Of a DNA stretch of 42,164 nucleotides, positions 1-42,164 are shown in pieces. How positions within the stretch are numbered: position 1 is the first letter of the stretch; the number at the start of each line of letters is the position of its first letter. Below the pieces are notes generated by a model that saw nothing but the letters and a program-made list of their open reading frames with translations, made no database searches and was not told where the DNA came from. Location: the IMG/VR virus record IMGVR_UViG_3300045747_000694, positions 1 to 42,164 of that record, one strand, 5' to 3'. The stretch comes from a virus. Both the position numbers and the translations under genes were made by a program.

Positions 1-862
1 CCTGGGTGACAAGGCCTTCGAGGGCTTCCGCATCCCGCAGCTGATGGTGCCGTGGCTGAAGTGGGACGACATCCTGGTGAAGTTCCAGACGTACCCGCGC
101 GGCCGCTTCTACAACGAGGTGCTCGGCCTCTCGTACGACTCGGGCACCCGCCCCCTGATGCAGCAGGACGTCATCGACAACTGCATCCAGGGCTTCTACA
201 TGTCGCCCCAGGTGCTGGCGAAGGTGAAGCACGACGCCTCCGGGACCTCGCCCATCTTCTGCGGCATCGACTGGGGCACCGGCGAAGGGACGTACACTGT
301 CCTCTCCTTGGGCACCTACATCAACGGCTTCTTCACCATCTTCTACATCCACCGCTTCGAGGGGCAGGAGCTCGAGCCGCCCATCCAGCTGGGCATCGTG
401 GAGGAGCTGATCCGGAACTGGCAGGTCGAGTGTGTGGGGGCCGACTACGGCGGCGGCTTCGACCGCAACGACCACCTCACCCGCAAGTTCGGCCAGGGCC
501 GCATCTGGAAGTACCAGTACAGCCAGCCGGGCCAGAAGGTGAAGTGGGAGGATCCCCTCAAGAGGTTCCTCGTCCACCGCACCGAAGTGATGAGCGACAT
601 GTTCAACGCCATCAAGCGGAGGAACGTCATCCGCTTCCCTGACTGGAGCCACTTCAAGGAACCGTTCGGCGCCGACATGCTGAACATCTTCAGCGAGTAC
701 AACGAGCAGACGCGGCAGATCGAGTACAAGCACGCACCCGACCGCACGGACGACGCCTTCCACTCCATCCTGCTCTGCTTCCTCGTCTCGATGCTCCGCG
801 TGCCGCGGCACGACGTGCTCAACCCCTCTGCTCGTACGGGGGCCTCCACCGAGATCGACTGA
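1..862 (+). CDS. terL: Terminase large subunit, C-terminal nuclease domain (5' end lies upstream of window)
   Basis: Reading frame is open from the window start (LGDKAFEGFRIPQLMVPW...). RNaseH-like nuclease motifs GIDWGTGEG, GADYGGGFD and TDDAFHS are typical of large-terminase C-terminal domains. TGA at 860-862. Confidence 0.8.
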   Translation, partial: LGDKAFEGFRIPQLMVPWLKWDDILVKFQTYPRGRFYNEVLGLSYDSGTRPLMQQDVIDNCIQGFYMSPQVLAKVKHDASGTSPIFCGIDWGTGEGTYTVLSLGTYINGFFTIFYIHRFEGQELEPPIQLGIVEELIRNWQVECVGADYGGGFDRNDHLTRKFGQGRIWKYQYSQPGQKVKWEDPLKRFLVHRTEVMSDMFNAIKRRNVIRFPDWSHFKEPFGADMLNIFSEYNEQTRQIEYKHAPDRTDDAFHSILLCFLVSMLRVPRHDVLNPSARTGASTEID

Positions 863-874
863 TAGGTAAGAAAC

Positions 875-902
875 TGGGCCCCTCAGACTTCAGGGGCCCA
901 GC
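875..902. terminator. Bidirectional stem-loop between convergent terL (+) and the 923..1384 (-) gene
   Basis: Perfect 10-bp inverted repeat CTGGGCCCCT / AGGGGCCCAG with an 8-nt loop. Sits 13 nt after the terL stop and 21 nt after the minus-gene stop. Confidence 0.6.
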
Positions 903-922
903 TTGTCCTACGTGCAGCGGTG

Positions 923-1384
923 TTACGAGAGCAGGTCGCCGACCGTGGGCAGGTCGTAGTGCTCGGCCGCCACGTTCCACAGCTTGACCGCGACCAGCAC
1001 GCCCGCGACGCCGAGCACGAACCGGTTGAGGTTGATGTGCATCCCGCCGACGCGGCGGACGGCGTTCCAGGCGTTGCGCTCGTGCACGCCGTCCCGGATG
1101 ATGTCGGCCAGCTCGACGGCGCCGGCGCCCTCGACCAGGCTGGCGACGACCGGGCGCTGCGCGGCCGGGATCATCGAGCGGATCTTCAGCATGGAGGCCT
1201 GGGCCTGCTCGACGGACAGCTCGGCCGCCGCGGCCTTCATCTCGGCGGACGGGTTCTTCAGCGCGCCCAGGACAGCGGCGAGCGTCTCGGCGTTCATCGG
1301 GGCGGTGGTCGCCCCGGCGAAGTCCGGGCCTTCGGCAGCCGCGCTGTGGGCGGTGCCCCTCTTGACGGTCTTCATGTTGTGCAT
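923..1384 (-). CDS. Hypothetical tail-anchored membrane protein (153 aa); inserted gene of unknown function in the head module
   Basis: ATG at 1384 is preceded by GGAAAGGGG. Ala-rich soluble N-terminal region, then a single C-terminal hydrophobic segment (FVLGVAGVLVAVKLWNVAA). Opposite strand to all flanking late genes. Confidence 0.6.
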   Translation of the reverse strand: MHNMKTVKRGTAHSAAAEGPDFAGATTAPMNAETLAAVLGALKNPSAEMKAAAAELSVEQAQASMLKIRSMIPAAQRPVVASLVEGAGAVELADIIRDGVHERNAWNAVRRVGGMHINLNRFVLGVAGVLVAVKLWNVAAEHYDLPTVGDLLS

Positions 1385-1482
1385 CCCCTTTCCCTTGCAA
1401 GGAAGGAACAACCACGGAGTGTGGAAGACAGGGTATTGCTACCCAGCCAATCCTTATACCGGTGGGGGGAGGGGAATTGCTG

Positions 1483-2199
1483 CTATGGGCCGGTCAGGAC
1501 TCGGCGGAGCTCATCCTGGGGGGTGTCCAGGGTCTGGAAGAGGGCCTGGGGGATGGTCCCCTTGCCGGACTCGATCCAGAAGAGGGCCGCCACCCGGATC
1601 TTCCTGCGGCCCTGCTCCATCTTGGCCTTGAGGGCCTGGAGGGAGAGGTCGTCCTTCACCCTCTTCGGAGAGAGGAAGTCCGACATCTTGGTCACGAGGT
1701 CGAAGAGGGGCTTCCAGGGCTGGGCACTCCCCGTGACCGCTGCGATGTGCTCGATGGCCTTCTCGTCCACCTGGTTGAAGACGCCGGCCCAGGAGTCGAG
1801 CTCCTTGAGCTGGTACTTGGGCAGGGCCAGGTAGTCGAGGACGGCACGGTGGAGACTGGCGGCCTCCTTGTCCCCCATCTTGAGCGGCTTCTCCTGGAGG
1901 CCCATGGCTTCCCACATGGCCTTCACCGCGCGCATCTCTTCCTCGAGCTGCGCAACGCGCCTGTTCAGCTGGAAGAGGGTGCGGCGATTCACGACAGGGA
2001 AGTCGGTGCCGAGCTCCTCCGCGAGCTGCTCCACGTCCTCGGGCTTCACGAGCACAGCCCGGTTACGGATTGCTTCCTTCCTCAAGAAGCCCCTCTTGAG
2101 GTAGTTGTGTACGGAGCGCTTCGAACACCCGAGACGTGCGGCGACCTCGGGGACGGTCATGAGCTGGGTGAAAGTGCTTCCCAAGTGGCGACCCTCCAT
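1483..2199 (-). CDS. HTH_17 (excisionase/MerR-like helix-turn-helix) DNA-binding protein
   Basis: N-terminal MTVPEVAARLGCSKRSVHNYLKRGFL is the classic HTH_17 signature. The ~200-aa C-terminal region is unrecognised. Start could be ATG 2199 (MEGRHL...) or ATG 2160 (MTVPEV...); not resolvable by eye. Confidence 0.65.
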   Translation of the reverse strand: MEGRHLGSTFTQLMTVPEVAARLGCSKRSVHNYLKRGFLRKEAIRNRAVLVKPEDVEQLAEELGTDFPVVNRRTLFQLNRRVAQLEEEMRAVKAMWEAMGLQEKPLKMGDKEAASLHRAVLDYLALPKYQLKELDSWAGVFNQVDEKAIEHIAAVTGSAQPWKPLFDLVTKMSDFLSPKRVKDDLSLQALKAKMEQGRRKIRVAALFWIESGKGTIPQALFQTLDTPQDELRRVLTGP

Positions 2200-2224
2200 C
2201 TACGCTGAATCCGGAGCATACCTC

Positions 2225-3169
2225 ATGCGAGACGACCTGACGACGTACCTCATCAGCGACCGGAAGCATCGGCCGTCCCTCTCCCCCGAGGCTCTCGAGC
2301 TGATGGGGAAGCAGGCGGCCAACCGGTTCCTCGACGAGGGCCTCCCGCTGAACGAGGAGATCGCCAAGCTCGCGAGCGAGCACGGCGACATCAACCCGGA
2401 CCAGGTGCGCCGGGTGGTGGAGTTCGCCAACAAGGCGACCTACCTCGGCCTCCACGAGAAGGCCAAGACCGCCGGGGCGAAGGAGAGCTACCCGCAGTTC
2501 GCTCTCGCCGACTCCAAGGTCATCCTGGGCAGCCTCGGCGAAGAGGCAAGCCCCCTGCGGACGCCCTCCGTCGACACCGACTACCGGTCGAGCGTCGAGA
2601 AGCGGGCGTCCATCGAGGGCGTCACCGCAGACAACCTCCTCGCCGACCTGTTCCGGGTGAAGAAGACCGCCGAGGTCGCCCACACCGCCGAGTCGGTGGT
2701 GAACGACATCGTCAGCGTGAAGGAGGACCTCACCTCCCTGCGCGACCACCTGACCCACACCGCGTCGACGCTCGACACGCTGTGGAAGGAGGCGCAGGAG
2801 GACTACTACGACCACGTGCGCCGCCACCTGCTGAACGGCGGCTCCTTCGCGGACGTCGTGGCCTCCTCCCGCATCCCCGGCGTCGAGCAGGAGAAGATCT
2901 CCTCGGCCCTCCAGCCCTTCGTGGTCCGGCTCCTCCAGGACAAGGTGGCCTCGGCTCCCGACCTGCGCGAGCAGGTGAAGGGCTTCGAGAAGGTGGCCCA
3001 CCGGATCCTCAACGAGAACCACCCGCTGGTCACCACCTTCCGTGCCTACCTGTCGCTCGATTCGGAGATCCAGAAGGTGGCCTCCGGTCTCCAGGACGTC
3101 GAGGTCGAGCTGGGGCGGGTGAACTCCTTCATCAAGGAGAAGTTCTGTGGCGGCACAGCGGCTCGCTAA
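2225..3169 (+). CDS. Hypothetical head-module protein (314 aa)
   Basis: Long ORF with high GC3. The ATG at 2225 is chosen because the upstream part of the ORF overlaps the divergent HTH gene. An alternative ATG at 2159 is possible. TAA at 3167-3169. Confidence 0.55.
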   Translation: MRDDLTTYLISDRKHRPSLSPEALELMGKQAANRFLDEGLPLNEEIAKLASEHGDINPDQVRRVVEFANKATYLGLHEKAKTAGAKESYPQFALADSKVILGSLGEEASPLRTPSVDTDYRSSVEKRASIEGVTADNLLADLFRVKKTAEVAHTAESVVNDIVSVKEDLTSLRDHLTHTASTLDTLWKEAQEDYYDHVRRHLLNGGSFADVVASSRIPGVEQEKISSALQPFVVRLLQDKVASAPDLREQVKGFEKVAHRILNENHPLVTTFRAYLSLDSEIQKVASGLQDVEVELGRVNSFIKEKFCGGTAAR

Positions 3170-3434
3170 GCTGGCAGCCATCTCCCGCCAGCTGACCTCA
3201 GGGGTGGAGAAGAGGGCCTTCGTCGGAGGGGTCCTCCGTCTTGCCAGCGGCGCCGGCAAGGTCGGCCTGAAGATGCTCGACAAGTACCCCAAGGCCACGC
3301 TCACCACTGCGCTCGGAACCGGCATGGCGGCGGTGGCCGGCAAGGGGTCCTACCAGCAGCACAAGGCTGGCTTCGACCCGAACGTCCAGAAGGCCATGCT
3401 CGGGAACACCCCAGTTCCCCCAGGAGTCTCGTGA
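3147..3434 (+). CDS. Hypothetical small protein (95 aa), GTG start
   Basis: GTG at 3147 is preceded by AAGGAGAAG at 7-nt spacing. Overlaps the upstream gene by 23 nt. Gly/Ala-rich. Confidence 0.5.
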   Translation: MAAQRLAKLAAISRQLTSGVEKRAFVGGVLRLASGAGKVGLKMLDKYPKATLTTALGTGMAAVAGKGSYQQHKAGFDPNVQKAMLGNTPVPPGVS

Positions 3435-4156
3435 TGCTGACCAAGGAAGCCCTCATCAAGCACGCCGGCGACGCCGCTCCTGAGCTGATGCAGAAGACGG
3501 CCGCGGTGCTCGTGCAGGTCGAGGCAGAGGCCCCGGAGAACCTGGCCTGGGTGGCCGGCGAGCTGGACGCCATCGCCCAGCACACCTTCGACAAGATCGC
3601 GGAGATCGGGGCCTGGGGGAAGTGGGGCCTGGCGGTGGGCACCGGCGCGGTGGCCGGCATCGCCAACGACCTGGCCGGGGACCTCTACGCCTCGGCCAAG
3701 CGTGGCCTCTCGAAGAGCCGCAACCTCACGGCCATCATGAAGATCAACCCCGAGCTGAAGGCCATGGACAAGCACCGGCTCCAGCTCTCCTTCGACGCCA
3801 TCCACCGCTACGCCCCGGAGATGACGGCCGACCCGCTGGTGGGTGGGGCCCTCCTGAAGAGCGTGGCCGATGTCTCCGGCAACGAGGCCGTGGCCATCAA
3901 GAACATCATCGACATGCGGAAGAACGTGGTCACCCCGTTCCGCCCGGGCGAGTCGCTCAAGATCGACCCGGTCCAGGCGCCGAAGGGTCCGACGACCTTC
4001 GAGAGGAAGCAGGACGCCAAGGTCCGCGCCCGTGGCGAGGCGCTCAAGACGCTCGTCTCGGACATCAGCAAGAGCAAGGGGACGTCTCCTCTCGCGAAGC
4101 AGCGGATGATCGGGACCGCCATCAAGATCCACGATCAGAGCGTCGACAAGCTGTAG
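3434..4156 (+). CDS. Hypothetical head-module protein (240 aa)
   Basis: ATG at 3434 overlaps the upstream TGA (TGATG). CAGGAG lies 7 nt upstream. High GC3. Confidence 0.6.
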   Translation: MLTKEALIKHAGDAAPELMQKTAAVLVQVEAEAPENLAWVAGELDAIAQHTFDKIAEIGAWGKWGLAVGTGAVAGIANDLAGDLYASAKRGLSKSRNLTAIMKINPELKAMDKHRLQLSFDAIHRYAPEMTADPLVGGALLKSVADVSGNEAVAIKNIIDMRKNVVTPFRPGESLKIDPVQAPKGPTTFERKQDAKVRARGEALKTLVSDISKSKGTSPLAKQRMIGTAIKIHDQSVDKL

Positions 4157-5875
4157 ATGATCAAGCTGACCCACTTCCTCGGCAAGTCCGAGCAGGGCAT
4201 CTTCGCCCAGGGTCTCTTCAGTGGGGCCTTGGAGAAGACTGCCGGCGCGCCGGGGCCAGCGTGGGACACCGCGGAGCCGATCAAGAAGCTCATCAAGAAG
4301 CTCACGCCCGAGGACCGCAAGAAGAACTGCTACGTCCTCGTGACCGCTCTCGGCGCCGGCGAGTACTACGGCTCCAACGTCAACTCCGACTTCTTCCCCT
4401 GGGAGGCGCTGACGCACCGGGGGAAGGACTACGGCTACGAGACCTTCCTCGACTCTCATGCCTTCGCTCACCACGCGAACAAGGACCCCGAGCGAGCGTT
4501 CGGGGTCCCTGTCGTCTCGGCCTTGAACGATCGCATGAAGAAGGTCGAGCTGGTCATCAAGCTCGACCGCGAGAAGGCCAAGATGGAGGGCGCGGACCAC
4601 ATCGTCCAGCGCATCGACTCCGGTGACTTCCCCGACGTCTCGATGGGCTGCAAGGTCCCCTTCGACGTCTGCTCCATCTGCGGCAACCGGTCGAAGACCC
4701 GCAACGACTACTGCGAGCACATGCGGCCCGGCCCGGAGAAGAAGGGCATCTGGGGGCCCAACAAGATCCTCGAGGACGGCCGTCAGATCTACGTCGTCAA
4801 CACCCTCCCTCGGTTCTTCGACATCAGCTTCGTCTTCATCGGCGCCGACAAGATCGCCAAGGCGATGGCCAAGCTGGCGTCCCGGGGGAACCATGTCTGT
4901 CTTGGTCAAGTGTGCGCAGTACCTGCTCGAGCAGGAGAAGCTGGCTCCGAGCCGGAGCTGTACTCAGCAACTGGCGATCGTCTCCAGCTTGGCGCACTTC
5001 GCAAGCAGGCTGATGGTGGAGCAGCTGTGCGCCGAGGGCCGTGCGGCCGGTGCTGCGATTCATGCGAGTCCCAGCAGTCTTGCGAGCTCGACAAGCTCGC
5101 CTCCGCTTTCGGAGTGAAGGAGGCTGGGAAGAAGCTCTCCTCCATCACGAAGAAGATCCCCTCGGACAACTTCACGGCTCGGAAGCTGCCGGAGATCGAG
5201 GCCAAGGAGAAGGACTTCCCCAAGGAGGTCCTGGACTCCTTGGCGGAGTACCCCCTCGCCAACAGCACGGGTGCCACCACCTCGGTGGGCATCGTTCTCA
5301 AGCCCCACGAGTTCCAGCGCATCGTCCTGGTGCGCATGGGAGAGGGGCAGCTGGCCGATGACCTGGATGCCAAGAAGCAGGTCTTCCAGCCCTCCGAGGA
5401 GTTCGACGACAGCGTCGACCCCGCGATGCCGGCAATCCGGGAGGCCCTCTCGATCGTCCTTCCCTACCTCATGGACCGGAGTGCGTTCTCCCCGGCCCTC
5501 TCTCCGCGGCTGATGAAGTTGGCGAACTCTTCGGAAGAGCGAAAGAAGTTCTTCCCACACAGGACGCCTATCGGCCATCCTATGCTCGACAAGGTCAGCG
5601 CGGCGTACAATGGCTATCGCCGCAACATCTTGATGAAGCTGTCGCAGGCAAGAGAGGCAGTACAGAGTGACTCGCAGTTGAGGTCGCACTTCTTCGGAGA
5701 CGAACTGGTCACGATGTTCAGCAAGACTTCCAGCCCCAATCCGATCATCGACCACGACACGGTCGCATACGTCATGAGCGCTCATCTCTCGAACCGCAGC
5801 CTGCTGACCGCCACCCGAGGCAATGGTGCCTCCGCGGTGGCCATTCCGTGGCTCCCTGAGGAGCTGTCGGCCTAG
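4157..5875 (+). CDS. Putative portal protein (572 aa); assignment by position only
   Basis: Largest head-module ORF, immediately upstream of the acidic scaffold gene (portal-scaffold-capsid order as in P22/T7). ATG overlaps the upstream TAG (TAGATG). Unusual Cys cluster CKVPFDVCSICGN...YCEH. No portal motif recognised by eye. Confidence 0.35.
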   Translation: MIKLTHFLGKSEQGIFAQGLFSGALEKTAGAPGPAWDTAEPIKKLIKKLTPEDRKKNCYVLVTALGAGEYYGSNVNSDFFPWEALTHRGKDYGYETFLDSHAFAHHANKDPERAFGVPVVSALNDRMKKVELVIKLDREKAKMEGADHIVQRIDSGDFPDVSMGCKVPFDVCSICGNRSKTRNDYCEHMRPGPEKKGIWGPNKILEDGRQIYVVNTLPRFFDISFVFIGADKIAKAMAKLASRGNHVCLGQVCAVPARAGEAGSEPELYSATGDRLQLGALRKQADGGAAVRRGPCGRCCDSCESQQSCELDKLASAFGVKEAGKKLSSITKKIPSDNFTARKLPEIEAKEKDFPKEVLDSLAEYPLANSTGATTSVGIVLKPHEFQRIVLVRMGEGQLADDLDAKKQVFQPSEEFDDSVDPAMPAIREALSIVLPYLMDRSAFSPALSPRLMKLANSSEERKKFFPHRTPIGHPMLDKVSAAYNGYRRNILMKLSQAREAVQSDSQLRSHFFGDELVTMFSKTSSPNPIIDHDTVAYVMSAHLSNRSLLTATRGNGASAVAIPWLPEELSA

Positions 5876-5946
5876 AGGGCGCGCGAGCCCCTCGTAGACG
5901 GCCCACACTGATCGCCGAAGTTCAACGACTCGAAGGAGAAGAACAC

Positions 5947-6783
5947 ATGGACAAGACGCTCGCAGAGATCTACGGGACCAACCAGTCCGACGACCAGGAG
6001 AAGCTGGCCGCCGCGGCCGCCGCCGAGGAGCTCACCGAGGACGGTGCGCTCGACCTCGAGGGCCTGACCGAGGAGGACCTGGAGGCCGTCGCCGCCGAGG
6101 TGCTCGAGGCCAGCGCCGAGGGCGAGGCGGAGACCGAGGAGGTCGAGGAGTCCGACGAGGAGGAGAAGACCGCCTCCGAGGAGGACCTCGAGGAGAAGGT
6201 CGCCGAGGCCGACCAGATGGGCCGCATCATGGCCCACGCCTACGTGCAGGAGCTCCGGTCGATCGAGAAGACCGCCGGCGCCAAGATCGACGCCCTCAAG
6301 GCGGGCGGCAAGAAGATGCTGCACCGCGCCGGCCGCGGCCTCGAGGCCGTCGGCAAGAAGCTGACCCCGACCAAGAGCGGCGACAAGGCCTTCTCGAAGG
6401 GCAAGCTCGAGTCGATGATGGCGGCCCGCAAGAAGGGCGCCAAGATGAAGGACATCAAGTCCGGCATGACCGGTCACCGTGCGGCCGGGCACGAGGCCGA
6501 GGGCAAGCTGCACAAGCGCGTCGGCGGTGCGGTCGTCGGTGGCGGCGCCCTCGCCGTCGGTGGCGGCGTCGCCGCGGCCAAGGGCGGCAAGTCCAAGAAG
6601 GCCTCCGCCCTGGACACCCTCGCCGAGCAGCGCGCCCAGGAGATCCTGGCCGCCAACGGCGTCACCGAGCAGGAGACCGAGACCACCAAGTACGACGTCC
6701 TCGCCGACGCCGTCGAGCAGCGCGCGACCGAGATGCTGGCCGAGGCCGGCTACGAGTTCGCGGACGAGAGCGCCGAGGAGTAG
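5947..6783 (+). CDS. Scaffolding protein (278 aa, highly acidic, coiled-coil)
   Basis: RBS GAAGGAGAAGAACAC then ATG. N-terminal region is ~40% Asp/Glu (EELTEDGALDLEGLTEEDLEAV...). Lies between the putative portal and capsid genes and is followed by a strong hairpin. Confidence 0.6.
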   Translation: MDKTLAEIYGTNQSDDQEKLAAAAAAEELTEDGALDLEGLTEEDLEAVAAEVLEASAEGEAETEEVEESDEEEKTASEEDLEEKVAEADQMGRIMAHAYVQELRSIEKTAGAKIDALKAGGKKMLHRAGRGLEAVGKKLTPTKSGDKAFSKGKLESMMAARKKGAKMKDIKSGMTGHRAAGHEAEGKLHKRVGGAVVGGGALAVGGGVAAAKGGKSKKASALDTLAEQRAQEILAANGVTEQETETTKYDVLADAVEQRATEMLAEAGYEFADESAEE

Positions 6784-6792
6784 CACCCCCTT

Positions 6793-6830
6793 CCTTGGGG
6801 GCGGGATGGTACGAGCGCCCGCCCCCAAGG
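6793..6830 (+). terminator. Stem-loop after the scaffold gene
   Basis: Perfect 13-bp inverted repeat CCTTGGGGGCGGG ... CCCGCCCCCAAGG with a 12-nt loop, 10 nt after the TAG at 6781-6783. No U-tract, as is common in high-GC genomes. Confidence 0.55.
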
Positions 6831-6848
6831 ATGTTGTTCAGGAGCCCC

Positions 6849-7094
6849 GTGCAGACCGCAAACCCCAGCCACAAGCCCAAGACGGCAAGCAGCTTGGCCT
6901 TGTGGAAGGGATTCGCCGACGAGCTCCAGAAGATCGCCATGACGACACCAGCCAACATCACAGCCATGGCTCGCCCCAAGCCGGTGAAGATGGGGAACAC
7001 GTCGATGCCCCGCGACACCCCGCCGATGTCGCCAACGAAGGATTCGCTGTCGAGCACGAAGCTCACAACCCCGCCGCCCGTCACGGCGGGCTGA
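6849..7094 (+). CDS. Small Pro/Thr-rich protein (81 aa) carrying the AFxDELxKI family motif; not in the ORF track with this start
   Basis: GTG at 6849 with AGGAG 4 nt upstream (ATG 6831 is an alternative but abuts the hairpin). Contains KGFADELQKIA, matching the motif in four other small proteins of this module. Its TGA at 7092-7094 lies inside the RBS of the next gene. Local GC is lower (~60%). The antisense frame also gives a two-TM ORF, so strand choice is uncertain. Confidence 0.4.
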   Translation: MQTANPSHKPKTASSLALWKGFADELQKIAMTTPANITAMARPKPVKMGNTSMPRDTPPMSPTKDSLSSTKLTTPPPVTAG

Positions 7095-7105
7095 AGGAGA
7101 AGAAG

Positions 7106-8104
7106 ATGCACACCAAGCTGGCAGGCCGCCTCCCGCTCCAGGACATGATCGCCGCGCACATCGAGTCCGCTCGGGTGAAGCTGGCGGCCGCCGAGGGCAA
7201 GGAGTCGAAGAAGGACGAGAAGGACGAGAAGAAGGTCGAGAAGCTCGTGAAGTACGAGAAGAAGGAGCACGGCGGGAAGATCCCGTCCGAGAAGGAGGAG
7301 GAGGCCGAGAAGACGGCGTCCTTCGACGCCTTCGACCCCGACTCCATCGACAAGCTCGCCTCCGCCCTCGAGCAGGTGGCCGAGAAGCTCGCCGGCGACT
7401 CCGTCGAGCTCGGCGGCGAGAAGAAGCAGGGCGGCGAGGTGCTGCCGACCCAGACGCCGACCGGGGGCAAGCAGGCCTACACGGGCGCCAAGGCGAAGAC
7501 CCAGATCCCGCAGAGCTCCAAGGAGAAGGCCACCAAGGACAACCCGGGTGCCGCCACTGCCATGGAGACGGACGAGACCCGCAAGGTCGGCCCCTCCGCG
7601 GCCTACCCGGCCAAGGGCGTCCTCAAGACCGCCGGGCAGACGGTGCTCGAGCGGATCCAGGCCAAGCGCGACGAGGCGGCCGGCGAGGCCGTGCTGGTCC
7701 CGGAGAAGACCGCCGGCGCCATCGACTACGTCCTCGAGAAGATCAAGGCGGCCGAGTTCCACGGCGGCGGCGAGACCCTCGACGACAAGTCGGCCCCCAT
7801 CCCCAGCAACGCGGGCCGGCAGATGATCGCCAGCAACAAGGCCCCCGTCGGCGCCACCAAGCGCGAGGCCAAGGCTCCCCGGAAGGCGGAGCTGGCCCAG
7901 GTGCTCAAGGAGCCGGCCCTCACCTCTTCGACCGACAACACGGTCAACCAGAACCTGCGGAACGCCTCCAAGGGTGGCGTGAAGATCGCAGCGGCGAAGG
8001 CCTACCTCCGCAAGATCGCGGAGGAGGGCTGCACGTGCGGCAAGGACGGTACCTGCCGTCACTGCAAGCTCCAGAAGGCCGTCGAGGCCAAGAAGGCCTC
8101 GTAG
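7106..8104 (+). CDS. Lys/Glu-rich head-module protein (332 aa) with C-terminal CxCx5CxxC knuckle; possible core or second scaffold protein
   Basis: ATG at 7106 after GAAGGAGAAGAAG. Upstream in-frame sequence is RP-rich junk. KEKDEK-type low-complexity N-terminal half. C-terminal EEGCTCGKDGTCRHCK. Confidence 0.6.
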   Translation: MHTKLAGRLPLQDMIAAHIESARVKLAAAEGKESKKDEKDEKKVEKLVKYEKKEHGGKIPSEKEEEAEKTASFDAFDPDSIDKLASALEQVAEKLAGDSVELGGEKKQGGEVLPTQTPTGGKQAYTGAKAKTQIPQSSKEKATKDNPGAATAMETDETRKVGPSAAYPAKGVLKTAGQTVLERIQAKRDEAAGEAVLVPEKTAGAIDYVLEKIKAAEFHGGGETLDDKSAPIPSNAGRQMIASNKAPVGATKREAKAPRKAELAQVLKEPALTSSTDNTVNQNLRNASKGGVKIAAAKAYLRKIAEEGCTCGKDGTCRHCKLQKAVEAKKAS

Positions 8105-8132
8105 CACTACCGAGAAAGGCAAGGAGAACGTC

Positions 8133-8507
8133 ATGCGGAAGATCAGCAACGTCGAGGTCAGCCAGATGATGAAGCTGGCGGCCGAGAACCTCCGGACCCT
8201 CTCGGAGGAGAACCAGGGGCTTCGCGAGAAGGTCGCGGGGTTCGAGAAGAAGGCGCAGGCCGAGACCATCGCTCACCTGATGGAGGAGAAGGGCCTCGAG
8301 CCCGAGGCCTCCTTCCAGGAGAAGGTGGCCGGGCTGCTCCAGCGTGACGACCTCGAGGTCGTCAGGCAGGCCGTCGGCCTGTCGGCTCCCCAGATGAAGC
8401 TCGCCTCGGTCCATGACGAAGGGACCATCGAGGTCGAGGGCATGGGGACCGATGAGGACGGTGGCTCCGCGGCGGCAGGCTTCGCCGCGGCTCTGGCCTC
8501 CGCCTAG
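8133..8507 (+). CDS. Hypothetical coiled-coil protein (124 aa)
   Basis: RBS AAGGAGAACGTC then ATG. Heptad-like N-terminal region. Confidence 0.6.
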   Translation: MRKISNVEVSQMMKLAAENLRTLSEENQGLREKVAGFEKKAQAETIAHLMEEKGLEPEASFQEKVAGLLQRDDLEVVRQAVGLSAPQMKLASVHDEGTIEVEGMGTDEDGGSAAAGFAAALASA

Positions 8508-8562
8508 CTGTCCCATTCGCTGCATCCAACGACACCCTTCAAAGGAATAGGAGACGACAACC

Positions 8563-9048
8563 ATGGCCGGACCGAACTTCGAGCTCATCACCGAGCTCCA
8601 GACCCTGACCCGCCGCGACTTCACCATCGCGGACAGCACCATCCTCGCCCCCACGGGCGCCCTTCCCCTCGTCGACGGCGAGTGGCTCGAGATCAACTCG
8701 AGCTACCAGCTGGCGCGCGGGGCGACCGGCGTCCAGTCGTACAGCCCCCTCACCTTCCCGGTGCACACCGAGCGCGGTCGGTACGACACGCAGGCCATCG
8801 GCAAGGTCAACGTCCTGATGCTCGGCATGTACGAGGCCGAGACCCAGGTGATGGTCGCCTCGGGCATCACCCTGGGCGAGGGGCTCATCGTGAACAGCCT
8901 CGCCTCCGGTGCCCACCTGGGCCGGCGCGGTCTCGTCGAGCAGGGCTCGGCGACGGCCACCACCCTGGTCGTGGGCTACGCGACCAAGCTGCCCGCCAGC
9001 AACGGCGGGAAGCTCCGCTTCGTCCACTTCGGCAACGCGCTCGTGTAG
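8563..9048 (+). CDS. Hypothetical head protein (161 aa), possibly a decoration or minor capsid protein
   Basis: RBS AAAGGAATAGGAGACGACAACC then ATG. Immediately upstream of the capsid candidate. Tandem TAG TAG stop. Confidence 0.55.
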   Translation: MAGPNFELITELQTLTRRDFTIADSTILAPTGALPLVDGEWLEINSSYQLARGATGVQSYSPLTFPVHTERGRYDTQAIGKVNVLMLGMYEAETQVMVASGITLGEGLIVNSLASGAHLGRRGLVEQGSATATTLVVGYATKLPASNGGKLRFVHFGNALV

Positions 9049-9070
9049 TAGCGAGCCAGAACAAGGAGAC

Positions 9071-10198
9071 ATGACCATGAGCGCCACTGCCGTTCCAGCC
9101 AAGGTCCTCAACGACCTCTTCTTCGAGAAGATCGGGTCCACCGAGGGCAAGGACAAGATCGCCGAGTTCGGGGGCACGTACATCCGTGACCGCCTCCGCG
9201 AGGTGAGCTTCGCCCGCAAGATCATCCCGCCCACGCCCGTCCAGCGCAGCGAGCTCCAGCGCTCGGTGAACCACGACACGCTCGTCAAGATCGTGGACAT
9301 CGAGCCGAACTCGAAGGCCACCAGCCTGACCTTCCGCGGTCAGCCGACGGCGCGGTTCATCCGCGCCCCGCGCTTCGAGATCCCCTTCTTCACCATCTCC
9401 TCGGAGAAGTTCGAGAAGACGGAGCAGGAGCTCCTGGCGTACGAGATGCCCATCACCAAGATCATCGAGGAGAACTCGGTGAAGGACATCCAGGCCATCG
9501 AGGATCGCCAGTTCCTGATCTTCGTCGAGGCCTGCATCCAGGCGATGCAGCTCTCGGCCAACGGCGGCACCCCGACCTCCAACAAGGTCAACGGCGGCAC
9601 CGCCGTGGTGTCCTCGGTCATCAAGGGCGCCGGCGCCGTCACCGGCAACGCGAACACCTTCACGGTGTACTCGCTCCAGAAGAACGACTTCGTCAAGCTG
9701 AAGCAGCTCCTGCACCGGCGCTTCCTCCGGTCGGAGCGGCTCCTGATGACGGAGCCGGACTACGACACCCTCTCGACCTGGACCATGACCGAGGTCTGGA
9801 ACATCGCTGCCGAGACGGCGACCGAGGGCTGGAAGAGCAACACCGTGGTGGGCCTGAAGATCATCCGGACCATCAAGACCAACATCCTCCGCGAGGGCAA
9901 CGTGTACTGCTTCACGGCGCCCGAGTTCTTCGGCCGGTTCTACATCCTGAACCAGACGAAGTTCTACATCGACAAGATCGCCAACCTCATCACCTGGCAG
10001 AGCTGGGAGGACATCGGGATGGGCTTCGGCAACGTCGCCGCCGTCACCAAGCTCGAGCTCTTCGGTGGTGGCGTGGTCCCCGGCGCCTCGCCGGACACGG
10101 GCTACGCGGCGGCCCTGCCGATGGACGAGTCCGACCTGAACCCGGTCAACAACCTGGCCGACGCCGGGACGACCTACCCGCAGGTCGACCAGTTCTAG
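9071..10198 (+). CDS. Major capsid protein candidate (375 aa)
   Basis: ATG at 9071 after ACAAGGAGAC. Size and position (downstream of scaffold) fit a capsid protein. Followed by the strongest hairpin in the module. No fold can be confirmed by eye. Confidence 0.5.
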   Translation: MTMSATAVPAKVLNDLFFEKIGSTEGKDKIAEFGGTYIRDRLREVSFARKIIPPTPVQRSELQRSVNHDTLVKIVDIEPNSKATSLTFRGQPTARFIRAPRFEIPFFTISSEKFEKTEQELLAYEMPITKIIEENSVKDIQAIEDRQFLIFVEACIQAMQLSANGGTPTSNKVNGGTAVVSSVIKGAGAVTGNANTFTVYSLQKNDFVKLKQLLHRRFLRSERLLMTEPDYDTLSTWTMTEVWNIAAETATEGWKSNTVVGLKIIRTIKTNILREGNVYCFTAPEFFGRFYILNQTKFYIDKIANLITWQSWEDIGMGFGNVAAVTKLELFGGGVVPGASPDTGYAAALPMDESDLNPVNNLADAGTTYPQVDQF

Positions 10199-10230
10199 TA
10201 CTGGTCCCCTTCGGAGCAGTCATGTAGCTT

Positions 10231-10260
10231 GAGGGGCGGGCGGGAGACCGCCTGCCCCTC
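10231..10260 (+). terminator. Stem-loop after the capsid gene
   Basis: GAGGGGCGGGCGG gaga CCGCCTGCCCCTC: 13-bp stem with one G-U wobble, tetraloop GAGA, then TTCACTTCC. Starts 33 nt after the TAG. Confidence 0.55.
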
Positions 10261-10285
10261 TTCACTTCCAGCTTCAGGAGGTCTC

Positions 10286-10738
10286 ATGGACTACATCATC
10301 CGTCCCGCCTACGTCAGCGGTCCCCCGAGCGACAAGCAGCGCACCCACCCGAAGTTCACGGAGGAGCCGGTCATCGGCGCCTTCCACGTGCGCCGCGGCT
10401 CCTTCATCCGCCTGGACGAGGGCCAGTACGAGGCCGCCAAGCACCAGATCGACACCCTGCTCGAGGCCGACGCCATCATCGTGACCCGCGAGGGCGAGTC
10501 GGCCCCGGTCCAGCAGGCCTCCATGGAGGGCACCAAGCTCCCCGAGGACCTCTCCATCCCCGTCACCCCCATCGCCGGCCAGGCGTGGCCGGACCCCGTC
10601 CAGGTGGCCGAGCAGCTGGCCGCTGACACGGCGGCCGCGGAGGCTGCCGCGGTGGCTGCCGCCGGCACCACCGACGCCCCGAGCGATGTCACCACCACCG
10701 AGACCCCGGTGGCCCGCGTCTCGAAGAAGAAGAAGTAG
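10286..10738 (+). CDS. Hypothetical protein (150 aa)
   Basis: ATG at 10286 after CAGGAGGTCTC. Acidic Ala-rich C-terminal region ending KKKK. Confidence 0.6.
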   Translation: MDYIIRPAYVSGPPSDKQRTHPKFTEEPVIGAFHVRRGSFIRLDEGQYEAAKHQIDTLLEADAIIVTREGESAPVQQASMEGTKLPEDLSIPVTPIAGQAWPDPVQVAEQLAADTAAAEAAAVAAAGTTDAPSDVTTTETPVARVSKKKK

Positions 10739-10741
10739 CCC

Positions 10742-11098
10742 ATGAAGGTCTACAACCTCACGGGCGAGCCTCTCGCCTTCCGGACCAAGGTCCTCCCGCC
10801 CAACGGCGGGAGCATCGACATCCCGGAGCTCGACCTCTTCATCCCGAACCGGGAGAAGGATCTCGCCCGGGCAGGCACCATCTCCTTCGGCTCCCTCCCC
10901 GTCGGGTGGACGCCGAAGGTCATCATCCCTCCCCCACCGCCGGCCAAGAAGGCCACCATCAAGGCGGCCGAGAAGGTGGTCGTCCAGGAGAAGGTCTACG
11001 TCGACGCCAAGGTGGCGCAGGCGGCCCTGACCCCGGACGAGGAGAAGAAGTCGGAGCCGGCCTTCCAGTCCACCGCGGAGAAGTTCAAGAAGAGGTAG
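10742..11098 (+). CDS. Hypothetical protein (118 aa), Pro-rich centre
   Basis: ATG 3 nt after the upstream TAG. High GC3. Confidence 0.55.
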   Translation: MKVYNLTGEPLAFRTKVLPPNGGSIDIPELDLFIPNREKDLARAGTISFGSLPVGWTPKVIIPPPPPAKKATIKAAEKVVVQEKVYVDAKVAQAALTPDEEKKSEPAFQSTAEKFKKR

Positions 11099-11101
11099 GC
11101 C

Positions 11102-11638
11102 GTGTCGGACCCCATCAGCAACAAGATCGACCCTGTCCTGCCTGCCCGGAACGCGAGCGAGTTCGCGGACCTTCCGGCGTCGAACACGCAGCTCGACAGC
11201 TTCATCCAGCTGGTGCGGGCCTACATGCGGGACTACCCGGAGCTCAACCGGCTCATCGCCGGCGAGGAGAGCTCCAACCGGCAGATCGCCTGGGCCATCA
11301 TCGACGCGGTGGACGACTTCAACACCACCCCGCCCTTCACCCGCTTCGGCCTGAACGACTACCCCTCTCGTTCCCTCCTGCTGCGCGCCACGGTCATCAC
11401 GCTGCTCGAGTCCATCGGGCTTCTCCAGACGCGCAACCACCTCCAGTTCTCCGACGGTGGCATCACCGTCGGCGTGAACGACAAGACGCCCTTCCTCCAG
11501 GCCTGGATCCAGCTCTTCCGGAACAGCTACGAGGACAAGAAGATGAAGATCAAGGTCGCCTACAACATCGAGTCGGCCTGGGGAGGCGGCATCCATTCCG
11601 AGTACCGCTTCATCAACAACTACTACGGTGACTGGTGA
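11102..11638 (+). CDS. Hypothetical protein (178 aa), possible head-tail connector or adaptor, assigned by position
   Basis: GTG at 11102, 3 nt after the upstream stop. Ends TGATG-coupled to the next gene. Confidence 0.5.
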   Translation: MSDPISNKIDPVLPARNASEFADLPASNTQLDSFIQLVRAYMRDYPELNRLIAGEESSNRQIAWAIIDAVDDFNTTPPFTRFGLNDYPSRSLLLRATVITLLESIGLLQTRNHLQFSDGGITVGVNDKTPFLQAWIQLFRNSYEDKKMKIKVAYNIESAWGGGIHSEYRFINNYYGDW

Positions 11639-12021
11639 TGGACTCGCAGCTGCGCAAGGCGGGCTACAACGTCCTCATCGGTGGCCTGGCGGACAAGATC
11701 AAGACCAAGGACTTCTCGCCCAAGGCGCTGAAGCAGGGGCGCAAGGTGGAGCACGAGCACACCAGCAGCCCCCGCATCGCCACCGAGATCGCCAAGGACC
11801 ACCTCACGGAGGACCCGATGTACTACGACAAGCTGAAGCTCATCGAGAAGAAGGCGTTCGCAGACGAGCTCATGAAGATCTCGATGAGCTTCAAGGGCTT
11901 CAGCGAAGTGGCCCAGAACTACGCCGGCACCCTGAAGGCTGCGGGTGGCATCAAGAAGGCGAAGAAGCTCCAGGCCGCCGCTGGTGGCGTCTCGAACATC
12001 GTCCCCCGCGTCGGCGGGTAG
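11638..12021 (+). CDS. Small protein (127 aa) with internal AFxDELxKI motif (KKAFADELMKIS)
   Basis: ATG overlaps the upstream TGA. Motif sits at ~residue 75. Gly/Ala-rich C-terminal region. Confidence 0.55.
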   Translation: MDSQLRKAGYNVLIGGLADKIKTKDFSPKALKQGRKVEHEHTSSPRIATEIAKDHLTEDPMYYDKLKLIEKKAFADELMKISMSFKGFSEVAQNYAGTLKAAGGIKKAKKLQAAAGGVSNIVPRVGG

Positions 12022-12030
12022 GAGCACCAC

Positions 12031-12165
12031 ATGATCGTCAAGACCTTCGCCAACGTGAACGACCTCCAGGCCTACCTCACGGCCAACACCATCACGCTCG
12101 CCAAGACCGTCGCCATCTACTTCGACGCGGCCAGCGGACACCACGTCCTCGTCCACACGCCGTAG
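12031..12165 (+). CDS. Very small ORF (44 aa); below the ORF-track threshold
   Basis: GGTAGGAGCACCAC then ATG at 12031. MIVKTFANVNDLQAYLTANTITLAKTVAIYFDAASGHHVLVHTP. Fills an otherwise unexplained 180-nt gap. GC3 is high. Confidence 0.35.
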   Translation: MIVKTFANVNDLQAYLTANTITLAKTVAIYFDAASGHHVLVHTP

Positions 12166-12201
12166 TTCCCACACCTCTTCCTACCCGGTAGGCTGGGAGC
12201 C

Positions 12202-12600
12202 ATGAACCTCGTGACGATGCGCGCCTTCAGGGACGAGCTCAGCAAGATCGCCGCCGATGGCGGCCTTGCCGGGCTGAGTCCGACCATCGTCGGTGCGGGC
12301 ATCGGTGCTGTCGCGGCCTTCGGGGCACAGGTCATCGCCAACAAGGCCCCCAAGGGCGGCGGCAAGTCGAGCCAGCAGATGAGGTACGAGCAGCTCGAGC
12401 GGGACATCAACGCCGAGACGAAGAACCGCAAGAAGCAGGGGAAGCAGCCCACCTTCTACGGAAAGATGAAGCAGATCGCGGCGAAGCCCATGACGCAGAT
12501 GGCCGCTCTCGCCACCAAGCACCCAGCCCAGGCCGCCATTCCGGCAGCCATCCTCGGCGCCTACACGGGCGCTCTCGTCGCCAAGCACCTGACTAAGTAG
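12202..12600 (+). CDS. Small two-TM Gly-zipper protein (132 aa) with N-terminal AFxDELxKI motif
   Basis: MNLVTMRAFRDELSKIAADGG then GLSPTIVGAGIGAVAAFGAQVI (TM1), a Lys-rich linker, and AAIPAAILGAYTGALVA (TM2). GGCTGGGAGCC lies before the ATG. Confidence 0.6.
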   Translation: MNLVTMRAFRDELSKIAADGGLAGLSPTIVGAGIGAVAAFGAQVIANKAPKGGGKSSQQMRYEQLERDINAETKNRKKQGKQPTFYGKMKQIAAKPMTQMAALATKHPAQAAIPAAILGAYTGALVAKHLTK

Positions 12601-12609
12601 GAGAAGACC

Positions 12610-13575
12610 ATGACCCCAGAGATGCAGCTGGCCCAGGCCCTCGGTGGCGCCCCCGACTCGTCGAAGGAGAAGCTCGCCGGGGCCTTCGACGAGATGTCCG
12701 TCGAGGATCTCGAGGGGATGCTGAAGACTGCCTTCTCCGTCACCGAGGAGGGGCACAAGTTCGACGCCGAGCGCGCCAAGATCCGGCGCGAGAAGGCCGA
12801 GAAGATGTGGGCCTTGTCCCAGAAGCACGAGGGGGCTGGCTCCTCCAAGAAGTTCGGGAAGTTCACCAAGGCGCTGCGCGGGTTCTCGCCCGACGTCGAG
12901 GACGAGCCCCGGCACCACGCCTACGTGGAGAAGAAGCACCGCGAGGGCAAGAACGCCTGGAACCCCTTCGGTGGCCTCGCCACGCCGACCAAGGGGGAGA
13001 AGGGCGGCTCGACCATGCAGTACGGCGAGTTCAAGAGCAAGTCGAAGAAGGCCTCCGTCTCCAACACCGCGGCGCTCGTCGCCGACGGCGTCGGCCGGCT
13101 CATGGCCAAGCAGGCCAACCTCCTCGGAGCTGGCCTCCGCATGGCCACCCGCACCCCGATGGCGACCAGGGCCATGGTGGGCGCCGGGGCGGGCGCTGCC
13201 GGCGGCGCGGTGAGGCACATGACCTCCAACGACCCCAACTCCTCGCTGCTCGGCAACATGGCTGGTGGCGCGGCCCTCGGGGCCGGCGCGGGCGCCGGGG
13301 CCAAGGTCGGGGCCAAGGCGCTCCTCCAGAGCGGCAAGCTGCCGGCGGCTCAGGGTGCCGCGGCGCTCAAGGGGGCCAAGGGGTACTCGCAGACCGGCGT
13401 CGGGGCCTACGCCCGGAAGGCGCTGGGCGAGGCCAACAAGGCCGGCACCGCGGTGGCCACCAAGGCGGGCACCACCGGCAAGGCGGTGGCGCTCAAGGCC
13501 AACGCGGCGGCCGCTCCGGCGGTCCAGAAGGCACGGGCCGCCCAGGCCGCGACGACAGCTGGCTCTGGCATCTGA
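12610..13575 (+). CDS. Gly/Ala-rich protein (321 aa), possible internal virion or ejection protein
   Basis: RBS GTAGGAGAAGACC then ATG. N-terminal KLAGAFDEMSVEDLE loosely matches the family motif. C-terminal half is low-complexity GAGAGA with KxGAK repeats. Confidence 0.55.
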   Translation: MTPEMQLAQALGGAPDSSKEKLAGAFDEMSVEDLEGMLKTAFSVTEEGHKFDAERAKIRREKAEKMWALSQKHEGAGSSKKFGKFTKALRGFSPDVEDEPRHHAYVEKKHREGKNAWNPFGGLATPTKGEKGGSTMQYGEFKSKSKKASVSNTAALVADGVGRLMAKQANLLGAGLRMATRTPMATRAMVGAGAGAAGGAVRHMTSNDPNSSLLGNMAGGAALGAGAGAGAKVGAKALLQSGKLPAAQGAAALKGAKGYSQTGVGAYARKALGEANKAGTAVATKAGTTGKAVALKANAAAAPAVQKARAAQAATTAGSGI

Positions 13576-13600
13576 CCGAGGCGGTCATGAGAGGTAGCCC

Positions 13601-15409
13601 GTGGCGTATGGCAACCGGCTTCCGCTCGACGCCAACGTCGTAGGCTACTGGGGCTTCGACGAGGCGAACGAGACGGATCCAGCTCTCGACGAGAGCCAGT
13701 ACGGCCACAACATGGTCGTCACTGGCTCTCCGTTCGTTCTCCCTGCGCGCTGCAACAACGGCCGGCAGTTCAACGGGTCCTCCACCTACTCCGCCCGGGC
13801 CGACACGGCGCTCCTCAAGCTCACGGGGGACATGACCCTCATCGTCTGGCCCACCCTCGACCAGGTGAACAGCTCCGGCTCTCACCTGCGCTGCATCCTC
13901 GAGTGCGGCGGGACGACCTCGATCCAGGCCGACAACATCCTCTACGGGCTCTACGTCTCGGACGCCGGCGAGCTCATCTACCGGCATGAGCACGGGGCTG
14001 GCCTGGTGGTGGAGTTCAAGACGACCGTCGCCACCATCAAGACGGGGCGCTACTACGCCATCGTCGTCGTCCGCTCGGCCAACGTCCTCACCCTCTACCT
14101 CGACAACAAGCTGACCGCTTGGGCGAGTGCTACCGTCGATGGCGCCTCTCACCCGGTGGGCACGGCGGTGACGGCCCCTGATGGTGGGACGAATGCGCTG
14201 CTCACGATGGGGAAGAGCCCCAAGGCGGTAGACGGGGCCTTCTGGTACGGCACGCTGGACGAGGTCTCCATCCACAACCTCGCCCGCCCCTACCAGCCCT
14301 ACCTGCTCTCCATCTACTACAAGCTCACCCTCTCGAACTCCTTCTACCGCCTCACCGCCTACAACACGGTGAAGAGTGTGGCGGCCGCGGAGATGGGTGG
14401 CGGCTCGAGGTGGTGGGTGTACGAGCGGGACCAGTCGCTCTACGCCGTGCGCGAGAACACCCTGGGCCTCTTCACCCCCGAGGTGCAGCTCACCACTGGC
14501 GGTCTCCAGCCGAACGGGACAGTGGCGCCGGGCGGGACGGAGAAGCCCACCGTCGTCTACGACAAGGCGAACGACCTCCTGGTGGTGGCCTTCATCGGCT
14601 CCGGCCGAGTCTACCGTCTCACCGCGAAGGTCGGGGACGCTCCCCAGACGCAAGCGATGCCCTACACGGTGGACACCGCTGGCATCGTGAAGGTGCGCGA
14701 CTCGGATGAGGGCATCCGCCTCGGTGCCGGTGCGGGCAGCAGGGCTCCCCTCAACGACCTCGCGTACACGAACCGCTACCCCTTGAAGTTCCCGACCAGC
14801 GACTCGATGGGCGCTGGTGCCGGCGGAGGAGACACCAAGGAACTGATGCAGCCCCAGAGTTCGAGCGCCTACTATGCTGCGCCTGGTGACCTGAAGTTCA
14901 CAGGAGTGGACAGCTTTGGGCTTCTGTGGTCCTGGACGAACACTGCCGGGTTCGCAGTCTTCACCGAGCTCTACGGGGTGGCCACTCGGATCGGCACAGT
15001 CATGGCCGCAACGAAGGACAGCAGCGGAAGGACGATGGGCTTCTTCCCCATCACCTCGAGGCAGTACCAGCGCAGGTACTTCGTGAAGCCGCTCTTCTGG
15101 AACGGGACGCTCCGGACCGTGATGTCGAACATCGTGGAGGACCTTCTCGCCACCGCGGACATCTACGACTACCGATACCCGACGAGCGTCGTGTACAACA
15201 GGAACGACGATGATCCACACAGCGCGCCCCTCGGGTCGGGCAACGGACTTCGGGTGGGCGACTTCACCCCGATCTACATCAACCGCACACCCCTCAAGCT
15301 GCCAACCGCAGACGTCATGAGCGCGGGCGGGGGTGCAGGGCTCAGGGTGTCGACCAGCAACTCCGCAAGCATCACCGCGCCTCAGCGCAGGGCATTCGAG
15401 GTCTCATGA
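13601..15409 (+). CDS. Tail fibre / receptor-binding protein with N-terminal LamG (concanavalin A-like lectin) domain (602 aa)
   Basis: GTG start. N-terminal ~220 aa matches the Laminin_G_3 pattern (GYWGFDE...G...G..G.A..F.G....Y...L.......W......YLDNK......GTLDEVSIHN). Confidence 0.7.
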   Translation: MAYGNRLPLDANVVGYWGFDEANETDPALDESQYGHNMVVTGSPFVLPARCNNGRQFNGSSTYSARADTALLKLTGDMTLIVWPTLDQVNSSGSHLRCILECGGTTSIQADNILYGLYVSDAGELIYRHEHGAGLVVEFKTTVATIKTGRYYAIVVVRSANVLTLYLDNKLTAWASATVDGASHPVGTAVTAPDGGTNALLTMGKSPKAVDGAFWYGTLDEVSIHNLARPYQPYLLSIYYKLTLSNSFYRLTAYNTVKSVAAAEMGGGSRWWVYERDQSLYAVRENTLGLFTPEVQLTTGGLQPNGTVAPGGTEKPTVVYDKANDLLVVAFIGSGRVYRLTAKVGDAPQTQAMPYTVDTAGIVKVRDSDEGIRLGAGAGSRAPLNDLAYTNRYPLKFPTSDSMGAGAGGGDTKELMQPQSSSAYYAAPGDLKFTGVDSFGLLWSWTNTAGFAVFTELYGVATRIGTVMAATKDSSGRTMGFFPITSRQYQRRYFVKPLFWNGTLRTVMSNIVEDLLATADIYDYRYPTSVVYNRNDDDPHSAPLGSGNGLRVGDFTPIYINRTPLKLPTADVMSAGGGAGLRVSTSNSASITAPQRRAFEVS

Positions 15410-15954
15410 TCAACATCGAACAGGTAAGCGACGACCATGCGCAAGAGTACCTTCGCAGGCTGAAGGAGGGAGACGATCTCTCCCACTTCGGCATCTCGAT
15501 CAAGGGCTTCTTCGACGTGGTGTGCCGTGAAGAGGGCGAGACGGTTTGGGAGGTCCACCAGCCAAACCTCTTGACGGACTACGGGCGACGCTACTGGGCC
15601 TACGGCAACTTCACCGGCTACGACTACGCCATCTTCACGAGCCCGATTGCGGAGACCCCAAGGGCAGACCGCTACACTCTCGCCGACCACTCAGGTCAGT
15701 GCCAGCAGGCTGCCTTCTGGTACGGAACCAACGACGCCCCCTCGGTCTCCAAGGCGTGGTCCAACACCTTCGGACTGCCCGCCAGCAACAAGACGATCGC
15801 TTCTGTTGGTCTGAGGTCGAATGCTACGGCAGATGCTGGAGCGTATGGGATCAGTTCCATCCTCTGCTACTCGCTCTTGACCCCGATGAAGGTACAGACC
15901 ACCTCCCAGACACTCGAGATCTCGTACCGTCTTACCCTTTCCCCTGGCGTGTGA
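15406..15954 (+). CDS. Hypothetical tail-fibre-associated protein (182 aa)
   Basis: ATGA overlap with the upstream gene. Located between two fibre genes. Confidence 0.5.
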   Translation: MINIEQVSDDHAQEYLRRLKEGDDLSHFGISIKGFFDVVCREEGETVWEVHQPNLLTDYGRRYWAYGNFTGYDYAIFTSPIAETPRADRYTLADHSGQCQQAAFWYGTNDAPSVSKAWSNTFGLPASNKTIASVGLRSNATADAGAYGISSILCYSLLTPMKVQTTSQTLEISYRLTLSPGV

Positions 15955-15961
15955 GGTCCCG

Positions 15962-18900
15962 ATGTCCCAAGTTTCAGCTCTCATTCGTGTCGACTACCAG
16001 GGGCTCGGTGGTATTCGTCAGTCCCTCCAGAAGGCCAACTTGGCCTTCAAGGGCGCGCTGTGGGACATGACTTCATTGTCGTGGACCTGGTCCACCAACG
16101 GCATCGCCATCACTCCCGACTGCATTCCTTACCCCTGGAAGCACCATCCTGCGCTGGCCGCTGGTGCCTCCCAGATGAGTGTCCGACACAGCTTCCACTC
16201 TGACGGCAGCACCTACGGGTTCGGTCTGGCCTTCGGCACACTGGTGGGCATGCGTTCGGGCTTCGACATTGGACGGATGCGCTTCTTCAACTCAACTCCG
16301 CACTACAGCGTGCAGACGGATCAGTGCGTGGCCATTGGTGCGATCACCTTGGTCCACGACATGCGCAGCAACGCCAACACCATCAACAACGGTGCCGGCT
16401 CTGGGCAGGGGAACATGTTCTCTTCCGTTGATCTGGACATCACCCAGATCGGTGCTCCTTACCTGCATCCGGTCTACCAGGGCACGATCGCCACGACGCT
16501 TGGCGCGAGCTACGTCCCGATGGCGCAGGCGAGCATCAGCGCGTACTACTACTACGCTCACCTGGTCACCTGCATCCGTCTCGAGACGGGCGCTGATCGT
16601 GGCTCTTACCTCGTGCAGTCAATCGACCGAGCCAACAGCCGCATCTACCTGAAGAACATGGATGGGTCGAAGTGGGTCGCGCAGGCCACCAACGCCAGCG
16701 TGACCTTCTCCCAAGGCTACCGCGTTTCCTTCTTCAATGAGACCGGCGTCATCCCCAACTCGACGGGGCAGGTCGCGTTCGACGGTAAGTACGACGCGGG
16801 GGACCACCGTGGCTCGTACATCTACCGCATCCACTTCGAGAAGAGCGGATCCCCTTCTCCTGCGGCTGAGGCCCAGAGAGGAAGCTACTGGCTTTCCCTT
16901 CGCGGCTTCTTGAACGGCAACGGAGTTGCGGGTGACCTGTACCACCAGGATGATGGTGGCTTCACGCAGAGGATCTCGTACCACAGCCCCAACACGGCCT
17001 GCGGCTTCTTCTACAACACCTCTATGCTTGGGATGAGCAATGCCATCTCCAGCGGCATGGTCTTGGAGAGGACCAATCAGCGACTGTGGTGCGTTACTGT
17101 CGACGGTACGCAGGGCAACTCCTCTGTCGGCTACTGGAACTACAAGAGCCCCGAGTCCTTCCGTGAGGTGTGCTCCGCTGCGGGGGCCCCGAACGATCCC
17201 CTGCCGGTTCCCTTCACTCCCCCGGCAAGCTCTTACGCGAGAGCACCCGCCATCGGGTCTGACGGCACCGTCTACGTCGCGTTCTCCAAGGTCGCTGACC
17301 AGACCGGTGCGGGATGGCTCGCCATCAAGCCGGACCTCTCCCGCACCTTCGTGACTGCCGCGGCAATGGCGGTTCCGACGAGTGGTGACTTGCAGCCCTG
17401 CGTCGTGGACACCACCAAGGCGCGAACCGGCACGACGGCTGCGGCGTCGACGACGTCCGCTGGTCACATCCTCTGCGCCGGAGCCGGCTTCGCCTCCGCC
17501 GACCTCGGTCGCTGCATCAAGCTCACGGGCAACACCTTCGACAACGGAACCTATCTCATCGGCACCATCAATGGCGCCACGGACATCACGGTCACCAACC
17601 TCAACGGTTCTGCGGTCTCCTTCACTGGGGGCAGCGGCGGCACCTTCCAGATCGGGGATCGCATCTACCTCTTCTCGGGCGGCGAGGCGACCTGGAACGC
17701 GGGCAAGATGTCTTGGACGGACTCCCTCTCGTTCGGAACTCGCTTCACGAAGACCGTCACCATGACCGCGGGGGCACAGGCCTACTCCTACCCCTACTTG
17801 GGCGGAGCGCCTCCGGCATGCGTGGACCCCCTCACTGGGAGAATCTTCTGGCTGTCGGCTGATGGGGTGAAGCACCTCAACATGTACGACCCTGCTGCGC
17901 AGACAGTGACACAGCGGCCTCTCAGCGACCTTGCTGTGCAGGTGTCCGGCTCGAACGCCAACCCCACTGCGCCCACCGTCATGTGGACGGTGGCGGTGAA
18001 CACCAACACCTACTTCCGCGAGCTCTGGGTGGGCACCGACAAGGGCCACTACCGGTTCGACCCCGACAACCTCTCTGCCCAGTTCTCTCGCTTCTACGGA
18101 ACCTCCAACGGCACGTACGCCGAAGCCGACGGTAACCTCCAGCTCGACGGGGGTGTCACTGAGTGGGCCGCGAACGTGGCACAGAACATCGGCGCAACTC
18201 AGTACGGCTTCATGCCTGACGGGCAGGTGTTCGGTATCCTGCCCTCCTGGGGTCTGAGCAGTGCGTCCTACTTCCCCATGCTGGTGAAGTTCAACCGCGA
18301 GGCGCACAACTGGCTCTCCGCAGCCACCATCGGAGGCAATGAGTCCCAGGCGCAGTGTCTCCAGAGCACGTACGCGTTCTGGTACACCAACACGGTTTCC
18401 TTCTTCTTCGATCCCTTCGGGGCACTCGTCTTCTACCAGCCCAACATGAAGGCCGAGACTGCCAAGGGGGCCATCAGGCTTGTCCACCCTTCCGCCATCC
18501 ACTACCAGTGGACTGGTAGCGCGTGGACGCCTCGGGAGGTTGTGCGTGGCGGTCTTCCGGACTCCGTGTCCTCCCCGGGCTGCCTCTGCAAGCCGATGCA
18601 CACGACGCTCGACGACCTCGTTCTTGGTGTGAAGGTCAAGTTCACGTCCTCTGGTGCCGTCGGCGGGGAGAACGGAGAGTTCCTTGGCCGCTTCGGCCAG
18701 AAGGGGCTCAGCAGGACTGACGGTGCCACGGTCATCGGAACGAACGGCTTCGTCGGCTCCGGCTTCAGCGCGCTCTCGTTCACCAGCCCCGATGTCGGCC
18801 GCTACTACGTCCGCATCGAGTCCGGTGCCGACCAGGGTACCTACAAGATCCTCACCTACACCAACGACACGTCGATCACTCTTCAGAAGTTCAATGGCAC

Positions 18901-21385
18901 GGCCTTCTCTGCCGCCGCCACCGCCGGCACCCTGTCCTACTCCGTGTGGGACATGCAGGCCGGGGCCGCCGTGGGTCCGGAGTGCTGTTCCGTCATGGCC
19001 AATGTCGGCATCGGCAAGGACAACACCCAGGACTTCACCGGCATCTACGCCGACTGGTTCGTCTCAAAGACTCTCCTCTCGGAGCAGGCGGAGGCGGTGA
19101 AGTTCTGCACGGACATCCTCCCGCCCGTGGGGTCCTCTGCCGTGCAGGCCTACCAGGAGAACTACCAGTACGACTACCGAGCGGCGATGGGCGCCCACCT
19201 CGCTCTTCCTGGATCTCCCATTGCGAACCACGTCATCGACGGTGGGGCGTCTCGCCCCCTCGATGGCGCCGGCGGTAGGGCGTGGATGGGGACCTACACC
19301 TCTTGGAGAGGGCCACAGGTCAGTATCGTCGTGGGGCAGCAGGTCTCCGTGGACCTCGGGCAGGACTTGGAGATCGGCTCCATCATCGTGCGAGGTTGTG
19401 CGCAGAACACGGGTGCCCCCAACACAGCGGGTGCGCTTGCGACTCCCGGTAACGGGTACGGGGGAATGATTGCGAGCATCCTCAGCGCTCCCAACTCTGG
19501 CGGTGCTCCTGCGGCATCCTCCACCGTTCGGTGCGCCGGCAGCAGCAACCTCTCCGGCACGCTCAACACGGCCACCATCACCACGACCGGCGACTTCATG
19601 GGAAGCGCCACGGGGGTGACCGCCAGCGATGGCGCGACGAACATCATCAGCATCGGGGCCAGCTCCTTCCAGTCGGCGGTCAGCAGGTTCTCCCAGACCA
19701 ATGTCGGGATGATCCTGAAGACCACCAGCGGGCCGGACGTGGGGCAGTACCGCATCCTGACCGTGAGCGGCGACGGCTCCACGGTGACTGTGAGGAACCT
19801 CGATCAGACCTCGAAGACCTGGAGCGGCACGGCCTCTGGCATCGCCTTCACGGTCTACGACGGCGTGCAGGACGAGGACCTCATCTGCATCCCCAGCCTC
19901 GGGACGCCTACCTACCGCCTGGTCGTCGAGCGCCTCTCGAACGACGCCAAGACGGCCTATCCGAGAGTCCAGCTGGGGACCACGATCGCGAGCCAGAGCT
20001 GGCAGTGCGTGAAGCCAAGCTGGAACCTTGTGAAGAGGATCTCCTCCACCGGGACCGTGCTTCCTCCAGAGGTCAGCAACAACGGCACCTTCTTCTCGAT
20101 GGATGGTGGGGAGAACTTCGGACACTTCAACCTTCCGACCGGTACCAGTCGGTCGCCTTCTCGATGGTGGAAGGCCGTCATCGACCTCTCCGATCTCTCC
20201 ACAGCAAAGCGGACGGCCCGGTGGTGGAAGTTCGCCGCGCTGGGTAGGGAGTTGAATCTTTGGCAGTACGGGGCTGAGTACTACCTCTCTTCCCTTGAGT
20301 TCTACGACACGAGCGGAAAGAGGATGTTCACCCACGACTACTGCCAGGCTGATACGGTCTTCGCGCAGCCGCAGATGATCAGCGTCTTCTACACGAGGGC
20401 GGACTTCCTCCTCGCGTCCAACGCCGCTGCCCCTCAGTACACCGGCTACAACGGAACCGCCATCCTCGGGGGGACGAGCGGCAACACGGTCACGCTGACG
20501 GGGAGCAACAAGTTCCTGGGCTACCAGCTCCGCCCGAAGGGAGCGCTGGGCACCATCCCGGGGAGCTCGAACGTCTTCAACGGCCACGCCAACGACCCGG
20601 CCTTCCTGACCACGACCGATGTCGGCAGGTTCTTGAAGATCAACACCGGCGTCAACGCTGGGGTCTACCGCATTGCCACCGTCCCCGGTGCGACCCAGGT
20701 CACTCTCGTCACCATCAACAGCGCTGCGGTGACCCTCACGGCGGATGCCGGTCCGGTGGAGTACTCGATCCACGAGGGCATCAACGTCGGAGGGGCGAAC
20801 CCCGACTTCCTCTACTTCACCACGGGGGGCAACTCGGCAGGGCGCAAGGAGCTCACCCTCGCCACCCTCTCTGATGACCTCACGACCGTTACTGTGGTCG
20901 AGAGCCAGTTCGGAAGTCTTTCGGGCCAGAGCTGGGAGATCCGCAGAAGGGCTCTCGAGGATCGCACGCAGACGCCCGGGACGAACAGCGGTGCCAGCGC
21001 GCGGCTCCTCTACGTCGAGGCCATGTACCCCTACCAGTCTGGGGACATCTGCCAGGACACCAAGGGCTACGTGAAGTTCTGGCCCGGTGACATCGGAGGT
21101 ACCAACAAGACGGCCGGAGTCGCCGTGGGTGGCACGGCCAACTTCCAGGCCGCCTCTTCCGGCACCTTCACCCAGGACGATGTGGGGCGGATCCTCCTCA
21201 TCACCTCTGGCGTCAACAAGGGGTCCTACCGCATCTCGGCATACAACAGCACCAGCGAGGTGGCCCTGGTGAACCACTTCACCGGCGCCGCAGTGTCACT
21301 CACCGGGGACGCCTCGGTGACCTACACGATCCTCGGCGAGAGGCGCTTCCGCTTCAGCCGCTACGTCACCTCCCTGAGGTCGTAG
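15962..21385 (+). CDS. Giant tail-fibre or host-interaction protein (1807 aa) with six copies of a ~55-aa repeat module
   Basis: Single uninterrupted ORF with high GC3. Repeats with consensus D(V/L)GR.(I/L).(I/L)..G...G.Y.I...V......VTL......A....G....Y.I lie at roughly aa 205-255, 513-571, 942-997, 1246-1300, 1551-1606 and 1739-1792. Confidence 0.75.
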   Translation: MSQVSALIRVDYQGLGGIRQSLQKANLAFKGALWDMTSLSWTWSTNGIAITPDCIPYPWKHHPALAAGASQMSVRHSFHSDGSTYGFGLAFGTLVGMRSGFDIGRMRFFNSTPHYSVQTDQCVAIGAITLVHDMRSNANTINNGAGSGQGNMFSSVDLDITQIGAPYLHPVYQGTIATTLGASYVPMAQASISAYYYYAHLVTCIRLETGADRGSYLVQSIDRANSRIYLKNMDGSKWVAQATNASVTFSQGYRVSFFNETGVIPNSTGQVAFDGKYDAGDHRGSYIYRIHFEKSGSPSPAAEAQRGSYWLSLRGFLNGNGVAGDLYHQDDGGFTQRISYHSPNTACGFFYNTSMLGMSNAISSGMVLERTNQRLWCVTVDGTQGNSSVGYWNYKSPESFREVCSAAGAPNDPLPVPFTPPASSYARAPAIGSDGTVYVAFSKVADQTGAGWLAIKPDLSRTFVTAAAMAVPTSGDLQPCVVDTTKARTGTTAAASTTSAGHILCAGAGFASADLGRCIKLTGNTFDNGTYLIGTINGATDITVTNLNGSAVSFTGGSGGTFQIGDRIYLFSGGEATWNAGKMSWTDSLSFGTRFTKTVTMTAGAQAYSYPYLGGAPPACVDPLTGRIFWLSADGVKHLNMYDPAAQTVTQRPLSDLAVQVSGSNANPTAPTVMWTVAVNTNTYFRELWVGTDKGHYRFDPDNLSAQFSRFYGTSNGTYAEADGNLQLDGGVTEWAANVAQNIGATQYGFMPDGQVFGILPSWGLSSASYFPMLVKFNREAHNWLSAATIGGNESQAQCLQSTYAFWYTNTVSFFFDPFGALVFYQPNMKAETAKGAIRLVHPSAIHYQWTGSAWTPREVVRGGLPDSVSSPGCLCKPMHTTLDDLVLGVKVKFTSSGAVGGENGEFLGRFGQKGLSRTDGATVIGTNGFVGSGFSALSFTSPDVGRYYVRIESGADQGTYKILTYTNDTSITLQKFNGTAFSAAATAGTLSYSVWDMQAGAAVGPECCSVMANVGIGKDNTQDFTGIYADWFVSKTLLSEQAEAVKFCTDILPPVGSSAVQAYQENYQYDYRAAMGAHLALPGSPIANHVIDGGASRPLDGAGGRAWMGTYTSWRGPQVSIVVGQQVSVDLGQDLEIGSIIVRGCAQNTGAPNTAGALATPGNGYGGMIASILSAPNSGGAPAASSTVRCAGSSNLSGTLNTATITTTGDFMGSATGVTASDGATNIISIGASSFQSAVSRFSQTNVGMILKTTSGPDVGQYRILTVSGDGSTVTVRNLDQTSKTWSGTASGIAFTVYDGVQDEDLICIPSLGTPTYRLVVERLSNDAKTAYPRVQLGTTIASQSWQCVKPSWNLVKRISSTGTVLPPEVSNNGTFFSMDGGENFGHFNLPTGTSRSPSRWWKAVIDLSDLSTAKRTARWWKFAALGRELNLWQYGAEYYLSSLEFYDTSGKRMFTHDYCQADTVFAQPQMISVFYTRADFLLASNAAAPQYTGYNGTAILGGTSGNTVTLTGSNKFLGYQLRPKGALGTIPGSSNVFNGHANDPAFLTTTDVGRFLKINTGVNAGVYRIATVPGATQVTLVTINSAAVTLTADAGPVEYSIHEGINVGGANPDFLYFTTGGNSAGRKELTLATLSDDLTTVTVVESQFGSLSGQSWEIRRRALEDRTQTPGTNSGASARLLYVEAMYPYQSGDICQDTKGYVKFWPGDIGGTNKTAGVAVGGTANFQAASSGTFTQDDVGRILLITSGVNKGSYRISAYNSTSEVALVNHFTGAAVSLTGDASVTYTILGERRFRFSRYVTSLRS

Positions 21386-23217
21386 TGGCCGTCTCAGTCA
21401 TCGCACAGACGACGAACGAGGGGAGCGTGCGCTCTGTCTCCTCGTTCGTCCGAGGTGGGGTGGCTTACCTTGCATGGGCGGTGCAGGGGTTCGGCACCGA
21501 CTGGCAGCTCCAGTGGAAGAGCTACTCCGGCGCCTACTTCACCGAGGTCGTCGCAGACACCTTCGCAGCCTTTCGTAACATGGCGACGATCCTGTCTCCG
21601 GTCGGGGACATCTTGACTGTGGTGTATGCCGACGCCGCCGAGTCGTCTCTCTACTGCCTTCGCTTTCGCCCAACGACGGGCGCGAGGGTATCTGGTCCGA
21701 CGAGGATCGGTCCCGGGAGTCGTCCCTCTCTCGTCTTCCGCGGCAACCTCGAGGGGGACCGCGTAGAGGTCGTCTACGCGCACTCCGCCAGAGAGGGAGT
21801 GTTTGTTCGGGAGAGCTTGGATGGCGGGGCTTCGTGGTCCGGGGAGCGCCCCGTCCTCAGCAACTACGTGAGAGGGTCCTCTGCGGTAGCCGCTGCTCCT
21901 CTCGACGATGGCCACATGTCTCTCTTCCAGATCGGGGTCGATGCGCGGCCGCTCGTGGAGTTGGGGAGCTACTCGAGGACGAGGCCACTCAGCAACATCG
22001 TGAAGCACCCCACACTGGCTGACCGCTTCTTCGTCTCCGAGCCTACCTGGTACGACTCCACCTACTTCACGGACCACACCAAGGGAGGTCTTCGAGTCAC
22101 CAGGGACGGCACCCAGCTGGTGTGGTCGGATGGCGTTCGGCTCGGCGCCGATGATGGGGTGAACGAGGTCGCCCTGCTCGACACCTCCGGGCTGGCCCCC
22201 TCTCTCGTGTCCTCCGTGCACAACAGCAGCGTCGACGGCAGCCTGGGAGACAACCTCGCCTTCTTCACGATCTCCCCCTTCGCGGCCGTTGGTGCCGTGG
22301 ACCTCTTCGGTGCGAGCTCTGTCCCCCTCGTCACCGGCTTCAATCTCTCGAACGACTACATCTACGTGGCGGGGTCGAAGGAAGTAGCTCCCCGTACGAG
22401 CGGTGGCGGCATCGACGTCGTTCGCATCTCTGACTTGGTTACCGCCAGGGTCGTCGGCTCGAGCTCCACCATCTTCGGGCACGCGGTTGGTGTTGGCGTT
22501 CCCCCAAGCGGTGCAGCCATCATCGCGGTGGCCACGCAGGAGAGCGGACAGGAGATGGTGCGGCTCTACCAGGAGAACGGGCTTACCCCGACTCTCCTCA
22601 TCTCCCACAAGATGCCAGCCTACGTGAACAAGGTCATGCTGATGCTGGACACGGCGTCGGTGGGCGACCTCTTCGTGTCGATGGTCGACAGGTTCAACAT
22701 CTACCATATCGAAGGGATGACCTCGGCCATGCGCCTCGTGGCCACCGTCCCCCTTCTCAGCAAGGGGTCCGTCTTCCAGGCAGTGCCTGCCGCGAACGGG
22801 AACATCGTTTGCGCGCTAGGGATGGGAGGTGTCGCCGTCTTCTCTCCGAACGGAGGGATCGTGGCGCAGTCGGTGGCCTCTGGGATCAGCCCCAAGACCT
22901 GGCGGGGCGGCACCACCTACGCGCTGAACGACCTGGTCGTGCCTACTGAGAAGAGCGTCTACGCTCCCTTCAGGAGGTACTTCATCTGCTCGACGGCAGG
23001 CACGACAGGACAGGGCGAGCCAGCGTGGTGCCCAGCGGCCTACGGCACCGTCGTGGACGGCACGGCGAGGTGGACAGAGGTGGGTCCTATCGACGCTGTT
23101 GTCACAGGTGTCGCACTCGACCAGACTAGGAAGCGCATCTACGCAGTGGGCAACGTGGGCGGCTTCCTCGGCAACACTGGTCGTGTGTACTCCTTCGACG
23201 CAACAGGGCTCATCTGA
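21385..23217 (+). CDS. Tail protein with BNR/Asp-box motif and beta-propeller-like repeats (610 aa)
   Basis: GTG overlaps the upstream TAG by 1 nt. One canonical Asp-box, SLDGGASWSG. Recurrent G..V...G.G.V..FSPNG strand-turn segments suggest a propeller. Confidence 0.6.
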   Translation: MAVSVIAQTTNEGSVRSVSSFVRGGVAYLAWAVQGFGTDWQLQWKSYSGAYFTEVVADTFAAFRNMATILSPVGDILTVVYADAAESSLYCLRFRPTTGARVSGPTRIGPGSRPSLVFRGNLEGDRVEVVYAHSAREGVFVRESLDGGASWSGERPVLSNYVRGSSAVAAAPLDDGHMSLFQIGVDARPLVELGSYSRTRPLSNIVKHPTLADRFFVSEPTWYDSTYFTDHTKGGLRVTRDGTQLVWSDGVRLGADDGVNEVALLDTSGLAPSLVSSVHNSSVDGSLGDNLAFFTISPFAAVGAVDLFGASSVPLVTGFNLSNDYIYVAGSKEVAPRTSGGGIDVVRISDLVTARVVGSSSTIFGHAVGVGVPPSGAAIIAVATQESGQEMVRLYQENGLTPTLLISHKMPAYVNKVMLMLDTASVGDLFVSMVDRFNIYHIEGMTSAMRLVATVPLLSKGSVFQAVPAANGNIVCALGMGGVAVFSPNGGIVAQSVASGISPKTWRGGTTYALNDLVVPTEKSVYAPFRRYFICSTAGTTGQGEPAWCPAAYGTVVDGTARWTEVGPIDAVVTGVALDQTRKRIYAVGNVGGFLGNTGRVYSFDATGLI

Positions 23218-24713
23218 TGGCTGACGGCTTCATCACTCTGGTTTCCATTCAGCCCTCTGGCTCGACCCAGGCGGAGACCTTCACCGAGGCCGGCGGCAGC
23301 ACGATGAAGCAGGGCCTCTTCGCGCATCGTCGGCAGAACCAGACCGGAGCCCCAACACTCTCTCCCGGTGCCCCTCTCTTGCCGGGCAGGCTGCTCGCGC
23401 TGACTGCGGGGTCGCTGGCCATCTCGTCGGCATGGAGCACTGTGGCGGGGGCTGTCTCCTTCAACCTCTACTGGTCGACGACTCCGGGCGTCACGCTCTC
23501 GAGCAACAAGATCACAGGCGTCAGCTCTCCCTACGCACACACCGGCCGCACCGCTGGGCAGAGGGTCTACTACGCGCAAACGGTCGTGACGGAGGCAGGG
23601 GAAGGACCGCTCGGCGCAGAGGTGTCGGAAGTGGCGCAGGCTCTTCCCCCAAGCGAGACCGTGGCGATGCTCTCGCCAGTCATCGACTACCCTCTCCGTG
23701 GGTTCCCGCACAGCACGGTCTCCCTCTCCCTGGCCTTCTACGGGGTCGACCCCCGAGCCACCTCCTACAACGTCTACTGGAGCCTGACGCCTGGAGTGAC
23801 CTCCGGCTCCACCAAGGTCGCGGGGATCAGTGGCTCTCCGTTCGTACATGAGGGCCTTCTGGCCGAGACCCCGTACTACTACCGGGTCTCCTGCACGGGA
23901 CCTTCTGGTGAGAGCGGCCTGTCTCCTGAGATGAACGGCACCACTGGCCGCCCCTTCGACGTTGTGGATGCCAACACCTACTTGATGTGGCTGAATGAGT
24001 CGTCTGCCGGAAGCGTACTCACGGACACGGTCCGCAGCTGGACCATTGCGCTGTCTGGTGGGTCCCTGCGAGCGAACTCCGGTATGTCAGGCCGTCTGAG
24101 GGCTGGGAACTCGCTACAGACCTTCGCAGGCAACTACTACCACGCGGTCTCGAACCTCGGCGCCACGAACTCTGGCCTGCTGAACGCCGTCTTCGCGGGG
24201 GAGTTCACCTTCGACCTCTGGCTGGCTGCGGGCAACTACCCGGGCTACCCCGGCATCGTCAACTGGACTCCGACAGGGACTCCGGTCGTCGGCTATGGTG
24301 ATGCCACTGTTCTCGCCAACAAGTGGTTCTACATCGGGTTCAACCGAGACGATCTCGCCAACCTCAAGCTCTACTACCAGTGGCGCGACTCGACAGGCGC
24401 CACCATCACCGGCTACTTCGCCGACCACTTCAATGCCGACTCCCTAGAGAACGGCGGCTTCCACCTCTACACTGTGCGACGCAAGAGTATGGGGGCGGGG
24501 AAGTACCAGACGGACTGTTTCGTCGATGGAGCCCTCAGCTCCTCCTCTGGCCTGGAGAACGCCATCAACGGGAACTCCACCAACTGCGTCTTCGACATGG
24601 GCGGCTACACGCCGCAGGGCTACATCTTCTTCACGGGCATGTACGACATCATCCGCATCAGCAACCGGGCGCGCTCCGATGGCGAGATCGCCGACTACTT
24701 CATCGCTGGATAG
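23217..24713 (+). CDS. Tail fibre protein: two fibronectin type III domains plus C-terminal LamG domain (498 aa)
   Basis: Tandem FN3-like segments (AVSFNLYWSTTPGVTLSSNKITGVSSPYAHTG...YYAQTV and ATSYNVYWSLTPGVTSGSTKVAGISGSPFVHEG...YYYRVS). C-terminal Laminin_G_3-like region ending GMYDIIRISNRARSDGEIADYF. ATG overlaps the upstream TGA. Confidence 0.7.
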   Translation: MADGFITLVSIQPSGSTQAETFTEAGGSTMKQGLFAHRRQNQTGAPTLSPGAPLLPGRLLALTAGSLAISSAWSTVAGAVSFNLYWSTTPGVTLSSNKITGVSSPYAHTGRTAGQRVYYAQTVVTEAGEGPLGAEVSEVAQALPPSETVAMLSPVIDYPLRGFPHSTVSLSLAFYGVDPRATSYNVYWSLTPGVTSGSTKVAGISGSPFVHEGLLAETPYYYRVSCTGPSGESGLSPEMNGTTGRPFDVVDANTYLMWLNESSAGSVLTDTVRSWTIALSGGSLRANSGMSGRLRAGNSLQTFAGNYYHAVSNLGATNSGLLNAVFAGEFTFDLWLAAGNYPGYPGIVNWTPTGTPVVGYGDATVLANKWFYIGFNRDDLANLKLYYQWRDSTGATITGYFADHFNADSLENGGFHLYTVRRKSMGAGKYQTDCFVDGALSSSSGLENAINGNSTNCVFDMGGYTPQGYIFFTGMYDIIRISNRARSDGEIADYFIAG

Positions 24714-24725
24714 AGGGGACTCACC

Positions 24726-25664
24726 ATGATCGCCTTCCCGTACACCGCCCGCTACTTCATCCGGTTCCGCCACTCGGACACGGGGCTCACTCCGTCCTTC
24801 AGCTACTACAAGCGGTCGGACACCCTCGTCGGCGTGACGCCCCCTACCGTCTACGAGGTGGGCAACGGGTCGTACTACTTCGACCACACCTTCGCGGCCT
24901 CGACCTCCCCGGACATCGTCTTCGAGGCGGACGGTGGCGCGTCGATCCCCACCGAGGAGGTTCGGTACGTCTCCGACACCCTCTCGGTGAAGGACTTCTT
25001 CCTGGACGAGCCGGTGTCCCAGGTCGTGACTGACGTCTGGGCCAACAGCGCGGTCTACGGTGCCGGCACGAAGGGGAAGCGCCTCGACGACGTCGGCGTG
25101 TCGGGCGACGCCTACAACGCGGGCACCCTCTTCGGCGCCATCATCAACGCCATCGAGATGATCCGCGGGGACGGACACGGCAACACGGCGGGCAACAGCG
25201 TGAAGCAGGCCTACGACCGCATCGGTGCTCCGATCGGCGTGACCATCTCGGCCGACCTCCAGACCATCAACTCGCACATCACCTCGTCGACAGGCGACAC
25301 GGGCACGGCCATCACCGCCGCCGTCGTCAGCATCAAGGGCGCCAACGACCGGGACATCACCCAGGTCTACAACTTCGCCAGCCACTTCGACGGGCAGATC
25401 GACGTCGTGCAGGCAATGGTCGAGAGGTGCCTCGGGATGCTCCACGAGAACGCCGTTCTCGACAAGTGCATCTACGACGGGACCACCAACAACCTGCGCT
25501 CGGCCCGGCTCCGCATGTACGACAGCTCGGCTCACGCCCAGGCGGCCAAGGCGCTGGGGGACGGGACCACCTACACCACGGGCATGCTCGGCCAGCACTC
25601 CATCGTCGCCGAGTACCTGGGCGGCAACATGTCGAACTACATGGTGGTGCGCGAGATCCCGTAA
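24726..25664 (+). CDS. Hypothetical tail/baseplate protein (312 aa)
   Basis: RBS GAGGGGACTCACC then ATG. High GC3. Confidence 0.55.
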   Translation: MIAFPYTARYFIRFRHSDTGLTPSFSYYKRSDTLVGVTPPTVYEVGNGSYYFDHTFAASTSPDIVFEADGGASIPTEEVRYVSDTLSVKDFFLDEPVSQVVTDVWANSAVYGAGTKGKRLDDVGVSGDAYNAGTLFGAIINAIEMIRGDGHGNTAGNSVKQAYDRIGAPIGVTISADLQTINSHITSSTGDTGTAITAAVVSIKGANDRDITQVYNFASHFDGQIDVVQAMVERCLGMLHENAVLDKCIYDGTTNNLRSARLRMYDSSAHAQAAKALGDGTTYTTGMLGQHSIVAEYLGGNMSNYMVVREIP

Positions 25665-25673
25665 GGAGCTGCG

Positions 25674-26585
25674 ATGCTGGAAGTCACCAAGTTCTGGACT
25701 CGGTCCTTCGACCTCGACAGGGTCGATCTCTTCTGGGAGATCGCCAACGTCCCTGGCCCGCGCTCGGATGCGGACCAGCACGAGGTCTTGGCGCACGAGG
25801 TCTTCGTTCTTCGGGCCGGGGACAGCCCAATGGGTCCGTACGAGCAGATCGGCGGACCGCTTGTGGATCAGTACCTCTTCCGCGATGTGAAGGTGAACCT
25901 CCTTCACAAGTGGAGGCAGTACTTCTACAAGCTGCGGGTCGTGGATCGCCGGACGGGGGAGGCCAAGGAGTTCGGCCCCACCTCGTCCGGCGAGGATGCG
26001 CCCGACCTCATCGCCTCCGAGATCCAGCGCCAGGAAGACGTTCTCTTCAGGGAGTTCGTGGGGAAGAAGGGCTACCTCTTCATCGCCCGGACCTTCGGCC
26101 CAAGGTGCTCCTGCTTCGACGCCACCCTGGGGCGCATCACCAGGTCGAACCACCGTCCCTGCTACGGCACGGGCTGGCTCGGCGGCTACATGCAGCCCAT
26201 CGAGATCTACGCCCAGCTCGACCCCAACCCCAAGAACGTCAACCACAGCTCGCTTCCTCCCCAGCAGCCGAGCGACACCACCGGAAGGATGATCTCCTTC
26301 CCACCTGTGTCCCCCAAGGACATACTGGTCGAGGCAGACAACAGGCGTTGGAGGGTCATCAGCGTTCGCAACACACAGAGGCTCCGCTCCGTGGTGAGGC
26401 AGGACATCCAGCTGCACGAGATCCCCAGAGGGGACATCGAGTACGACCTCCCTGTGAGTGTGGATGAGAGAGCGATGGAGGCCGTCGCCGGCCGCAACTA
26501 CACGAACCCCCAGAACGTCGAGAGCAGCAAGAGCTACACCGACATCCTCGCCGCCTACGGACACCCCAGTGGAACTCTCAGGTAG
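25674..26585 (+). CDS. Hypothetical tail/baseplate protein (303 aa) with FN3-like N-terminal region and Cys cluster
   Basis: RBS GTAAGGAGCTGCG then ATG. N-terminal DLFWE...YFYKLRVVD strand pattern. Central CSCFD...GRITRSNHRPCYGTGW possible Zn site. Confidence 0.55.
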   Translation: MLEVTKFWTRSFDLDRVDLFWEIANVPGPRSDADQHEVLAHEVFVLRAGDSPMGPYEQIGGPLVDQYLFRDVKVNLLHKWRQYFYKLRVVDRRTGEAKEFGPTSSGEDAPDLIASEIQRQEDVLFREFVGKKGYLFIARTFGPRCSCFDATLGRITRSNHRPCYGTGWLGGYMQPIEIYAQLDPNPKNVNHSSLPPQQPSDTTGRMISFPPVSPKDILVEADNRRWRVISVRNTQRLRSVVRQDIQLHEIPRGDIEYDLPVSVDERAMEAVAGRNYTNPQNVESSKSYTDILAAYGHPSGTLR

Positions 26586-26910
26586 CCTCCACCCCATCAC
26601 CAAGCTCGCCTTCATCGACGAGCTCGAGAAGATCTCGCGAGAGGTCTCTCCGCAGGGTCAGGCGAACCGGGACAAGGCCAAGAAGTTCCTGAAGAGCACC
26701 GCCATCATCACGGCAGGCTCTGCCGCCGGGGTGGGGACCTTCATGGTCGGGGACATGCTCGCGAAGAAGCTCTTCGGCGCCGGATGGAACAGCATGCCGA
26801 AGGACGTTCGGCACATGATCCTCACGGCGGCAGGGGGTGCGGCCGCAGTAGGCTCTGCCCACTACGTGAAGCGTCTCGCTGAAGAGCGAGAGAAGTACAT
26901 GAAGGCATGA
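26569..26910 (+). CDS. Small two-TM Gly-zipper protein (113 aa) with N-terminal AFxDELxKI motif; GTG start overlaps upstream gene
   Basis: No ATG is available. GTG at 26569 gives MELSGSLHPITKLAFIDELEKIS, then STAIITAGSAAGVGTFMVGDML (TM1) and MILTAAGGAAAVGSAHYV (TM2). This matches the 12202 paralog's architecture. 17-nt overlap with the upstream gene. Confidence 0.5.
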   Translation: MELSGSLHPITKLAFIDELEKISREVSPQGQANRDKAKKFLKSTAIITAGSAAGVGTFMVGDMLAKKLFGAGWNSMPKDVRHMILTAAGGAAAVGSAHYVKRLAEEREKYMKA

Positions 26911-27683
26911 GCGTCCGAGTCCCAGCCGGCCCGCCACAGCCACAGGGCGTCAGTGAGGATCCCCTCACGCAGTACACTCGCGTCTTCACCAAGTTCCTCC
27001 AGCTCGTCTTCGCGAGCTTCACGAAGGGGAACTACAAGTGGTCGGCCGACTACGAGACCACGGACATCATCATCCAAGGCGAAGGCACGATGGCCTTGGA
27101 TGTGGTCGAGAAGAGGCCAGCCATCGTCGTCTCACGGGGCCCAGTCGCCTTCACGAACATCGCTCTCGACCAGTTCGCTGGTCCTCTGCTCGACGTGAAG
27201 ACTGGGCGCATCACCCTCAACTACGACCCCGCCACGAGCGCACGCAGGCACACCGACCTCCTCTCTTCGGTGATGACCTTCAACTGCCTCGCGGCCGAGG
27301 GGCTCGAGGCGCAGAGGCTCGCCTGGATCGCGGCCTACGCCGTGAGGACCTTGAAGCGGTCGCTCATGCAGGTCGGGATGCACCGTGTGGGCGAAGACAT
27401 CCAGGTTGGAGGCGAGAGCGCACCTGGTGCCATCGTCCAGCCAGACACCACGGAGATCATCCTCGTCTCCGTCTCGGTCCCGTTCTTCTTCCAGCAGACG
27501 TGGACCGTGCAGCCAGAAGACAAAACGCTTCTCAATCAGGTGTCCATCGCTCTAAGGTCCGAGGTAGGCCTCCCGGAGACTGTGCAGCCGGTCATCCGCG
27601 GGCCAGGGATGAATGGGCAGCTCCTGAGAGACACGCAGTCTGTCCGCATTGACGAGATCCCAGGCCCCGTCACAGGGCCGTAA
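26907..27683 (+). CDS. Hypothetical tail protein (258 aa), possibly sheath-associated
   Basis: ATGA overlap with the upstream gene. Immediately upstream of the sheath gene. Confidence 0.5.
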   Translation: MSVRVPAGPPQPQGVSEDPLTQYTRVFTKFLQLVFASFTKGNYKWSADYETTDIIIQGEGTMALDVVEKRPAIVVSRGPVAFTNIALDQFAGPLLDVKTGRITLNYDPATSARRHTDLLSSVMTFNCLAAEGLEAQRLAWIAAYAVRTLKRSLMQVGMHRVGEDIQVGGESAPGAIVQPDTTEIILVSVSVPFFFQQTWTVQPEDKTLLNQVSIALRSEVGLPETVQPVIRGPGMNGQLLRDTQSVRIDEIPGPVTGP

Positions 27684-27708
27684 GTGAAGAAGGAAGAAGG
27701 AGCCTGAC

Positions 27709-30700
27709 ATGGCGACTGGTGAGCTTCTGAGGCCCGGAGTCGAGGTCATCCAGCAGATCCGGAAGACCTCTCCGACCGTGCTTCGCCCGACGCTCGTTCC
27801 CTGCGTGGTGGGAACGGCGTTCGAAGTCGTGAACGTTCTCAACTCGGACGGGACGATCAACTCGAAGGCGAAGTGGGGCACGTACGCACAGGTCGCCAAG
27901 GCGATCTCGGAGAGCGCCTTCCCCGACCCTCGCGGCAACATCGCGGAGCTCGACTTCCTCGAGGACACCGTCCGGCCGTACCTGCTGCACGGTGGCTCCC
28001 TGAGCTACCTGCCGCTCACGCACGGGTCGTCCTTCCTGGCCTCCCTGCACAAGTCGAGCAAGGCGGTCATCCGGACCGACGTCTTCTCCGGCGTCTCCGG
28101 GCTGGACCTCAACGGCCTGGTGCTCACCCTCGCCCTCGACCTGCCGGCCATCGCCGACCACAGCCGCGACATCGCCATCACCTTCGTCGGCTCCGGCATC
28201 GGCGGGACCGGGGTGCTCACCTCCCAGCAGTGCGCGGACCAGATCAACGCCGCTGTCGGCGAGCTCGTCGCCACCGTGGTCGGCGCCGCGCCCAGCGACC
28301 GGGTGCAGATCGCCTCGCCCACCTACGGCGCGCTCTCCTCGGTCACCATCCGGCCGGGGACGGCCAACGTGCCGCTCAAGGTCGCCTTCCTCACCACCGA
28401 CGGCAACTACACCGAGCGCGTCGAGGGTGCCGGCCTGCGCGGCCAGGACGACCTGAACAACGACACGGTCACTCCGTGGGTCGAGTTCTTCCAGGGCGAG
28501 TACTACTACGGCGCGGGCTCCGCGGCCGTCGCCACCACGTACCGCGCGCAGTGCGGCGCCATCGACCTCGAGACCCAGGCCTTCGCGGCCGCCAAGGCCG
28601 CGGCGGTCACCTTCTCAGGTGGCAGCCCGACCGTCGCCCTCAAGGTCGGCGACTTCGTCGTCGCCGACGGCGTGCGGCTCGCCAGCGGCGAGGTGATGAA
28701 GGTCGAGACCAGCCGGTTCAAGGTCGGGACCATCAACACCCTGCTCTCCACCGCCGACGCGCAGGGCAGCTACACCACCAAGGTCTACGACGGCCAGCAG
28801 GTCGGCACGGCGTACGACACGACCCCGTTCGCCCCGACGTACTGCTTCTTCGTGGCCAACGACATCGACTGGCGCCTCGCCACCGGGGCGCTGGCTGCCG
28901 CGGTCACCGGCAACGGCGCCCACTCCGCGGCCGCGGCGGCCACCGTCGCCACCGTCGCCACGCCCTCGGGCCCCTACTCGCTCCAGGGCCTGGGCCTTCA
29001 CTACACCTCCACCATCGACGGCGTGGAGACCGAGGGGACCTTCACCTTCACGGCCGCGTCCTACCTCGACATGGACGCCGTGGTCGCAGCTCTCGGGACC
29101 AACATCCCCGGCGTGCTCGCCACCAACGACGCGGGCCAGCTCCGGCTGACCTCGACGAAGACCGGCGTCCTCCAGGGCATCAAGGTCTGGGGCAACAGCA
29201 CCTGCCGCTCGGTGCTGCTCTTCGCCCTCGACGTCGCCGACCTCGGCGAGGACACCCTCTACACCGCCAACACCGGCCTGACGGGCAAGTACCTGACCTT
29301 CCAGTTCGACCGGAACCCCCACACCTACGCGGTGCTGGCCACCAGCAACTCCCTCGAGGAGCTCGTCTCCGAGATCAACAAGACCGTCGGCGTGACGGTG
29401 GCGACCATCTCGTCGGGCTTCATCGTGCTCACCTCGCCCCTCAAGGGCATCGCGAGCCGGGTGACCATCCTCGACACCGGCAGCAACAAGGCCGAGGACA
29501 ACCTCGGGCTGACCGCCGGCAACACCGACGGCACCGGGCGCCCCTACCCGGACGCCTACCTCGACGACGCGCTGGTCCTCCACATCGGCTCGGAGATCCT
29601 GCGCGACTCCGTCACCGGCTACCCCCTCGACCAGGCCTACGACACGGGCACCCTGTACGTCCAGTACAAGGCGCTCCGCAAGGACGTCTCGGCCGCCGCG
29701 GCGCAGCCCGGCGTCATCCGCGTCTCCGACACCAGCACCCTGCTGGCGGTCCTGGACCCGGTGACCGAGGAGAACCCGCTGGCCCTGGGCATGTTCCTCA
29801 CCATGCTGAACGCCCCCACCTTCGAGGTGAAGGGTCTCGGCATCGACGAGGTGACCGCGGCCGCCCCCGAGGGCACCGAGGTGGCCTGGGCCCGCGCGGC
29901 CGCGCTGCTGGAGACCGAGGAGGTCTACGCCATCGCCCCGCTCACCCAGAACGAGGTCGTCCAGGGCATGTGGATGACCCACTGCTCGGTGATGAGCGCC
30001 CCGGAGCAGGGCGGCGAGCGCATCGTCTTCCCCAACAAGAAGATGCCGACCAACAAGAACTCGTCCATCGCGGCGAGCGGCTCGGCGGCCAACACCACGG
30101 CCTCCCCGAACCAGCTGGTCATCGACATGAACCCGTCTTCGGGTCTCGTGGCGCTCGGCCTCAACCCCGCCCTCGGCTTCGCCGTGGCGCAGGGCGTCTT
30201 CGTCGAGGTCACGGTCGCGAGCGAGCTCCGCCGGTACAGCGTCTCGAGCGTCACCGGCTCCCTCGTGAACCTGCGGACCACCTTCTCCTCCAGCGAGAAC
30301 GCCGACGCCTTCTACTCGGACGTCTTCCTGGACGTCCCGGTGGTCAACAGCGCCTACACGCTGAAGGTGCGCGGCGCGGCGCTCACCATCCCGGGCACCA
30401 ACCCGGCCATGTACGACTACTCGCTCATGAGCGAGACGGTCGCCGAGGCCAACACGCTCTTCAAGAACCGGCGCGTCTACGAGGTCTTCCCGGACACCGT
30501 GAAGCTCCAGGTGAGCGGCGTCGAGAAGGCCCTGCCCGGCTACTACGCCTCCTGCGCCATCGTCGGCATGGTGGCGGCGCAGCCCCCGCAGCAGGGCTTC
30601 ACCAACTTCCCCATCGTCGGCCTGACCGGCGTGGTGGGGACCGAGAAGTTCACCAAGCGCCAGCTGAACGTGATGGCCGGTGGCGGCACCTACATCCTGA

Positions 30701-31053
30701 TGCAGGAGGTGCCGGGCGGCTCCGTCTTCTGCCGGCACCAGGTGTCGACCGACCTGACCAGCGTCGAGACCCGCGAGCTCTCCATCACCAAGGTGGTGGA
30801 CTTCGCGGCCAAGATCCTGCGCATCGGCATCCGCCGATTCATCGGGACCAGCAACGTCAACCCCCAGCTGCTCGACATGCTGGGCGCCACGGTGCACGCC
30901 ATCCTCAAGTTCCTCGAGGACACCGGCGTCATCAACGGGTCGAACATCAACAACCTGGTCCAGGACAAGGCGAACCCGGACACCATCCTCGTCGACGTCA
31001 CCCTGGACGTTCCGTACCCCTGCAACTACATCCGCCTCACCCTGATGGTGTGA
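27709..31053 (+). CDS. Contractile tail sheath protein (1114 aa) with duplicated internal insertion domains
   Basis: RBS GAAGAAGGAGCCTGAC then ATG. N-terminal MATGELLRPGVEV resembles the sheath N-terminal PGVY segment. C-terminal ~150 aa (…GGGTYILMQEVPGGSVFCRHQVSTD…DVTLDVPYPCNYIRLTLMV) resembles the conserved sheath C-terminal domain. Followed directly by a tube-sized gene. Confidence 0.6.
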   Translation: MATGELLRPGVEVIQQIRKTSPTVLRPTLVPCVVGTAFEVVNVLNSDGTINSKAKWGTYAQVAKAISESAFPDPRGNIAELDFLEDTVRPYLLHGGSLSYLPLTHGSSFLASLHKSSKAVIRTDVFSGVSGLDLNGLVLTLALDLPAIADHSRDIAITFVGSGIGGTGVLTSQQCADQINAAVGELVATVVGAAPSDRVQIASPTYGALSSVTIRPGTANVPLKVAFLTTDGNYTERVEGAGLRGQDDLNNDTVTPWVEFFQGEYYYGAGSAAVATTYRAQCGAIDLETQAFAAAKAAAVTFSGGSPTVALKVGDFVVADGVRLASGEVMKVETSRFKVGTINTLLSTADAQGSYTTKVYDGQQVGTAYDTTPFAPTYCFFVANDIDWRLATGALAAAVTGNGAHSAAAAATVATVATPSGPYSLQGLGLHYTSTIDGVETEGTFTFTAASYLDMDAVVAALGTNIPGVLATNDAGQLRLTSTKTGVLQGIKVWGNSTCRSVLLFALDVADLGEDTLYTANTGLTGKYLTFQFDRNPHTYAVLATSNSLEELVSEINKTVGVTVATISSGFIVLTSPLKGIASRVTILDTGSNKAEDNLGLTAGNTDGTGRPYPDAYLDDALVLHIGSEILRDSVTGYPLDQAYDTGTLYVQYKALRKDVSAAAAQPGVIRVSDTSTLLAVLDPVTEENPLALGMFLTMLNAPTFEVKGLGIDEVTAAAPEGTEVAWARAAALLETEEVYAIAPLTQNEVVQGMWMTHCSVMSAPEQGGERIVFPNKKMPTNKNSSIAASGSAANTTASPNQLVIDMNPSSGLVALGLNPALGFAVAQGVFVEVTVASELRRYSVSSVTGSLVNLRTTFSSSENADAFYSDVFLDVPVVNSAYTLKVRGAALTIPGTNPAMYDYSLMSETVAEANTLFKNRRVYEVFPDTVKLQVSGVEKALPGYYASCAIVGMVAAQPPQQGFTNFPIVGLTGVVGTEKFTKRQLNVMAGGGTYILMQEVPGGSVFCRHQVSTDLTSVETRELSITKVVDFAAKILRIGIRRFIGTSNVNPQLLDMLGATVHAILKFLEDTGVINGSNINNLVQDKANPDTILVDVTLDVPYPCNYIRLTLMV

Positions 31054-31088
31054 GCGGGCTGAACGTCCACTGCAACTGAGGAGCGCAC

Positions 31089-31823
31089 ATGTCCAGCCTC
31101 ACGTCTTGGAATCCCTACTCCCAGAAGGTCGACAACGCGTCGGCCCTCGGAGAGGGCAGGTTCGCCTCCGGCGCGTTCACCATGATCGCCGCCGGTCCCC
31201 CGCGTCTCGCCTCCATCGGCGGCGGCGCGGCGGCAGGGCTCGACCTGTCCAGCGGCACGTCGAACTGGGCCCTGCCCATCGGCGTCGTCCAGAACTTCAA
31301 CCTCGCCCACAACAAGAGCTTCGCCCGCTTCTGGGAGCTCGGCAGTGAGCGGTCGTACTTCATCGCCGGCCGCACGCAGGCGCAGGCCGGGTTCAGCCGG
31401 GTGCTCTACAACGGGCCCTCGCTGCTCCGGATGATGTACGCCTTCTACCAGGACCTCCTGGCGCCCACGACCATCAAGTCGTTCGGGGTGGACGCCAAGA
31501 TCCCGCTCACGGTGGCCAACCAGCACAACGTGAAGATCCCGCCCGGGTTCGAGAACATCTACCTGAACCTGGCCTCGGACCTCTTCTCGCAGCCGTGCGG
31601 CCTCCTCTGCTACATGAAGGACTCCAACGAGACCACCCTCGGGGCCATCTACCTCGAGGAGACGTACCTGCCCTCGCATAGCATCGCGACGGACGCCCAG
31701 GGCGTGGTCATCCAGGAGCAGGTCTCGCTCCAGCCCGAGCGGGCGGTGCCCATCGCCCTCAACAGCCTGGCCCTGGTCGACTCGACCCTGACCCAGGTGC
31801 TCAACGCCGCCACCGGCGCCTAG
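31089..31823 (+). CDS. Tail tube protein candidate (244 aa)
   Basis: RBS ACTGAGGAGCGCAC then ATG. Sits directly after the sheath gene and before a terminator. No motif-level evidence. Confidence 0.45.
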   Translation: MSSLTSWNPYSQKVDNASALGEGRFASGAFTMIAAGPPRLASIGGGAAAGLDLSSGTSNWALPIGVVQNFNLAHNKSFARFWELGSERSYFIAGRTQAQAGFSRVLYNGPSLLRMMYAFYQDLLAPTTIKSFGVDAKIPLTVANQHNVKIPPGFENIYLNLASDLFSQPCGLLCYMKDSNETTLGAIYLEETYLPSHSIATDAQGVVIQEQVSLQPERAVPIALNSLALVDSTLTQVLNAATGA

Positions 31824-31852
31824 CACACCCCAAACGGGTAAGGGCTAAGAAG

Positions 31853-31882
31853 AAGGGCTGGTTCCTCCGGGAGCCGGCCCTT
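31853..31882. terminator. Stem-loop terminator after the tube gene, at the convergence point with the minus-strand island
   Basis: AAGGGCTGG ttcctccgggag CCGGCCCTT: 9-bp stem with one U-G wobble, then CCGCTTTGGGG. Starts 30 nt after the TAG. Confidence 0.5.
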
Positions 31883-31960
31883 CCGCTTTGGGGTGCCAGA
31901 CGCGCCAGGGCTCGATCCTAGAGGGTCAGCGGCCGCCGGCGCCCGGATGTGCCACCGGGC

Positions 31961-32212
31961 CTACTTCGCGTCGCTAGCGACCCGCGGCTTGCGCGCCTTG
32001 GGGGTTCTCGTGAGGGACCTGACGCGGCCCGCCTGCTGCCGGCCCTTGTCGTCCTTCACCAGCTCGAACTCGACCGTGTCGCCCTGCGTCAAGGTCCGGT
32101 ACCCCTCCATCTCGATGTTCGAGTGGTGGACGAACAGGTCCTTGTCGTCCCCGTCGGGGACAACGAAGCCGAACCCCTTGATGGAGCTGAACCACTTGAC
32201 CTTGCCGCGCAC
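31961..32212 (-). CDS. Cold-shock domain protein (83 aa) with basic C-terminal tail
   Basis: GKVKWFSSIKGFGFVVPDGDDKDLFVHHSNIEMEGYRTLTQGDTVEFELVKDDKGRQQAGRVRSL aligns by eye to E. coli CspA (GIVKWFNADKGFGFI...DVFVHFSAI...). No ATG is available. GTG at 32212 is the nearest in-frame start, but the RBS is weak, so the start is uncertain. Confidence 0.65.
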   Translation of the reverse strand: MRGKVKWFSSIKGFGFVVPDGDDKDLFVHHSNIEMEGYRTLTQGDTVEFELVKDDKGRQQAGRVRSLTRTPKARKPRVASDAK

Positions 32213-32256
32213 GAGGCCATTGTCGGTGCGCGGCAGGTCTGTGGGTAGGGGAAAGA

Positions 32257-32853
32257 CTAGGCGCTGGGCGCCGCGAGCGGCATGAAGGTCGGCGGAGTCG
32301 CCCCGTTCCCCGGCAGAGGCACCGGCGGGAGCGTCTGCGCCGCCGCGGCGACCTTGGGCTGCTCCGACGCGCGCCGGCGGGCCACCTCGGCCGCGATGCG
32401 CTCCTTCTCCCCGGTCTGGATGGTGTCGAGGCTGACCGTGCCCTCGTCCTTGCCCCTGATCTCGATGACCGCCGGCTGGCCGTGGGGCAGGATCCTCCGC
32501 AGCGCGTCGAGGTGCTCCACCGCGGCGCTGGCGGCCTTCTCGAGCTTGCCGAGGAGCTCGGCGTTGCCGCAGTCGCCCAGGGTCAGGCGGTTGGTGGCGA
32601 GGTTGGTGAGGATCGTGGCGACCCGGTCCATCTCCCAGACGTAGTGCTCCGGGTCCATCATCGCGACCTTCTCGACCCGGACGTTGCGGGGAGTATCCTT
32701 CCACTCCTGCTTCTTGGGCGAGGGAGCCGCCGCATGCACCGCGTGAGGGGTAACGGCGGGGGCCGACCTCATGGCCCCCTTGCCGGCCACCGACTTCTTC
32801 TCGGCGGCGCGCTGCTGCTTGGTCTTGGTCCGGTCGTACTGTCCACGGGGCAT
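32257..32853 (-). CDS. Hypothetical Lys-rich protein (198 aa)
   Basis: RBS CACAGGAGTCACT then ATG at 32853. N-terminal basic region MPRGQYDRTKTKQQRAAEKK. Confidence 0.6.
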   Translation of the reverse strand: MPRGQYDRTKTKQQRAAEKKSVAGKGAMRSAPAVTPHAVHAAAPSPKKQEWKDTPRNVRVEKVAMMDPEHYVWEMDRVATILTNLATNRLTLGDCGNAELLGKLEKAASAAVEHLDALRRILPHGQPAVIEIRGKDEGTVSLDTIQTGEKERIAAEVARRRASEQPKVAAAAQTLPPVPLPGNGATPPTFMPLAAPSA

Positions 32854-32896
32854 AGTGACTCCTGTGTGTGGGGAAAACTACCACAGGTCTATAACG

Positions 32897-33055
32897 TCAC
32901 TCTGACACCTGGCCCAAGAACTTCTTGATGGCATGAAGGGCGATCTCGCTCTTCGTGACTCGCCTCTTCATGCCCTTCTGCATCTCCCTGCGAAGAGCCT
33001 CGAGCTTCTTCGAGATCTCTCTTGGAAGAGTCACCTCAAGGCGGTACCCCTTCAT
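32897..33055 (-). CDS. Ribbon-helix-helix (CopG/Arc-like) DNA-binding protein (52 aa)
   Basis: MKGYRLEVTLPREISKKLEALRREMQKG...SEIALHAIKKFL shows a beta-strand then two helices. GGAGG lies 9 nt upstream. ATGA-coupled to the upstream gene. An alternative ATG is 15 nt upstream (MEALDMKGY). Confidence 0.6.
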   Translation of the reverse strand: MKGYRLEVTLPREISKKLEALRREMQKGMKRRVTKSEIALHAIKKFLGQVSE

Positions 33056-33348
33056 GTCCAAGGCCTCCATTCCATCATGGCTCCCCACAAGATGCCCTGG
33101 TTGATGGGGAGCCCGAGGTCGAAGTCGGTCTTCGTGAGTACCCGTCCCAGACGCCGCTCGAGACAGAAGAGGCACAATCCGACATGCCTCTTGTGCTTGT
33201 GCGACGTCTCGGTTCCTGGCCACTCCCGCTGGAGATGAGACTTCACCTCTTGGTAGTCCGGGAAGGCCGCGCGCCAGATCGACTCGAGCACCATGAAGGA
33301 CGGAGCAGCTTTGCGGCAGTCGTAGCACTCCAGCCCGCCGTCCTTCAT
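33052..33348 (-). CDS. Zinc-finger protein (98 aa): CxxC, a His-rich block, then CxxC
   Basis: MKDGGLECYDC...SHKHKRHVGLCLFCLERR. ATG at 33348 forms an ATGA overlap with the upstream gene. Its own stop forms an ATGA overlap with the RHH start. Confidence 0.5.
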   Translation of the reverse strand: MKDGGLECYDCRKAAPSFMVLESIWRAAFPDYQEVKSHLQREWPGTETSHKHKRHVGLCLFCLERRLGRVLTKTDFDLGLPINQGILWGAMMEWRPWT

Positions 33349-33641
33349 CCCGGCAGCGCCACGTTGTCCTGGCGCAGCTCCTCGATGCTGTGCTCCCCGA
33401 GCATCCAGAGGACGCCCTGGAGGAAGCCGAACCACATGACGACGAGGTCCGGCTGGCCCACCTCGACGAAGTGGAGGATCTGGTCGCAGATCCAGAGGGC
33501 GTGCTGCTTGATCTTCCCGTAGTCGGCGATGTAGTCGCCCTCGACGAGGAAGTTCGGATCGACCTTCTGGGCGACGAAGCCCTCCCGGGTGAGCTCCTCC
33601 TTGTACTTCTTCACGTCCCTGATGATGAGCTCTTCGGTCAC
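33345..33641 (-). CDS. Hypothetical protein (98 aa), GTG start
   Basis: GTG at 33641 with AAGGAG 8 nt upstream and a GTGA overlap with the upstream stop. Upstream in-frame sequence is RP-rich junk. Confidence 0.5.
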   Translation of the reverse strand: MTEELIIRDVKKYKEELTREGFVAQKVDPNFLVEGDYIADYGKIKQHALWICDQILHFVEVGQPDLVVMWFGFLQGVLWMLGEHSIEELRQDNVALPG

Positions 33642-33802
33642 CGCTTGGTCTCCTTCTTCTCGGGGGCCTTCTGCGTCTGCGCCTTGAGGGCCGAGTCGCT
33701 GGAGCGTCCCTGGGTGGTGCTCGAGTTGCCGGCGTGCTGCTTCGGCTTCATGAGCCACGCCTTCTTGATCTTGCGTCCGACTCCATCGAATCCAGGTGGC
33801 AT
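33638..33802 (-). CDS. Small basic protein (54 aa); not in the ORF track
   Basis: GCTGAGGAGTACGTA then ATG at 33802 (TAATG overlap with the upstream stop). MPPGFDGVGRKIKKAWLMKPKQ... TGA overlaps the GTG of the next gene (GTGA). Confidence 0.4.
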   Translation of the reverse strand: MPPGFDGVGRKIKKAWLMKPKQHAGNSSTTQGRSSDSALKAQTQKAPEKKETKR

Positions 33803-34086
33803 TACGTACTCCTCAGCTTCCTCAAGAGATCACTCGCCTTGATGGCGAACTCATCGGGCCCCATGCCCAAGTCCCTTCCGTCTTCACTGACGTGGTGGCC
33901 CCAGCGAAGAACGCCAGGAGCCTCCGCATCTTCACGAACGAACTGCCCCACGAGCTTGACGATGCTCTTCATGTTGCGGACCTCGGCTCCGAGCTTCTTC
34001 ACGCACTCGTACAGCCAGCCGTCTGCCTGGCCCTTCCTCCCCGCCGGGTGCTTCATACCGCAGTGGGGGCAAGCCTTCTGTGCCAT
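33802..34086 (-). CDS. Small Zn-ribbon protein (94 aa)
   Basis: N-terminal MAQKACPHCGMKHPAG. TGATG-coupled to the upstream gene. Confidence 0.55.
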   Translation of the reverse strand: MAQKACPHCGMKHPAGRKGQADGWLYECVKKLGAEVRNMKSIVKLVGQFVREDAEAPGVLRWGHHVSEDGRDLGMGPDEFAIKASDLLRKLRST

Positions 34087-34541
34087 CAGCGCAAGTCCAG
34101 TCCGGGGTGGATGACCCCGACGAGTCCTCCCCTGGGGCAGGCCGGGCAGATGATGCCGTGTGGGTACTCCTTCGTCGGGTCCTCGTCCTTGAACTCCGTG
34201 TGGCAGCGAGGGCAGATGAGCAGCCTCGGGCTCGGAGGCCCGATGTAGCCCACTTCATCGAAGCCGGAGGTCGGAACCTTCAAGGCTTCGGCTGGCGACA
34301 TCTTCACCACGTCCTTCGAGAGGCAGCGACGGTAGTGGTCGTTCCAGCCGGGGTCGACCTCCCCCTTCTTCGCACCGCTGCGGATGATGAAGTCCGCAGG
34401 CGCCCGCCGCATCTCCGTCGCCAGCACCTCGAGCCAGTCTGCTCGGTCGATGCGTGCCACCAGGCGGTGCTTGTTGGAGATGCGACGGTACCCTTGGGCA
34501 ACGGCATCTTCTGCCTTGAGGTCTGGCATCTCGGTCCACAT
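34086..34541 (-). CDS. Hypothetical protein (151 aa) with C-terminal Zn ribbon
   Basis: GGGAGGTAGGG then ATG at 34541 (MWTEM...). C-terminal LICPRCHTEF...GIICPACPRGG. Confidence 0.55.
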   Translation of the reverse strand: MWTEMPDLKAEDAVAQGYRRISNKHRLVARIDRADWLEVLATEMRRAPADFIIRSGAKKGEVDPGWNDHYRRCLSKDVVKMSPAEALKVPTSGFDEVGYIGPPSPRLLICPRCHTEFKDEDPTKEYPHGIICPACPRGGLVGVIHPGLDLR

Positions 34542-34543
34542 CC

Positions 34544-35161
34544 CTACCTCCCGGCACAGCAGATGGTGCAGGGAGTGGAGATCGTGATGCCGTTGACGAT
34601 CTTGTCGACGACGATCTTGCCGCCGCACTCGGTGCAGGCTGTGGGGGCAGGCTTGCTCTTCTCGCCGTAGCAGTAGGAGCAGGCCCCATCGCTCGTGCGC
34701 GCCCATGTGGCTTGGTCACGACCGCAGTGCTTGCACACCATGATGACCCGCGGAGACTCTCGATGCTCTGCGATGGTCTCTTCGAGCCAGGTTCCCGGGA
34801 CGACGCCCGGGACCTTCACTCGATCGTGGTGGATGGGGCTTGTGACGGTGGCTGCTGGGAAGTTCTTCACCATCCCGCCCCCACCGTCGTGGTCCTTGCA
34901 GAGCCCGAGGTTGACTGCCGGCTTCTCGCAGTACTCGCACCTCATCTGATGGGGACCCGGCCTCTTGCACAGCGGGCAGGACTTGTAGACCGTCCAGTCC
35001 ATCTCCCCCGGGTCTTGGATGCGCTTCCGGAGGACGTTGTAGGCGACGAGGGTGGTGACGATGCGTGCCCACCCATAGACGACCAAGGCCTCCATGGGAG
35101 GCCCGGGGTTCTCGTAGATGTCCTTGATCTCCTTCTCAGAGAGGAGTGCTGGGATCGACAT
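34544..35161 (-). CDS. Cys-rich protein (205 aa) with six CxxC pairs (three predicted Zn-ribbon/treble-clef units)
   Basis: CPLC, CEYC, CKHC, CSYC, CTEC and CTIC(C), spaced as three ribbon units. AAGAAAGGG precedes the ATG at 35161. Confidence 0.6.
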   Translation of the reverse strand: MSIPALLSEKEIKDIYENPGPPMEALVVYGWARIVTTLVAYNVLRKRIQDPGEMDWTVYKSCPLCKRPGPHQMRCEYCEKPAVNLGLCKDHDGGGGMVKNFPAATVTSPIHHDRVKVPGVVPGTWLEETIAEHRESPRVIMVCKHCGRDQATWARTSDGACSYCYGEKSKPAPTACTECGGKIVVDKIVNGITISTPCTICCAGR

Positions 35162-35321
35162 GCGGCCCTTTCTTGGTGGACTCGATGAAGCGGAGGAAGG
35201 CTTCCAACACCTCGGGCTCGAGGAAGATCACGTTGCTCGCCTCCATGCCGTTCTCGGTGGTGAGGATGATGTGGAAGGGGCTGAGCTCGACGTACACGCT
35301 GTCCCCGAGGTAGGTCTTCAT
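35136..35321 (-). CDS. Small hypothetical protein (61 aa)
   Basis: AACAAAGGAGCGCC then ATG at 35321 (ATGA overlap with the upstream stop). 26-nt overlap with the downstream gene start. Confidence 0.45.
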   Translation of the reverse strand: MKTYLGDSVYVELSPFHIILTTENGMEASNVIFLEPEVLEAFLRFIESTKKGPHVDPSTPL

Positions 35322-35605
35322 GGCGCTCCTTTGTTCCTCTTCATGAGCTTCGGCCCCTTCGGCTTGGGTGGCTTCTTCGGCAGCCGAAGCTCCTGGAAGA
35401 GCGACGAGATGATGAAGATGATGGGGAGGAGGTTCGGCGCGATGTACTTCCCGTCCATGATGCAGCCACAGACGAAGCAGTAGGGCGCCGAGGTGACTGT
35501 GTCGTGCACCGTGGTGATGTAGTTGATGACGAGCACCTCGGCGCGGCAGGAGGCGCACGTTCCTTCCTGCGCCCCCTTGCCTGCCCAGACGTCGTAGCGC
35601 CTCAC
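35318..35605 (-). CDS. Membrane-anchored Zn-ribbon protein (95 aa), GTG start
   Basis: GTGA overlap with the upstream stop. CASC...CFVCGC, then hydrophobic LLPIIFIISSLF, then a basic tail KKPPKPKGPKLMKRNK. Confidence 0.5.
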   Translation of the reverse strand: MRRYDVWAGKGAQEGTCASCRAEVLVINYITTVHDTVTSAPYCFVCGCIMDGKYIAPNLLPIIFIISSLFQELRLPKKPPKPKGPKLMKRNKGAP

Positions 35606-35943
35606 AGGGCGAGCTCCGTCTGCATCGTCTTGGGCTTGCGCTTCAGGCACATCTTGCAGTCGACCCGGGCCCAGTCCTCGGTGAGGCGGCTGGCGGGCAC
35701 CATCTTGTCGGAGCAGATGGGGCAGTTCATGATGCCCCAGTGCATTCTCCGAGGGATGAGCCGCATCGCCTCTTCCTTCGTCGGGGTGTTGTGCCCTACC
35801 TCCGAGCCGAGGACGGAGTAGTGGAAGTTCCTGAGCTGCTTCGCGGCTTGCTGAAGGACGGTGTTGGCCGCTCCCTCCAGCATCTGCTCGTCTCGTTCGT
35901 TCCTGGCCTCGACCAGGATGCGCAGCGTGATGACGCGCTTCAT
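35602..35943 (-). CDS. Zn-ribbon protein (113 aa)
   Basis: CTAGAAAGGGAGTAG then ATG at 35943. CPICSDK...CKMC. Confidence 0.6.
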   Translation of the reverse strand: MKRVITLRILVEARNERDEQMLEGAANTVLQQAAKQLRNFHYSVLGSEVGHNTPTKEEAMRLIPRRMHWGIMNCPICSDKMVPASRLTEDWARVDCKMCLKRKPKTMQTELAL

Positions 35944-35954
35944 CTACTCCCTTT

Positions 35955-36266
35955 CTAGGTTGGTGGGTGGAGCACGAGGCGGTACCCGAGCTCCTTCGCT
36001 CGAGCACGCACCTCGGCAACCTGCTCCTCCCTGGTCTTCTCCGCGGTTGGCGGCGGAGCTGCGGGCATCCAGGCATCAGGGAGGTTCTTCCTCAGCGCCC
36101 GGCTGTCGAGTGCCACGAAGTGGAGGGCTAGGGCTTTCGCCGCCTCCTTGAAGGAGTCGTCGAGGTCCATGTCCTGACCAGACTCGTAGTTGAACTCGAC
36201 ACCCAAGAACCGAAGGATGCGCTCTGCGTTGAGCCGCGCATCCCGGAGAACCTCGTTGATGTTCAT
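35955..36266 (-). CDS. Hypothetical protein (103 aa)
   Basis: ATG at 36266 (MNINEVLRDARL...). Upstream in-frame sequence is junk. RBS is weak. Confidence 0.45.
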   Translation of the reverse strand: MNINEVLRDARLNAERILRFLGVEFNYESGQDMDLDDSFKEAAKALALHFVALDSRALRKNLPDAWMPAAPPPTAEKTREEQVAEVRARAKELGYRLVLHPPT

Positions 36267-36268
36267 CG

Positions 36269-36595
36269 CTACATCTCGCTCTCTTCTGCAACGTCGTTCA
36301 GGCTGTTGATCTCCGACTCCAAGCTGAGCATGGTGTCGCAGACAACAGGGACCTCCACGGTGAGGTCCTGGTTGAAGCGCATCTTCATCTCGTCCTTCAT
36401 CGACTTGAAGTAGTCGACTCTCTTCTCGTACGCGAAGGTGGGCACAGTATAGACGCCACACCGGTTCCCGTTGGGCTCTCTCACTTCGATGATGCGAACG
36501 TCCCGGAGCTTGCGGAGCACCCGCACCCGAGCCTCGAGCCTCTTCTTCTCTTCGCGAAGGAGGGCGAGCTCCTTCACCAGCGTCGTCTTGGCCAT
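36269..36595 (-). CDS. Hypothetical coiled-coil protein (108 aa)
   Basis: ATG at 36595 overlaps the upstream TGA (TGATG). MAKTTLVKELALLREEKKRLEARVRVLRKL. Confidence 0.55.
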   Translation of the reverse strand: MAKTTLVKELALLREEKKRLEARVRVLRKLRDVRIIEVREPNGNRCGVYTVPTFAYEKRVDYFKSMKDEMKMRFNQDLTVEVPVVCDTMLSLESEINSLNDVAEESEM

Positions 36596-37152
36596 CACGC
36601 CTCCGTGCGGGGCATAGCGAGGTACGCCTCGTGGAGCTTCTTCATGTACTCGGTGGCCTTCTCGTAGCTCCAGGCGTGGATCATCTTGCCCTCGGCCGCC
36701 ATGGTGACCTGCTCGGTGGCTCCGAAGAGCGAGCCAGCCGTGGCGTCGATGATGGACTCCGTCCACTCGAGATGGATGACGCGCTTGCGCCAGCCGACCT
36801 TGATGACGCCCATCTTCGTGGTGACGAGGAGCCACGGCAGGTGCGGGCAGCACGTGTCCCCGCAGTACCCGTTGGGGATCTCCTTCACGAAGATGGCGCC
36901 GATGTTGGCGTCGCGGAAGATCGCGTCGGCCCTCTCGAGCCACTCCTTCTTGTAGCCCTGGTACTTGGGATCGACGCGACGCATCTCGACGTGGAGCGCC
37001 GTGAGGAGGTTGCGGACAGCCTCCTCGATGGCGCGGTCGTCGTTCTTCGTGAGTGGCCGCGGGTAGGCCAGCCGGAGGTCGAGGCCGATGTGCCCATCCT
37101 CCCCTACCTGCTCGCTGCGGTAGACCCTCTTGTACTCCTTCTCGTCGATCAC
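36595..37152 (-). CDS. Hypothetical protein (185 aa) with CGDTCCPH cluster, GTG start
   Basis: GTG at 37152 with GGAGGGAGG upstream and a GTGA overlap with the upstream stop. No family recognised. Confidence 0.5.
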   Translation of the reverse strand: MIDEKEYKRVYRSEQVGEDGHIGLDLRLAYPRPLTKNDDRAIEEAVRNLLTALHVEMRRVDPKYQGYKKEWLERADAIFRDANIGAIFVKEIPNGYCGDTCCPHLPWLLVTTKMGVIKVGWRKRVIHLEWTESIIDATAGSLFGATEQVTMAAEGKMIHAWSYEKATEYMKKLHEAYLAMPRTEA

Positions 37153-37328
37153 CTTGCCTCCCTCCGCAGGAGAGGAGCCTTCTCCAACATCCAAGGGGTG
37201 AAGCACTCGGTGTGCAGGAGGAACGCCTTCTTCGTGCTGGGAGTCTGCACCTCGAGCATGCTGTCTCCATCCTTGATGGCGCTCTTGCACTCCGCGCACT
37301 TGAAGCTCTTCTTGGTCTTTCTGGCCAT
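37149..37328 (-). CDS. Small Zn-ribbon protein (59 aa)
   Basis: CTGAGGAGCTG then ATG at 37328 (TGATG overlap with the VWA gene stop). FKCAECK...HTEC. Confidence 0.55.
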   Translation of the reverse strand: MARKTKKSFKCAECKSAIKDGDSMLEVQTPSTKKAFLLHTECFTPWMLEKAPLLRREAR

Positions 37329-39055
37329 CAGCTCCTCAGGTAGTTGGTGAAGGAGGTCCTCACGAGATCGGTCATCTCGAAGAAGAGGTCCTCCGGGTTG
37401 TCTCCGACGCGCACCCAGCGCTTCGGGCCCAGCATCCTGTCCGCCTCTGAAGACGGCAGGGTGTTGCCCAGCAGCACGGTGCTGACTCGGATGCGCCGGC
37501 GAGAGGCATCGACCACGTCCTGCCTCACCTGCTCGCGCAGGCTGATGTTCGACTGGGCCCCGATGGTCTGCGGGTTGCCGTCCGAGACGATGAGCAGGTG
37601 CTTCATCCTCCCAGGCATCTGGGCCAGCTGCCGCGCAGCGACAGGAACGGCGATGTGAAGCGGGGTGAGCCCCCACGCCTCGGGGATGGTCTTCTTCGGC
37701 AGGTAGCCCTTGGTCGGGTCCTCGAAGTCGATGATGACTGTCCCTCCGGTGCTGTCGCCAGAGAAGCCCCAGACCTTCACGTTCGAGAAGGGGAACTTGG
37801 TAGCCACCGCAGCCACCTTCGCTGCCCTCGAGACGGTCATCCAGAGCTGCTGCATGGAGCCGCTCATGTCGAGCAGGATGATGAGGTCGAAGCCCTTGGC
37901 CGGGCGGTCCTCGAGGAAGAACTCCATGTCGCCCTGACCGTGGAGGAACTCGATGTAGCGCTCGGGGTCGAGGTGGGATCCCTCTTCGGCCCTCGCACGG
38001 GTGCGCTGGTCGATGAGCTTGATGAAGATGCGGCGCAGCTCCGAGGCGAGACGGGAGTCCCTCTCGCTCAGCCTGAACTCCTCGGCGTCATGGGTGGCCA
38101 CGTGGATGATCTTCGTCCTGTGCATCCCCTTCAAGAGGTCCTGGTCCGGCGGGATCTCGTGCAGCTTGGAGGAGAGGCGGCGGATGAGCGTCTGCACCTC
38201 CTCCATGCCTGAGCTGAGGAGCTGGGTGAGCGCATCATCCGACTCGAGGCCCATCGCAGTGCGCGCGACGTGCCTGGTCTTCTCCGTGTCCCTGTCGAGA
38301 GCTCGAGGGGACTCGGTGTCGAACAGCAGGGCAGACCCCCGAGATTGGAGGGCCGCCTTCTCCATCTGAACGACTGCCCGCTCGTTGCTGTAGGGCTTCC
38401 TCTTCGTCATCCTCCTCACCCCACCAGCCTGCGGCACGCCGGGCTCCTGGAGCACCTCCTCATCTGCGAGGAGGCCGATGACGTGGTCGAGGATGATGCG
38501 GGTGGCCACGAGCACAGTGGGGTAGCTGGCACGCTTCACCAGTTCGAGCGCTCGCAGGATGACGGGGTCGAAGCGGTCCCAGTTGCTGCCGGGGACCACG
38601 GCTGCGTCGATGCCGAGGGCGATGACCCTCATGGTGAGGTTGCCCTTCGTCCCGTCGGCGAGGAGGCGCTCCCACCGAGTCTTCAGGCGCTCGGCACTGC
38701 CCGGGTACACCATCTCGTGGAGAGAGTGCACCCGAACGTCATCGACGGCGTTGGCGAGCATGTCGATGAAGTCCTCCTGGAGGGAGGTGGGGGACAGCCC
38801 CTTCAGCTTCCTCTCCTCGAGGTAGAGCTCCACGAAGTGCGCTCGAGCGTAGAGGTCCGTGCCGAAGAGCACGTGCGTCCACTCGTGCTTGTGGATGACG
38901 TCCACCTCCTGGTCCTCGATGGGGACAGAGAGGTAGGTCTCGGTGTCCGTCCGACCAGGAGGATCAGCGGCGAAGAGCGTGAGCTCCTTCCCCGTGAGGC
39001 CGCAGAAGATCTTGTGGACCTTCCGCATGATGTCGACCCGGTCCTTGTGGCTCAC
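37328..39055 (-). CDS. von Willebrand factor A (VWA) domain protein, CobT-like partner of the AAA+ ATPase (575 aa)
   Basis: GTG at 39055 in a GTGA overlap with the AAA gene stop (the in-frame ATG at IMRKVH is an alternative). C-terminal FDLIILLDMSGSMQQ (MIDAS DxSGS) ... LLIVSDGNPQ. Confidence 0.65.
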   Translation of the reverse strand: MSHKDRVDIMRKVHKIFCGLTGKELTLFAADPPGRTDTETYLSVPIEDQEVDVIHKHEWTHVLFGTDLYARAHFVELYLEERKLKGLSPTSLQEDFIDMLANAVDDVRVHSLHEMVYPGSAERLKTRWERLLADGTKGNLTMRVIALGIDAAVVPGSNWDRFDPVILRALELVKRASYPTVLVATRIILDHVIGLLADEEVLQEPGVPQAGGVRRMTKRKPYSNERAVVQMEKAALQSRGSALLFDTESPRALDRDTEKTRHVARTAMGLESDDALTQLLSSGMEEVQTLIRRLSSKLHEIPPDQDLLKGMHRTKIIHVATHDAEEFRLSERDSRLASELRRIFIKLIDQRTRARAEEGSHLDPERYIEFLHGQGDMEFFLEDRPAKGFDLIILLDMSGSMQQLWMTVSRAAKVAAVATKFPFSNVKVWGFSGDSTGGTVIIDFEDPTKGYLPKKTIPEAWGLTPLHIAVPVAARQLAQMPGRMKHLLIVSDGNPQTIGAQSNISLREQVRQDVVDASRRRIRVSTVLLGNTLPSSEADRMLGPKRWVRVGDNPEDLFFEMTDLVRTSFTNYLRS

Positions 39056-40008
39056 GTGAGCCCCACTCGAGCGGCGAGGTCGGCGTGCGTCCCGTTCTTG
39101 GTGATGTCCTGGATCCGCTCGATGACGAGCTTCCGGTCCTCGTCGCCGAACTTCTGGCAGAGGAGGAACATCATGTCGAACCAGCCAACGCGGGGGAGCA
39201 GGTTGATGAGCTCCACCAGGTCGCGCGTGGAGAGGGAGTAGCTGGTGGCGCCCTGCCGGGTCTGGTTGGCGATGTTCACCAGCATCTCCAGGCCCTGCTG
39301 CTGGATGGGGTCTCCCATCGAGCCCGTCTTCCCGTAGCCGGTCATCTCCATGAGGATCTCCTTCTCCGCCTCGGGGGGCGGGTAGGGGATGTCGATGCAG
39401 GTGAAGCGCGAGCGCAGGTCGTCGTTCAGCTCGTTGGTCCCGCCGTACACGGTGGGGTTCTGCGTGGCGATGACCCAGAGCTTGGCAGTGGGCGAGAGCT
39501 CGAGCCTGGTGGAGAGCTCTGGGATCTCCAGCTTGCGCCTGAAGTCGGTGAAGCTGTTCACCAGCTTCTGCTGCTGGTTGGGCAGCGAGTTCAGCTCCTC
39601 GAGCACGAGCATGGCGAAGCCGCACTCGTTGGCCACCTTGATGGCATTGGCGACGGTGCCGAGGATGAAGGGGGTCTCGCCGCTCTTGGCGATGAAGCCT
39701 CCCTTGAAGTGCCGCTCCCGCGTCTCCTCCGAGCAGTCCATGGAGAGGTAGGGGATGCCGAGGGTCTCGGCCAGGTACGACGCCAGCAGGGACTTCCCCG
39801 TCCCCTTCGGTCCGTTGAGGAGGAGGTTGGGAGGGTCCCAGGTACCCGAACCGGTAGGTACCTGACTCATCTTGGTGATGAAGGGGATGAGCTCGAAGAC
39901 GTCCACGAACTTCAAGCTCTTCCTCAAGACGAGCGAGGCAGGTACCATGTACCGGACTTCGATGCCGTTGACGCGGAGGATGCCCTCTCCAATTGCTTCG
40001 AGAGTCAT
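39052..40008 (-). CDS. MoxR-type AAA+ ATPase, CobS-like (318 aa)
   Basis: Walker A LLLNGPKGTGKSLLASYLAE. Walker B AMLVLEELN. MoxR-like length and layout. First gene of the minus-strand operon, downstream of the divergent promoter region. Confidence 0.75.
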   Translation of the reverse strand: MTLEAIGEGILRVNGIEVRYMVPASLVLRKSLKFVDVFELIPFITKMSQVPTGSGTWDPPNLLLNGPKGTGKSLLASYLAETLGIPYLSMDCSEETRERHFKGGFIAKSGETPFILGTVANAIKVANECGFAMLVLEELNSLPNQQQKLVNSFTDFRRKLEIPELSTRLELSPTAKLWVIATQNPTVYGGTNELNDDLRSRFTCIDIPYPPPEAEKEILMEMTGYGKTGSMGDPIQQQGLEMLVNIANQTRQGATSYSLSTRDLVELINLLPRVGWFDMMFLLCQKFGDEDRKLVIERIQDITKNGTHADLAARVGLT

Positions 40009-40077
40009 AAGGCCTCAGATAGTGTAGGGTTGTAGTCCTTCAAGGTCTTATCCCCTCAACGCGGACCCTTTGGACCG
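40009..40077. promoter_or_regulatory. Divergent intergenic region, relatively AT-rich; likely promoters for the minus-strand island and the + strand genes
   Basis: 69-nt gap between divergent starts (40008 - / 40078 +). TAGTGTAGGGTTGTAG and TTCAAGGTCTTATCCCCT stand out against ~67% GC coding sequence. Confidence 0.4.
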
Positions 40078-40401
40078 ATGCCCCAAGACCAAGAACTGAC
40101 CATCGACAAGCTCTCCGCCGGTGATCGTCCGTCGATCCTTGCTCTGGGCGTGGCCGCCGCAGAGTCCTTGAAGCAGGTCAGTCTCGCCGTCTTCATGGTC
40201 GATGTGCTGGGCCGGGTCCAGATCCTTCCGCCGACCTCCGTCATGGTGAAGCTCCCAGCTCGCGTGAAGGACGCTGAGCTGGACTCCCTCGACGAGACCT
40301 CGGCCATCCACATCATGACTGCGCAGGGAGACGGCGATGACTCCATCTTGGAGTACCTTCGCCACCGAAAGGGGCTGGCGGATGGCGACGCGCATCTGTG
40401 A
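40078..40401 (+). CDS. Hypothetical protein (107 aa)
   Basis: ATG at 40078. High GC3. Confidence 0.5.
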   Translation: MPQDQELTIDKLSAGDRPSILALGVAAAESLKQVSLAVFMVDVLGRVQILPPTSVMVKLPARVKDAELDSLDETSAIHIMTAQGDGDDSILEYLRHRKGLADGDAHL

Positions 40402-40639
40402 CACCGAGCCGTGCGACAAGATGAAGATGGCGCTGAGCCTCTTCTTCCGCACCGAGGAGCTGGAGAACTACAACCCCGAGGAGGGGCTGCTCATCGCCAC
40501 GGTGGAGAAGAAGAAGGGGCAGGCCCCGGTGGACCTCCACTTCAAGTACTGCCCGTTCTGCGGAACCAGAGCGGCCCTCGGCCTGGTGGATGGGCTCGAG
40601 GAAGAGTACGAGCTTCGAGGCTCGAGGCAGACGGCGTAG
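40382..40639 (+). CDS. Small Cys-containing protein (85 aa), CPFCG Zn-ribbon half-site
   Basis: GAAAGGGGCTGGCGG then ATG at 40382. Overlaps the upstream gene by 20 nt in the +1 frame. Confidence 0.5.
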   Translation: MATRICDTEPCDKMKMALSLFFRTEELENYNPEEGLLIATVEKKKGQAPVDLHFKYCPFCGTRAALGLVDGLEEEYELRGSRQTA

Positions 40640-40642
40640 CAG

Positions 40643-41320
40643 ATGCCCATCCCGGTCTCTCTCCCCTCCGGTGCGTTGGCCATCGACGACACCATCTCGG
40701 CAACCGCCGAGGCGTTCGTCGCTGCCATCGGACAGGTCTTCCGGTCAGGGACGTCTGGGGCGACACTCAACACCCCGCCCACGCTCTTCCCCGACGGCAC
40801 CAACCCCGCCATCGATCCGGGGAGCGGGCAGCCCTACCTCGCCTCGCTCGTCATCAGCACTCCCGAGCAGCAGCTCTTCTTCCGCCAGCTGGCGGTCGCC
40901 ATCGCTTCCGCCATCGGCTCTGGGGGCGGAGGTGGGCCACCTCCCATCACCGTCCAGCTCGTCCAGTTCGATGCGCTGTGCCCCTCGACTGTAGCCGTGG
41001 GCGACCTGGTTCGTGTGGCGAGCGCTGGTCACGTCGCCAAGACCGACATCACCGACATCGCGAGCCTCCCCGCCATCGGCGTCGTGACGGCCAAGGCGAC
41101 GACCACGAGCTGCACGGTGCAGACGCATGGCATCGTGGCGGGGCTCTTCACGGGGCTCACTCCCGGCCTTCTCTACTACGTGGCTCGCGACAGCACGCTC
41201 GGGCCCCTCCCAGTTCCCACCTCCGGCGAGACGCTGTTCTGGCAGGCGGTGGGTGTCGCACTCGACCCCACAAGCCTGGTCTTCACGCCGAGCCTGACCC
41301 TGTCGAGAGTCGTAGGGTAA
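40643..41320 (+). CDS. Hypothetical protein (225 aa), possible fibre tip or adhesin
   Basis: ATG 3 nt after the upstream TAG. Gly/Pro-rich linker GSGGGGGPPP separates two halves. Confidence 0.5.
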   Translation: MPIPVSLPSGALAIDDTISATAEAFVAAIGQVFRSGTSGATLNTPPTLFPDGTNPAIDPGSGQPYLASLVISTPEQQLFFRQLAVAIASAIGSGGGGGPPPITVQLVQFDALCPSTVAVGDLVRVASAGHVAKTDITDIASLPAIGVVTAKATTTSCTVQTHGIVAGLFTGLTPGLLYYVARDSTLGPLPVPTSGETLFWQAVGVALDPTSLVFTPSLTLSRVVG

Positions 41321-41386
41321 CATCCGCGTTCCCACCTCTACTTGGTGGGTGCTACCTTCAATCCACAACCCGAGGAGCCACGTACT

Positions 41387-41818
41387 ATGGCACGTAGAAA
41401 CCTGAAGACCGACGCCCCCGAGATCACGCCCCCCGTCATCCCGAACCTGGCCCCTCCGCCTCCCCCGGCGGCCGGCAAGGCTCTGGACGTCCTGAAGATC
41501 GACGAGCTGCGGCTGCTCAAGATCACCAGGCTGATGGAGAAGGAGCGGGCCGCCAAGTACGAGTCGATGGCGGCCCTCAACGCGCTCAACGGCCTCTTCC
41601 AGGAGTTCCTCAACAAGGACCCGAAGGGCAAGGAGCTGAACGAGAAGGTGGCCGAGCTCCAGGCCGAGGCGCAGAAGGCCTCCAAGGAGTACGCCGAGCT
41701 CGTCGCCTCGGTGGGCAAGGAGCTGAACCTGAACATGCAGGAGTACGCCTTCGACGACGAGACGGGCGTGCTCCACAAGTTGCCGGCGGTACCTCCGCCG
41801 GCTCCACGTAGCACGTAG
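41387..41818 (+). CDS. Hypothetical coiled-coil protein (143 aa)
   Basis: CGAGGAGCCACGTACT then ATG at 41387. Upstream in-frame sequence is junk. Flanked by CACGTAG repeats. Confidence 0.5.
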   Translation: MARRNLKTDAPEITPPVIPNLAPPPPPAAGKALDVLKIDELRLLKITRLMEKERAAKYESMAALNALNGLFQEFLNKDPKGKELNEKVAELQAEAQKASKEYAELVASVGKELNLNMQEYAFDDETGVLHKLPAVPPPAPRST

Positions 41819-41834
41819 GCAGTAGGAGGGGGCT

Positions 41835-42164
41835 ATGGCCCTTCGCCGGTTCGTCTTCCAGACTCTCGCCGCTGGTTCTGGCTACTTCGACTCGAGCCAG
41901 GACTCCGACGAGCTCCAGGTCGCGAAGGTCACCATCGTCACCGGCGTGGCCGGTGTCGGTCTTGCCATGGGCACGACCGACATCACTGGCGTGCGCGACA
42001 TCCTCCTCGCGCGGGAGATGACGTTCTCCGGAGGCGTCGGCGGGATCGCCATCGACGCCGGCGGCCTCCGGATCACCAACCTCAACCTGACGCCGTCGGC
42101 CAACAGCGACGCCGTCTCGAAGCAGTACGTCGACAACCTGGCCTCGGGCGTCGACTGGAAGAAC
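41835..42164 (+). CDS. Tail-fibre-like protein, N-terminal part (3' end beyond window)
   Basis: GGAGGGGGCT then ATG at 41835. Open to the window end. SDAVSKQYVDN resembles the conserved xAxxKxYVDx segment found near the N-terminus of many phage tail fibre proteins. Confidence 0.5.
   Translation, partial: MALRRFVFQTLAAGSGYFDSSQDSDELQVAKVTIVTGVAGVGLAMGTTDITGVRDILLAREMTFSGGVGGIAIDAGGLRITNLNLTPSANSDAVSKQYVDNLASGVDWKN

Follow-up and report, generated by a model that had tools for sequence, protein, structure and literature searches.

A minus-strand gene pair conserved between the terminase and head genes of related phage loci encodes a winged-HTH protein and a variable, predicted membrane-anchored protein

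The window analyzed here is the whole 42,164-nt stretch of the IMG/VR virus record IMGVR_UViG_3300045747_000694. Open reading frame calls in the window place two minus-strand genes between the 3′ end of the gene for the large terminase subunit (TerL) and the head genes: one encodes a small protein with a predicted membrane anchor, the other a winged helix-turn-helix (HTH) protein (Table 1). TerL, encoded on the plus strand, converges on this unit, and its full-length homologues comprise 602–605 aa with a GpA_ATPase domain (PF05876). On the other side, the product of the first head-block gene matches no family in Pfam, PHROG or NCBIfam, and its start (MRDDL/MDEL) is kept in the related loci L004 and L006. 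Downstream of this gene follow a protease-like protein of 572 aa (phrog_18299) and a major head protein (phrog_2522).

Table 1. Features of the minus-strand unit and its flanks (window coordinates).
Feature	Position	Strand	Details
TerL gene, 3′ part, GpA type	2..862	+	phrog_675 terminase large subunit, E = 1e-18
Intrinsic-terminator-like hairpin	866..902	-	stem 875-884 / 893-902, 8-nt loop, UUUCUU 866-874
Small (predicted) membrane-protein gene	923-1384	-	153 aa from ATG 1384, or 150 aa from ATG 1375
Predicted transmembrane helix	965..1021	-	residues 119-137 of the 150-aa form; Kyte-Doolittle 19-residue mean 1.97
Structured 5′ leader of small gene (predicted folds)	1383..1448	-	H1 1427-1448, H2 1412-1424, H3 1383-1409
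Promoter-like bipartite element	1453..1480	-	GCAA (1477-1480), 16-nt spacer, GGTATAAG (1453-1460)
Winged-HTH gene	1483-2184	-	233 aa from TTG 2184; ORF open to ATG 2199 (1483-2199 = 238 aa)
HTH protein domains	winged HTH ~2011-2160; long helix ~1906-1986; helical C-domain ~1534-1872	-	
Divergent junction	2185..2224	.	40 bp, two back-to-back ribosome-binding sites
First plus-strand morphogenesis gene	2225..3169	+	314 aa; always back to back with HTH gene

Both minus-strand ORFs are real genes, as a preliminary description of this DNA had proposed: their GC3 values (0.94 for the small gene, 0.90 for the HTH gene) stand beside 0.95 for TerL and 0.93 for the flanking head ORF in a sequence of 65% GC, and homologues of both proteins exist elsewhere. 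GC content over the unit is 0.63–0.71 compared with 0.62–0.68 in the flanks, thus the composition is not foreign. In 50,697 cultured phage records, neither the region nor either of the two proteins had a match at the DNA or the protein level; TerL alone has distant relatives among cultured phages (25–29% identity).

TTG 2184 is the most likely start codon of the HTH gene, because a GGAGGG Shine-Dalgarno sequence lies at 2192–2197, distant relatives start at a homologous M/L-G-S and the upstream ATG is out of frame in L004. With this start, the divergent junction that had been described between the unit and the head genes is retained, but its coordinates shift from 2199–2225 to those in Table 1. 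The two ribosome-binding sites, read from the sequence, are GGAGGG (minus strand) and GGAG at 2212–2215 (plus strand), and six loci, among them relatives with 50% protein identity, share the segments GGTATGCTCCGG and AGCGTAGATGGAGGG unchanged. No promoter fits into this junction.

The same arrangement was found in all 15 distinct related loci, which reach down to about 30% identity of the HTH protein (L016) and to relatives recognized by profile only (L017–L020): the HTH gene points away from the head genes and, together with the small gene or genes, towards an oncoming TerL. It always abuts the first head gene at a distance of 25–100 bp, and in every locus that includes TerL it is convergent with TerL and ~0.6–1.4 kb away from it. 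Between the two lie one or two genes; in L017, an opposite-strand HTH_36 gene is found there. Upstream, TerL is neighbored by divergent Endonuclease VII, RNase HII or GIY-YIG genes, and no small-terminase (TerS) candidate was seen beside TerL in any locus. In L019, a Peptidase_C92 gene lies beyond TerL, ~7 kb from the unit. What varies across the loci is the allele of the small gene. The group consists of uncultured, high-GC and probably large tailed phages.

On the minus strand, the unit runs into a hairpin at 875–902 with a perfect 10-bp stem made up entirely of G and C. It had been described as a perfect bidirectional hairpin; the stem is indeed perfect, but the sequence does not bear out bidirectionality, as the U-rich tail UUUCUU follows on the minus strand only. 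The minimum free energy is -31.2 kcal/mol, with z = -4.8 on the minus and z = -2.3 on the plus strand. A strict consensus terminator scan did not call the hairpin. However different their stems, a hairpin and U-rich tail occupy the same place in all eight relatives that were folded (L001, L002, L004, L005, L016, L018, L019, L020), and the element reads as the predicted terminator of the minus-strand unit.

The small protein carries a single hydrophobic helix near its C-terminus, as expected of a tail anchor (Kyte-Doolittle; the next-best segment scores 1.42). A basic stretch (RRVGG..N.NR) precedes the helix and a 13-residue tail follows it. The C-terminal anchor claimed at first sight is shared by most homologues: those with a complete C-terminus score 1.7–2.5, except L002 and L009 with ~1.0. 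Since basic residues stand before the helix and a signal sequence is lacking, we infer that the N-terminal part is cytoplasmic and held at the membrane by the C-terminal helix. An AlphaFold model likewise contains a helix at residues 116–139, at a low confidence (pLDDT 46) that is too poor for a fold search. No match was obtained in Pfam, PHROG, NCBIfam or PADLOC, a PDB profile search was empty, and homologues are found in six protein clusters plus the loci. A role as a holin was set aside: no recognized lysis enzyme lies beside the unit in the window, and an N-terminal cytoplasmic domain of ~115 aa would be atypical.

Comparison of the window with L001 revealed 31% identity for the small protein, but 97% for TerL, 90% for the HTH protein and 92% for the first head protein. 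At the DNA level, identity drops to 44–56% across ~900–1400 only, with a sharp fall over the small ORF. Judged from these alignments, the small gene is hypervariable and apparently exchanged between related genomes, changing far faster than its neighbors, a pattern that fits allele exchange at a fixed slot. The downstream proteins of L018, L019 and L020, although not homologous, also have a C-terminal hydrophobic helix.

The gap between the two genes (98 nt, 1385–1482) contains a lineage-specific motif, G[C/A]AA-N16-GGnATAAG, followed by hairpins. GGnATAAGG is invariant across the first six loci aligned, while the spacer of the element is not conserved. All 25 exact matches to GGNATAAG in the window and the loci are on this strand, most of them just upstream of gene starts, and the upstream A is found at -21 in 19 of 22 sites and at -20 in 20 of 22. 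The motif also precedes RNase HII, GIY-YIG and AAA_5 genes, in two cases directly after terminator-like hairpins. A sigma-70 scan found no sites, and the motif lacks a sigma-70 consensus match. Reading GGCAT...TTGC as a sigma-54 site was discarded on visual inspection, as the GG-to-GC spacing differs between loci. The earlier suggestion that the ~100-nt gap could carry a separate promoter is supported, the conserved motif being shared with other non-late genes, and the GGnATAAG element is a putative promoter of the small gene.

The leader downstream of this element was folded locus by locus. Of the 11 loci, nine are predicted to form three hairpins in a row and the remaining two to form two; the hairpin sequences differ, and the folding z-scores range from -0.4 to -4.0 (mean ~ -2.2). 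RNAalifold on a MAFFT alignment recovered H1 only, because the leader hairpins do not align by sequence. For H1, the window and L001 differ by two double compensatory changes. The last hairpin, H3, holds the purine-rich ribosome-binding site of the small gene. That H3 masks this site was dismissed, as masking was no better than in shuffled upstream controls (Fisher p = 0.43). Rfam gave no credible family for the terminator hairpin or the leader, and the leader is not a tRNA-like gene according to ARAGORN.

These features bear on the view, put forward in the preliminary description, of a moron-type accessory pair inserted between terminase and head genes and serving superinfection exclusion, repressor-like functions or anti-defence. 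A promoter-like element together with a terminator, hypervariability with exchange between genomes and a predicted membrane product are typical of accessory host-interaction genes, and the small gene combines them all. For the unit as a whole, this origin is very improbable. The unit holds the same position and orientation in each relative examined, down to profile-only similarity, so that the proposed check for presence or absence in related phages found it present throughout; its composition resembles that of the flanks, the HTH protein belongs to a core-like family of at least 273 clusters, and no defence or anti-defence model was matched beyond the bare HTH. Synteny thus appears largely to refute an insert. 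Conservation as head-assembly components had been named as the observation that would count against an insert; this applies in part, to the conservation of the genes but not to a head-assembly role. Exclusion or anti-defence is conceivable for the hypervariable, exchanged small gene only, which matches no known defence or anti-defence family.

In the HTH protein, an Xis/MerR-type winged HTH is followed by a long helix and then by a helical C-terminal domain. Its N-terminus exceeds the cut-off of PF12728 (36.2 bits vs 27, E = 7e-9), which bears out the original assignment to HTH_17, and the helix-turn-helix is joined by a β-hairpin wing and a third helix. TIGR01764 (24.3 bits, cut-off 28.8) and the Pfam models MerR_1 (19.8 vs 21.6) and MerR (18.8 vs 28.2) remained sub-threshold; weak MerR matches also occur in some relatives. 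The monomer model shows the same three parts. Full-length structural matches in Foldseek were all weak (E ≥ 0.05); MerR N-domains align to the model over ~100–130 columns, but at E ≥ 0.05 as well. The C-domain, modelled as a globular bundle of helices, has no Pfam family and gave an empty PDB profile search; its family is uniform in length and architecture. The protein diverges at about the rate of the neighboring head proteins. A repeat search of 800–2400 did not reveal a repeated or dyad operator-like site that stands out.

Two other functions of the HTH protein were set aside. An excisionase role is at odds with the long extra domain and the core morphogenesis position, and no integrase was noted in the window or the related loci. 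An Acr-Aca operon was rejected, because the gene order is reversed (HTH gene upstream, small gene downstream, as already described), the HTH protein is a 233-aa core protein and the sole PADLOC match is a bare HTH, to mad1; neither NCBIfam nor PADLOC gave a defence or anti-defence match beyond this bare HTH.

As an alternative, the HTH protein could serve as the small terminase subunit, with its gene on the strand opposite to TerL: the MerR-like winged HTH would read the packaging site, while the helical C-terminus would oligomerize and hold TerL. The TerL of this lineage is of the GpA type, and in lambda GpA is partnered by gpNu1, whose N-terminus forms a MerR/BldC-like winged HTH (PMC6739421). 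The HTH gene is close to TerL in every TerL-containing locus, and no other candidate is seen beside TerL. The absence of a TerS neighbor is not unusual in this clade, however, as Bacillus phage Blastoid (Andromedavirus), the closest TerL relative among the cultured phages checked for an upstream TerS, has none annotated either. Likeness to gpNu1 and the TerS families is limited to the HTH: hhalign to lambda Nu1 covers 42 columns at 6% probability, phrog_57 matches residues 12–58 only (E = 0.01), no Pfam TerS family is matched, and other winged-HTH proteins score better. The gene is neither co-oriented nor co-transcribed with TerL and shows a closer linkage with the head-gene junction than with TerL, and the predicted globular bundle is not a known TerS oligomerization module. 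We regard a TerS function as unlikely, though not negligible.

The pairing with a membrane protein could also point to a tether comparable to RacA/DivIVA or phi29 p16.7, in which the HTH protein binds phage DNA and the tail-anchored partner holds it at the inner membrane, localizing replication, transcription or packaging. In at least five lineages, the HTH gene is followed by a gene for a C-terminally anchored protein, including cases in which homology is not detectable, and the DNA-binding domains of RacA and pSK1 Par are among the winged-HTH structural neighbors. Moreover, an invariant motif, VEQLAxExGxDxP, is located on the face of the HTH protein without DNA contact and could be a protein-contact site. 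We nevertheless place very little credence in a tether, as the partner diverges and swaps separately from the HTH protein, contrary to what would be expected if the two formed a tight complex, and the only such protein in L017 is weakly hydrophobic and 69 aa long, with an opposite-strand gene in between.

Our preferred explanation combines a core DNA-binding regulator with a separately promoted, fast-evolving envelope protein, in a two-gene transcription unit that is fixed across the lineage and opposes the late genes; we put the probability of this whole at roughly 45%. The HTH protein would be a core DNA-binding protein with a long helix suited to dimerization and a new helical C-terminal domain, most likely a transcription regulator. 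Its site of action may be the junction where its gene stands back to back with the head operon, or sequence close by, and possibly also the GGnATAAG promoters; it could thereby help to control the change between non-late and late expression. The small gene would be expressed separately from its own promoter-like element, of the same class as those before the RNase HII, GIY-YIG and AAA_5 ATPase genes, with a hairpin-rich leader and an intrinsic terminator. Its fast change and swapping suggest that it interacts with a variable partner, for instance the host envelope or competing phages, and its product may function, for example, in exclusion or in envelope or lysis timing. Several observations speak against this explanation: an operator was not found, and the junction is too short for promoters, so the proposed target of the HTH protein is not defined. 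Further points against it are the sub-threshold MerR and MerR_1 scores, the weak Foldseek matches and the missing sigma-70 match, as well as the low-confidence model of the small protein and the weak hydrophobic segments in two homologues.

A more speculative combination, which we consider improbable, would have the HTH protein, encoded antisense to TerL, act as a non-canonical small terminase or DNA-anchoring factor that works with its tail-anchored partner at the inner membrane, where phage DNA would be handled for packaging or late transcription. The exchangeable partner and the structured leader would then tune the system to different hosts, and GGnATAAG would be the site of an undescribed phage-specific transcription system.

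These findings show an apparent moron to be a fixed part of the genome plan in a poorly known lineage of large uncultured phages. They bring to light a widespread, uncharacterized DNA-binding family that is always found between TerL and the head operon, and a slot that appears to swap a small membrane-anchored protein between otherwise near-identical genomes; such slots often house host-range, exclusion or envelope functions. The strand-specific promoter-like motif could sort the genes of these phages into expression classes. Current ideas are not overturned, and the functions of both proteins are inferred.

Compared with known systems, the HTH protein resembles MerR regulators with a C-terminal effector domain (TipAL, BmrR, CarH) in its N-terminal winged HTH, long helix and separate C-domain, and many MerR-type proteins are among its Foldseek PDB neighbors. 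In contrast to these regulators, it does not reach the Pfam MerR thresholds, its model has one helix only between the wing and the long helix, its C-domain is without a detectable relative in Pfam or PDB, and a promoter with a dyad in a 19–20-bp spacer was not found here. Excisionase/AlpA/HTH_17 proteins such as mycobacteriophage Pukovnik Xis (4J2N) are single-domain proteins of 55–100 aa linked to an integrase, whereas the HTH protein carries an extra 170 aa and sits in the morphogenesis region. With lambda gpNu1 it shares the N-terminal winged HTH, a helical make-up of the rest of the protein and the proximity of its gene to that of a GpA-type TerL, but the gene is on the opposite strand to TerL, the protein is longer (233 vs 181 aa), similarity does not extend beyond the HTH and the predicted C-terminal fold is different.

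In T7, the gene order is 18 (TerS), 18.5/18.7 (spanins) and 19 (TerL). The locus studied here similarly presents a gene for a DNA-binding, possibly packaging-related protein, a small membrane protein gene and then TerL; here, however, TerL is inverted, the membrane anchor is C-terminal instead of N-terminal, and there is no homology. Phage morons and superinfection-exclusion genes have their own promoter and terminator in the late region, encode membrane products and turn over rapidly. The small gene is like them in its promoter-like element and terminator within the late region, its predicted membrane protein and its rapid turnover. Unlike in morons, the slot and its regulatory signals are kept lineage-wide, the same kind of protein is always there and the composition is that of the surrounding genome.

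The two minus-strand genes noted earlier between the large terminase gene (TerL) and the head genes are borne out: the third-position G+C of both ORFs equals that of the flanking genes and far exceeds the alternative frames, so that both are real genes. One encodes a winged helix-turn-helix protein (HTH gene), the other a small, predicted membrane protein (small gene). The window has a G+C content of 65%, and base composition over the two-gene unit is the same as in the flanks. The first plus-strand genes past the unit (2225-8104) encode proteins of 314, 95, 241, 572, 278 and 418 aa, among which no portal protein was recognised using Pfam and PHROGs; the label "head genes" holds with certainty only in the case of the protease-like and major head proteins. 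ARAGORN reported a tRNA-Arg(TCT) at 9621-9712 (-), antisense within the major-head-protein ORF (8909-10198) and possibly a false positive. Further downstream, a 602-aa protein with a concanavalin-like lectin domain may serve as a tail fibre or in receptor binding.

Feature coordinates in the window and in related uncultured phage loci (L numbers)
Feature	Position	Strand	Remarks
TerL gene, 3' part	2-862	+	phrog_675, E = 1e-18
Small-gene ORF	923-1384	-	GC3 0.94
Promoter-like motif, small gene	1453-1480	-	G[C/A]AA-N16-GGnATAAG
HTH-gene ORF	1483-2199	-	GC3 0.90
HTH/head junction	window 2185-2224; L004 4638-4724; L006 2632-2700	divergent	back-to-back starts
Morphogenesis gene run	from 2225 onward	+	includes protease-like 572-aa protein (phrog_18299), major head protein (phrog_2522)
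602-aa protein	13601-15409	+	Laminin_G_3 (concanavalin-like lectin) domain
Cold-shock-domain protein	31961-32182		
VWA_CoxE protein	37328-39025		
AAA_5 (MoxR/CobS-like) ATPase	39052-40008		
Motif before AAA_5 ATPase gene	40047-40054	-	exact GGNATAAG
Motif in related loci	L001 11471; L002 11470, 13252; L004 8700; L005 4460; L016 11519; L018 14515; L019 12490; L020 10589		
Intein/Hint/LAGLIDADG-interrupted genes	L018 10333-14457; L016 3450-6254; L018 4158-6698; ERZ1426852 contig gene 1285-4104		

Searches of IMG/VR, JGI, ENA and Logan assemblies yielded relatives of the HTH protein, and 15 distinct related loci were examined. In all of them the HTH gene lies back to back with the head genes, directly abutting the first one, and is followed by one or two small genes and, wherever the contig extends far enough, by a convergent GpA-type TerL. 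Beyond TerL come divergent genes, e.g. those for Endonuclease VII, RNase HII or GIY-YIG. This synteny is kept in L016, whose HTH protein is just ~30% identical to that of the window, and in L017-L020, relatives found only via a C-domain profile. The interval between HTH gene and TerL varies, with two genes in L020 and an opposite-strand HTH_36 gene in L017. Given this shared arrangement and the matching composition, the proposal of a moron-like insert in the preliminary description is largely wrong. Of the alternative it had named, conserved and essential head-assembly genes in related phages, the conservation stood; a structural role would be conjectural. Between the window and L004, the HTH protein is 47-51% identical, the first head protein 64-66%, the 241-aa protein 50% and TerL 76-77% (ranges reflect local versus global alignment); the HTH protein diverges roughly as fast as the head proteins.

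The HTH protein matched HTH_17 with 36.2 bits (cut-off 27), and a (M/L)GST motif ahead of the HTH is kept in an alignment with ten homologues. In distant relatives, the gene starts with ATG-GGA-AGC, preceded by GGAGGG. The homologous codon in the window is TTG 2184, with GGAGGG at 2192-2197, and the upstream ATG in L004 is out of frame, pointing to a protein that most likely comprises 233 aa. With this start, just 40 bp separate the HTH gene from the first head gene (ATG 2225, Shine-Dalgarno GGAG at 2212-2215). This junction contains two back-to-back ribosome-binding sites and leaves no room for promoters, and therefore both promoters must sit inside the opposite gene. The junction elements GGTATGCTCCGG and AGCGTAGATGGAGGG are unchanged even where protein identity has dropped to 50%; in distant relatives, the junction is longer by ~30 nt, which include a small hairpin. 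A profile restricted to the C-domain retrieved 273 cluster representatives at E <= 0.001, almost all of 220-260 aa with the domain at approximately residues 61-228, and the members checked were named only "hypothetical" or "helix-turn-helix domain-containing". Judged by these matches, the C-domain defines a sizeable, uncharacterised family with a fixed architecture.

Most likely, the HTH protein is a core DNA-binding protein of this lineage. From its fold neighbours, the three-part MerR-like layout, the invariant position back to back with the head operon and the absolutely conserved junction DNA, we infer a transcription regulator, which would act at the early/late boundary; no operator for it was found. 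The main rival reading, a small terminase (TerS), appears less likely to us: while TerL is of the GpA type, has no other TerS candidate beside it, and the lambda GpA partner gpNu1 shares the winged-HTH class of our protein (PMC6739421), the similarity to Nu1 and TerS families is confined to the HTH and the gene is convergent with TerL. Moreover, Bacillus phage Blastoid, the closest cultured TerL relative checked, likewise has no annotated TerS adjoining TerL.

TerL itself is interrupted by intein or Hint/LAGLIDADG domains in relatives (1374 aa in L018), as are homologues of the 572-aa protease-like protein in several relatives (846-939 aa); both window copies are intein-free. Lineage members occur on contigs of 175-198 kb (L001, 198,259 bp; P0002, 196,070 bp; L017, 174,885 bp), and the nearest cultured TerL relatives include Salmonella and Vibrio phages of 180-187 kb; the window may thus come from a large-genome phage.

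The small protein (150-153 aa) has a basic N-terminus, an Ala-rich acidic middle and a single hydrophobic helix (residues 119-137) ahead of a short tail, with the conserved region ...GAG..LA..LR.G..E...W..RRVGA.N(I/V)KV(R)H... It gave no match in Pfam, PHROGs, NCBIfam, PADLOC or PDB, its homologues form only six protein clusters in 5.8 billion sequences, and its structure model was unreliable (pLDDT 46). Compared with L001, identity was 97% for TerL, 90% for the HTH protein and 92% for the first head protein, but 31% for the small protein; the corresponding values for L005 were 90, 75, 80 and 78%. At the nucleotide level, the window and L001 or L002 share 86-100% in most flanking 50-nt bins and 40-56% over most of ~900-1400, i.e. 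the small ORF, and identity recovers at leader and terminator. This decoupling from the flanks indicates allele exchange at a fixed slot, in addition to rapid divergence. Downstream of the HTH gene, L018, L019 and L020 have a gene without detectable homology to the small gene, yet its product still has a hydrophobic helix near the C-terminus: the slot keeps the kind of protein even where the sequence differs. Based on the predicted membrane anchor, the separate, putative non-late promoter class and the exchange between genomes, we propose an envelope-associated role in which the protein would meet variable partners, e.g. in exclusion of related phages or in envelope or lysis timing. Another, less probable reading has the small protein and the HTH protein form a DNA-to-membrane tether.

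A promoter within the ~100-nt gap between the two genes, as suggested earlier, gained support from a conserved bipartite motif that also occurs upstream of other genes. Within the 98-nt gap, the first six loci aligned all carry an unchanged GGnATAAGG. The window and loci together contain 25 exact copies of GGNATAAG, always on the HTH-gene strand; outside homologous leaders, most copies precede other gene starts by 15-90 nt, among them those of RNase HII (L004, L005), GIY-YIG (L002) and the AAA_5 ATPase (window). This ATPase gene adjoins the VWA_CoxE gene, with the cold-shock-domain gene nearby; all three run on the minus strand in the window's non-structural part. Although nothing in the search pattern called for an upstream element, one emerged at fixed distance, with A at -21 in 19 and at -20 in 20 of 22 sites (G[C/A]AA-N16-GGnATAAG). 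The motif does not match the sigma-70 consensus and may represent a promoter class that is specific to this lineage and serves non-late genes. It directly follows a terminator-like hairpin in L002 and L020, and a hairpin often lies within a few bases downstream of it. Past the motif, the leaders form three successive hairpins in 9 of 11 loci and two in the others; their sequences differ, folding z-scores average about -2.2, and the first hairpin (1427-1448) shows two double compensatory changes between the window and L001. The last one includes the small-gene ribosome-binding site; translational masking was dropped, as pairing probability was no higher than with shuffled upstream sequence.

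The hairpin at 875-902, previously described as perfect and bidirectional, indeed pairs perfectly over a stem of 10 bp, with a loop of 8 nt. On the minus strand, it folds with a z-score of -4.8 and is followed by UUUCUU; the plus strand, with a folding z-score of -2.3, has no U-rich tail, so that bidirectionality does not follow from the sequence. All eight relatives folded have a convergent hairpin after the small gene, with differing stems and the U-rich tail on the small-gene strand; 875-902 is the predicted terminator of the minus-strand unit.

Taken together, the locus of this little-known lineage of phages pairs a conserved regulatory or DNA-handling gene with a slot for a variable membrane protein.

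Follow-up and report, generated by a model that had tools for sequence, protein, structure and literature searches.

A ten-residue peptide recurring on dissimilar phage proteins as a candidate capsid-targeting propeptide

Four small, unrelated proteins of the window, the whole 42,164-nucleotide stretch of DNA from an uncultivated large phage, carry a genuine ten-residue motif, [AGS]-F-x-[DE]-E-[LM]-x-K-[IL]-[AGS], whose recurrence is far beyond chance. In related environmental phages, the peptide stands at the head of hundreds of unrelated proteins. Based on its sequence context, we lean towards the view that it acts as a head-assembly address label, that is, a capsid-targeting propeptide analogous to the T4 capsid targeting sequence (CTS) but of a different lineage and sequence. 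The tag is possibly also a cutting site.

The motif and its four carriers in the window

The back-translated pattern TTYNNNGAYGARYTNNNNAARATH matched the window at positions 6912, 11857, 12226 and 26611, all on the + strand. These four matches compare with 0.00 expected, and none was found in 100 dinucleotide-preserving shuffles. We have also scored the window with a 14-column matrix derived from 221 motif instances in relatives, near-identical ones being excluded. The four sites reached 28.8 to 34.7 bits, the runner-up over six frames being a minus-strand site of 10.9 bits. The edges of the motif were sharp, with flanking positions near background.

The sequence-only reading had attributed the motif to five proteins, and four of these were retained. 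The fifth, already listed as a weaker case, 12610..13575 (+ strand, LAGAFDEMSVEDL), was rejected as an instance, with a matrix score below 8 bits. In orthologues, its AFDEMSVEDL segment lined up with another conserved element, M-[ST]-V-E-E-L-E, and the Phe was not conserved. The N-terminus of this protein is conserved in a form of its own (MxPEMxLAxAL). A K-T-A element (EDLEGMLKTA) follows at about 12700..12732, and this downstream element is matched in position by GREMAHQHGEELMKTA in L035.

In all four copies of the window the conserved residues are encoded by the same codons, as would be the case in a DNA or RNA element, and one carrier (6849..7094) has a shadow-like codon-position GC with an open antisense frame opposite, as would be seen in a shadow-ORF artefact. 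The comparative data refuted this explanation, together with that of a chance match, and we consider its probability practically nil. Synonymous codons varied freely at the conserved residues in relatives (over 74 distinct instances, Asp was encoded by GAC in 36 and GAT in 30, Leu by five codons and the final Ala by four), so selection acts on the protein. The initial view that the conservation is at the protein level, and not that of a DNA repeat, was thus borne out. Over 80 related loci, the coding strand had 118 relaxed matches and the opposite one had 5. Strict matches numbered 64 and 0, respectively.

The class A protein (6849..7094, + strand) carries GFADELQKIA at 6909..6938 (34.7 bits) and has a C-terminal PPPV element. 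It is small, rich in Pro, Thr, Ser and Lys, and probably disordered; the description of the carriers as otherwise Gly/Ala-rich therefore applied to the other three proteins only. Its start is ambiguous, the choice lying between GTG 6849, with AGGAG 4 nt ahead of it, and TTG 6894 or TTG 6900, which are nearer to the motif. The codon-position GC (0.48/0.57/0.87) has the pattern of the window's antisense "shadow" ORFs, and an ORF with the appearance of a 2-TM protein lies opposite on the other strand. Despite this, the comparison with relatives indicates that the + frame is correct, because a syntenic motif-bearing ORF was present in 53 relatives, 2.2 to 3.2 kb upstream of the capsid gene, and 31 of the 53 had stops in all three opposing antisense frames.

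The second carrier (11638..12021, + strand) is a DUF5661-domain protein with the motif AFADELMKIS at 11854..11883 (28.8 bits). The motif directly follows the domain, being hence internal, and precedes a Gly/Ala/Lys-rich tail. Residues 31-73 of 11635..12021 matched PF18905 (1.1e-9, 39 bits for a cut-off of 27). DUF5661 is a separate domain upstream of the motif; its function is not known, and we found no mention of it in the literature searched. The same layout, DUF5661 and then the motif, occurred in P0002-P0005, and elsewhere DUF5661 often precedes a related peptide, KKAFWxGFxKxA.

The class B and class C proteins had been described as identical in architecture, and both indeed have two hydrophobic segments around a Lys-rich linker. 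In the class B protein (12202..12600, + strand), the N-terminal motif AFRDELSKIA (12223..12252, 34.5 bits) is followed by a Gly-zipper hydrophobic segment, the Lys-rich linker and a second hydrophobic segment (residues 16-50 and 108-131). "Gly-zipper" is used here as a descriptive term only, the score of this protein against Gly-zipper_Omp (PF13488) being 16.6 bits for a cut-off of 25. BLAST recovered its orthologues in the closest relatives only. The class C protein (26569..26910, + strand) has the N-terminal motif AFIDELEKIS (26608..26637, 29.3 bits), a charged linker and two Gly-zipper hydrophobic segments (residues 40-65 and 82-100) separated by the Lys-rich linker. Its family has 23 members in relatives, the N-terminus being conserved from residue 1 in P0180-P0183, and a low-confidence AF2 model placed a separate helix over the motif (residues 9-23). 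The coordinates of 11638..12021 and 26569..26910 coincide with independent JGI gene calls (P0001, identical, 127 aa, and P0179, 113 aa, respectively).

Position of the motif and range of carriers in related phages

Of 191 distinct instances, 85% had a start codon no more than 12 codons upstream (median 6), compared with 44% of control Phe residues. An in-frame stop in the preceding 30 codons was present in 44% of these instances and in 13% of controls. This mainly N-terminal placing had been missed in the sequence-only reading. The exceptions comprise 11638..12021, where the motif follows DUF5661, a scaffold-like protein that contains it internally, and the proteins of L073, L103 and L122, where it stands between domains. 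In some carriers the motif can also be C-terminal.

We have recovered 171 non-redundant tagged proteins. According to Pfam, their bodies include an SNF2 helicase, MazG with a P-loop domain, GNAT with glyoxalase, a C92 amidase (Peptidase_C92) and a Zn peptidase; others are Gly-zipper membrane-like or disordered proteins. At the DNA level, the region had no GenBank phage match, and a single match in GTDB genomes, on a 6.5 kb contig.

Could the carriers be paralogues so diverged that only an N-terminal segment of their ancestor is left, which would make the motif a duplication relic and not a signal? The overall resemblance of classes B and C and the Gly-zipper richness of many tagged proteins are in line with this. 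Nevertheless, the bodies have unrelated folds with Pfam families of their own (SNF2, C92, GNAT, MazG) and the motif is sharply bounded, with flanks near background, which makes such an origin very improbable.

In related contigs of ~190 kb, tagged genes were also found tens of kilobases away from the capsid gene. Location alone is thus no mark of virion genes, and the original picture of the tag as a feature of the virion gene block was too narrow.

The head module and a short tetrapeptide

The window encodes a prohead protease (4157..5875, + strand) with a T4 gp21/herpesvirus assemblin fold over residues ~35-245, a Zn-ribbon insert and a C-terminal extension of ~320 residues. Its disordered N-terminus contains a conserved LF..ALEKTAG (4214..4246). 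The major capsid protein (9071..10198, + strand) matched the phrog_2522 major head protein (1.8e-10), and a large terminase fragment matched phrog_675 (9.6e-19).

An acidic scaffold-like protein (5947..6783, + strand) is encoded between the protease and capsid genes and contains, at 6238..6276, a degenerate version of the motif (AYVQELRSIEKTA) in its interior. The consensus of its family is AEADxxGR[IV]MAHA[YF]xQELxKIA, with the canonical motif at this position in relatives (AF.DEL.KIA in L102, L177 and L184). In L177 and L191 the C-terminus lies 19 residues past the motif. This was the most widely conserved carrier found, the motif being kept down to 30-43% capsid-protein identity and at 29-46% GC. 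Two more scaffold-like proteins, 7106..8104 (charged, low-complexity) and 8133..8507 (both + strand), together have six copies of a short element, [DE]-K-hydrophobic-[AG]. In 8133..8507, REKVAG was conserved in 29 of 46 relatives and QEKVAG in 22 of 46.

Searched as [DE]-K-[ITLVM]-[AG], the short element occurred 20 times in the head-module proteins of the window against 2.3 expected, and 0 of 1000 shuffles reached 20, statistics that are optimistic since both the tetrapeptide and the "head" group were chosen after the data had been seen. The remaining proteins had 2 occurrences for 1.7 expected, and permuted control patterns were at expectation. Conserved sites were located in the scaffold, in the disordered N-terminus of the protease and in the N-terminal arm of the capsid protein (9107..9175, LNDLFFEKIGSTEGKDKIAEFGG). 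The arm has two conserved copies (site 19 in 58 of 64 relatives, site 28 in 54 of 64) and is kept in distant relatives. Salmonella phage Arash showed a comparable enrichment, with 14 occurrences in the head proteins gp218-226 against 0.5 expected, and 1 against 0.9 in its other proteins of the fetched 41 kb region. The element is a candidate cleavage code. The tail of the long motif, x-K-I-[AGS], resembles it; however, K is often preceded in the long motif by Q, S, T or M instead of D or E, so the link between the two motifs is not strict.

We have considered whether the long motif could be a recognition and cleavage site of the prohead protease only, marking propeptide ends and polyprotein-like junctions with no role in targeting. 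Its K-[IT]-A end is the part common to the enriched short motif, and in fused proteins (L073, L103 and the window DUF5661 protein) it falls at domain boundaries. Such a role would leave the strongly conserved F-x-D-E-L half unexplained, though. Moreover, with the motif within about 10 residues of the start codon, cutting there would free merely a tiny peptide, and the protease works inside proheads, which its substrates must still reach. We regard this alternative as rather unlikely.

A docking helix for some other hub, such as a host factor, a phage chaperone, a membrane complex or an intracellular phage compartment, unrelated to capsid loading, appeared more doubtful still. It would accommodate the distance of tagged genes from the head module in the ~190 kb contigs, the transmembrane-like Gly-zipper segments of many tagged proteins, and the internal or C-terminal position that the motif takes at times, like many short linear interaction motifs. 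Against it stand the scaffold-like identity of the most widely conserved carrier, encoded between the protease and capsid genes, and the related short elements in the capsid N-arm and the protease N-terminus. The peptide is also net acidic, which, as judged from its sequence, speaks against direct membrane binding.

A proposed capsid-targeting propeptide and comparison with known systems

The sequence-only reading had proposed a common signal for targeting or processing, similar to the T4 CTS. This proposal gained considerably in plausibility from the N-terminal position, the modularity, the scaffold-like carrier, the gp21-fold protease and the K-I-A tail, while falling short of proof. Not being always N-terminal, and having tagged genes scattered over ~190 kb contigs, count against the targeting reading.

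As a capsid-targeting propeptide, the motif would form a short amphipathic helix, with the hydrophobic residues F0, L4, I7 and A8 along one side and D2, E3 and K6 along the opposite side. We infer that the tag would dock its bearer inside the assembling procapsid, with the protease, the scaffold core or the inner face of the capsid as the candidate partner. The same helix occurs in the lineage's own scaffold-like protein. The gp21-type protease (4157..5875) would then probably cut the tag at its K-I-A end or immediately beside it, releasing the cargo within the head and breaking up the scaffold proteins likewise. The encapsidated cargo would consist of Gly-zipper membrane-active proteins, two of them in the window, and of enzymes in relatives, and would later exit with the DNA.

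A broader conjecture, which we put forward tentatively, is that an uncultivated, globally distributed lineage of large phages (~180-210 kb) may load a variable arsenal into the head through this portable tag and a K-x-A code read by the gp21-type protease. If true, helicases, amidases, peptidases, acetyltransferases and many Gly-zipper membrane proteins would be delivered to the host. Sequence alone could then reveal the set of injected proteins, and the tag could serve for packaging foreign proteins.

The tag is most likely, by these sequence features, a T4-CTS-like kind of peptide with a different sequence in a different phage lineage. The likeness to the T4 CTS (IPI/IPII/IPIII, Alt) lies in a short N-terminal peptide on unrelated proteins combined with a gp21-fold prohead protease. 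The T4 CTS has the sequence MKTYQEFIAE and the T4 cleavage consensus is L/I-x-E. The motif consensus has no similarity to the T4 CTS, and the tag ends in x-K-I-[AGS] instead of L/I-x-E, the recurring peptide here being [DE]-K-hydrophobic-[AG]. The T4 peptides are N-terminal propeptides of 10-19 residues, removed from unrelated proteins by gp21, with the determinants of targeting placed first and those of processing last (PMC9026906). Here, the tag was mostly at the extreme N-terminus of unrelated bodies, and a gp21-family prohead protease is encoded. Unlike the T4 CTS, it is also internal or C-terminal in some proteins, including the scaffold-like protein, and it belongs to another capsid-protein lineage, whose nearest cultured relative is phage Arash (30% identity). 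The long motif was absent from the structural block of Arash. A helicase and a cell-wall hydrolase are among the 116 proteins of Arash virions (PMC10585845).

The motif differs from Sec/Tat signal peptides, taken as a basic N-region followed by a hydrophobic core of ~10-15 residues or as a twin-arginine motif; it is amphipathic, carries a net acidic charge and lacks any hydrophobic run. Encapsulin cargo-loading peptides and the capsid-binding helices of scaffolds (80alpha gp46/SaPI1 CpmB; the HK97 protease C-terminus) are short terminal peptides that dock inside an HK97-fold shell. The likeness to them is conceptual, in the varied cargo and in a peptide common to the scaffold and other proteins. 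Such peptides are usually C-terminal, however, and encapsulins have no protease. The consensus of the motif is not that of such peptides, and the window encodes both a phage capsid protein and a fragment of a large terminase, where an encapsulin system would have a shell gene and no packaging machinery.

The giant phages phiKZ and SPN3US are alike in their large genomes, numerous head and ejection proteins, N-terminal propeptides and recurring short motif. Glu is the last residue of their cleavage motif and, to our knowledge, their propeptides have no common long conserved docking motif. The head propeptides are N-terminal and processed by a gp21-type protease, a short recurring cleavage motif being repeated in scaffold-like propeptides (PMC10052503). 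Unlike in these phages, the ten-residue motif described here was conserved across relatives ranging from 29 to 70% GC.

The peptide motif in the window and its reading frames

The pattern F-x-D-E-L-x-K-I occurs at four sites in the window (6912, 11857, 12226 and 26611), every one in a + frame, and its back-translated form was never found in 100 shuffled versions of the window. With a scoring matrix derived from relatives, the four sites reached 28.8–34.7 bits and the best other six-frame match 10.9. The sequence-only reading had listed five motif proteins; pattern and matrix both recovered four of them, namely 6849..7094 (class A), the DUF5661 protein 11638..12021, 12202..12600 (class B) and 26569..26910 (class C). 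The fifth, 12610..13575, does not belong with them: in its orthologues AFDEMSVEDL corresponds to another conserved element (M-[ST]-V-E-E-L-E), in which F is not conserved, and MxPEMxLAxAL is the conserved N-terminus specific to this family. Searches with the five claimed proteins gave no match in PHROGs and only DUF5661 and sub-threshold matches in Pfam. The class B protein alone retrieved no related loci, and class C had only 5 close homologues in a large protein database. The AF2 model of class C (low confidence, pLDDT 57) has a separate helix over residues 9-23.

The 74 distinct strict instances gave the consensus [AGS]-F-x-[DE]-E-[LM]-x-K-[IL]-[AGS], with flanks that soon become variable. 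Synonymous codons at the conserved residues vary freely (GAC 36 and GAT 30, five Leu codons, four Ala codons); selection is thus on the peptide. This bore out the earlier claim of protein-level conservation; a DNA-level repeat was rejected on the same grounds, and a DNA-level or artefactual origin of the motif is excluded. Among 191 distinct instances, a start codon lay within 12 codons upstream in 85% (median 6) vs. 44% (median 16) for control Phe residues, and an in-frame stop within 30 codons upstream in 44% vs. 13%. Judged from these reading frames, the motif is N-terminal, a feature missed by the sequence-only reading. Internal copies follow the DUF5661 domain in 11638..12021 and its relatives, or lie between domains in three related loci (L073, L103 and L122). 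With hydrophobic residues at positions 0, 4, 7 and 8 and charged ones at 2, 3 and 6, the motif fits a single amphipathic helix.

We have also examined whether 6849..7094 is a real gene. Its codon-position GC is typical of a shadow frame, and opposite to it lies a membrane-protein-like minus-strand ORF (2 TM) with normal codon-position GC. In 80 related loci, the strict motif was counted 64 times on the capsid-gene strand and 0 times on the other. In 53 relatives, a syntenic motif-bearing ORF precedes the capsid gene by 2.2-3.2 kb; 31 of these relatives have stops in all three antisense frames. Strand bias, synteny and antisense stops thus favour the + frame, and on this comparative sequence evidence we consider it settled; the odd composition arises because the protein is Pro/Thr/Ser/Lys-rich. 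An antisense gene at 6800..7100 was rejected since in relatives the + frame is conserved and the antisense frames are closed, and it would also require a junk-like Arg-rich tail overlapping 5947..6783. The class A C-terminus (7050..7094 and orthologues) carries a conserved Pro-rich PPPV(T/R/K) element, e.g., TTPPPVTAG or PPPPVRT, so that class A would consist of a conserved peptide at each end with a disordered linker between. Its start (6900..6938) reads hydrophobic-W-x-G-F-x-DEL-x-KIA and looks like a hybrid of the DEL-type motif and KKAFWxGFxKxA, the latter being very often found after the DUF5661 domain in database proteins P0006-P0028 and P0033. The DUF5661 proteins P0010, P0023 and P0040 have the DEL-type motif at the N-terminus instead.

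The phage and its tagged proteins

On its + strand, the window (65% GC) has a morphogenesis block (44 to 31823) that starts with the C-terminal part of the large terminase (phrog_675, 9.6e-19) and includes the major capsid protein (9071..10198, +, phrog_2522). Most other genes of this block had no family match, no portal protein was identified in the window, and a DNA search of GenBank phages with 5900..13600 gave no match. The interval from the terminase gene to the protease gene holds two conserved genes, 2105..3169 (354 aa) and 3431..4156 (241 aa), again with no family match. In IMG/VR, at least 175 relatives of the capsid protein are present, many on 176-210 kb contigs; the window's own proteins also occur in JGI data, on a contig of 153 kb. 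Among cultured phages, Salmonella phage Arash (a myovirus of 181 kb) is the closest, with a capsid-protein identity of 30%. Against 185,579 GTDB genomes, the capsid protein had a single match, on a 6.5 kb MAG contig, and GTDB thus provided no prophage evidence. We infer that the window is part of an uncultivated large phage and not of a prophage. In relatives, about 5-9 kb separate the capsid gene from the homologues of 25674..31053 downstream of it; compared with these relatives, the window has ~13 kb of additional genes (12610..25664), including those for a 1807-aa protein and two Laminin_G_3/ConA-like proteins (13601..15409 and 23217..24713). At 37328..40008 (-), two ORFs in different frames, one for a VWA (CoxE-like) protein and the other for an AAA-type ATPase, overlap by ~570 nt. 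The start codon of one or both is probably misassigned.

A scan of IMG/VR with a degenerate DNA pattern matched at least 120 stretches, a few of the matches being clear chance occurrences within cellular-type proteins, e.g., transketolase. All loci pooled, at least 171 non-redundant tagged proteins (≤70% identity, median 116 aa) were obtained. Many of them combine a Gly/Ala/Lys-rich composition with Gly-zipper hydrophobic segments, as do 12202..12600 and 26569..26910 of the window; others are enzymes, namely an SNF2 helicase, MazG with a P-loop domain, GNAT with glyoxalase, a Peptidase_C92 amidase and a Zn peptidase. That such proteins share a peptide could alternatively reflect a relic of paralogy. 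The sequence-only reading had placed its motif proteins inside the virion gene block; the tag extends beyond this block, since in same-clade contigs some tagged genes lie tens of kilobases away from the capsid gene. A competing reading is that the peptide docks to a hub outside the capsid. In GenBank phages, tblastn with a 25-aa consensus tag gave no match, the query being too short for that database, and the long motif was absent from the Arash structural block.

In tagged proteins, a recurring small domain with the sequence GKYPIxDxxHARNALARVxQxG is often found after the tag or a DUF5661 domain (L073 18305, L055 14950, L087 -5565, L007 12157 and P0023). A tagged family of ~280-400 aa combines HExxH (AHELGHG) with Gly-rich hydrophobic segments (L043 16090, L044 16160, L005 15573 and L064 13901). 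In relatives it is encoded downstream of the capsid gene, at a distance of 5.5-7.2 kb, and the window has no member; Pfam gave no match for L064 13901, the one of the four members scanned.

A candidate head-targeting sequence

The motif and the terminase-protease-capsid module occur together even in relatives whose capsid-protein identity has dropped to 30-43% and whose GC is 29-46%. There, as in most close relatives, the motif is borne by the acidic scaffold-like protein encoded in the protease-capsid interval, with the consensus AEADxxGR[IV]MAHA[YF]xQELxKIA. In two loci (L177 and L191) this protein stops 19 residues past the motif; the copy in the window's scaffold-like protein (5947..6783) is degenerate, AYVQELRSIEKTA.

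In T4, propeptides of 10-19 residues at the N-termini of unrelated internal proteins bind the prohead core and are removed by gp21, with targeting determinants in their first residues and processing determinants in their last (PMC9026906). The reading that best fits the sequence data is that the tag would be a functional analogue of this capsid targeting sequence. The earlier proposal of a T4-like targeting or processing peptide is kept in that sense only: the tag is no member by sequence and lacks the T4 cleavage consensus. With the giant-phage propeptides (PMC10052503), too, the resemblance is one of function and not of sequence. The F-x-D-E-L half would be the docking part and the K-I-A end would be cut. 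As the scaffold-like protein uses the same helix, we propose that cargo may piggy-back on the scaffold contact. Arash virions contain 116 proteins, among them RNA polymerase subunits, a helicase and a cell-wall hydrolase (PMC10585845), so a cargo-rich head is normal for this wider group.

In the literature search, DUF5661 was mentioned in no paper and the motif strings were printed in none. The putative tag would be defined by its sequence and lineage-wide in an uncultivated clade. To our knowledge, few sequence rules exist, the T4 sequence aside, for phage proteins packed into the head and injected. Should the tag indeed direct loading, one could predict from sequence alone which proteins are injected by hundreds of uncultivated large phages, and a compact tag would become available for packaging proteins in engineered capsids.

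A short element in the head module and the protease

The tetrapeptide E-K-[IT]-A occurs 5 times in the window vs. 0.5 expected, always in the protease or two scaffold-like proteins. The broader [DE]-K-[ITLVM]-[AG] was found 20 times vs. 2.3 expected in the 3737 head-module residues (2105..10198), a ~9-fold enrichment seen in head-module proteins only (2 vs. 1.7 in the other 9269 residues); 0 of 1000 shuffles reached 20, patterns and protein groups having been picked after the data were seen, so that exact probabilities are not trustworthy. Three permuted control patterns were at expectation. Among relatives, the sites in the capsid-protein N-arm are conserved (FFEKIG in 58/64, KDKIAEFGG in 54/64), as are two in the scaffold protein 8133..8507 and one in the protease N-terminus. 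The Arash version of the peptide reads hydrophobic-[DET]-K-x-A; for hydrophobic-[DETQ]-K-[QTSIVLM]-A, gp218-226 contain 14 copies vs. 0.5 expected, and the region's other proteins one vs. 0.9. The effect is large and was seen again in this second, independent genome.

The long motif ends in x-K-I-[AGS], which is similar to the short element; for the gp21-type proteases of this clade, the short element may represent the cleavage code. A rival to the targeting analogue would make the tag a cleavage site only. If the tag is a loading signal, it would also hint at a way to read the specificity of gp21-type proteases from recurring short motifs, the K-x-A signature being also present in Arash.

For the protease itself (4157..5875), the PHROGs search gave a family with the annotation head maturation protease (3.5e-8); a PDB sequence search and Foldseek gave no match. 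Its homologues, over 1420 clusters in a large protein database, include Arash gp222, Bacillus phage G gp19 and proteins of cluster C mycobacteriophages and of Gordonia and Rhodococcus phages, several being annotated as capsid maturation or prohead protease. The N-terminus is predicted to be disordered; its K27 is at least 90% conserved, and x-K-T-A is kept down to relatives with 29% identity over the aligned protease segment. Five homologues (P0153, P0155, P0164, P0168 and P0178) have a DUF5661 domain inserted in the linker between the protease and C-terminal domains. Four others of about 930-990 aa (P0061, P0074, P0103 and P0156) contain intein/Hint and LAGLIDADG Pfam domains, which suggests that inteins are inserted in their protease genes.

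Follow-up and report, generated by a model that had tools for sequence, protein, structure and literature searches.

Five consecutive + strand genes of an uncultured phage, P1 to P5, form a recombination cassette which behaves as one exchangeable piece inside a backbone 90-99% identical between relatives; this is the main new result of the analysis. The genes occupy positions 13601-24713 of the window (the whole stretch of 42,164 nucleotides that was analysed), exactly as initially annotated. They are real, tightly packed genes conserved among metagenomic relatives: their GC3 is high (0.78-0.88), at three of the four junctions the stop codon of one gene overlaps or abuts the start codon of the next, and homologues of all five are found on other contigs, where the order of P1-P4 is kept. 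P1-P4 always co-occur, and each is colinear and evenly conserved over its length. Terminator- and promoter-like sites in the block were not above chance. Searches of GenBank phages returned nothing at the DNA level, nor by tblastn with P3 and P4; P1-P5 matched almost nothing in PHROGs, and none of the five proteins matched an enzymatic family.

The source virus is an uncultured contractile-tailed phage of roughly 150-200 kb, a member of an uncultured myovirus clade. The window's own proteins were found on a 153-kb contig and the contigs of relatives span 68-209 kb; because of this genome size, the 11 kb devoted to the block is not the unusually large investment that had first been proposed. 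The nearest cultured relatives are Salmonella phage Arash (OQ632216) and Vibrio phages D69, D181 and D148. A 1114-aa tail sheath protein is encoded at 27709..31053 (+), with a Phage_sheath_1C match at its extreme C-terminus (E 0.0067) and tblastn matches to the annotated sheaths of phages E3, G and Tonenili and to Arash gp236; the virus therefore has a contractile tail. Immediately 3' of it, a probable tail tube protein of 244 aa (31089..31823, +) is 98-99% identical to those of the relatives L003 and L006, and shares 27-29% identity with the protein encoded next after the sheath in Arash and in D69. The cassette is flanked by g178 and g303, conserved genes of the head-tail-joining cluster, and recognisable baseplate genes are not adjacent to it. 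The chassis gene g303 (25674..26585, +) shares 87-91% identity with L003 and L006, and 25-29% with Arash gp234 and D69 protein 0278.

Exchange and absence of the block

The comparison with L006 (a 198-kb contig) is the most direct. Amino acid identity is 99% for the MCP, 98-99% for other head proteins, 91% for g303, 93% for g258, 90% for the sheath and 99% for the tube, whereas it is 51% for P1, 48% for P2, 49% for P3 and 43% for P4. At the DNA level, identity is about 90% at 6848-12648 and 24729-32360, and just 64-71% within 13587-23323. The left edge of the divergent island lies around or inside 'pre' (12610..13575, +), which encodes an Ala/Gly-rich protein of 321 aa: nucleotide identity falls after about 12650, and conservation of this protein with close relatives is limited to its first ~30-50 aa (against L006, aa 1-29 by tblastn and aa 1-49 by blastp, and nothing further). 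The right edge is sharp, at the g312 start codon, L006 identity rising to 0.8-0.87 at 24728. Between L003 and L006, P1-P4 are 73-85% identical, which resembles their backbone (85-98%). P1-P4 are therefore not intrinsically fast-evolving, and the window must carry a replaced allele.

The block is also missing from some relatives at the same position. In L010, which carries a 'pre' homologue though it lacks the cassette, 'pre' runs directly into g303. L011 is devoid of P1-P4, of the P5 anchor described below and of g312 at this position; g303 is preceded there by two unrelated genes, of 346 and 415 aa. In Vibrio phage D69, the g178-like and g303-like genes adjoin. Pattern scans of the L010-L013 contigs, one of them 209 kb, detected no P3 or P4; in L013, the neighbouring slot holds a 940-aa fn3+Kelch protein.

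Two genes at the right end share a plan in which the N-terminus is conserved and the C-terminus varies. The product of g312 (24726..25664, +; 312 aa) has an N-terminal ~103 aa that is 59-63% identical to proteins of L001 and L004 (491 and 527 aa), the rest being different. P5 (23217..24713, +; 498 aa), the accessory, variable member of the block, is a conserved 41-aa anchor extended by FN3-FN3-LamG. The anchor (aa 1-41; 23217..23339, +) is homologous to stand-alone ORFs of 51-55 aa, which are all that most relatives carry in the P5 slot; identity with the 55-aa ORFs of L003 and L006 is 59-64%. P0038, a P5 orthologue, has the same N-terminus.

Domain composition of the block proteins

P1 (13601..15409, +; 602 aa), delimited by its ORF and GC3, consists of a conserved N-terminal ~58 aa, a LamG domain and a C-terminal half with an internal duplication; full-length identity to orthologues is 35-53%. 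The N-terminal LamG of the initial annotation was confirmed: aa 59-229 (13775..14287, +) match the Laminin_G_3, concanavalin A-like family PF13385 with E 4.9e-11 and 43.4 bits, against a cut-off of 27.6, and three orthologues match it in the same region (E 8.8e-6 to 2.4e-3). P2 (15406..15954, +) is a small conserved protein of 182 aa with no match in Pfam, PHROG or PDB; its orthologues (179-192 aa) occupy the P1-P3 interval in every case.

P3 (15962..21385, +) is a giant all-beta multidomain protein of 1807 aa, for which Pfam, PHROG and PDB gave no assignment and only 35 matches were found in 1.84 billion cluster representatives. Its orthologues align with it colinearly, conservation is even from end to end, and the C-terminus has a conserved GERRFR. 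Its description as a repeat protein was correct: it contains six dispersed copies of an unassigned ~65-aa domain, at positions conserved in the orthologues. Copy 1 (aa 195-259; 16544..16738, +) is divergent, and was recovered at E 5.8e-8 with an HMM built from copies 2-6. Copy 2 (aa 505-572; 17474..17677, +) is matched at that place in orthologues (E 1e-14 to 1e-24); it is followed by copies 3 (aa 935-1002; 18764..18967, +), 4 (aa 1238-1305; 19673..19876, +), 5 (aa 1544-1611; 20591..20794, +) and, close to the C-terminus, 6 (aa 1731-1798; 21152..21355, +). The AF2 model of P3 is poor (pLDDT 56.7) and had no fold match at E 1e-3 or better; local pLDDT is about 75-80 for copy 3 and 85-90 for copy 4, predicted to be a small beta domain of 4-5 strands.

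P4 (21385..23217, +; 610 aa) is a multi-blade beta-propeller in two parts, ~4-5 N-terminal blades and a 7-bladed C-terminal propeller, joined by an RTRP-x5-KHPT segment (aa 198-210; 21976..22014, +) in which RTRP is invariant in the family and KHPT is retained by most members. Its single Asp-box (SLDGGASW, aa 144-151; 21814..21837, +) falls within the small N-terminal part, in the third blade, where it lies between strands 3 and 4. The pattern S-x-D-G-G-x-T-W is kept there in 17 of 19 family members, the other two having N for D, and G148 and W151 are invariant; chance alone would give about 0.03 such motifs in the 3699 aa. A Trp-rich insertion of ~70 aa in a C-terminal blade (aa 495-565; 22867..23079, +; invariant residues W506, E545, P546, W548, D558 and W563) has no Pfam match; it matches PHROG 20658, annotated 'head decoration' (E 2.7e-8), the sole family match in P4 outside the propeller. 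P4 is a propeller with one family-conserved Asp-box and not a demonstrable BNR protein or sialidase.

In P5, two tandem FN3 domains (about aa 53-140 and 146-246; 23373..23954, +) are confirmed through homology, the window protein itself being below direct Pfam detection: aa 53-246 are 36-43% identical to many bacterial proteins with PF00041 (present in nearly all of 67 homologues) and 38% identical to the FN3 repeats of P0050, and P0038 matches fn3 at E 4.6e-5. The region also aligns with the Fn3-like protein PDB 3mpc (E 0.049). The predicted C-terminal LamG (aa 327-492; 24195..24692, +) is essentially confirmed: it matches PF13385 (Laminin_G_3) with E 7.3e-6 and 26.6 bits, one bit short of the 27.6 cut-off, and the LamG of P0038, which has three FN3 and two LamG domains in total, reaches 46 bits. 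The recent shuffling of a LamG domain between P1 and P5 that had been suggested was not upheld; BLAST finds no match between the two, and hhalign aligns them with E 0.007 and 22% identity; they are alike only remotely.

Proposed role of the cassette

The block, made of lectin-like, propeller and repeat proteins, is an exchangeable cassette of the host-recognition type. The balance of the evidence tips slightly towards a co-inherited, co-transcribed virion-surface adhesin cassette, probably serving host recognition, in a large uncultured myovirus. P1-P5 most likely constitute a non-enzymatic adhesin module; no homologue of theirs was found among experimentally characterised phage proteins, so their incorporation into the virion and their location there, at the baseplate or fibres versus the neck, are assumed. 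The adhesin-type folds of the block (two LamG, two FN3, one propeller) make a carbohydrate receptor plausible; the proteins may bind glycans and help to set host range. The receptor-binding role initially proposed is supported indirectly and for the block as a whole, by cassette exchange, absence from this position in two relatives, and the gain or loss of lectin-type domains in orthologues of block proteins (a LamG domain is inserted in the P4-like protein P0018, and the L004 copy of P1 has ~170 aa extra). Overall, the initial observation is partly confirmed and its interpretation partly supported.

In such a module, P1-P4 would be the conserved core: P1 would attach through its N-terminal segment and carry a lectin-type LamG beta-sandwich ahead of the duplicated C-terminal half; P2 would be a small partner, P3 a giant, probably elongated beta-rich protein bearing the six small domains, and P4 the two-part propeller. 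P5 would be an optional add-on, its anchor peptide of ~41 aa displaying FN3-FN3-LamG. The proteins would bind and not cleave cell-surface polymers, most plausibly glycans, and specificity would shift by recombination replacing the entire cassette or by the gain or loss of lectin-type domains.

Some features sit less easily with an adhesin. Receptor-binding proteins typically end in a hypervariable C-terminal tip, which P1-P4 lack; the cassette lies within the head-tail-joining cluster, away from recognisable baseplate genes, and the PHROG match of P4 bears a head annotation. P3 is poorly modelled and without significant fold match, and LamG, FN3 and propeller folds serve in protein-protein contacts as well.

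It is unlikely that P1-P4 serve as structural components of the tail machine, at the periphery of the baseplate or in a neck or collar complex, without direct receptor specificity, being exchanged en bloc only for mutual fit. The inseparability of four colinear, evenly conserved genes and their place in the head-tail-joining cluster agree with such parts, and the RTRP (then near-invariant KHPT) of P4 and the GERRFR end of P3 resemble fixed protein-protein interfaces; however, L010, L011 and D69 share the sheath, tube, g178 and g303 chassis and have no block at this position, and the scans of the L010-L013 contigs did not find P3 or P4 elsewhere. In addition, P1 and P4 surfaces are probably exposed, because their orthologues carry inserted lectin-type domains.

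We regard as a little less probable still that the proteins act as Hoc- or whisker-type decorations of the capsid or neck, helping the phage to adhere in a general way to biofilm, mucus or particles or to sense its environment, and not contacting the primary, infection-triggering receptor. This reading is most plausible for P5, which has an Ig-like display architecture on a short anchor and is dispensable, most relatives having the bare anchor. The cassette directly follows head-completion-type genes and precedes neck- or tail-completion-type genes, and P4 has its 'head decoration' match, but this match spans only about 70 aa, a conserved four-protein core of 12 kb is big for a decoration, and no block protein was linked to the capsid in this analysis.

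Finally, it is very improbable that P4 works as a capsule or EPS depolymerase, being a propeller glycosidase of the sialidase-like (BNR/GH33) or another type, as had been suggested: many Asp-box propellers are glycosidases (PMC2716378), its own Asp-box is canonical and sialidase Asp-box regions are matched, very weakly (E 0.65-0.7), but an Asp-box on its own forms a structural hairpin and is neither catalytic nor ligand-binding (PMC2716378), that of P4 is outside the 7-bladed propeller, Pfam shows no BNR, BNR_2 or glycoside-hydrolase match, and the closest structures are non-enzymatic 7-bladed WD40, YncE and integrin propellers, with no sialidase in the top 60.

Comparison with known systems

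Modular receptor-binding cassettes are known in phages, such as the T4 long and short tail-fibre genes and horizontally swapped tail-fibre modules. As in those systems, adsorption-type genes are recombined block-wise within a conserved chassis, N-terminal anchors are conserved with variable distal parts (here P5 and g312), and large beta-rich proteins carry small repeated motifs. In contrast, neither sequence comparison nor PHROGs relate P1-P5 to any characterised fibre or baseplate protein, T4-type or other; replacement affects whole alleles of P1-P4 and not C-terminal tips, and the cassette is among head-tail-joining genes, not beside baseplate genes.

Arash, D69, D181 and D148 are distant myovirus relatives, about 180-187 kb in size (MCP about 28-30% identity; sheath, tube, g178 and g303 25-31%). 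Arash also encodes a giant protein, gp229 (2548 aa), with gp230 (615 aa) between its MCP and sheath genes, and both were detected in particles (PMC10585845). However, hhalign found no homology of the P3 family to gp229 or of the P4 family to gp230, and relative to the g178 homologue the Arash genes lie upstream and the window cassette downstream; the two are independent insertions. D69 has no giant gene at the corresponding place.

P4 shares the canonical strand 3-4 Asp-box hairpin with GH33 sialidases, phage endosialidases and the Vps10 domain (PMC2716378), but has one Asp-box where theirs is repeated. It differs from the 6-bladed sialidase fold by its 7-bladed WD40-/YncE-like propeller and extra partial propeller, has no BNR or GH family match, and lacks the beta-helix or stalk of endosialidases. 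With the PF13385 and PF00041 display modules of phage and bacterial surface proteins, the window shares the LamG domains of P1 and P5 and the P5 FN3 pair, although its two LamG are only remotely related to each other and its FN3 escape Pfam. T4 Hoc is an Ig-like phage decoration protein, and other Ig-like or FN3 decoration proteins are known. P5 has no sequence similarity to Hoc, and its anchor is N-terminal and just ~41 aa long, with capsid attachment putative; like Hoc, it would join a short putative virion-anchoring segment to tandem Ig-like (FN3) domains and a lectin domain, in a protein that is dispensable in relatives.

Layout of the gene block and identity of the virus

The five open reading frames of the block are present exactly where the initial annotation placed them, on the + strand between 13601 and 24713: P1 (13601-15409, 602 aa), P2 (15406-15954, 182 aa), P3 (15962-21385, 1807 aa), P4 (21385-23217, 610 aa) and P5 (23217-24713, 498 aa). 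The window has a G+C content of 64-65%, and its + strand carries an unbroken series of genes with a very high third-position G+C. Start and stop codons abut or overlap at three of the four junctions within P1-P5, and promoter- and terminator-like sites show no excess over chance at 12500-32400, which gives P1-P5 the appearance of a single, translationally coupled transcription unit. In the public JGI annotation P3 (P0020, 1736 aa) begins 71 codons later, leaving out 15962-16174; the ATG at 15962 is supported as the P3 start because orthologues align from residues 1-3.

The block lies in a myovirus genome. A 429-aa protein encoded at 8909-10198 is an HK97-type major capsid protein (MCP; PHROG 2522). 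The 1114-aa protein encoded at 27709-31053 (+) is a tail sheath, with a C-terminus that has matches both in Phage_sheath_1C (E 0.0067) and in the proteins annotated as sheaths in phages E3, G and Tonenili. It is adjoined by a gene for a 244-aa tube homologue (31089-31823, +), homologous to the post-sheath proteins of Salmonella phage Arash and Vibrio phage D69, so that the window shows the order expected of a contractile tail, a sheath gene followed by a tube gene. The sheath is unusually long compared with those of Arash and D69 (about 700 aa); only its C-terminal 200-400 aa or so resemble known sheaths, and the remainder probably consists of extra surface domains. Elsewhere in the window, 4157-5875 (+) encodes a 572-aa protein that shares 38% identity with Arash gp222 and contains a prohead-protease-like segment (PHROG 18299), and 39052-40008 (-) encodes an AAA-type ATPase (PHROG 249/168). 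ARAGORN reports a 92-nt tRNA-Arg(TCT) at 9621-9712 (-), antisense to and wholly inside the MCP gene, which is probably a false positive.

Among cultured phages, the nearest and only relatives are Arash and the Vibrio phages D69, D181 and D148, the MCP and sheath of which are about 25-31% identical to those of the window (about 30% for the MCP). Arash, with 180.8 kb, is classed as an 'orphan' myovirus (PMC10585845). P3 and P4 of the window itself are found on a 153-kb metagenomic contig, and their homologues on contigs of 68-209 kb. The block had been regarded as an unusually large investment because the window was assumed to be a whole genome; against a genome of this size 11 kb is ordinary, and the fibre and baseplate-periphery genes of T4 occupy a comparable amount. 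Two more distant relatives that carry P1-P4, L001 and L004 (13649-14914, -), encode, immediately downstream of it and on the other strand, an rIIB-like protein (PF26926), which fits large lytic phages.

Exchange, presence and absence of the block

The gene order g178 - ... - pre - P1 - P2 - P3 - P4 - small ORF - g312 - g303 - g110 - g258 - sheath - tube is common to three close relatives; g178, g303 and g258 belong to the backbone (chassis), and pre is the gene to the left of P1. Compared with the related locus L006, the chassis proteins of the window are highly conserved (amino acid identities of 99% for the MCP, 98-99% for other head proteins, 91% for g303, 93% for g258, 90% for the sheath and 99% for the tube), whereas P1, P2, P3 and P4 are 51, 48, 49 and 43% identical, respectively. 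At the DNA level, the two are about 90% identical at 6848-12648 and 24729-32360, and only 64-71% within 13587-23323. The right edge of this divergent island is sharp and coincides exactly with the start of g312; its left edge is fuzzier, in or just before the Ala/Gly-rich pre gene. P1-P4 are not intrinsically fast-evolving, because between L003 and L006 they diverge about as much as the chassis (identities of 73-85% for P1-P4 and 85-98% for the chassis). It follows that in the window the entire block must be a replaced allele, and that the block is an exchangeable cassette. A lower GC3 of the cassette was considered as evidence of foreign origin and discarded, since the pattern recurs in relatives and also in g303 and g258, which are chassis genes.

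The cassette is missing at this position in two other viruses. On the 134-kb contig L010, g303 directly follows pre, with no P1-P4, P5 anchor or g312 there, and the 102-kb contig L011 is without all of these at the position too, two unrelated genes (346 and 415 aa) preceding g303. Pattern scans detected neither P3 nor P4 on the L010-L013 contigs; these scans also missed two contigs that carry P4, and genome-wide absence from L010-L013 is only suggestive. L013 encodes at 56-2878 a 940-aa fn3 and Kelch-propeller protein directly upstream of a g312-like gene; this variable neighbourhood here houses another kind of propeller/FN3 protein. A clean natural experiment is available, in which the chassis is 90-99% identical to that of a relative, the 12-kb cassette is less than 52% identical, and two others have no cassette at this position; it is unusual for a swapped cassette to stand out so cleanly from a chassis that is nearly identical.

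Homologues of g178 and g303 are adjacent in Arash (L005 21311-22639) and in D69 (L060 5129-6550) and lie 14 kb apart in the window (11102-11638 and 25674-26585), which indicates that the cassette is an insertion into a conserved head-tail-joining gene cluster. Between its MCP and sheath genes, Arash has a giant gene pair of its own, and the products, gp229 with 2548 aa and gp230 with 615 aa, were both detected in particles (PMC10585845). No homology with P3/P4 was found by hhalign, nor is the pair positionally equivalent, the g178 homologue being flanked by it on the opposite side; it is an independent insertion and not an orthologue. No relatives of P1-P4 were found among GenBank phages (about 50,700 records) by megablast of the whole block or by tblastn with P3 and P4.

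Both neighbours of the block are variable. The product of pre (12610-13575, +; 321 aa) is Ala/Gly-rich and of low complexity, measures 274-407 aa in relatives, and shares only its first 30-50 aa or so with close relatives. g312 (24726-25664, +) has a conserved N-terminal part of 103 aa, and L001 and L004 have instead proteins of 491 and 527 aa with a different C-terminus; g312 is another anchor-plus-variable-part protein, and it probably belongs functionally with the block.

Domain composition of P1-P5

The domain assignments made initially were largely right. The LamG domain of P1 is confirmed: aa 59-229 match Laminin_G_3 (PF13385, concanavalin A-like lectin/glucanase superfamily) over profile positions 2-145 of 151, with 43.4 bits, well over the curated gathering score of 27.6, and the domain is found at the same place in three P1 orthologues. 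phrog_14220 (function unknown) matches P1 aa 9-85. In the L004 orthologue, about 170 extra residues directly follow the conserved N-terminal 60 or so. The C-terminal half of P1 is internally duplicated (window 14765-15334; aa 389-409 and 558-578), each duplicate ending with Y-x-N-R-x-P-[LV]-K ... D ... G-G-G-G, a motif that does not vary among four orthologues. P2 has no match in Pfam, PHROG or PDB, the latter searched also with the family profile; that it might be a LamG-like duplicate of P1 was suggested by BLAST (E 0.001) and rejected, as hhalign of both family profiles found nothing.

P5 had been read as two FN3 domains followed by LamG, and this reading holds, with the qualification that LamG falls 1 bit below the cut-off and that FN3 is recognized by homology. 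Residues 327-492 match Laminin_G_3 (profile positions 16-151 of 151, E 7.3e-6) with 26.6 bits for a gathering score of 27.6, and P0038, a true orthologue of P5 on another contig, clears it with 46 bits; the P5 domain is very probably a true PF13385 member. Residues 53-246 have no direct Pfam match, yet they share 36-43% identity (E 1e-28) with tandem repeats found in dozens of PF00041 proteins of bacteria; P0038 reaches 24.0 bits against 25 for fn3 (E 4.6e-5), and an Fn3-like protein in the PDB, 3mpc, is a weak match of P5 (E 0.049). In L003 and L006 the place of P5 is taken by a stand-alone ORF of 55 aa, to which P5 residues 1-41 are 59-64% identical, and more distant relatives have a weaker counterpart of 51-55 aa there. 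The FN3-FN3-LamG extension is on none of 11 IMG/VR loci, and in P0038 the same anchor is followed by three FN3 and two LamG domains. P5 grows from a 55-aa peptide to a 498-aa protein. A shuffling of LamG between P1 and P5 had also been proposed; the two domains are only remotely alike (hhalign E 0.007, 22% identity, no BLAST match), which speaks against a recent shuffle. The LamG domain of P1 is an old, vertically inherited part of that protein, and that of P5 is part of the accessory extension.

P3, to which Pfam, PHROG and PDB assign nothing, contains six dispersed copies of a domain of about 65 aa (aa 195-259, 505-572, 935-1002, 1238-1305, 1544-1611 and 1731-1798), with the pattern F-x3-DVGR-x-L-x-I-x2-G-x-[DN]-x-G-x-Y-x-I ... 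T-V-T ... Y-x-I. An HMM built from the window copies alone recovers the same six positions in orthologues (35-49% identity) with E 1e-14 to 1e-24. Longer orthologues (P0110, P0116 and P0117, 1957-2126 aa) have 8-10 copies, hence the family grows by adding repeat-containing modules. Searches of Pfam up to E 10, and of PDB with a profile of 26 sequences, matched the repeat to nothing. An SH3-like identity, prompted by a PDB match to an NlpC/P60 protein (E 0.011), was dropped because the chain matched is a catalytic domain. In an AlphaFold2 model of P3 aa 608-1807 (overall pLDDT 56.7), the repeats form small beta domains of 4-5 strands (pLDDT 75-90), the stretches between them are poorly predicted, and Foldseek found no PDB match at E<=1e-3. 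Confident beads with unconfident linkers would be expected if P3 were an intertwined multimeric fibre modelled as a monomer. With P3 residues 1-1200 as query, only 35 proteins are retrieved among 1.84 billion cluster representatives, about 29 of these being full-length orthologues. P3 defines a new giant protein family carrying a new small repeat domain.

P4 has no Pfam match at E<=0.1. In its AlphaFold2 model, built on 19 homologues (pLDDT 83.5), all structure is beta and about 11-12 blades of four strands can be counted; P4 fits the generic beta-propeller fold of repeated antiparallel blades that close into a ring, and Foldseek against viral models retrieves generic phage propeller proteins only. 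The Asp-box S-L-D-G-G-A-S-W (aa 144-151) is kept in 17 of 19 family members, the other two having N for D, for a chance expectation of about 0.03 in the 3699 aa. In the model it sits between the third and fourth strands of a blade, the place of Asp-boxes in propellers (PMC2716378). The initial description as a BNR/Asp-box propeller was correct for the propeller and its genuine Asp-box. It was not for BNR/sialidase: P4 has a single S-x-D-x-G-x-x-W and no relaxed extra copies, for 3-5 typically in sialidase-type propellers; no BNR/sialidase HMM (PF02012, PF13088; GH33) matches; the P4 profile reaches PDB sialidases only at E 0.65-0.7, over 26 residues; the fold is not a six-bladed one nearest to sialidases; and the invariant residues show no recognizable FRIP-plus-Asp-box order. 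P0018 is a P4-like protein with an inserted LamG domain, and L006 P4 exceeds window P4 by 104 aa. A CBM5/12 identity for the P4 insertion had no Pfam support and was abandoned. Together, the architectures of L004 P1, P0018, L006 P4, P0038, P5 and g312 show that domain accretion is real.

Proposed role of the cassette

No enzymatic family matches P1-P5, and LamG, FN3 and propellers are typical binding scaffolds; binding is thus favoured over cleavage. By sequence, PDB searches with P1-P5 and with the P1, P2, P3 and P4 family profiles gave chance-level matches only (GABA transaminase, NlpC/P60 at E 0.011, NHL propellers). We consider the chances slightly better than even that the block is an adhesin or host-recognition cassette. 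P1-P4 would form one co-adapted assembly on the virion surface, P5 would be an optional arm of FN3-FN3-LamG displayed from a short anchor peptide, and specificity could be altered by replacement of the whole cassette together with gain or loss of lectin-type domains. The analysis establishes the genes, their folds, the exchange, the presence or absence at this position, the anchor architecture and the myovirus context; that the proteins are part of the virion, recognize glycans and influence host range is inferred. The idea of host interaction in the initial annotation would then be right in spirit; its enzyme, its P1-P5 shuffling and its argument from scale were wrong.

The weakest point of the adhesin reading is the putative location in the virion. 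The cassette lies between two conserved genes of the head-tail-joining cluster, with no recognizable baseplate genes beside it; tail, baseplate or fibre PHROGs have no match in P1-P5, the only PHROG matches being phrog_14220 and phrog_20658. The latter, labelled 'head decoration', matches P4 aa 495-565 and is the only family match of P4 outside the propeller. Placement at the neck or collar, or a function in decoration, is a serious rival, and so is a purely structural role. We consider a structural role without receptor specificity unlikely, and adhesion of the decoration type slightly less likely still. Least of all do we expect P4 to be a glycosidase or depolymerase, as had been proposed: it has one Asp-box and no Pfam match, Asp-boxes have been concluded to be structural elements, also found singly in folds that are not related, and 'highly unlikely to be involved in ligand binding' (PMC2716378), and no tailspike-type depolymerase (right-handed beta-helix, pectate lyase, GH, PL) is found in P1-P5 by Pfam, PHROG or PDB.

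A bolder form of the adhesin reading, which we hold to be improbable as it stands, is that of a previously undescribed 'plug-in' adsorption organelle: four obligatorily linked proteins around P3 (5-10 repeats, about 30 clusters among 1.84 billion) and a two-part propeller, inserted among the neck/connector genes of a clade of myoviruses of about 130-210 kb, and present, absent or swapped wholesale in phages that otherwise hardly differ. If true, these phages would have a second, optional host-recognition device near the neck, distinct from canonical baseplate fibres. The clade of large environmental myoviruses to which the cassette belongs has hardly been studied; the cassette defines candidate host-range genes for it, and the anchor peptides are testable and could serve to display foreign domains.

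In conclusion, the cassette does not represent a new principle: mosaic adsorption modules with lectin-like domains are known, and are the main determinants of phage host range. It is the particulars that are new.

Follow-up and report, generated by a model that had tools for sequence, protein, structure and literature searches.

An opposite-strand block of 18 genes between the tail genes of an uncultivated phage: a probable modular accessory operon at a conserved site

Background

Hyperplastic or accessory clusters of small, tightly packed and rapidly exchanged early genes are found in T4-like and other large phages, and the immI region of P22 (mnt-arc-ant) places ribbon-helix-helix (RHH) regulators among the late genes. 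The viral cobST-like pair, of the MoxR/VWA class, occurs widely in tailed phages and in archaeal tailed viruses, and T4-like cyanophages have it among their core genes (PMC8651126); annotations frequently label the viral cobT a peptidase (Liu et al. 2021, PMC8651126). NorQ/NorD, CbbQ/CbbO and RavA/ViaA are bacterial remodelling chaperones composed of a MoxR AAA+ and a VWA protein (PMC9976466, PMC13036017), and the mechanism of the NorQ/NorD reference system has been described (PMC13036017). Jumbo phages of group 2.2 carry a MoxR/metallopeptidase-vWA pair (Iyer et al. 2021, PMC7824862).

The window considered here is a whole stretch of viral DNA of 42,164 nucleotides, in which a group of minus-strand genes headed by a pair of this kind lies among tail genes. 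A preliminary description, made from the sequence alone, took the group for a single early or host-takeover cassette, or a moron. The reading preferred here, with a probability of about 60%, is that the genes form a modular non-structural accessory operon made up of three modules and occupying an ancient fixed slot in uncultivated contractile-tailed phages, a clade whose contigs run to 100-210 kb.

Gene organization and boundaries of the block

Minus-strand coding is unbroken from 40008 to 31961 and comprises 18 genes, the number given in the preliminary description, on which a GC3 frame plot, gene calls made independently and conservation at the protein level all agree. In the frame plot one frame lies at a GC3 of 0.8-1.0 everywhere in the block and switches at every predicted junction, and the GC3 values of all 18 genes range from 0.78 to 0.96. 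An identical public contig, analysed with an independent gene caller, gave the same first 11 genes, with sizes from g1 onward of 318, 575, 59, 185, 108, 103, 113, 95, 61 and 205 aa, and so on. The block and its boundaries contain the following features:

40009-40077, no strand assigned: divergent intergenic region, 69 nt between the start codons of g1 (minus) and d1 (plus)
39052-40008, minus strand: g1, MoxR-class AAA+ ATPase (CobS-like/NorQ-like), 318 aa (Pfam AAA_5, phrog_249)
37328-39055, minus strand: g2, VWA/MIDAS protein with an N-terminal HExxH domain (CobT-like/NorD-like), 575 aa (Pfam VWA_CoxE)
33052-37328, minus strand: g15 to g3, hypervariable array of 13 unrelated small genes of 54-205 aa (gene model, Cys motifs)
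32897-33070, minus strand: g16, probable RHH DNA-binding protein, 52-57 aa, with its start at 33055 or 33070
32257-32853, minus strand: g17, clade-specific protein, 198 aa (alignment of 14 homologues)
31961-32212, minus strand: g18, cold-shock protein (CSP), 83 aa (Pfam CSD 2.8e-23, phrog_729)
31853-31882, no strand assigned: GC-rich hairpin in the gap where the tail-tube gene (plus) and the CSP gene (minus) converge, from sequence and folding

Overlaps of 1 or 4 nt are found at eleven of the 17 junctions, as first described: g1/g2, g2/g3, g3/g4, g4/g5, g7/g8 and g8/g9 in the first half, and g11/g12, g12/g13, g13/g14, g14/g15 and g15/g16 in the second. With the same start-picking rule, only 6 of 26 junctions overlap in the plus-strand structural genes of the window, so the block is packed more tightly than its surroundings. 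The obligatory co-translation that had been deduced from these overlaps is an over-reading, because most genes of the block, including most of the overlapping ones, keep a GGAGG-like Shine-Dalgarno sequence of their own. The tail-cluster setting is confirmed on both sides: the 1114-aa protein encoded upstream matches the annotated tail sheaths of Bacillus phage G, Rhodococcus phage E3 and Mycobacterium phage Tonenili, and in one relative a 1949-aa Peptidase_S74 fibre-type protein is encoded on the fibre side of the block, past the d genes. These observations support the block as a non-structural unit that is transcribed opposite to the structural genes on both sides.

The hairpin at 31853-31882, previously given as a terminator, is real and is probably a bidirectional intrinsic terminator. 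It has a 14-bp stem and a folding energy of -36 kcal/mol (z = -3.2) on the plus strand and of -23.7 kcal/mol (z = -0.9) on the minus strand, and each of the 11 related loci tested has a strong GC-rich hairpin, of differing sequence, in its corresponding convergent gap. At the other end, the divergent gap that had been described as a promoter exists, but no sigma-70-like promoter was recognised in it. It shares conserved blocks with relatives, for example CTTATSCC about 25-30 nt upstream of d1, a motif that occurs only once within the window; in one relative the gap is just 19 nt long. The gap is presumed to be the promoter region for one or both of the units that diverge from it.

The AAA+/VWA pair

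The AAA+/VWA pair belongs to the already described viral cobST-like MoxR/VWA class, and its closest solved relative is NorQ/NorD. The assignment made in the preliminary description was upheld for both members, g1 matching Pfam AAA_5 at 3.2e-16 (60 bits, cut-off 22) and g2 matching Pfam VWA_CoxE with 28.7 bits (cut-off 26.4). In addition, g1 matches phrog_249, the phage CobS family annotated as 'porphyrin biosynthesis', at 1.3e-21, is about 26% identical to cyanophage CobS, and has sequence matches in the PDB to midasin AAA, NorQ and CbbQ. Its Walker A, Walker B (EE), sensor 1 N184, R201 and R262 are conserved; Walker B reads E-E, not D-E, in all members of the g1 family but one. In 17 homologues of g2, H57-E58-x-x-H61 and the MIDAS residues D396-x-S398-x-S400, T464 and D492 are invariant. 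The HExxH domain may have a role in catalysis, and its presence fits the frequent annotation of viral cobT as a peptidase. [quoted passage not shown] A tblastn search of 50,697 phage records with g2 gave no match. The dN/dS values of the pair, 0.12-0.18, show much stronger conservation than those of the small genes.

The foremost alternative, itself unlikely, is a tail or virion assembly operon, in which the MoxR/VWA-HExxH pair would be a chaperone and co-chaperone with a processing peptidase for a tail or other virion protein, would owe its position beside the sheath and tube genes to that role, and would leave the remaining genes as incidental cargo. Wherever tail genes are recognisable in a relative with the pair, it adjoins the tube and sheath genes and converges with them, an adjacency which could point to a structural-assembly rather than an 'accessory' role; yet it lies on the strand opposite all structural genes and is co-operonic with a regulator and a cold-shock protein. 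[quoted passage not shown] 2021, PMC7824862), and ATV p618 (MoxR) and p892 (VWA) interact and are implicated in tail development, in keeping with the fold match between g2 and ATV ORF892. The invariance of HExxH in the g2 homologues also speaks for this reading, but a fold search with this domain gave no assignment to a protease fold. Furthermore, a search that recovered a positive control of 52% identity found no copy of the pair in six of the clade's large contigs, indicating that tails are built there without it; on a tube tree that carries no support values, the six fall in at least three places. One of them has GroES at the slot, which is in favour of assembly. The absence of the pair from these relatives means either that it is dispensable or that the same job is done in another way.

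Conservation and origin of the site

An opposite-strand block of varying content is found in more than 20 related phage contigs, always between the tube and the fibre-side genes. In its shortest forms (L008, L011 and L014) the slot holds only the CSP, a g17-like gene and the RHH gene, the last being first beside the divergent gap. The order AAA, VWA, an RHH-like gene of about 64 aa, a g17-like gene and CSP is found in L017, L018/L019 and L022, with an additional 64-aa gene past CSP in L022. Two extra genes are present in the slot of L021, and L020 possesses a block of 18 genes that only partly matches the gene set of the window. Among 20 VWA-bearing viral loci, nine show AAA, VWA, 0.8-6.3 kb of variable DNA and then the convergent tube and sheath genes, and the arrangement is kept in distant relatives whose VWA proteins are 23-36% identical. 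Other cargo at the slot in some relatives includes GroES, a major-vault-protein-like gene and a phosphatase. Since site, terminator, trio and AAA/VWA are shared with relatives at 23-36% VWA identity, the arrangement is ancestral to a large clade.

The preliminary description, in which a cassette or moron was acquired as a unit, inserted into the late region and obligately co-translated, can be credited with little probability. It accounts for an orientation that opposes the flanking structural genes, for the bounding terminator and intergenic gap, for the many small proteins without known function and for the tighter packing. However, the site and both end modules are common to a deep clade, most genes have their own ribosome-binding site, and relatives manage with 0 or 2 middle genes or with a different set of 14, so the 18 do not form a single co-dependent unit. 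The GC and GC3 of the block are like those of the rest of the genome, and no flanking repeats, integrase or transposase were found at it. Dispersal of the same genes elsewhere together with a contiguous tail module in relatives would have spoken against the preliminary description, but no relative examined has a contiguous module, and the shortest slots keep 2-3 opposite-strand genes. No feature of the block points to a mobile unit or a defence system, and the reading as one island is largely refuted. The block is probably a modular accessory operon of an ordinary kind, at a site beside the tail genes that is old and conserved, rather than an island of recent insertion.

Host takeover had been suggested for the block as a whole, whereas the published proposals for the cobST-like class to which they are assigned are virion assembly or cobalamin metabolism. 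The latter, in which g1 and g2 would be true CobS/CobT cobaltochelatase subunits that work with a host CobN and raise the cobalamin supply during infection, was proposed by Liu et al. 2021 for the cobST pairs widespread in tailed viruses (PMC8651126). It agrees with the matches of g1 to phrog_249 and cyanophage CobS and with the fold matches of g2 to viral proteins annotated as CobT, but is quite improbable for this locus: g2 has no match to Pfam CobT or CobT_C at E < 0.01, an NCBIfam search yielded no CobS or CobT equivalog for either protein, the nearest solved structures are those of NorQ/NorD and not of a chelatase, CobT is not known to require an invariant HExxH, and neither CobN nor any other cobalamin gene is present in the window.

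The small-gene array and the RHH-g17-CSP trio

The lineage-specific, fluctuating part of the block is only its 13-gene middle, g3 to g15. Of these genes, g3, g4, g11 and g13 are missing from the relative whose sheath is 90% identical; the relative at 84% is without g3, g4, g6, g11 and g15 and possesses other genes instead. No paralogy was found among the 13 proteins, and neither intergenic promoters nor stem-loop repeats able to drive shuffling were found in the array. At least two CxxC pairs are present in g7, g8, g10 (six), g11 and g15, one CxxC together with a distal Cys/His pair in g3 and g12, and a single CxxxCC cluster in g4. The proteins with such motifs, predicted to serve in zinc binding, thus total 7-8, fewer than the nine or more CxxC/zinc-ribbon proteins previously counted. 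Matches to PHROG families of unknown function were obtained for g7, g9, g11, g14 and g15; the g11 family is present in 145 isolate phages, and its gene in Vibrio phage K478b adjoins a recombination exonuclease. The dN/dS values of the shared small genes are below 1, at 0.06 to 0.76, in 17 of 19 comparisons. Together, these results support the small genes as a fast-evolving accessory array.

A counter-defence or conflict island, with MoxR/VWA and variable zinc-ribbon proteins as an arsenal against host immunity or competing phages, would suit the rapid gene turnover, the elevated dN/dS in g8, g13 and g17, the unrelated small proteins of unknown function typical of anti-defence loci and the occurrence of MoxR-vWA modules in prokaryotic conflict systems (PMC7159879). 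It is highly improbable, however: apart from general similarity to P-loop and CSD proteins, a PADLOC search gave no significant match, none of the known anti-defence families was detected, and the dN/dS of the pair is unlike that of an arms-race component.

The last three genes, RHH, g17 and CSP, are present at the site in nearly all close relatives. The cold-shock protein of the preliminary description is well founded: g18 consists of a cold-shock domain and a basic C-terminal tail and scores 82 bits against Pfam CSD (cut-off 27), while its CspD/CspE-like matches in NCBIfam fall under the equivalog cut-offs. In an alignment of 14 homologues, g17 shows an invariant N-terminal MPRGxYDR followed by a stretch of basic residues, a helical middle part that varies, and a tail rich in Pro and Ala with a conserved Phe at the end; it has no match in PDB or Pfam, and only 5 homologues were found in 5.8 billion proteins. 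The RHH regulator was sustained in part, g16 being a probable, weakly supported RHH DNA-binding protein: its family profile weakly matches the CopG regulator 7by2 in the PDB (E = 0.0022), whereas its own match to Pfam RHH_1 is below threshold; RHH_1, DUF2274 and DUF3924 match some members of the family.

Proposed organization of the operon

The block, as a probable modular accessory operon, occupies the slot that has the tail-tube gene on one side and the fibre-side genes d1-d5 on the other. It would be transcribed leftwards, putatively as one transcript whose promoter position and early or middle timing of expression are likewise predicted, from the 40009-40077 region to the conserved hairpin, which would end the sheath/tube transcript too. 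The module next to the presumed promoter is the cobST-like pair; by analogy with NorQ/NorD, g2 may dock on a g1 hexamer and be pulled or twisted, which would remodel a bound target protein, and a metal-dependent or proteolytic step may be involved. In the middle module, 13 unrelated small genes, about half of them with putative zinc-binding Cys motifs, are quickly gained, lost and replaced, as happens in hyperplastic early or accessory regions elsewhere among large phages, and their products would most likely target the host or rival phages. The promoter-distal trio is the conserved core of the slot; its members are probably a regulator of transcription, a basic protein specific to the clade and, in the CSP, an RNA chaperone or antiterminator.

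Comparison with known systems

The pair shares with viral cobST the adjacent overlapping genes, the AAA_5 ATPase of about 320 aa followed by a protein of about 575 aa with a C-terminal VWA/MIDAS, the membership of g1 in phrog_249 and the full-length alignment of the g2 model with viral CobT-like proteins. It differs in its very low identity to the members from isolate phages, in leaving the Pfam CobT families unmatched, and in its place at the head of an operon that runs on the strand opposite to the neighbouring tail sheath and tube genes. The NorQ/NorD group provides the best solved-structure relatives of g1 and g2, and the ATPase motifs and MIDAS are intact here as there; in contrast, the locus offers no nitric-oxide reductase or Rubisco context, g2 carries an N-terminal domain with an invariant HExxH, and the g1 Walker B is E-E in most members. 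Like the jumbo-phage pair and ATV p618/p892, the locus has a MoxR ATPase beside a vWA protein with an N-terminal HExxH-type domain, and it resembles the former also in belonging to a large phage and lying near virion genes, with ATV ORF892 as a fold match. On the other hand, the search of phage records detected no sequence-level link to those phages, the protease fold here is putative, and the pair appears dispensable in part of the clade.

The middle genes resemble hyperplastic regions in being many, short and unrelated, in their stop/start overlaps, in a content that differs between near-identical genomes and in sharing some families with distant phages. The array differs in lying in a conserved operon between two conserved modules, in a structural and not an early region, and in having no intergenic promoter or stem-loop repeats for shuffling. 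Finally, the block recalls P22 immI by its small RHH gene at or near a divergent junction within a structural cluster, but it shows no antirepressor or sign of lysogeny control, its RHH assignment is weak, and in the window the RHH gene lies 7 kb from the divergent gap.

Gene organization and phage setting

Because the G+C content of the window is about 65%, raw ORF lists are crowded with spurious frames. The gene model was derived from third-position GC content (GC3), and the start nearest to each upstream stop was taken. From 40008 down to 31961 a single minus-strand frame has a GC3 of about 0.8-1.0 everywhere, and the favoured frame changes 17 times. This block comprises 18 genes (g1 to g18), all with GC3 values of 0.78-0.96 that match those of the adjacent structural genes, and the first eleven recur exactly in a public gene annotation, made independently, of an identical contig of 6.3 kb. 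Among homologues of g3 to g15 in two sister phages, dN/dS was below 1 in 17 of 19 comparisons (0.06-0.76); these are therefore translated genes, and frame artefacts are excluded. Frames, independent gene call and dN/dS thus bear out the 18-gene minus-strand block of the preliminary description.

The block and its boundaries (window coordinates)
31961-40008, minus strand: block of genes g1 (AAA+ ATPase) to g18 (cold-shock protein)
31853-31882: GC-rich 14-bp hairpin in the convergent gap after the tube gene; left boundary of the block
40009-40077: 69-nt gap separating divergent start codons; right boundary of the block

The eleven overlapping junctions described earlier were found again, 11 of the 17 junctions in the block being overlaps of 1 or 4 nt. 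By the same rule only 6 of 26 junctions overlap among the plus-strand structural genes of the window, so that the block is unusually compact. Translational coupling of its genes is plausible. The obligatory co-translation once read from these overlaps does not follow, however, since most of the genes retain a GGAGG-type ribosome-binding site of their own. A non-coding RNA search gave no Rfam family across the entire window. ARAGORN placed a 92-nt tRNA-Arg(TCT) at 9621-9712 on the minus strand, within a plus-strand ORF of high GC3 (8909/9071-10198), but this is probably a false positive because Rfam finds no tRNA at that position.

The phage is an uncultivated one and has no nucleotide match among 50,697 records of isolate phages. 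Upstream of the block lies a protein of 1114 amino acids whose C-terminal part matches the annotated sheaths of Bacillus phage G, Rhodococcus phage E3 and Mycobacterium phage Tonenili. The gene after it (244 aa) encodes the best-conserved protein of the clade, which is regarded as the tail tube. Past the plus-strand d genes, on the fibre side of the block, one sister phage encodes a 1949-aa protein with a Peptidase_S74 domain. With these sheath matches, the tube gene and the Peptidase_S74 protein of the sister, the earlier placement of the block within a tail gene cluster, with fibre-like genes beyond, proves right. The sister contigs are 196-198 kb long. No host could be assigned via prophage copies, as a relative of the tube protein occurs in no bacterial or archaeal genome.

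Several further features of this setting were recorded. The sheath gene (27709-31053, plus strand) is very long, and isolate-phage sheaths match only the C-terminal third of its 1114-aa product; in several relatives (L009, L012, L014, L084-L096) the match is broken into two segments, which suggests a sheath with variable inserted domains. Locus L017 has an additional 200-aa gene between tube and sheath. Laminin_G_3 (concanavalin-like lectin) domains are found in two large proteins of the structural region (13601-15409 and 23217-24713, plus strand), which are probably receptor-binding or baseplate components. The small conserved gene d2 (40337-40639, plus strand), past the divergent gap, encodes a Cx4C...CxxC pattern; judged from relatives, its translation truly begins at an internal Met near 40382 (MATRICD...), and the overlap with d1 is then shorter. 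Near the left end of the window there is a second opposite-strand gene pair (923-1411 and 1483-2199, minus strand), with high GC3 in both genes and an HTH_17/MerR-like DNA-binding domain in the product of 1483-2199; opposite-strand regulatory inserts may be recurrent in this genome.

Boundaries of the block

The hairpin at 31853-31882 folds with -36 kcal/mol (z = -3.2) as plus-strand RNA and with -23.7 kcal/mol (z = -0.9) as minus-strand RNA. In each of the 11 relatives examined, this position is taken by a hairpin of comparable strength and different sequence. The adjoining T-tract is weak on the plus strand of the window (CGCTTTGG); that of the minus strand is better (TTCTTCTT). On good comparative evidence the element is a putative bidirectional intrinsic terminator. 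The terminator proposed here earlier is accordingly retained as a stable GC-rich hairpin of conserved position, with its terminator role predicted.

The other boundary had been described as a divergent promoter gap. The 69-nt gap is real, but no sigma-70-like promoter was found in it or elsewhere in 31000-41000. Short blocks within the gap are conserved with relatives, including CTTATSCC upstream of d1. This motif occurs once in the window and was rejected as a general phage promoter motif on that ground.

The small proteins of the middle

Cysteine motifs are common among the products of g3 to g15. Two CxxC pairs each are present in g7, g8, g11 and g15, and six in g10; g3 and g12 have a single CxxC with a distal Cys/His pair, and g4 has a CxxxCC cluster. 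The double knuckle pattern of zinc-ribbon type is seen in g7, g8, g11 and g15, three times over in g10, and in part in g3 and g12. The count is therefore 7-8 rather than the "at least nine" CxxC/zinc-ribbon proteins first reported, and no zinc-ribbon profile of Pfam matches any of these Cys-motif proteins. A lineage-specific expansion of one zinc-ribbon family was rejected, as an all-against-all BLASTP comparison revealed no paralogy.

For these proteins, searches of Pfam, PHROGs, NCBIfam and PADLOC returned either nothing or families of unknown function, in agreement with the first impression that they have no obvious known function. Five of them were assigned to PHROG families of unknown function. 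The g11 family is found in 145 isolate phages, and its member in Vibrio phage K478b adjoins a recombination exonuclease; this distribution and neighbour would fit early or middle, non-structural roles. Against the PADLOC models of anti-phage defence systems the block gave only weak P-loop matches (IetA, 8.6e-5 over 50 residues) and generic CSD similarity, and it does not qualify as a known defence system. Between the window and locus L004, dS is uneven along the block, at 0.08 for g8 (35318-35605) and 0.2-0.5 for its neighbours, a pattern that suggests that sister phages have recently recombined within the small-gene array.

The AAA+ ATPase and the VWA protein

The product of g1 matches Pfam AAA_5 at 60 bits (cut-off 22) over the full model (1-139), and its best sequence relatives in the PDB are the midasin AAA domains, NorQ and CbbQ. 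Across 17 homologues the Walker A residues G66, G69, G71 and K72 are invariant, as are N184 (sensor 1), R201 (arginine finger) and R262 (sensor 2). The Walker B pair E137-E138 (codons 39595-39600) departs from the common D-E: 16 of the 17 family members have E-E, and D-E occurs solely in the L006 copy. By its profile match and these residues g1 is predicted to be a MoxR-class AAA+ ATPase with intact catalytic motifs. It also matches phrog_249, the phage "CobS/porphyrin biosynthesis" family, at 1.3e-21.

The product of g2 matches Pfam VWA_CoxE at 28.7 against a cut-off of 26.4, and its MIDAS residues (D396-M-S398-G-S400, T464 and D492) do not vary among 17 homologues. In fold comparison of its AlphaFold model (pLDDT 80) the best match is the VWA domain of NorD in the 2026 NorQD complexes (E = 3.6e-9, TM(target) 0.61), and the matches that span the whole protein are to proteins of phages and archaeal viruses with VWA or CobT-like annotations, ATV ORF892 among them. 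The GTG start of g2 overlaps the stop of g1 (GTGA), and the two genes are adjacent in all 20 VWA-bearing viral loci. With a complete MIDAS and an adjoining ATPase gene, g2 is identified as the VWA/MIDAS partner of the MoxR ATPase. Near its N-terminus H57, E58 and H61, forming an HExxH motif, are invariant in the 17 homologues. In an AF2 model of residues 1-196 (pLDDT 88, pTM 0.86), strands 26-29 and 41-44 precede the helix 51-63 that bears the motif, and the N-terminal domain is thus modelled with an HExxH helix after a small beta-sheet and may be a zincin-type metallopeptidase.

The pair belongs to the viral cobST-like class because of its matches in sequence and fold (phrog_249, NorQ/NorD, viral CobT-like proteins, ATV ORF892); the likeness of g2 to viral proteins named CobT-like is by fold only. 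With respect to a cobaltochelatase CobS/CobT (EC 6.6.1.2), no match of g2 to Pfam CobT or CobT_C was found at E < 0.01, no CobS or CobT equivalog of NCBIfam was assigned to g1 or g2, and CobN is absent from the window. A tblastn search of isolate phages with g2 gave zero hits.

The conserved distal genes

The last gene, g18, clearly encodes a cold-shock domain protein (Pfam CSD, 82 bits against 27), with the RNP1/RNP2-like motifs KGFGFV and LFVHH and a basic tail; it lies below the NCBIfam equivalog cut-offs and for this reason is not assignable specifically to CspA, CspD or CspE. Alone, g16 is sub-threshold against RHH_1 (E = 0.086). Within its family RHH_1 is matched by 3 of 13 members (best 0.0087) and DUF2274 or DUF3924 by others; the family profile finds the CopG regulator 7by2 in the PDB (E = 0.0022), and the family alignment is compatible with a strand-helix-helix pattern. 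From these similarities g16 is probably a ribbon-helix-helix (RHH) protein. Of the identities first given, those of the cold-shock protein and the MoxR-AAA/VWA pair hold, and that of the RHH regulator is probable, its own RHH_1 match being below threshold. Between g16 and g18 lies g17, whose N-terminus, MPRGxYDR, is invariant and whose tail is rich in Pro and Ala. A profile search of the PDB with g17 found nothing, and just five homologues, all from the same clade, occur among 5.8 billion proteins; by this distribution g17 is specific to the clade, and no known protein resembles it.

The slot in related phages

Loci were gathered via the tube protein, the VWA protein with its homologues and the ATPase, and all proteins of the window were then mapped onto them. 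In every relative an opposite-strand block lies between the tube gene and the homologues of d1, d2 and d3, and its content varies in a structured way. Almost every member of the closer clade (tube 71-79% identical) has the RHH, g17 and cold-shock genes. They form the entire block, 1.1-1.5 kb, in L008, L011 and L014, and RHH and g17 alone form that of L007. The AAA/VWA pair is found in the lineage of the window, L006, L017, L018/L019, L021 and L022, and also in a far more distant group (tube 55-63%, VWA 23-31%), where it is again convergent with tube and sheath.

A profile-derived ATPase scan recovered 37 viral contigs, including the L006 copy (52% identical) as positive control, and none of the six contigs without the pair at the slot, some of which are 177-209 kb long. 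Relatives without the pair at the slot include contigs 3300034196_000067, 3300044959_000131 and 3300017774_005745. The six occupy at least three places on a neighbour-joining tree of the tube protein, which has no support values and gives no more than a rough idea of how often the pair was lost. Given its presence in the distant group, the ATPase scan and the scattered pair-less contigs, the pair appears to be ancestral and repeatedly lost.

The stretch from the VWA gene to the RHH gene is empty of genes in L017, L018 and L022; it contains two in L021 and thirteen in the window. The sister with the 84% identical sheath has fourteen, which overlap the set of the window only partially, and that with the 90% identical sheath is without g3, g4, g11 and g13. 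Other cargo was seen in the slot. In L006 (12184-14907, minus strand; IMGVR_UViG_3300046490_000164) its variable part encodes a protein of 908 aa that combines the shoulder domain of the major vault protein (PF11978, 8e-23) with a vault repeat (PF17795, 1e-10); such an MVP-like protein is unusual for a phage. The pair-less relative L009 (11186-11473, minus strand; IMGVR_UViG_3300012683_000008) has in its slot a Cpn10/GroES gene (1.7e-33), between the g17-like and cold-shock genes. In L021 a HAD/PNKP-type phosphatase (11638-12126) follows the VWA gene.

Origin and possible role of the block

The comparison with related phages, proposed at the outset, thus finds the block at the slot in every relative, with only individual middle genes varying. 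By this comparative anatomy the block occupies an old slot, its two end modules conserved and its middle exchangeable. The "island or moron" of the preliminary description fails for the whole block, as the slot and both end modules are clade-wide, and survives only for the 13-gene middle. Neither direct or inverted repeats above chance nor an integrase or transposase were found, and the composition is native (GC, and GC3 of 0.78-0.96 as in neighbouring genes); a mobile element is rejected on these grounds, and a single recent insertion is excluded by them together with the clade-wide slot and end modules.

We favour an accessory or regulatory operon that is built of modules and sits in an ancient slot, with a probability of about 0.6; the figure refers to the architecture, and the functions are those we infer. 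The main rival, considered unlikely, is a role of the AAA/VWA pair in tail or virion assembly. Synteny and precedent speak for it: virion assembly and proteolytic processing were proposed for the MoxR/metallopeptidase-vWA pair of jumbo phages, ATV p618/p892 being invoked as precedent (Iyer et al. 2021, PMC7824862). Counting against it are the strand on which the pair lies, its companions in the operon and its repeated loss. More doubtful still is a site for chaperones beside the tail genes, at which MoxR/VWA-HExxH would use ATP to mature or process a virion (tail) protein; pair-less lineages, at similarly long odds, would rely on different folding or encapsulating factors encoded there (GroES in L009), and the major-vault-protein-like gene beside the retained pair of L006 would, just as improbably, belong to the same picture. 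If this were true, the clade would offer a genetic context in which to settle the role of viral cobST, virion assembly or cobalamin synthesis.

On its own the block is nothing out of the ordinary for a large phage genome; all its components are of known kinds, and its clade is a new one with poor annotation. Conserved flanks with exchangeable cargo are clearly exemplified by the slot, which could be mined for host-interaction genes. The viral cobST-like class is widespread in tailed viruses, its cobT frequently carries a peptidase annotation, and hijacking of host CobN has been proposed for it (Liu et al. 2021, PMC8651126). The function of such pairs is contested in the literature between cobalamin supply and virion assembly. 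Since the pair is kept beside sheath and tube over deep divergence, with an invariant HExxH, yet has been lost in several lineages, this clade provides a usable natural experiment on the viral cobST-like pair.
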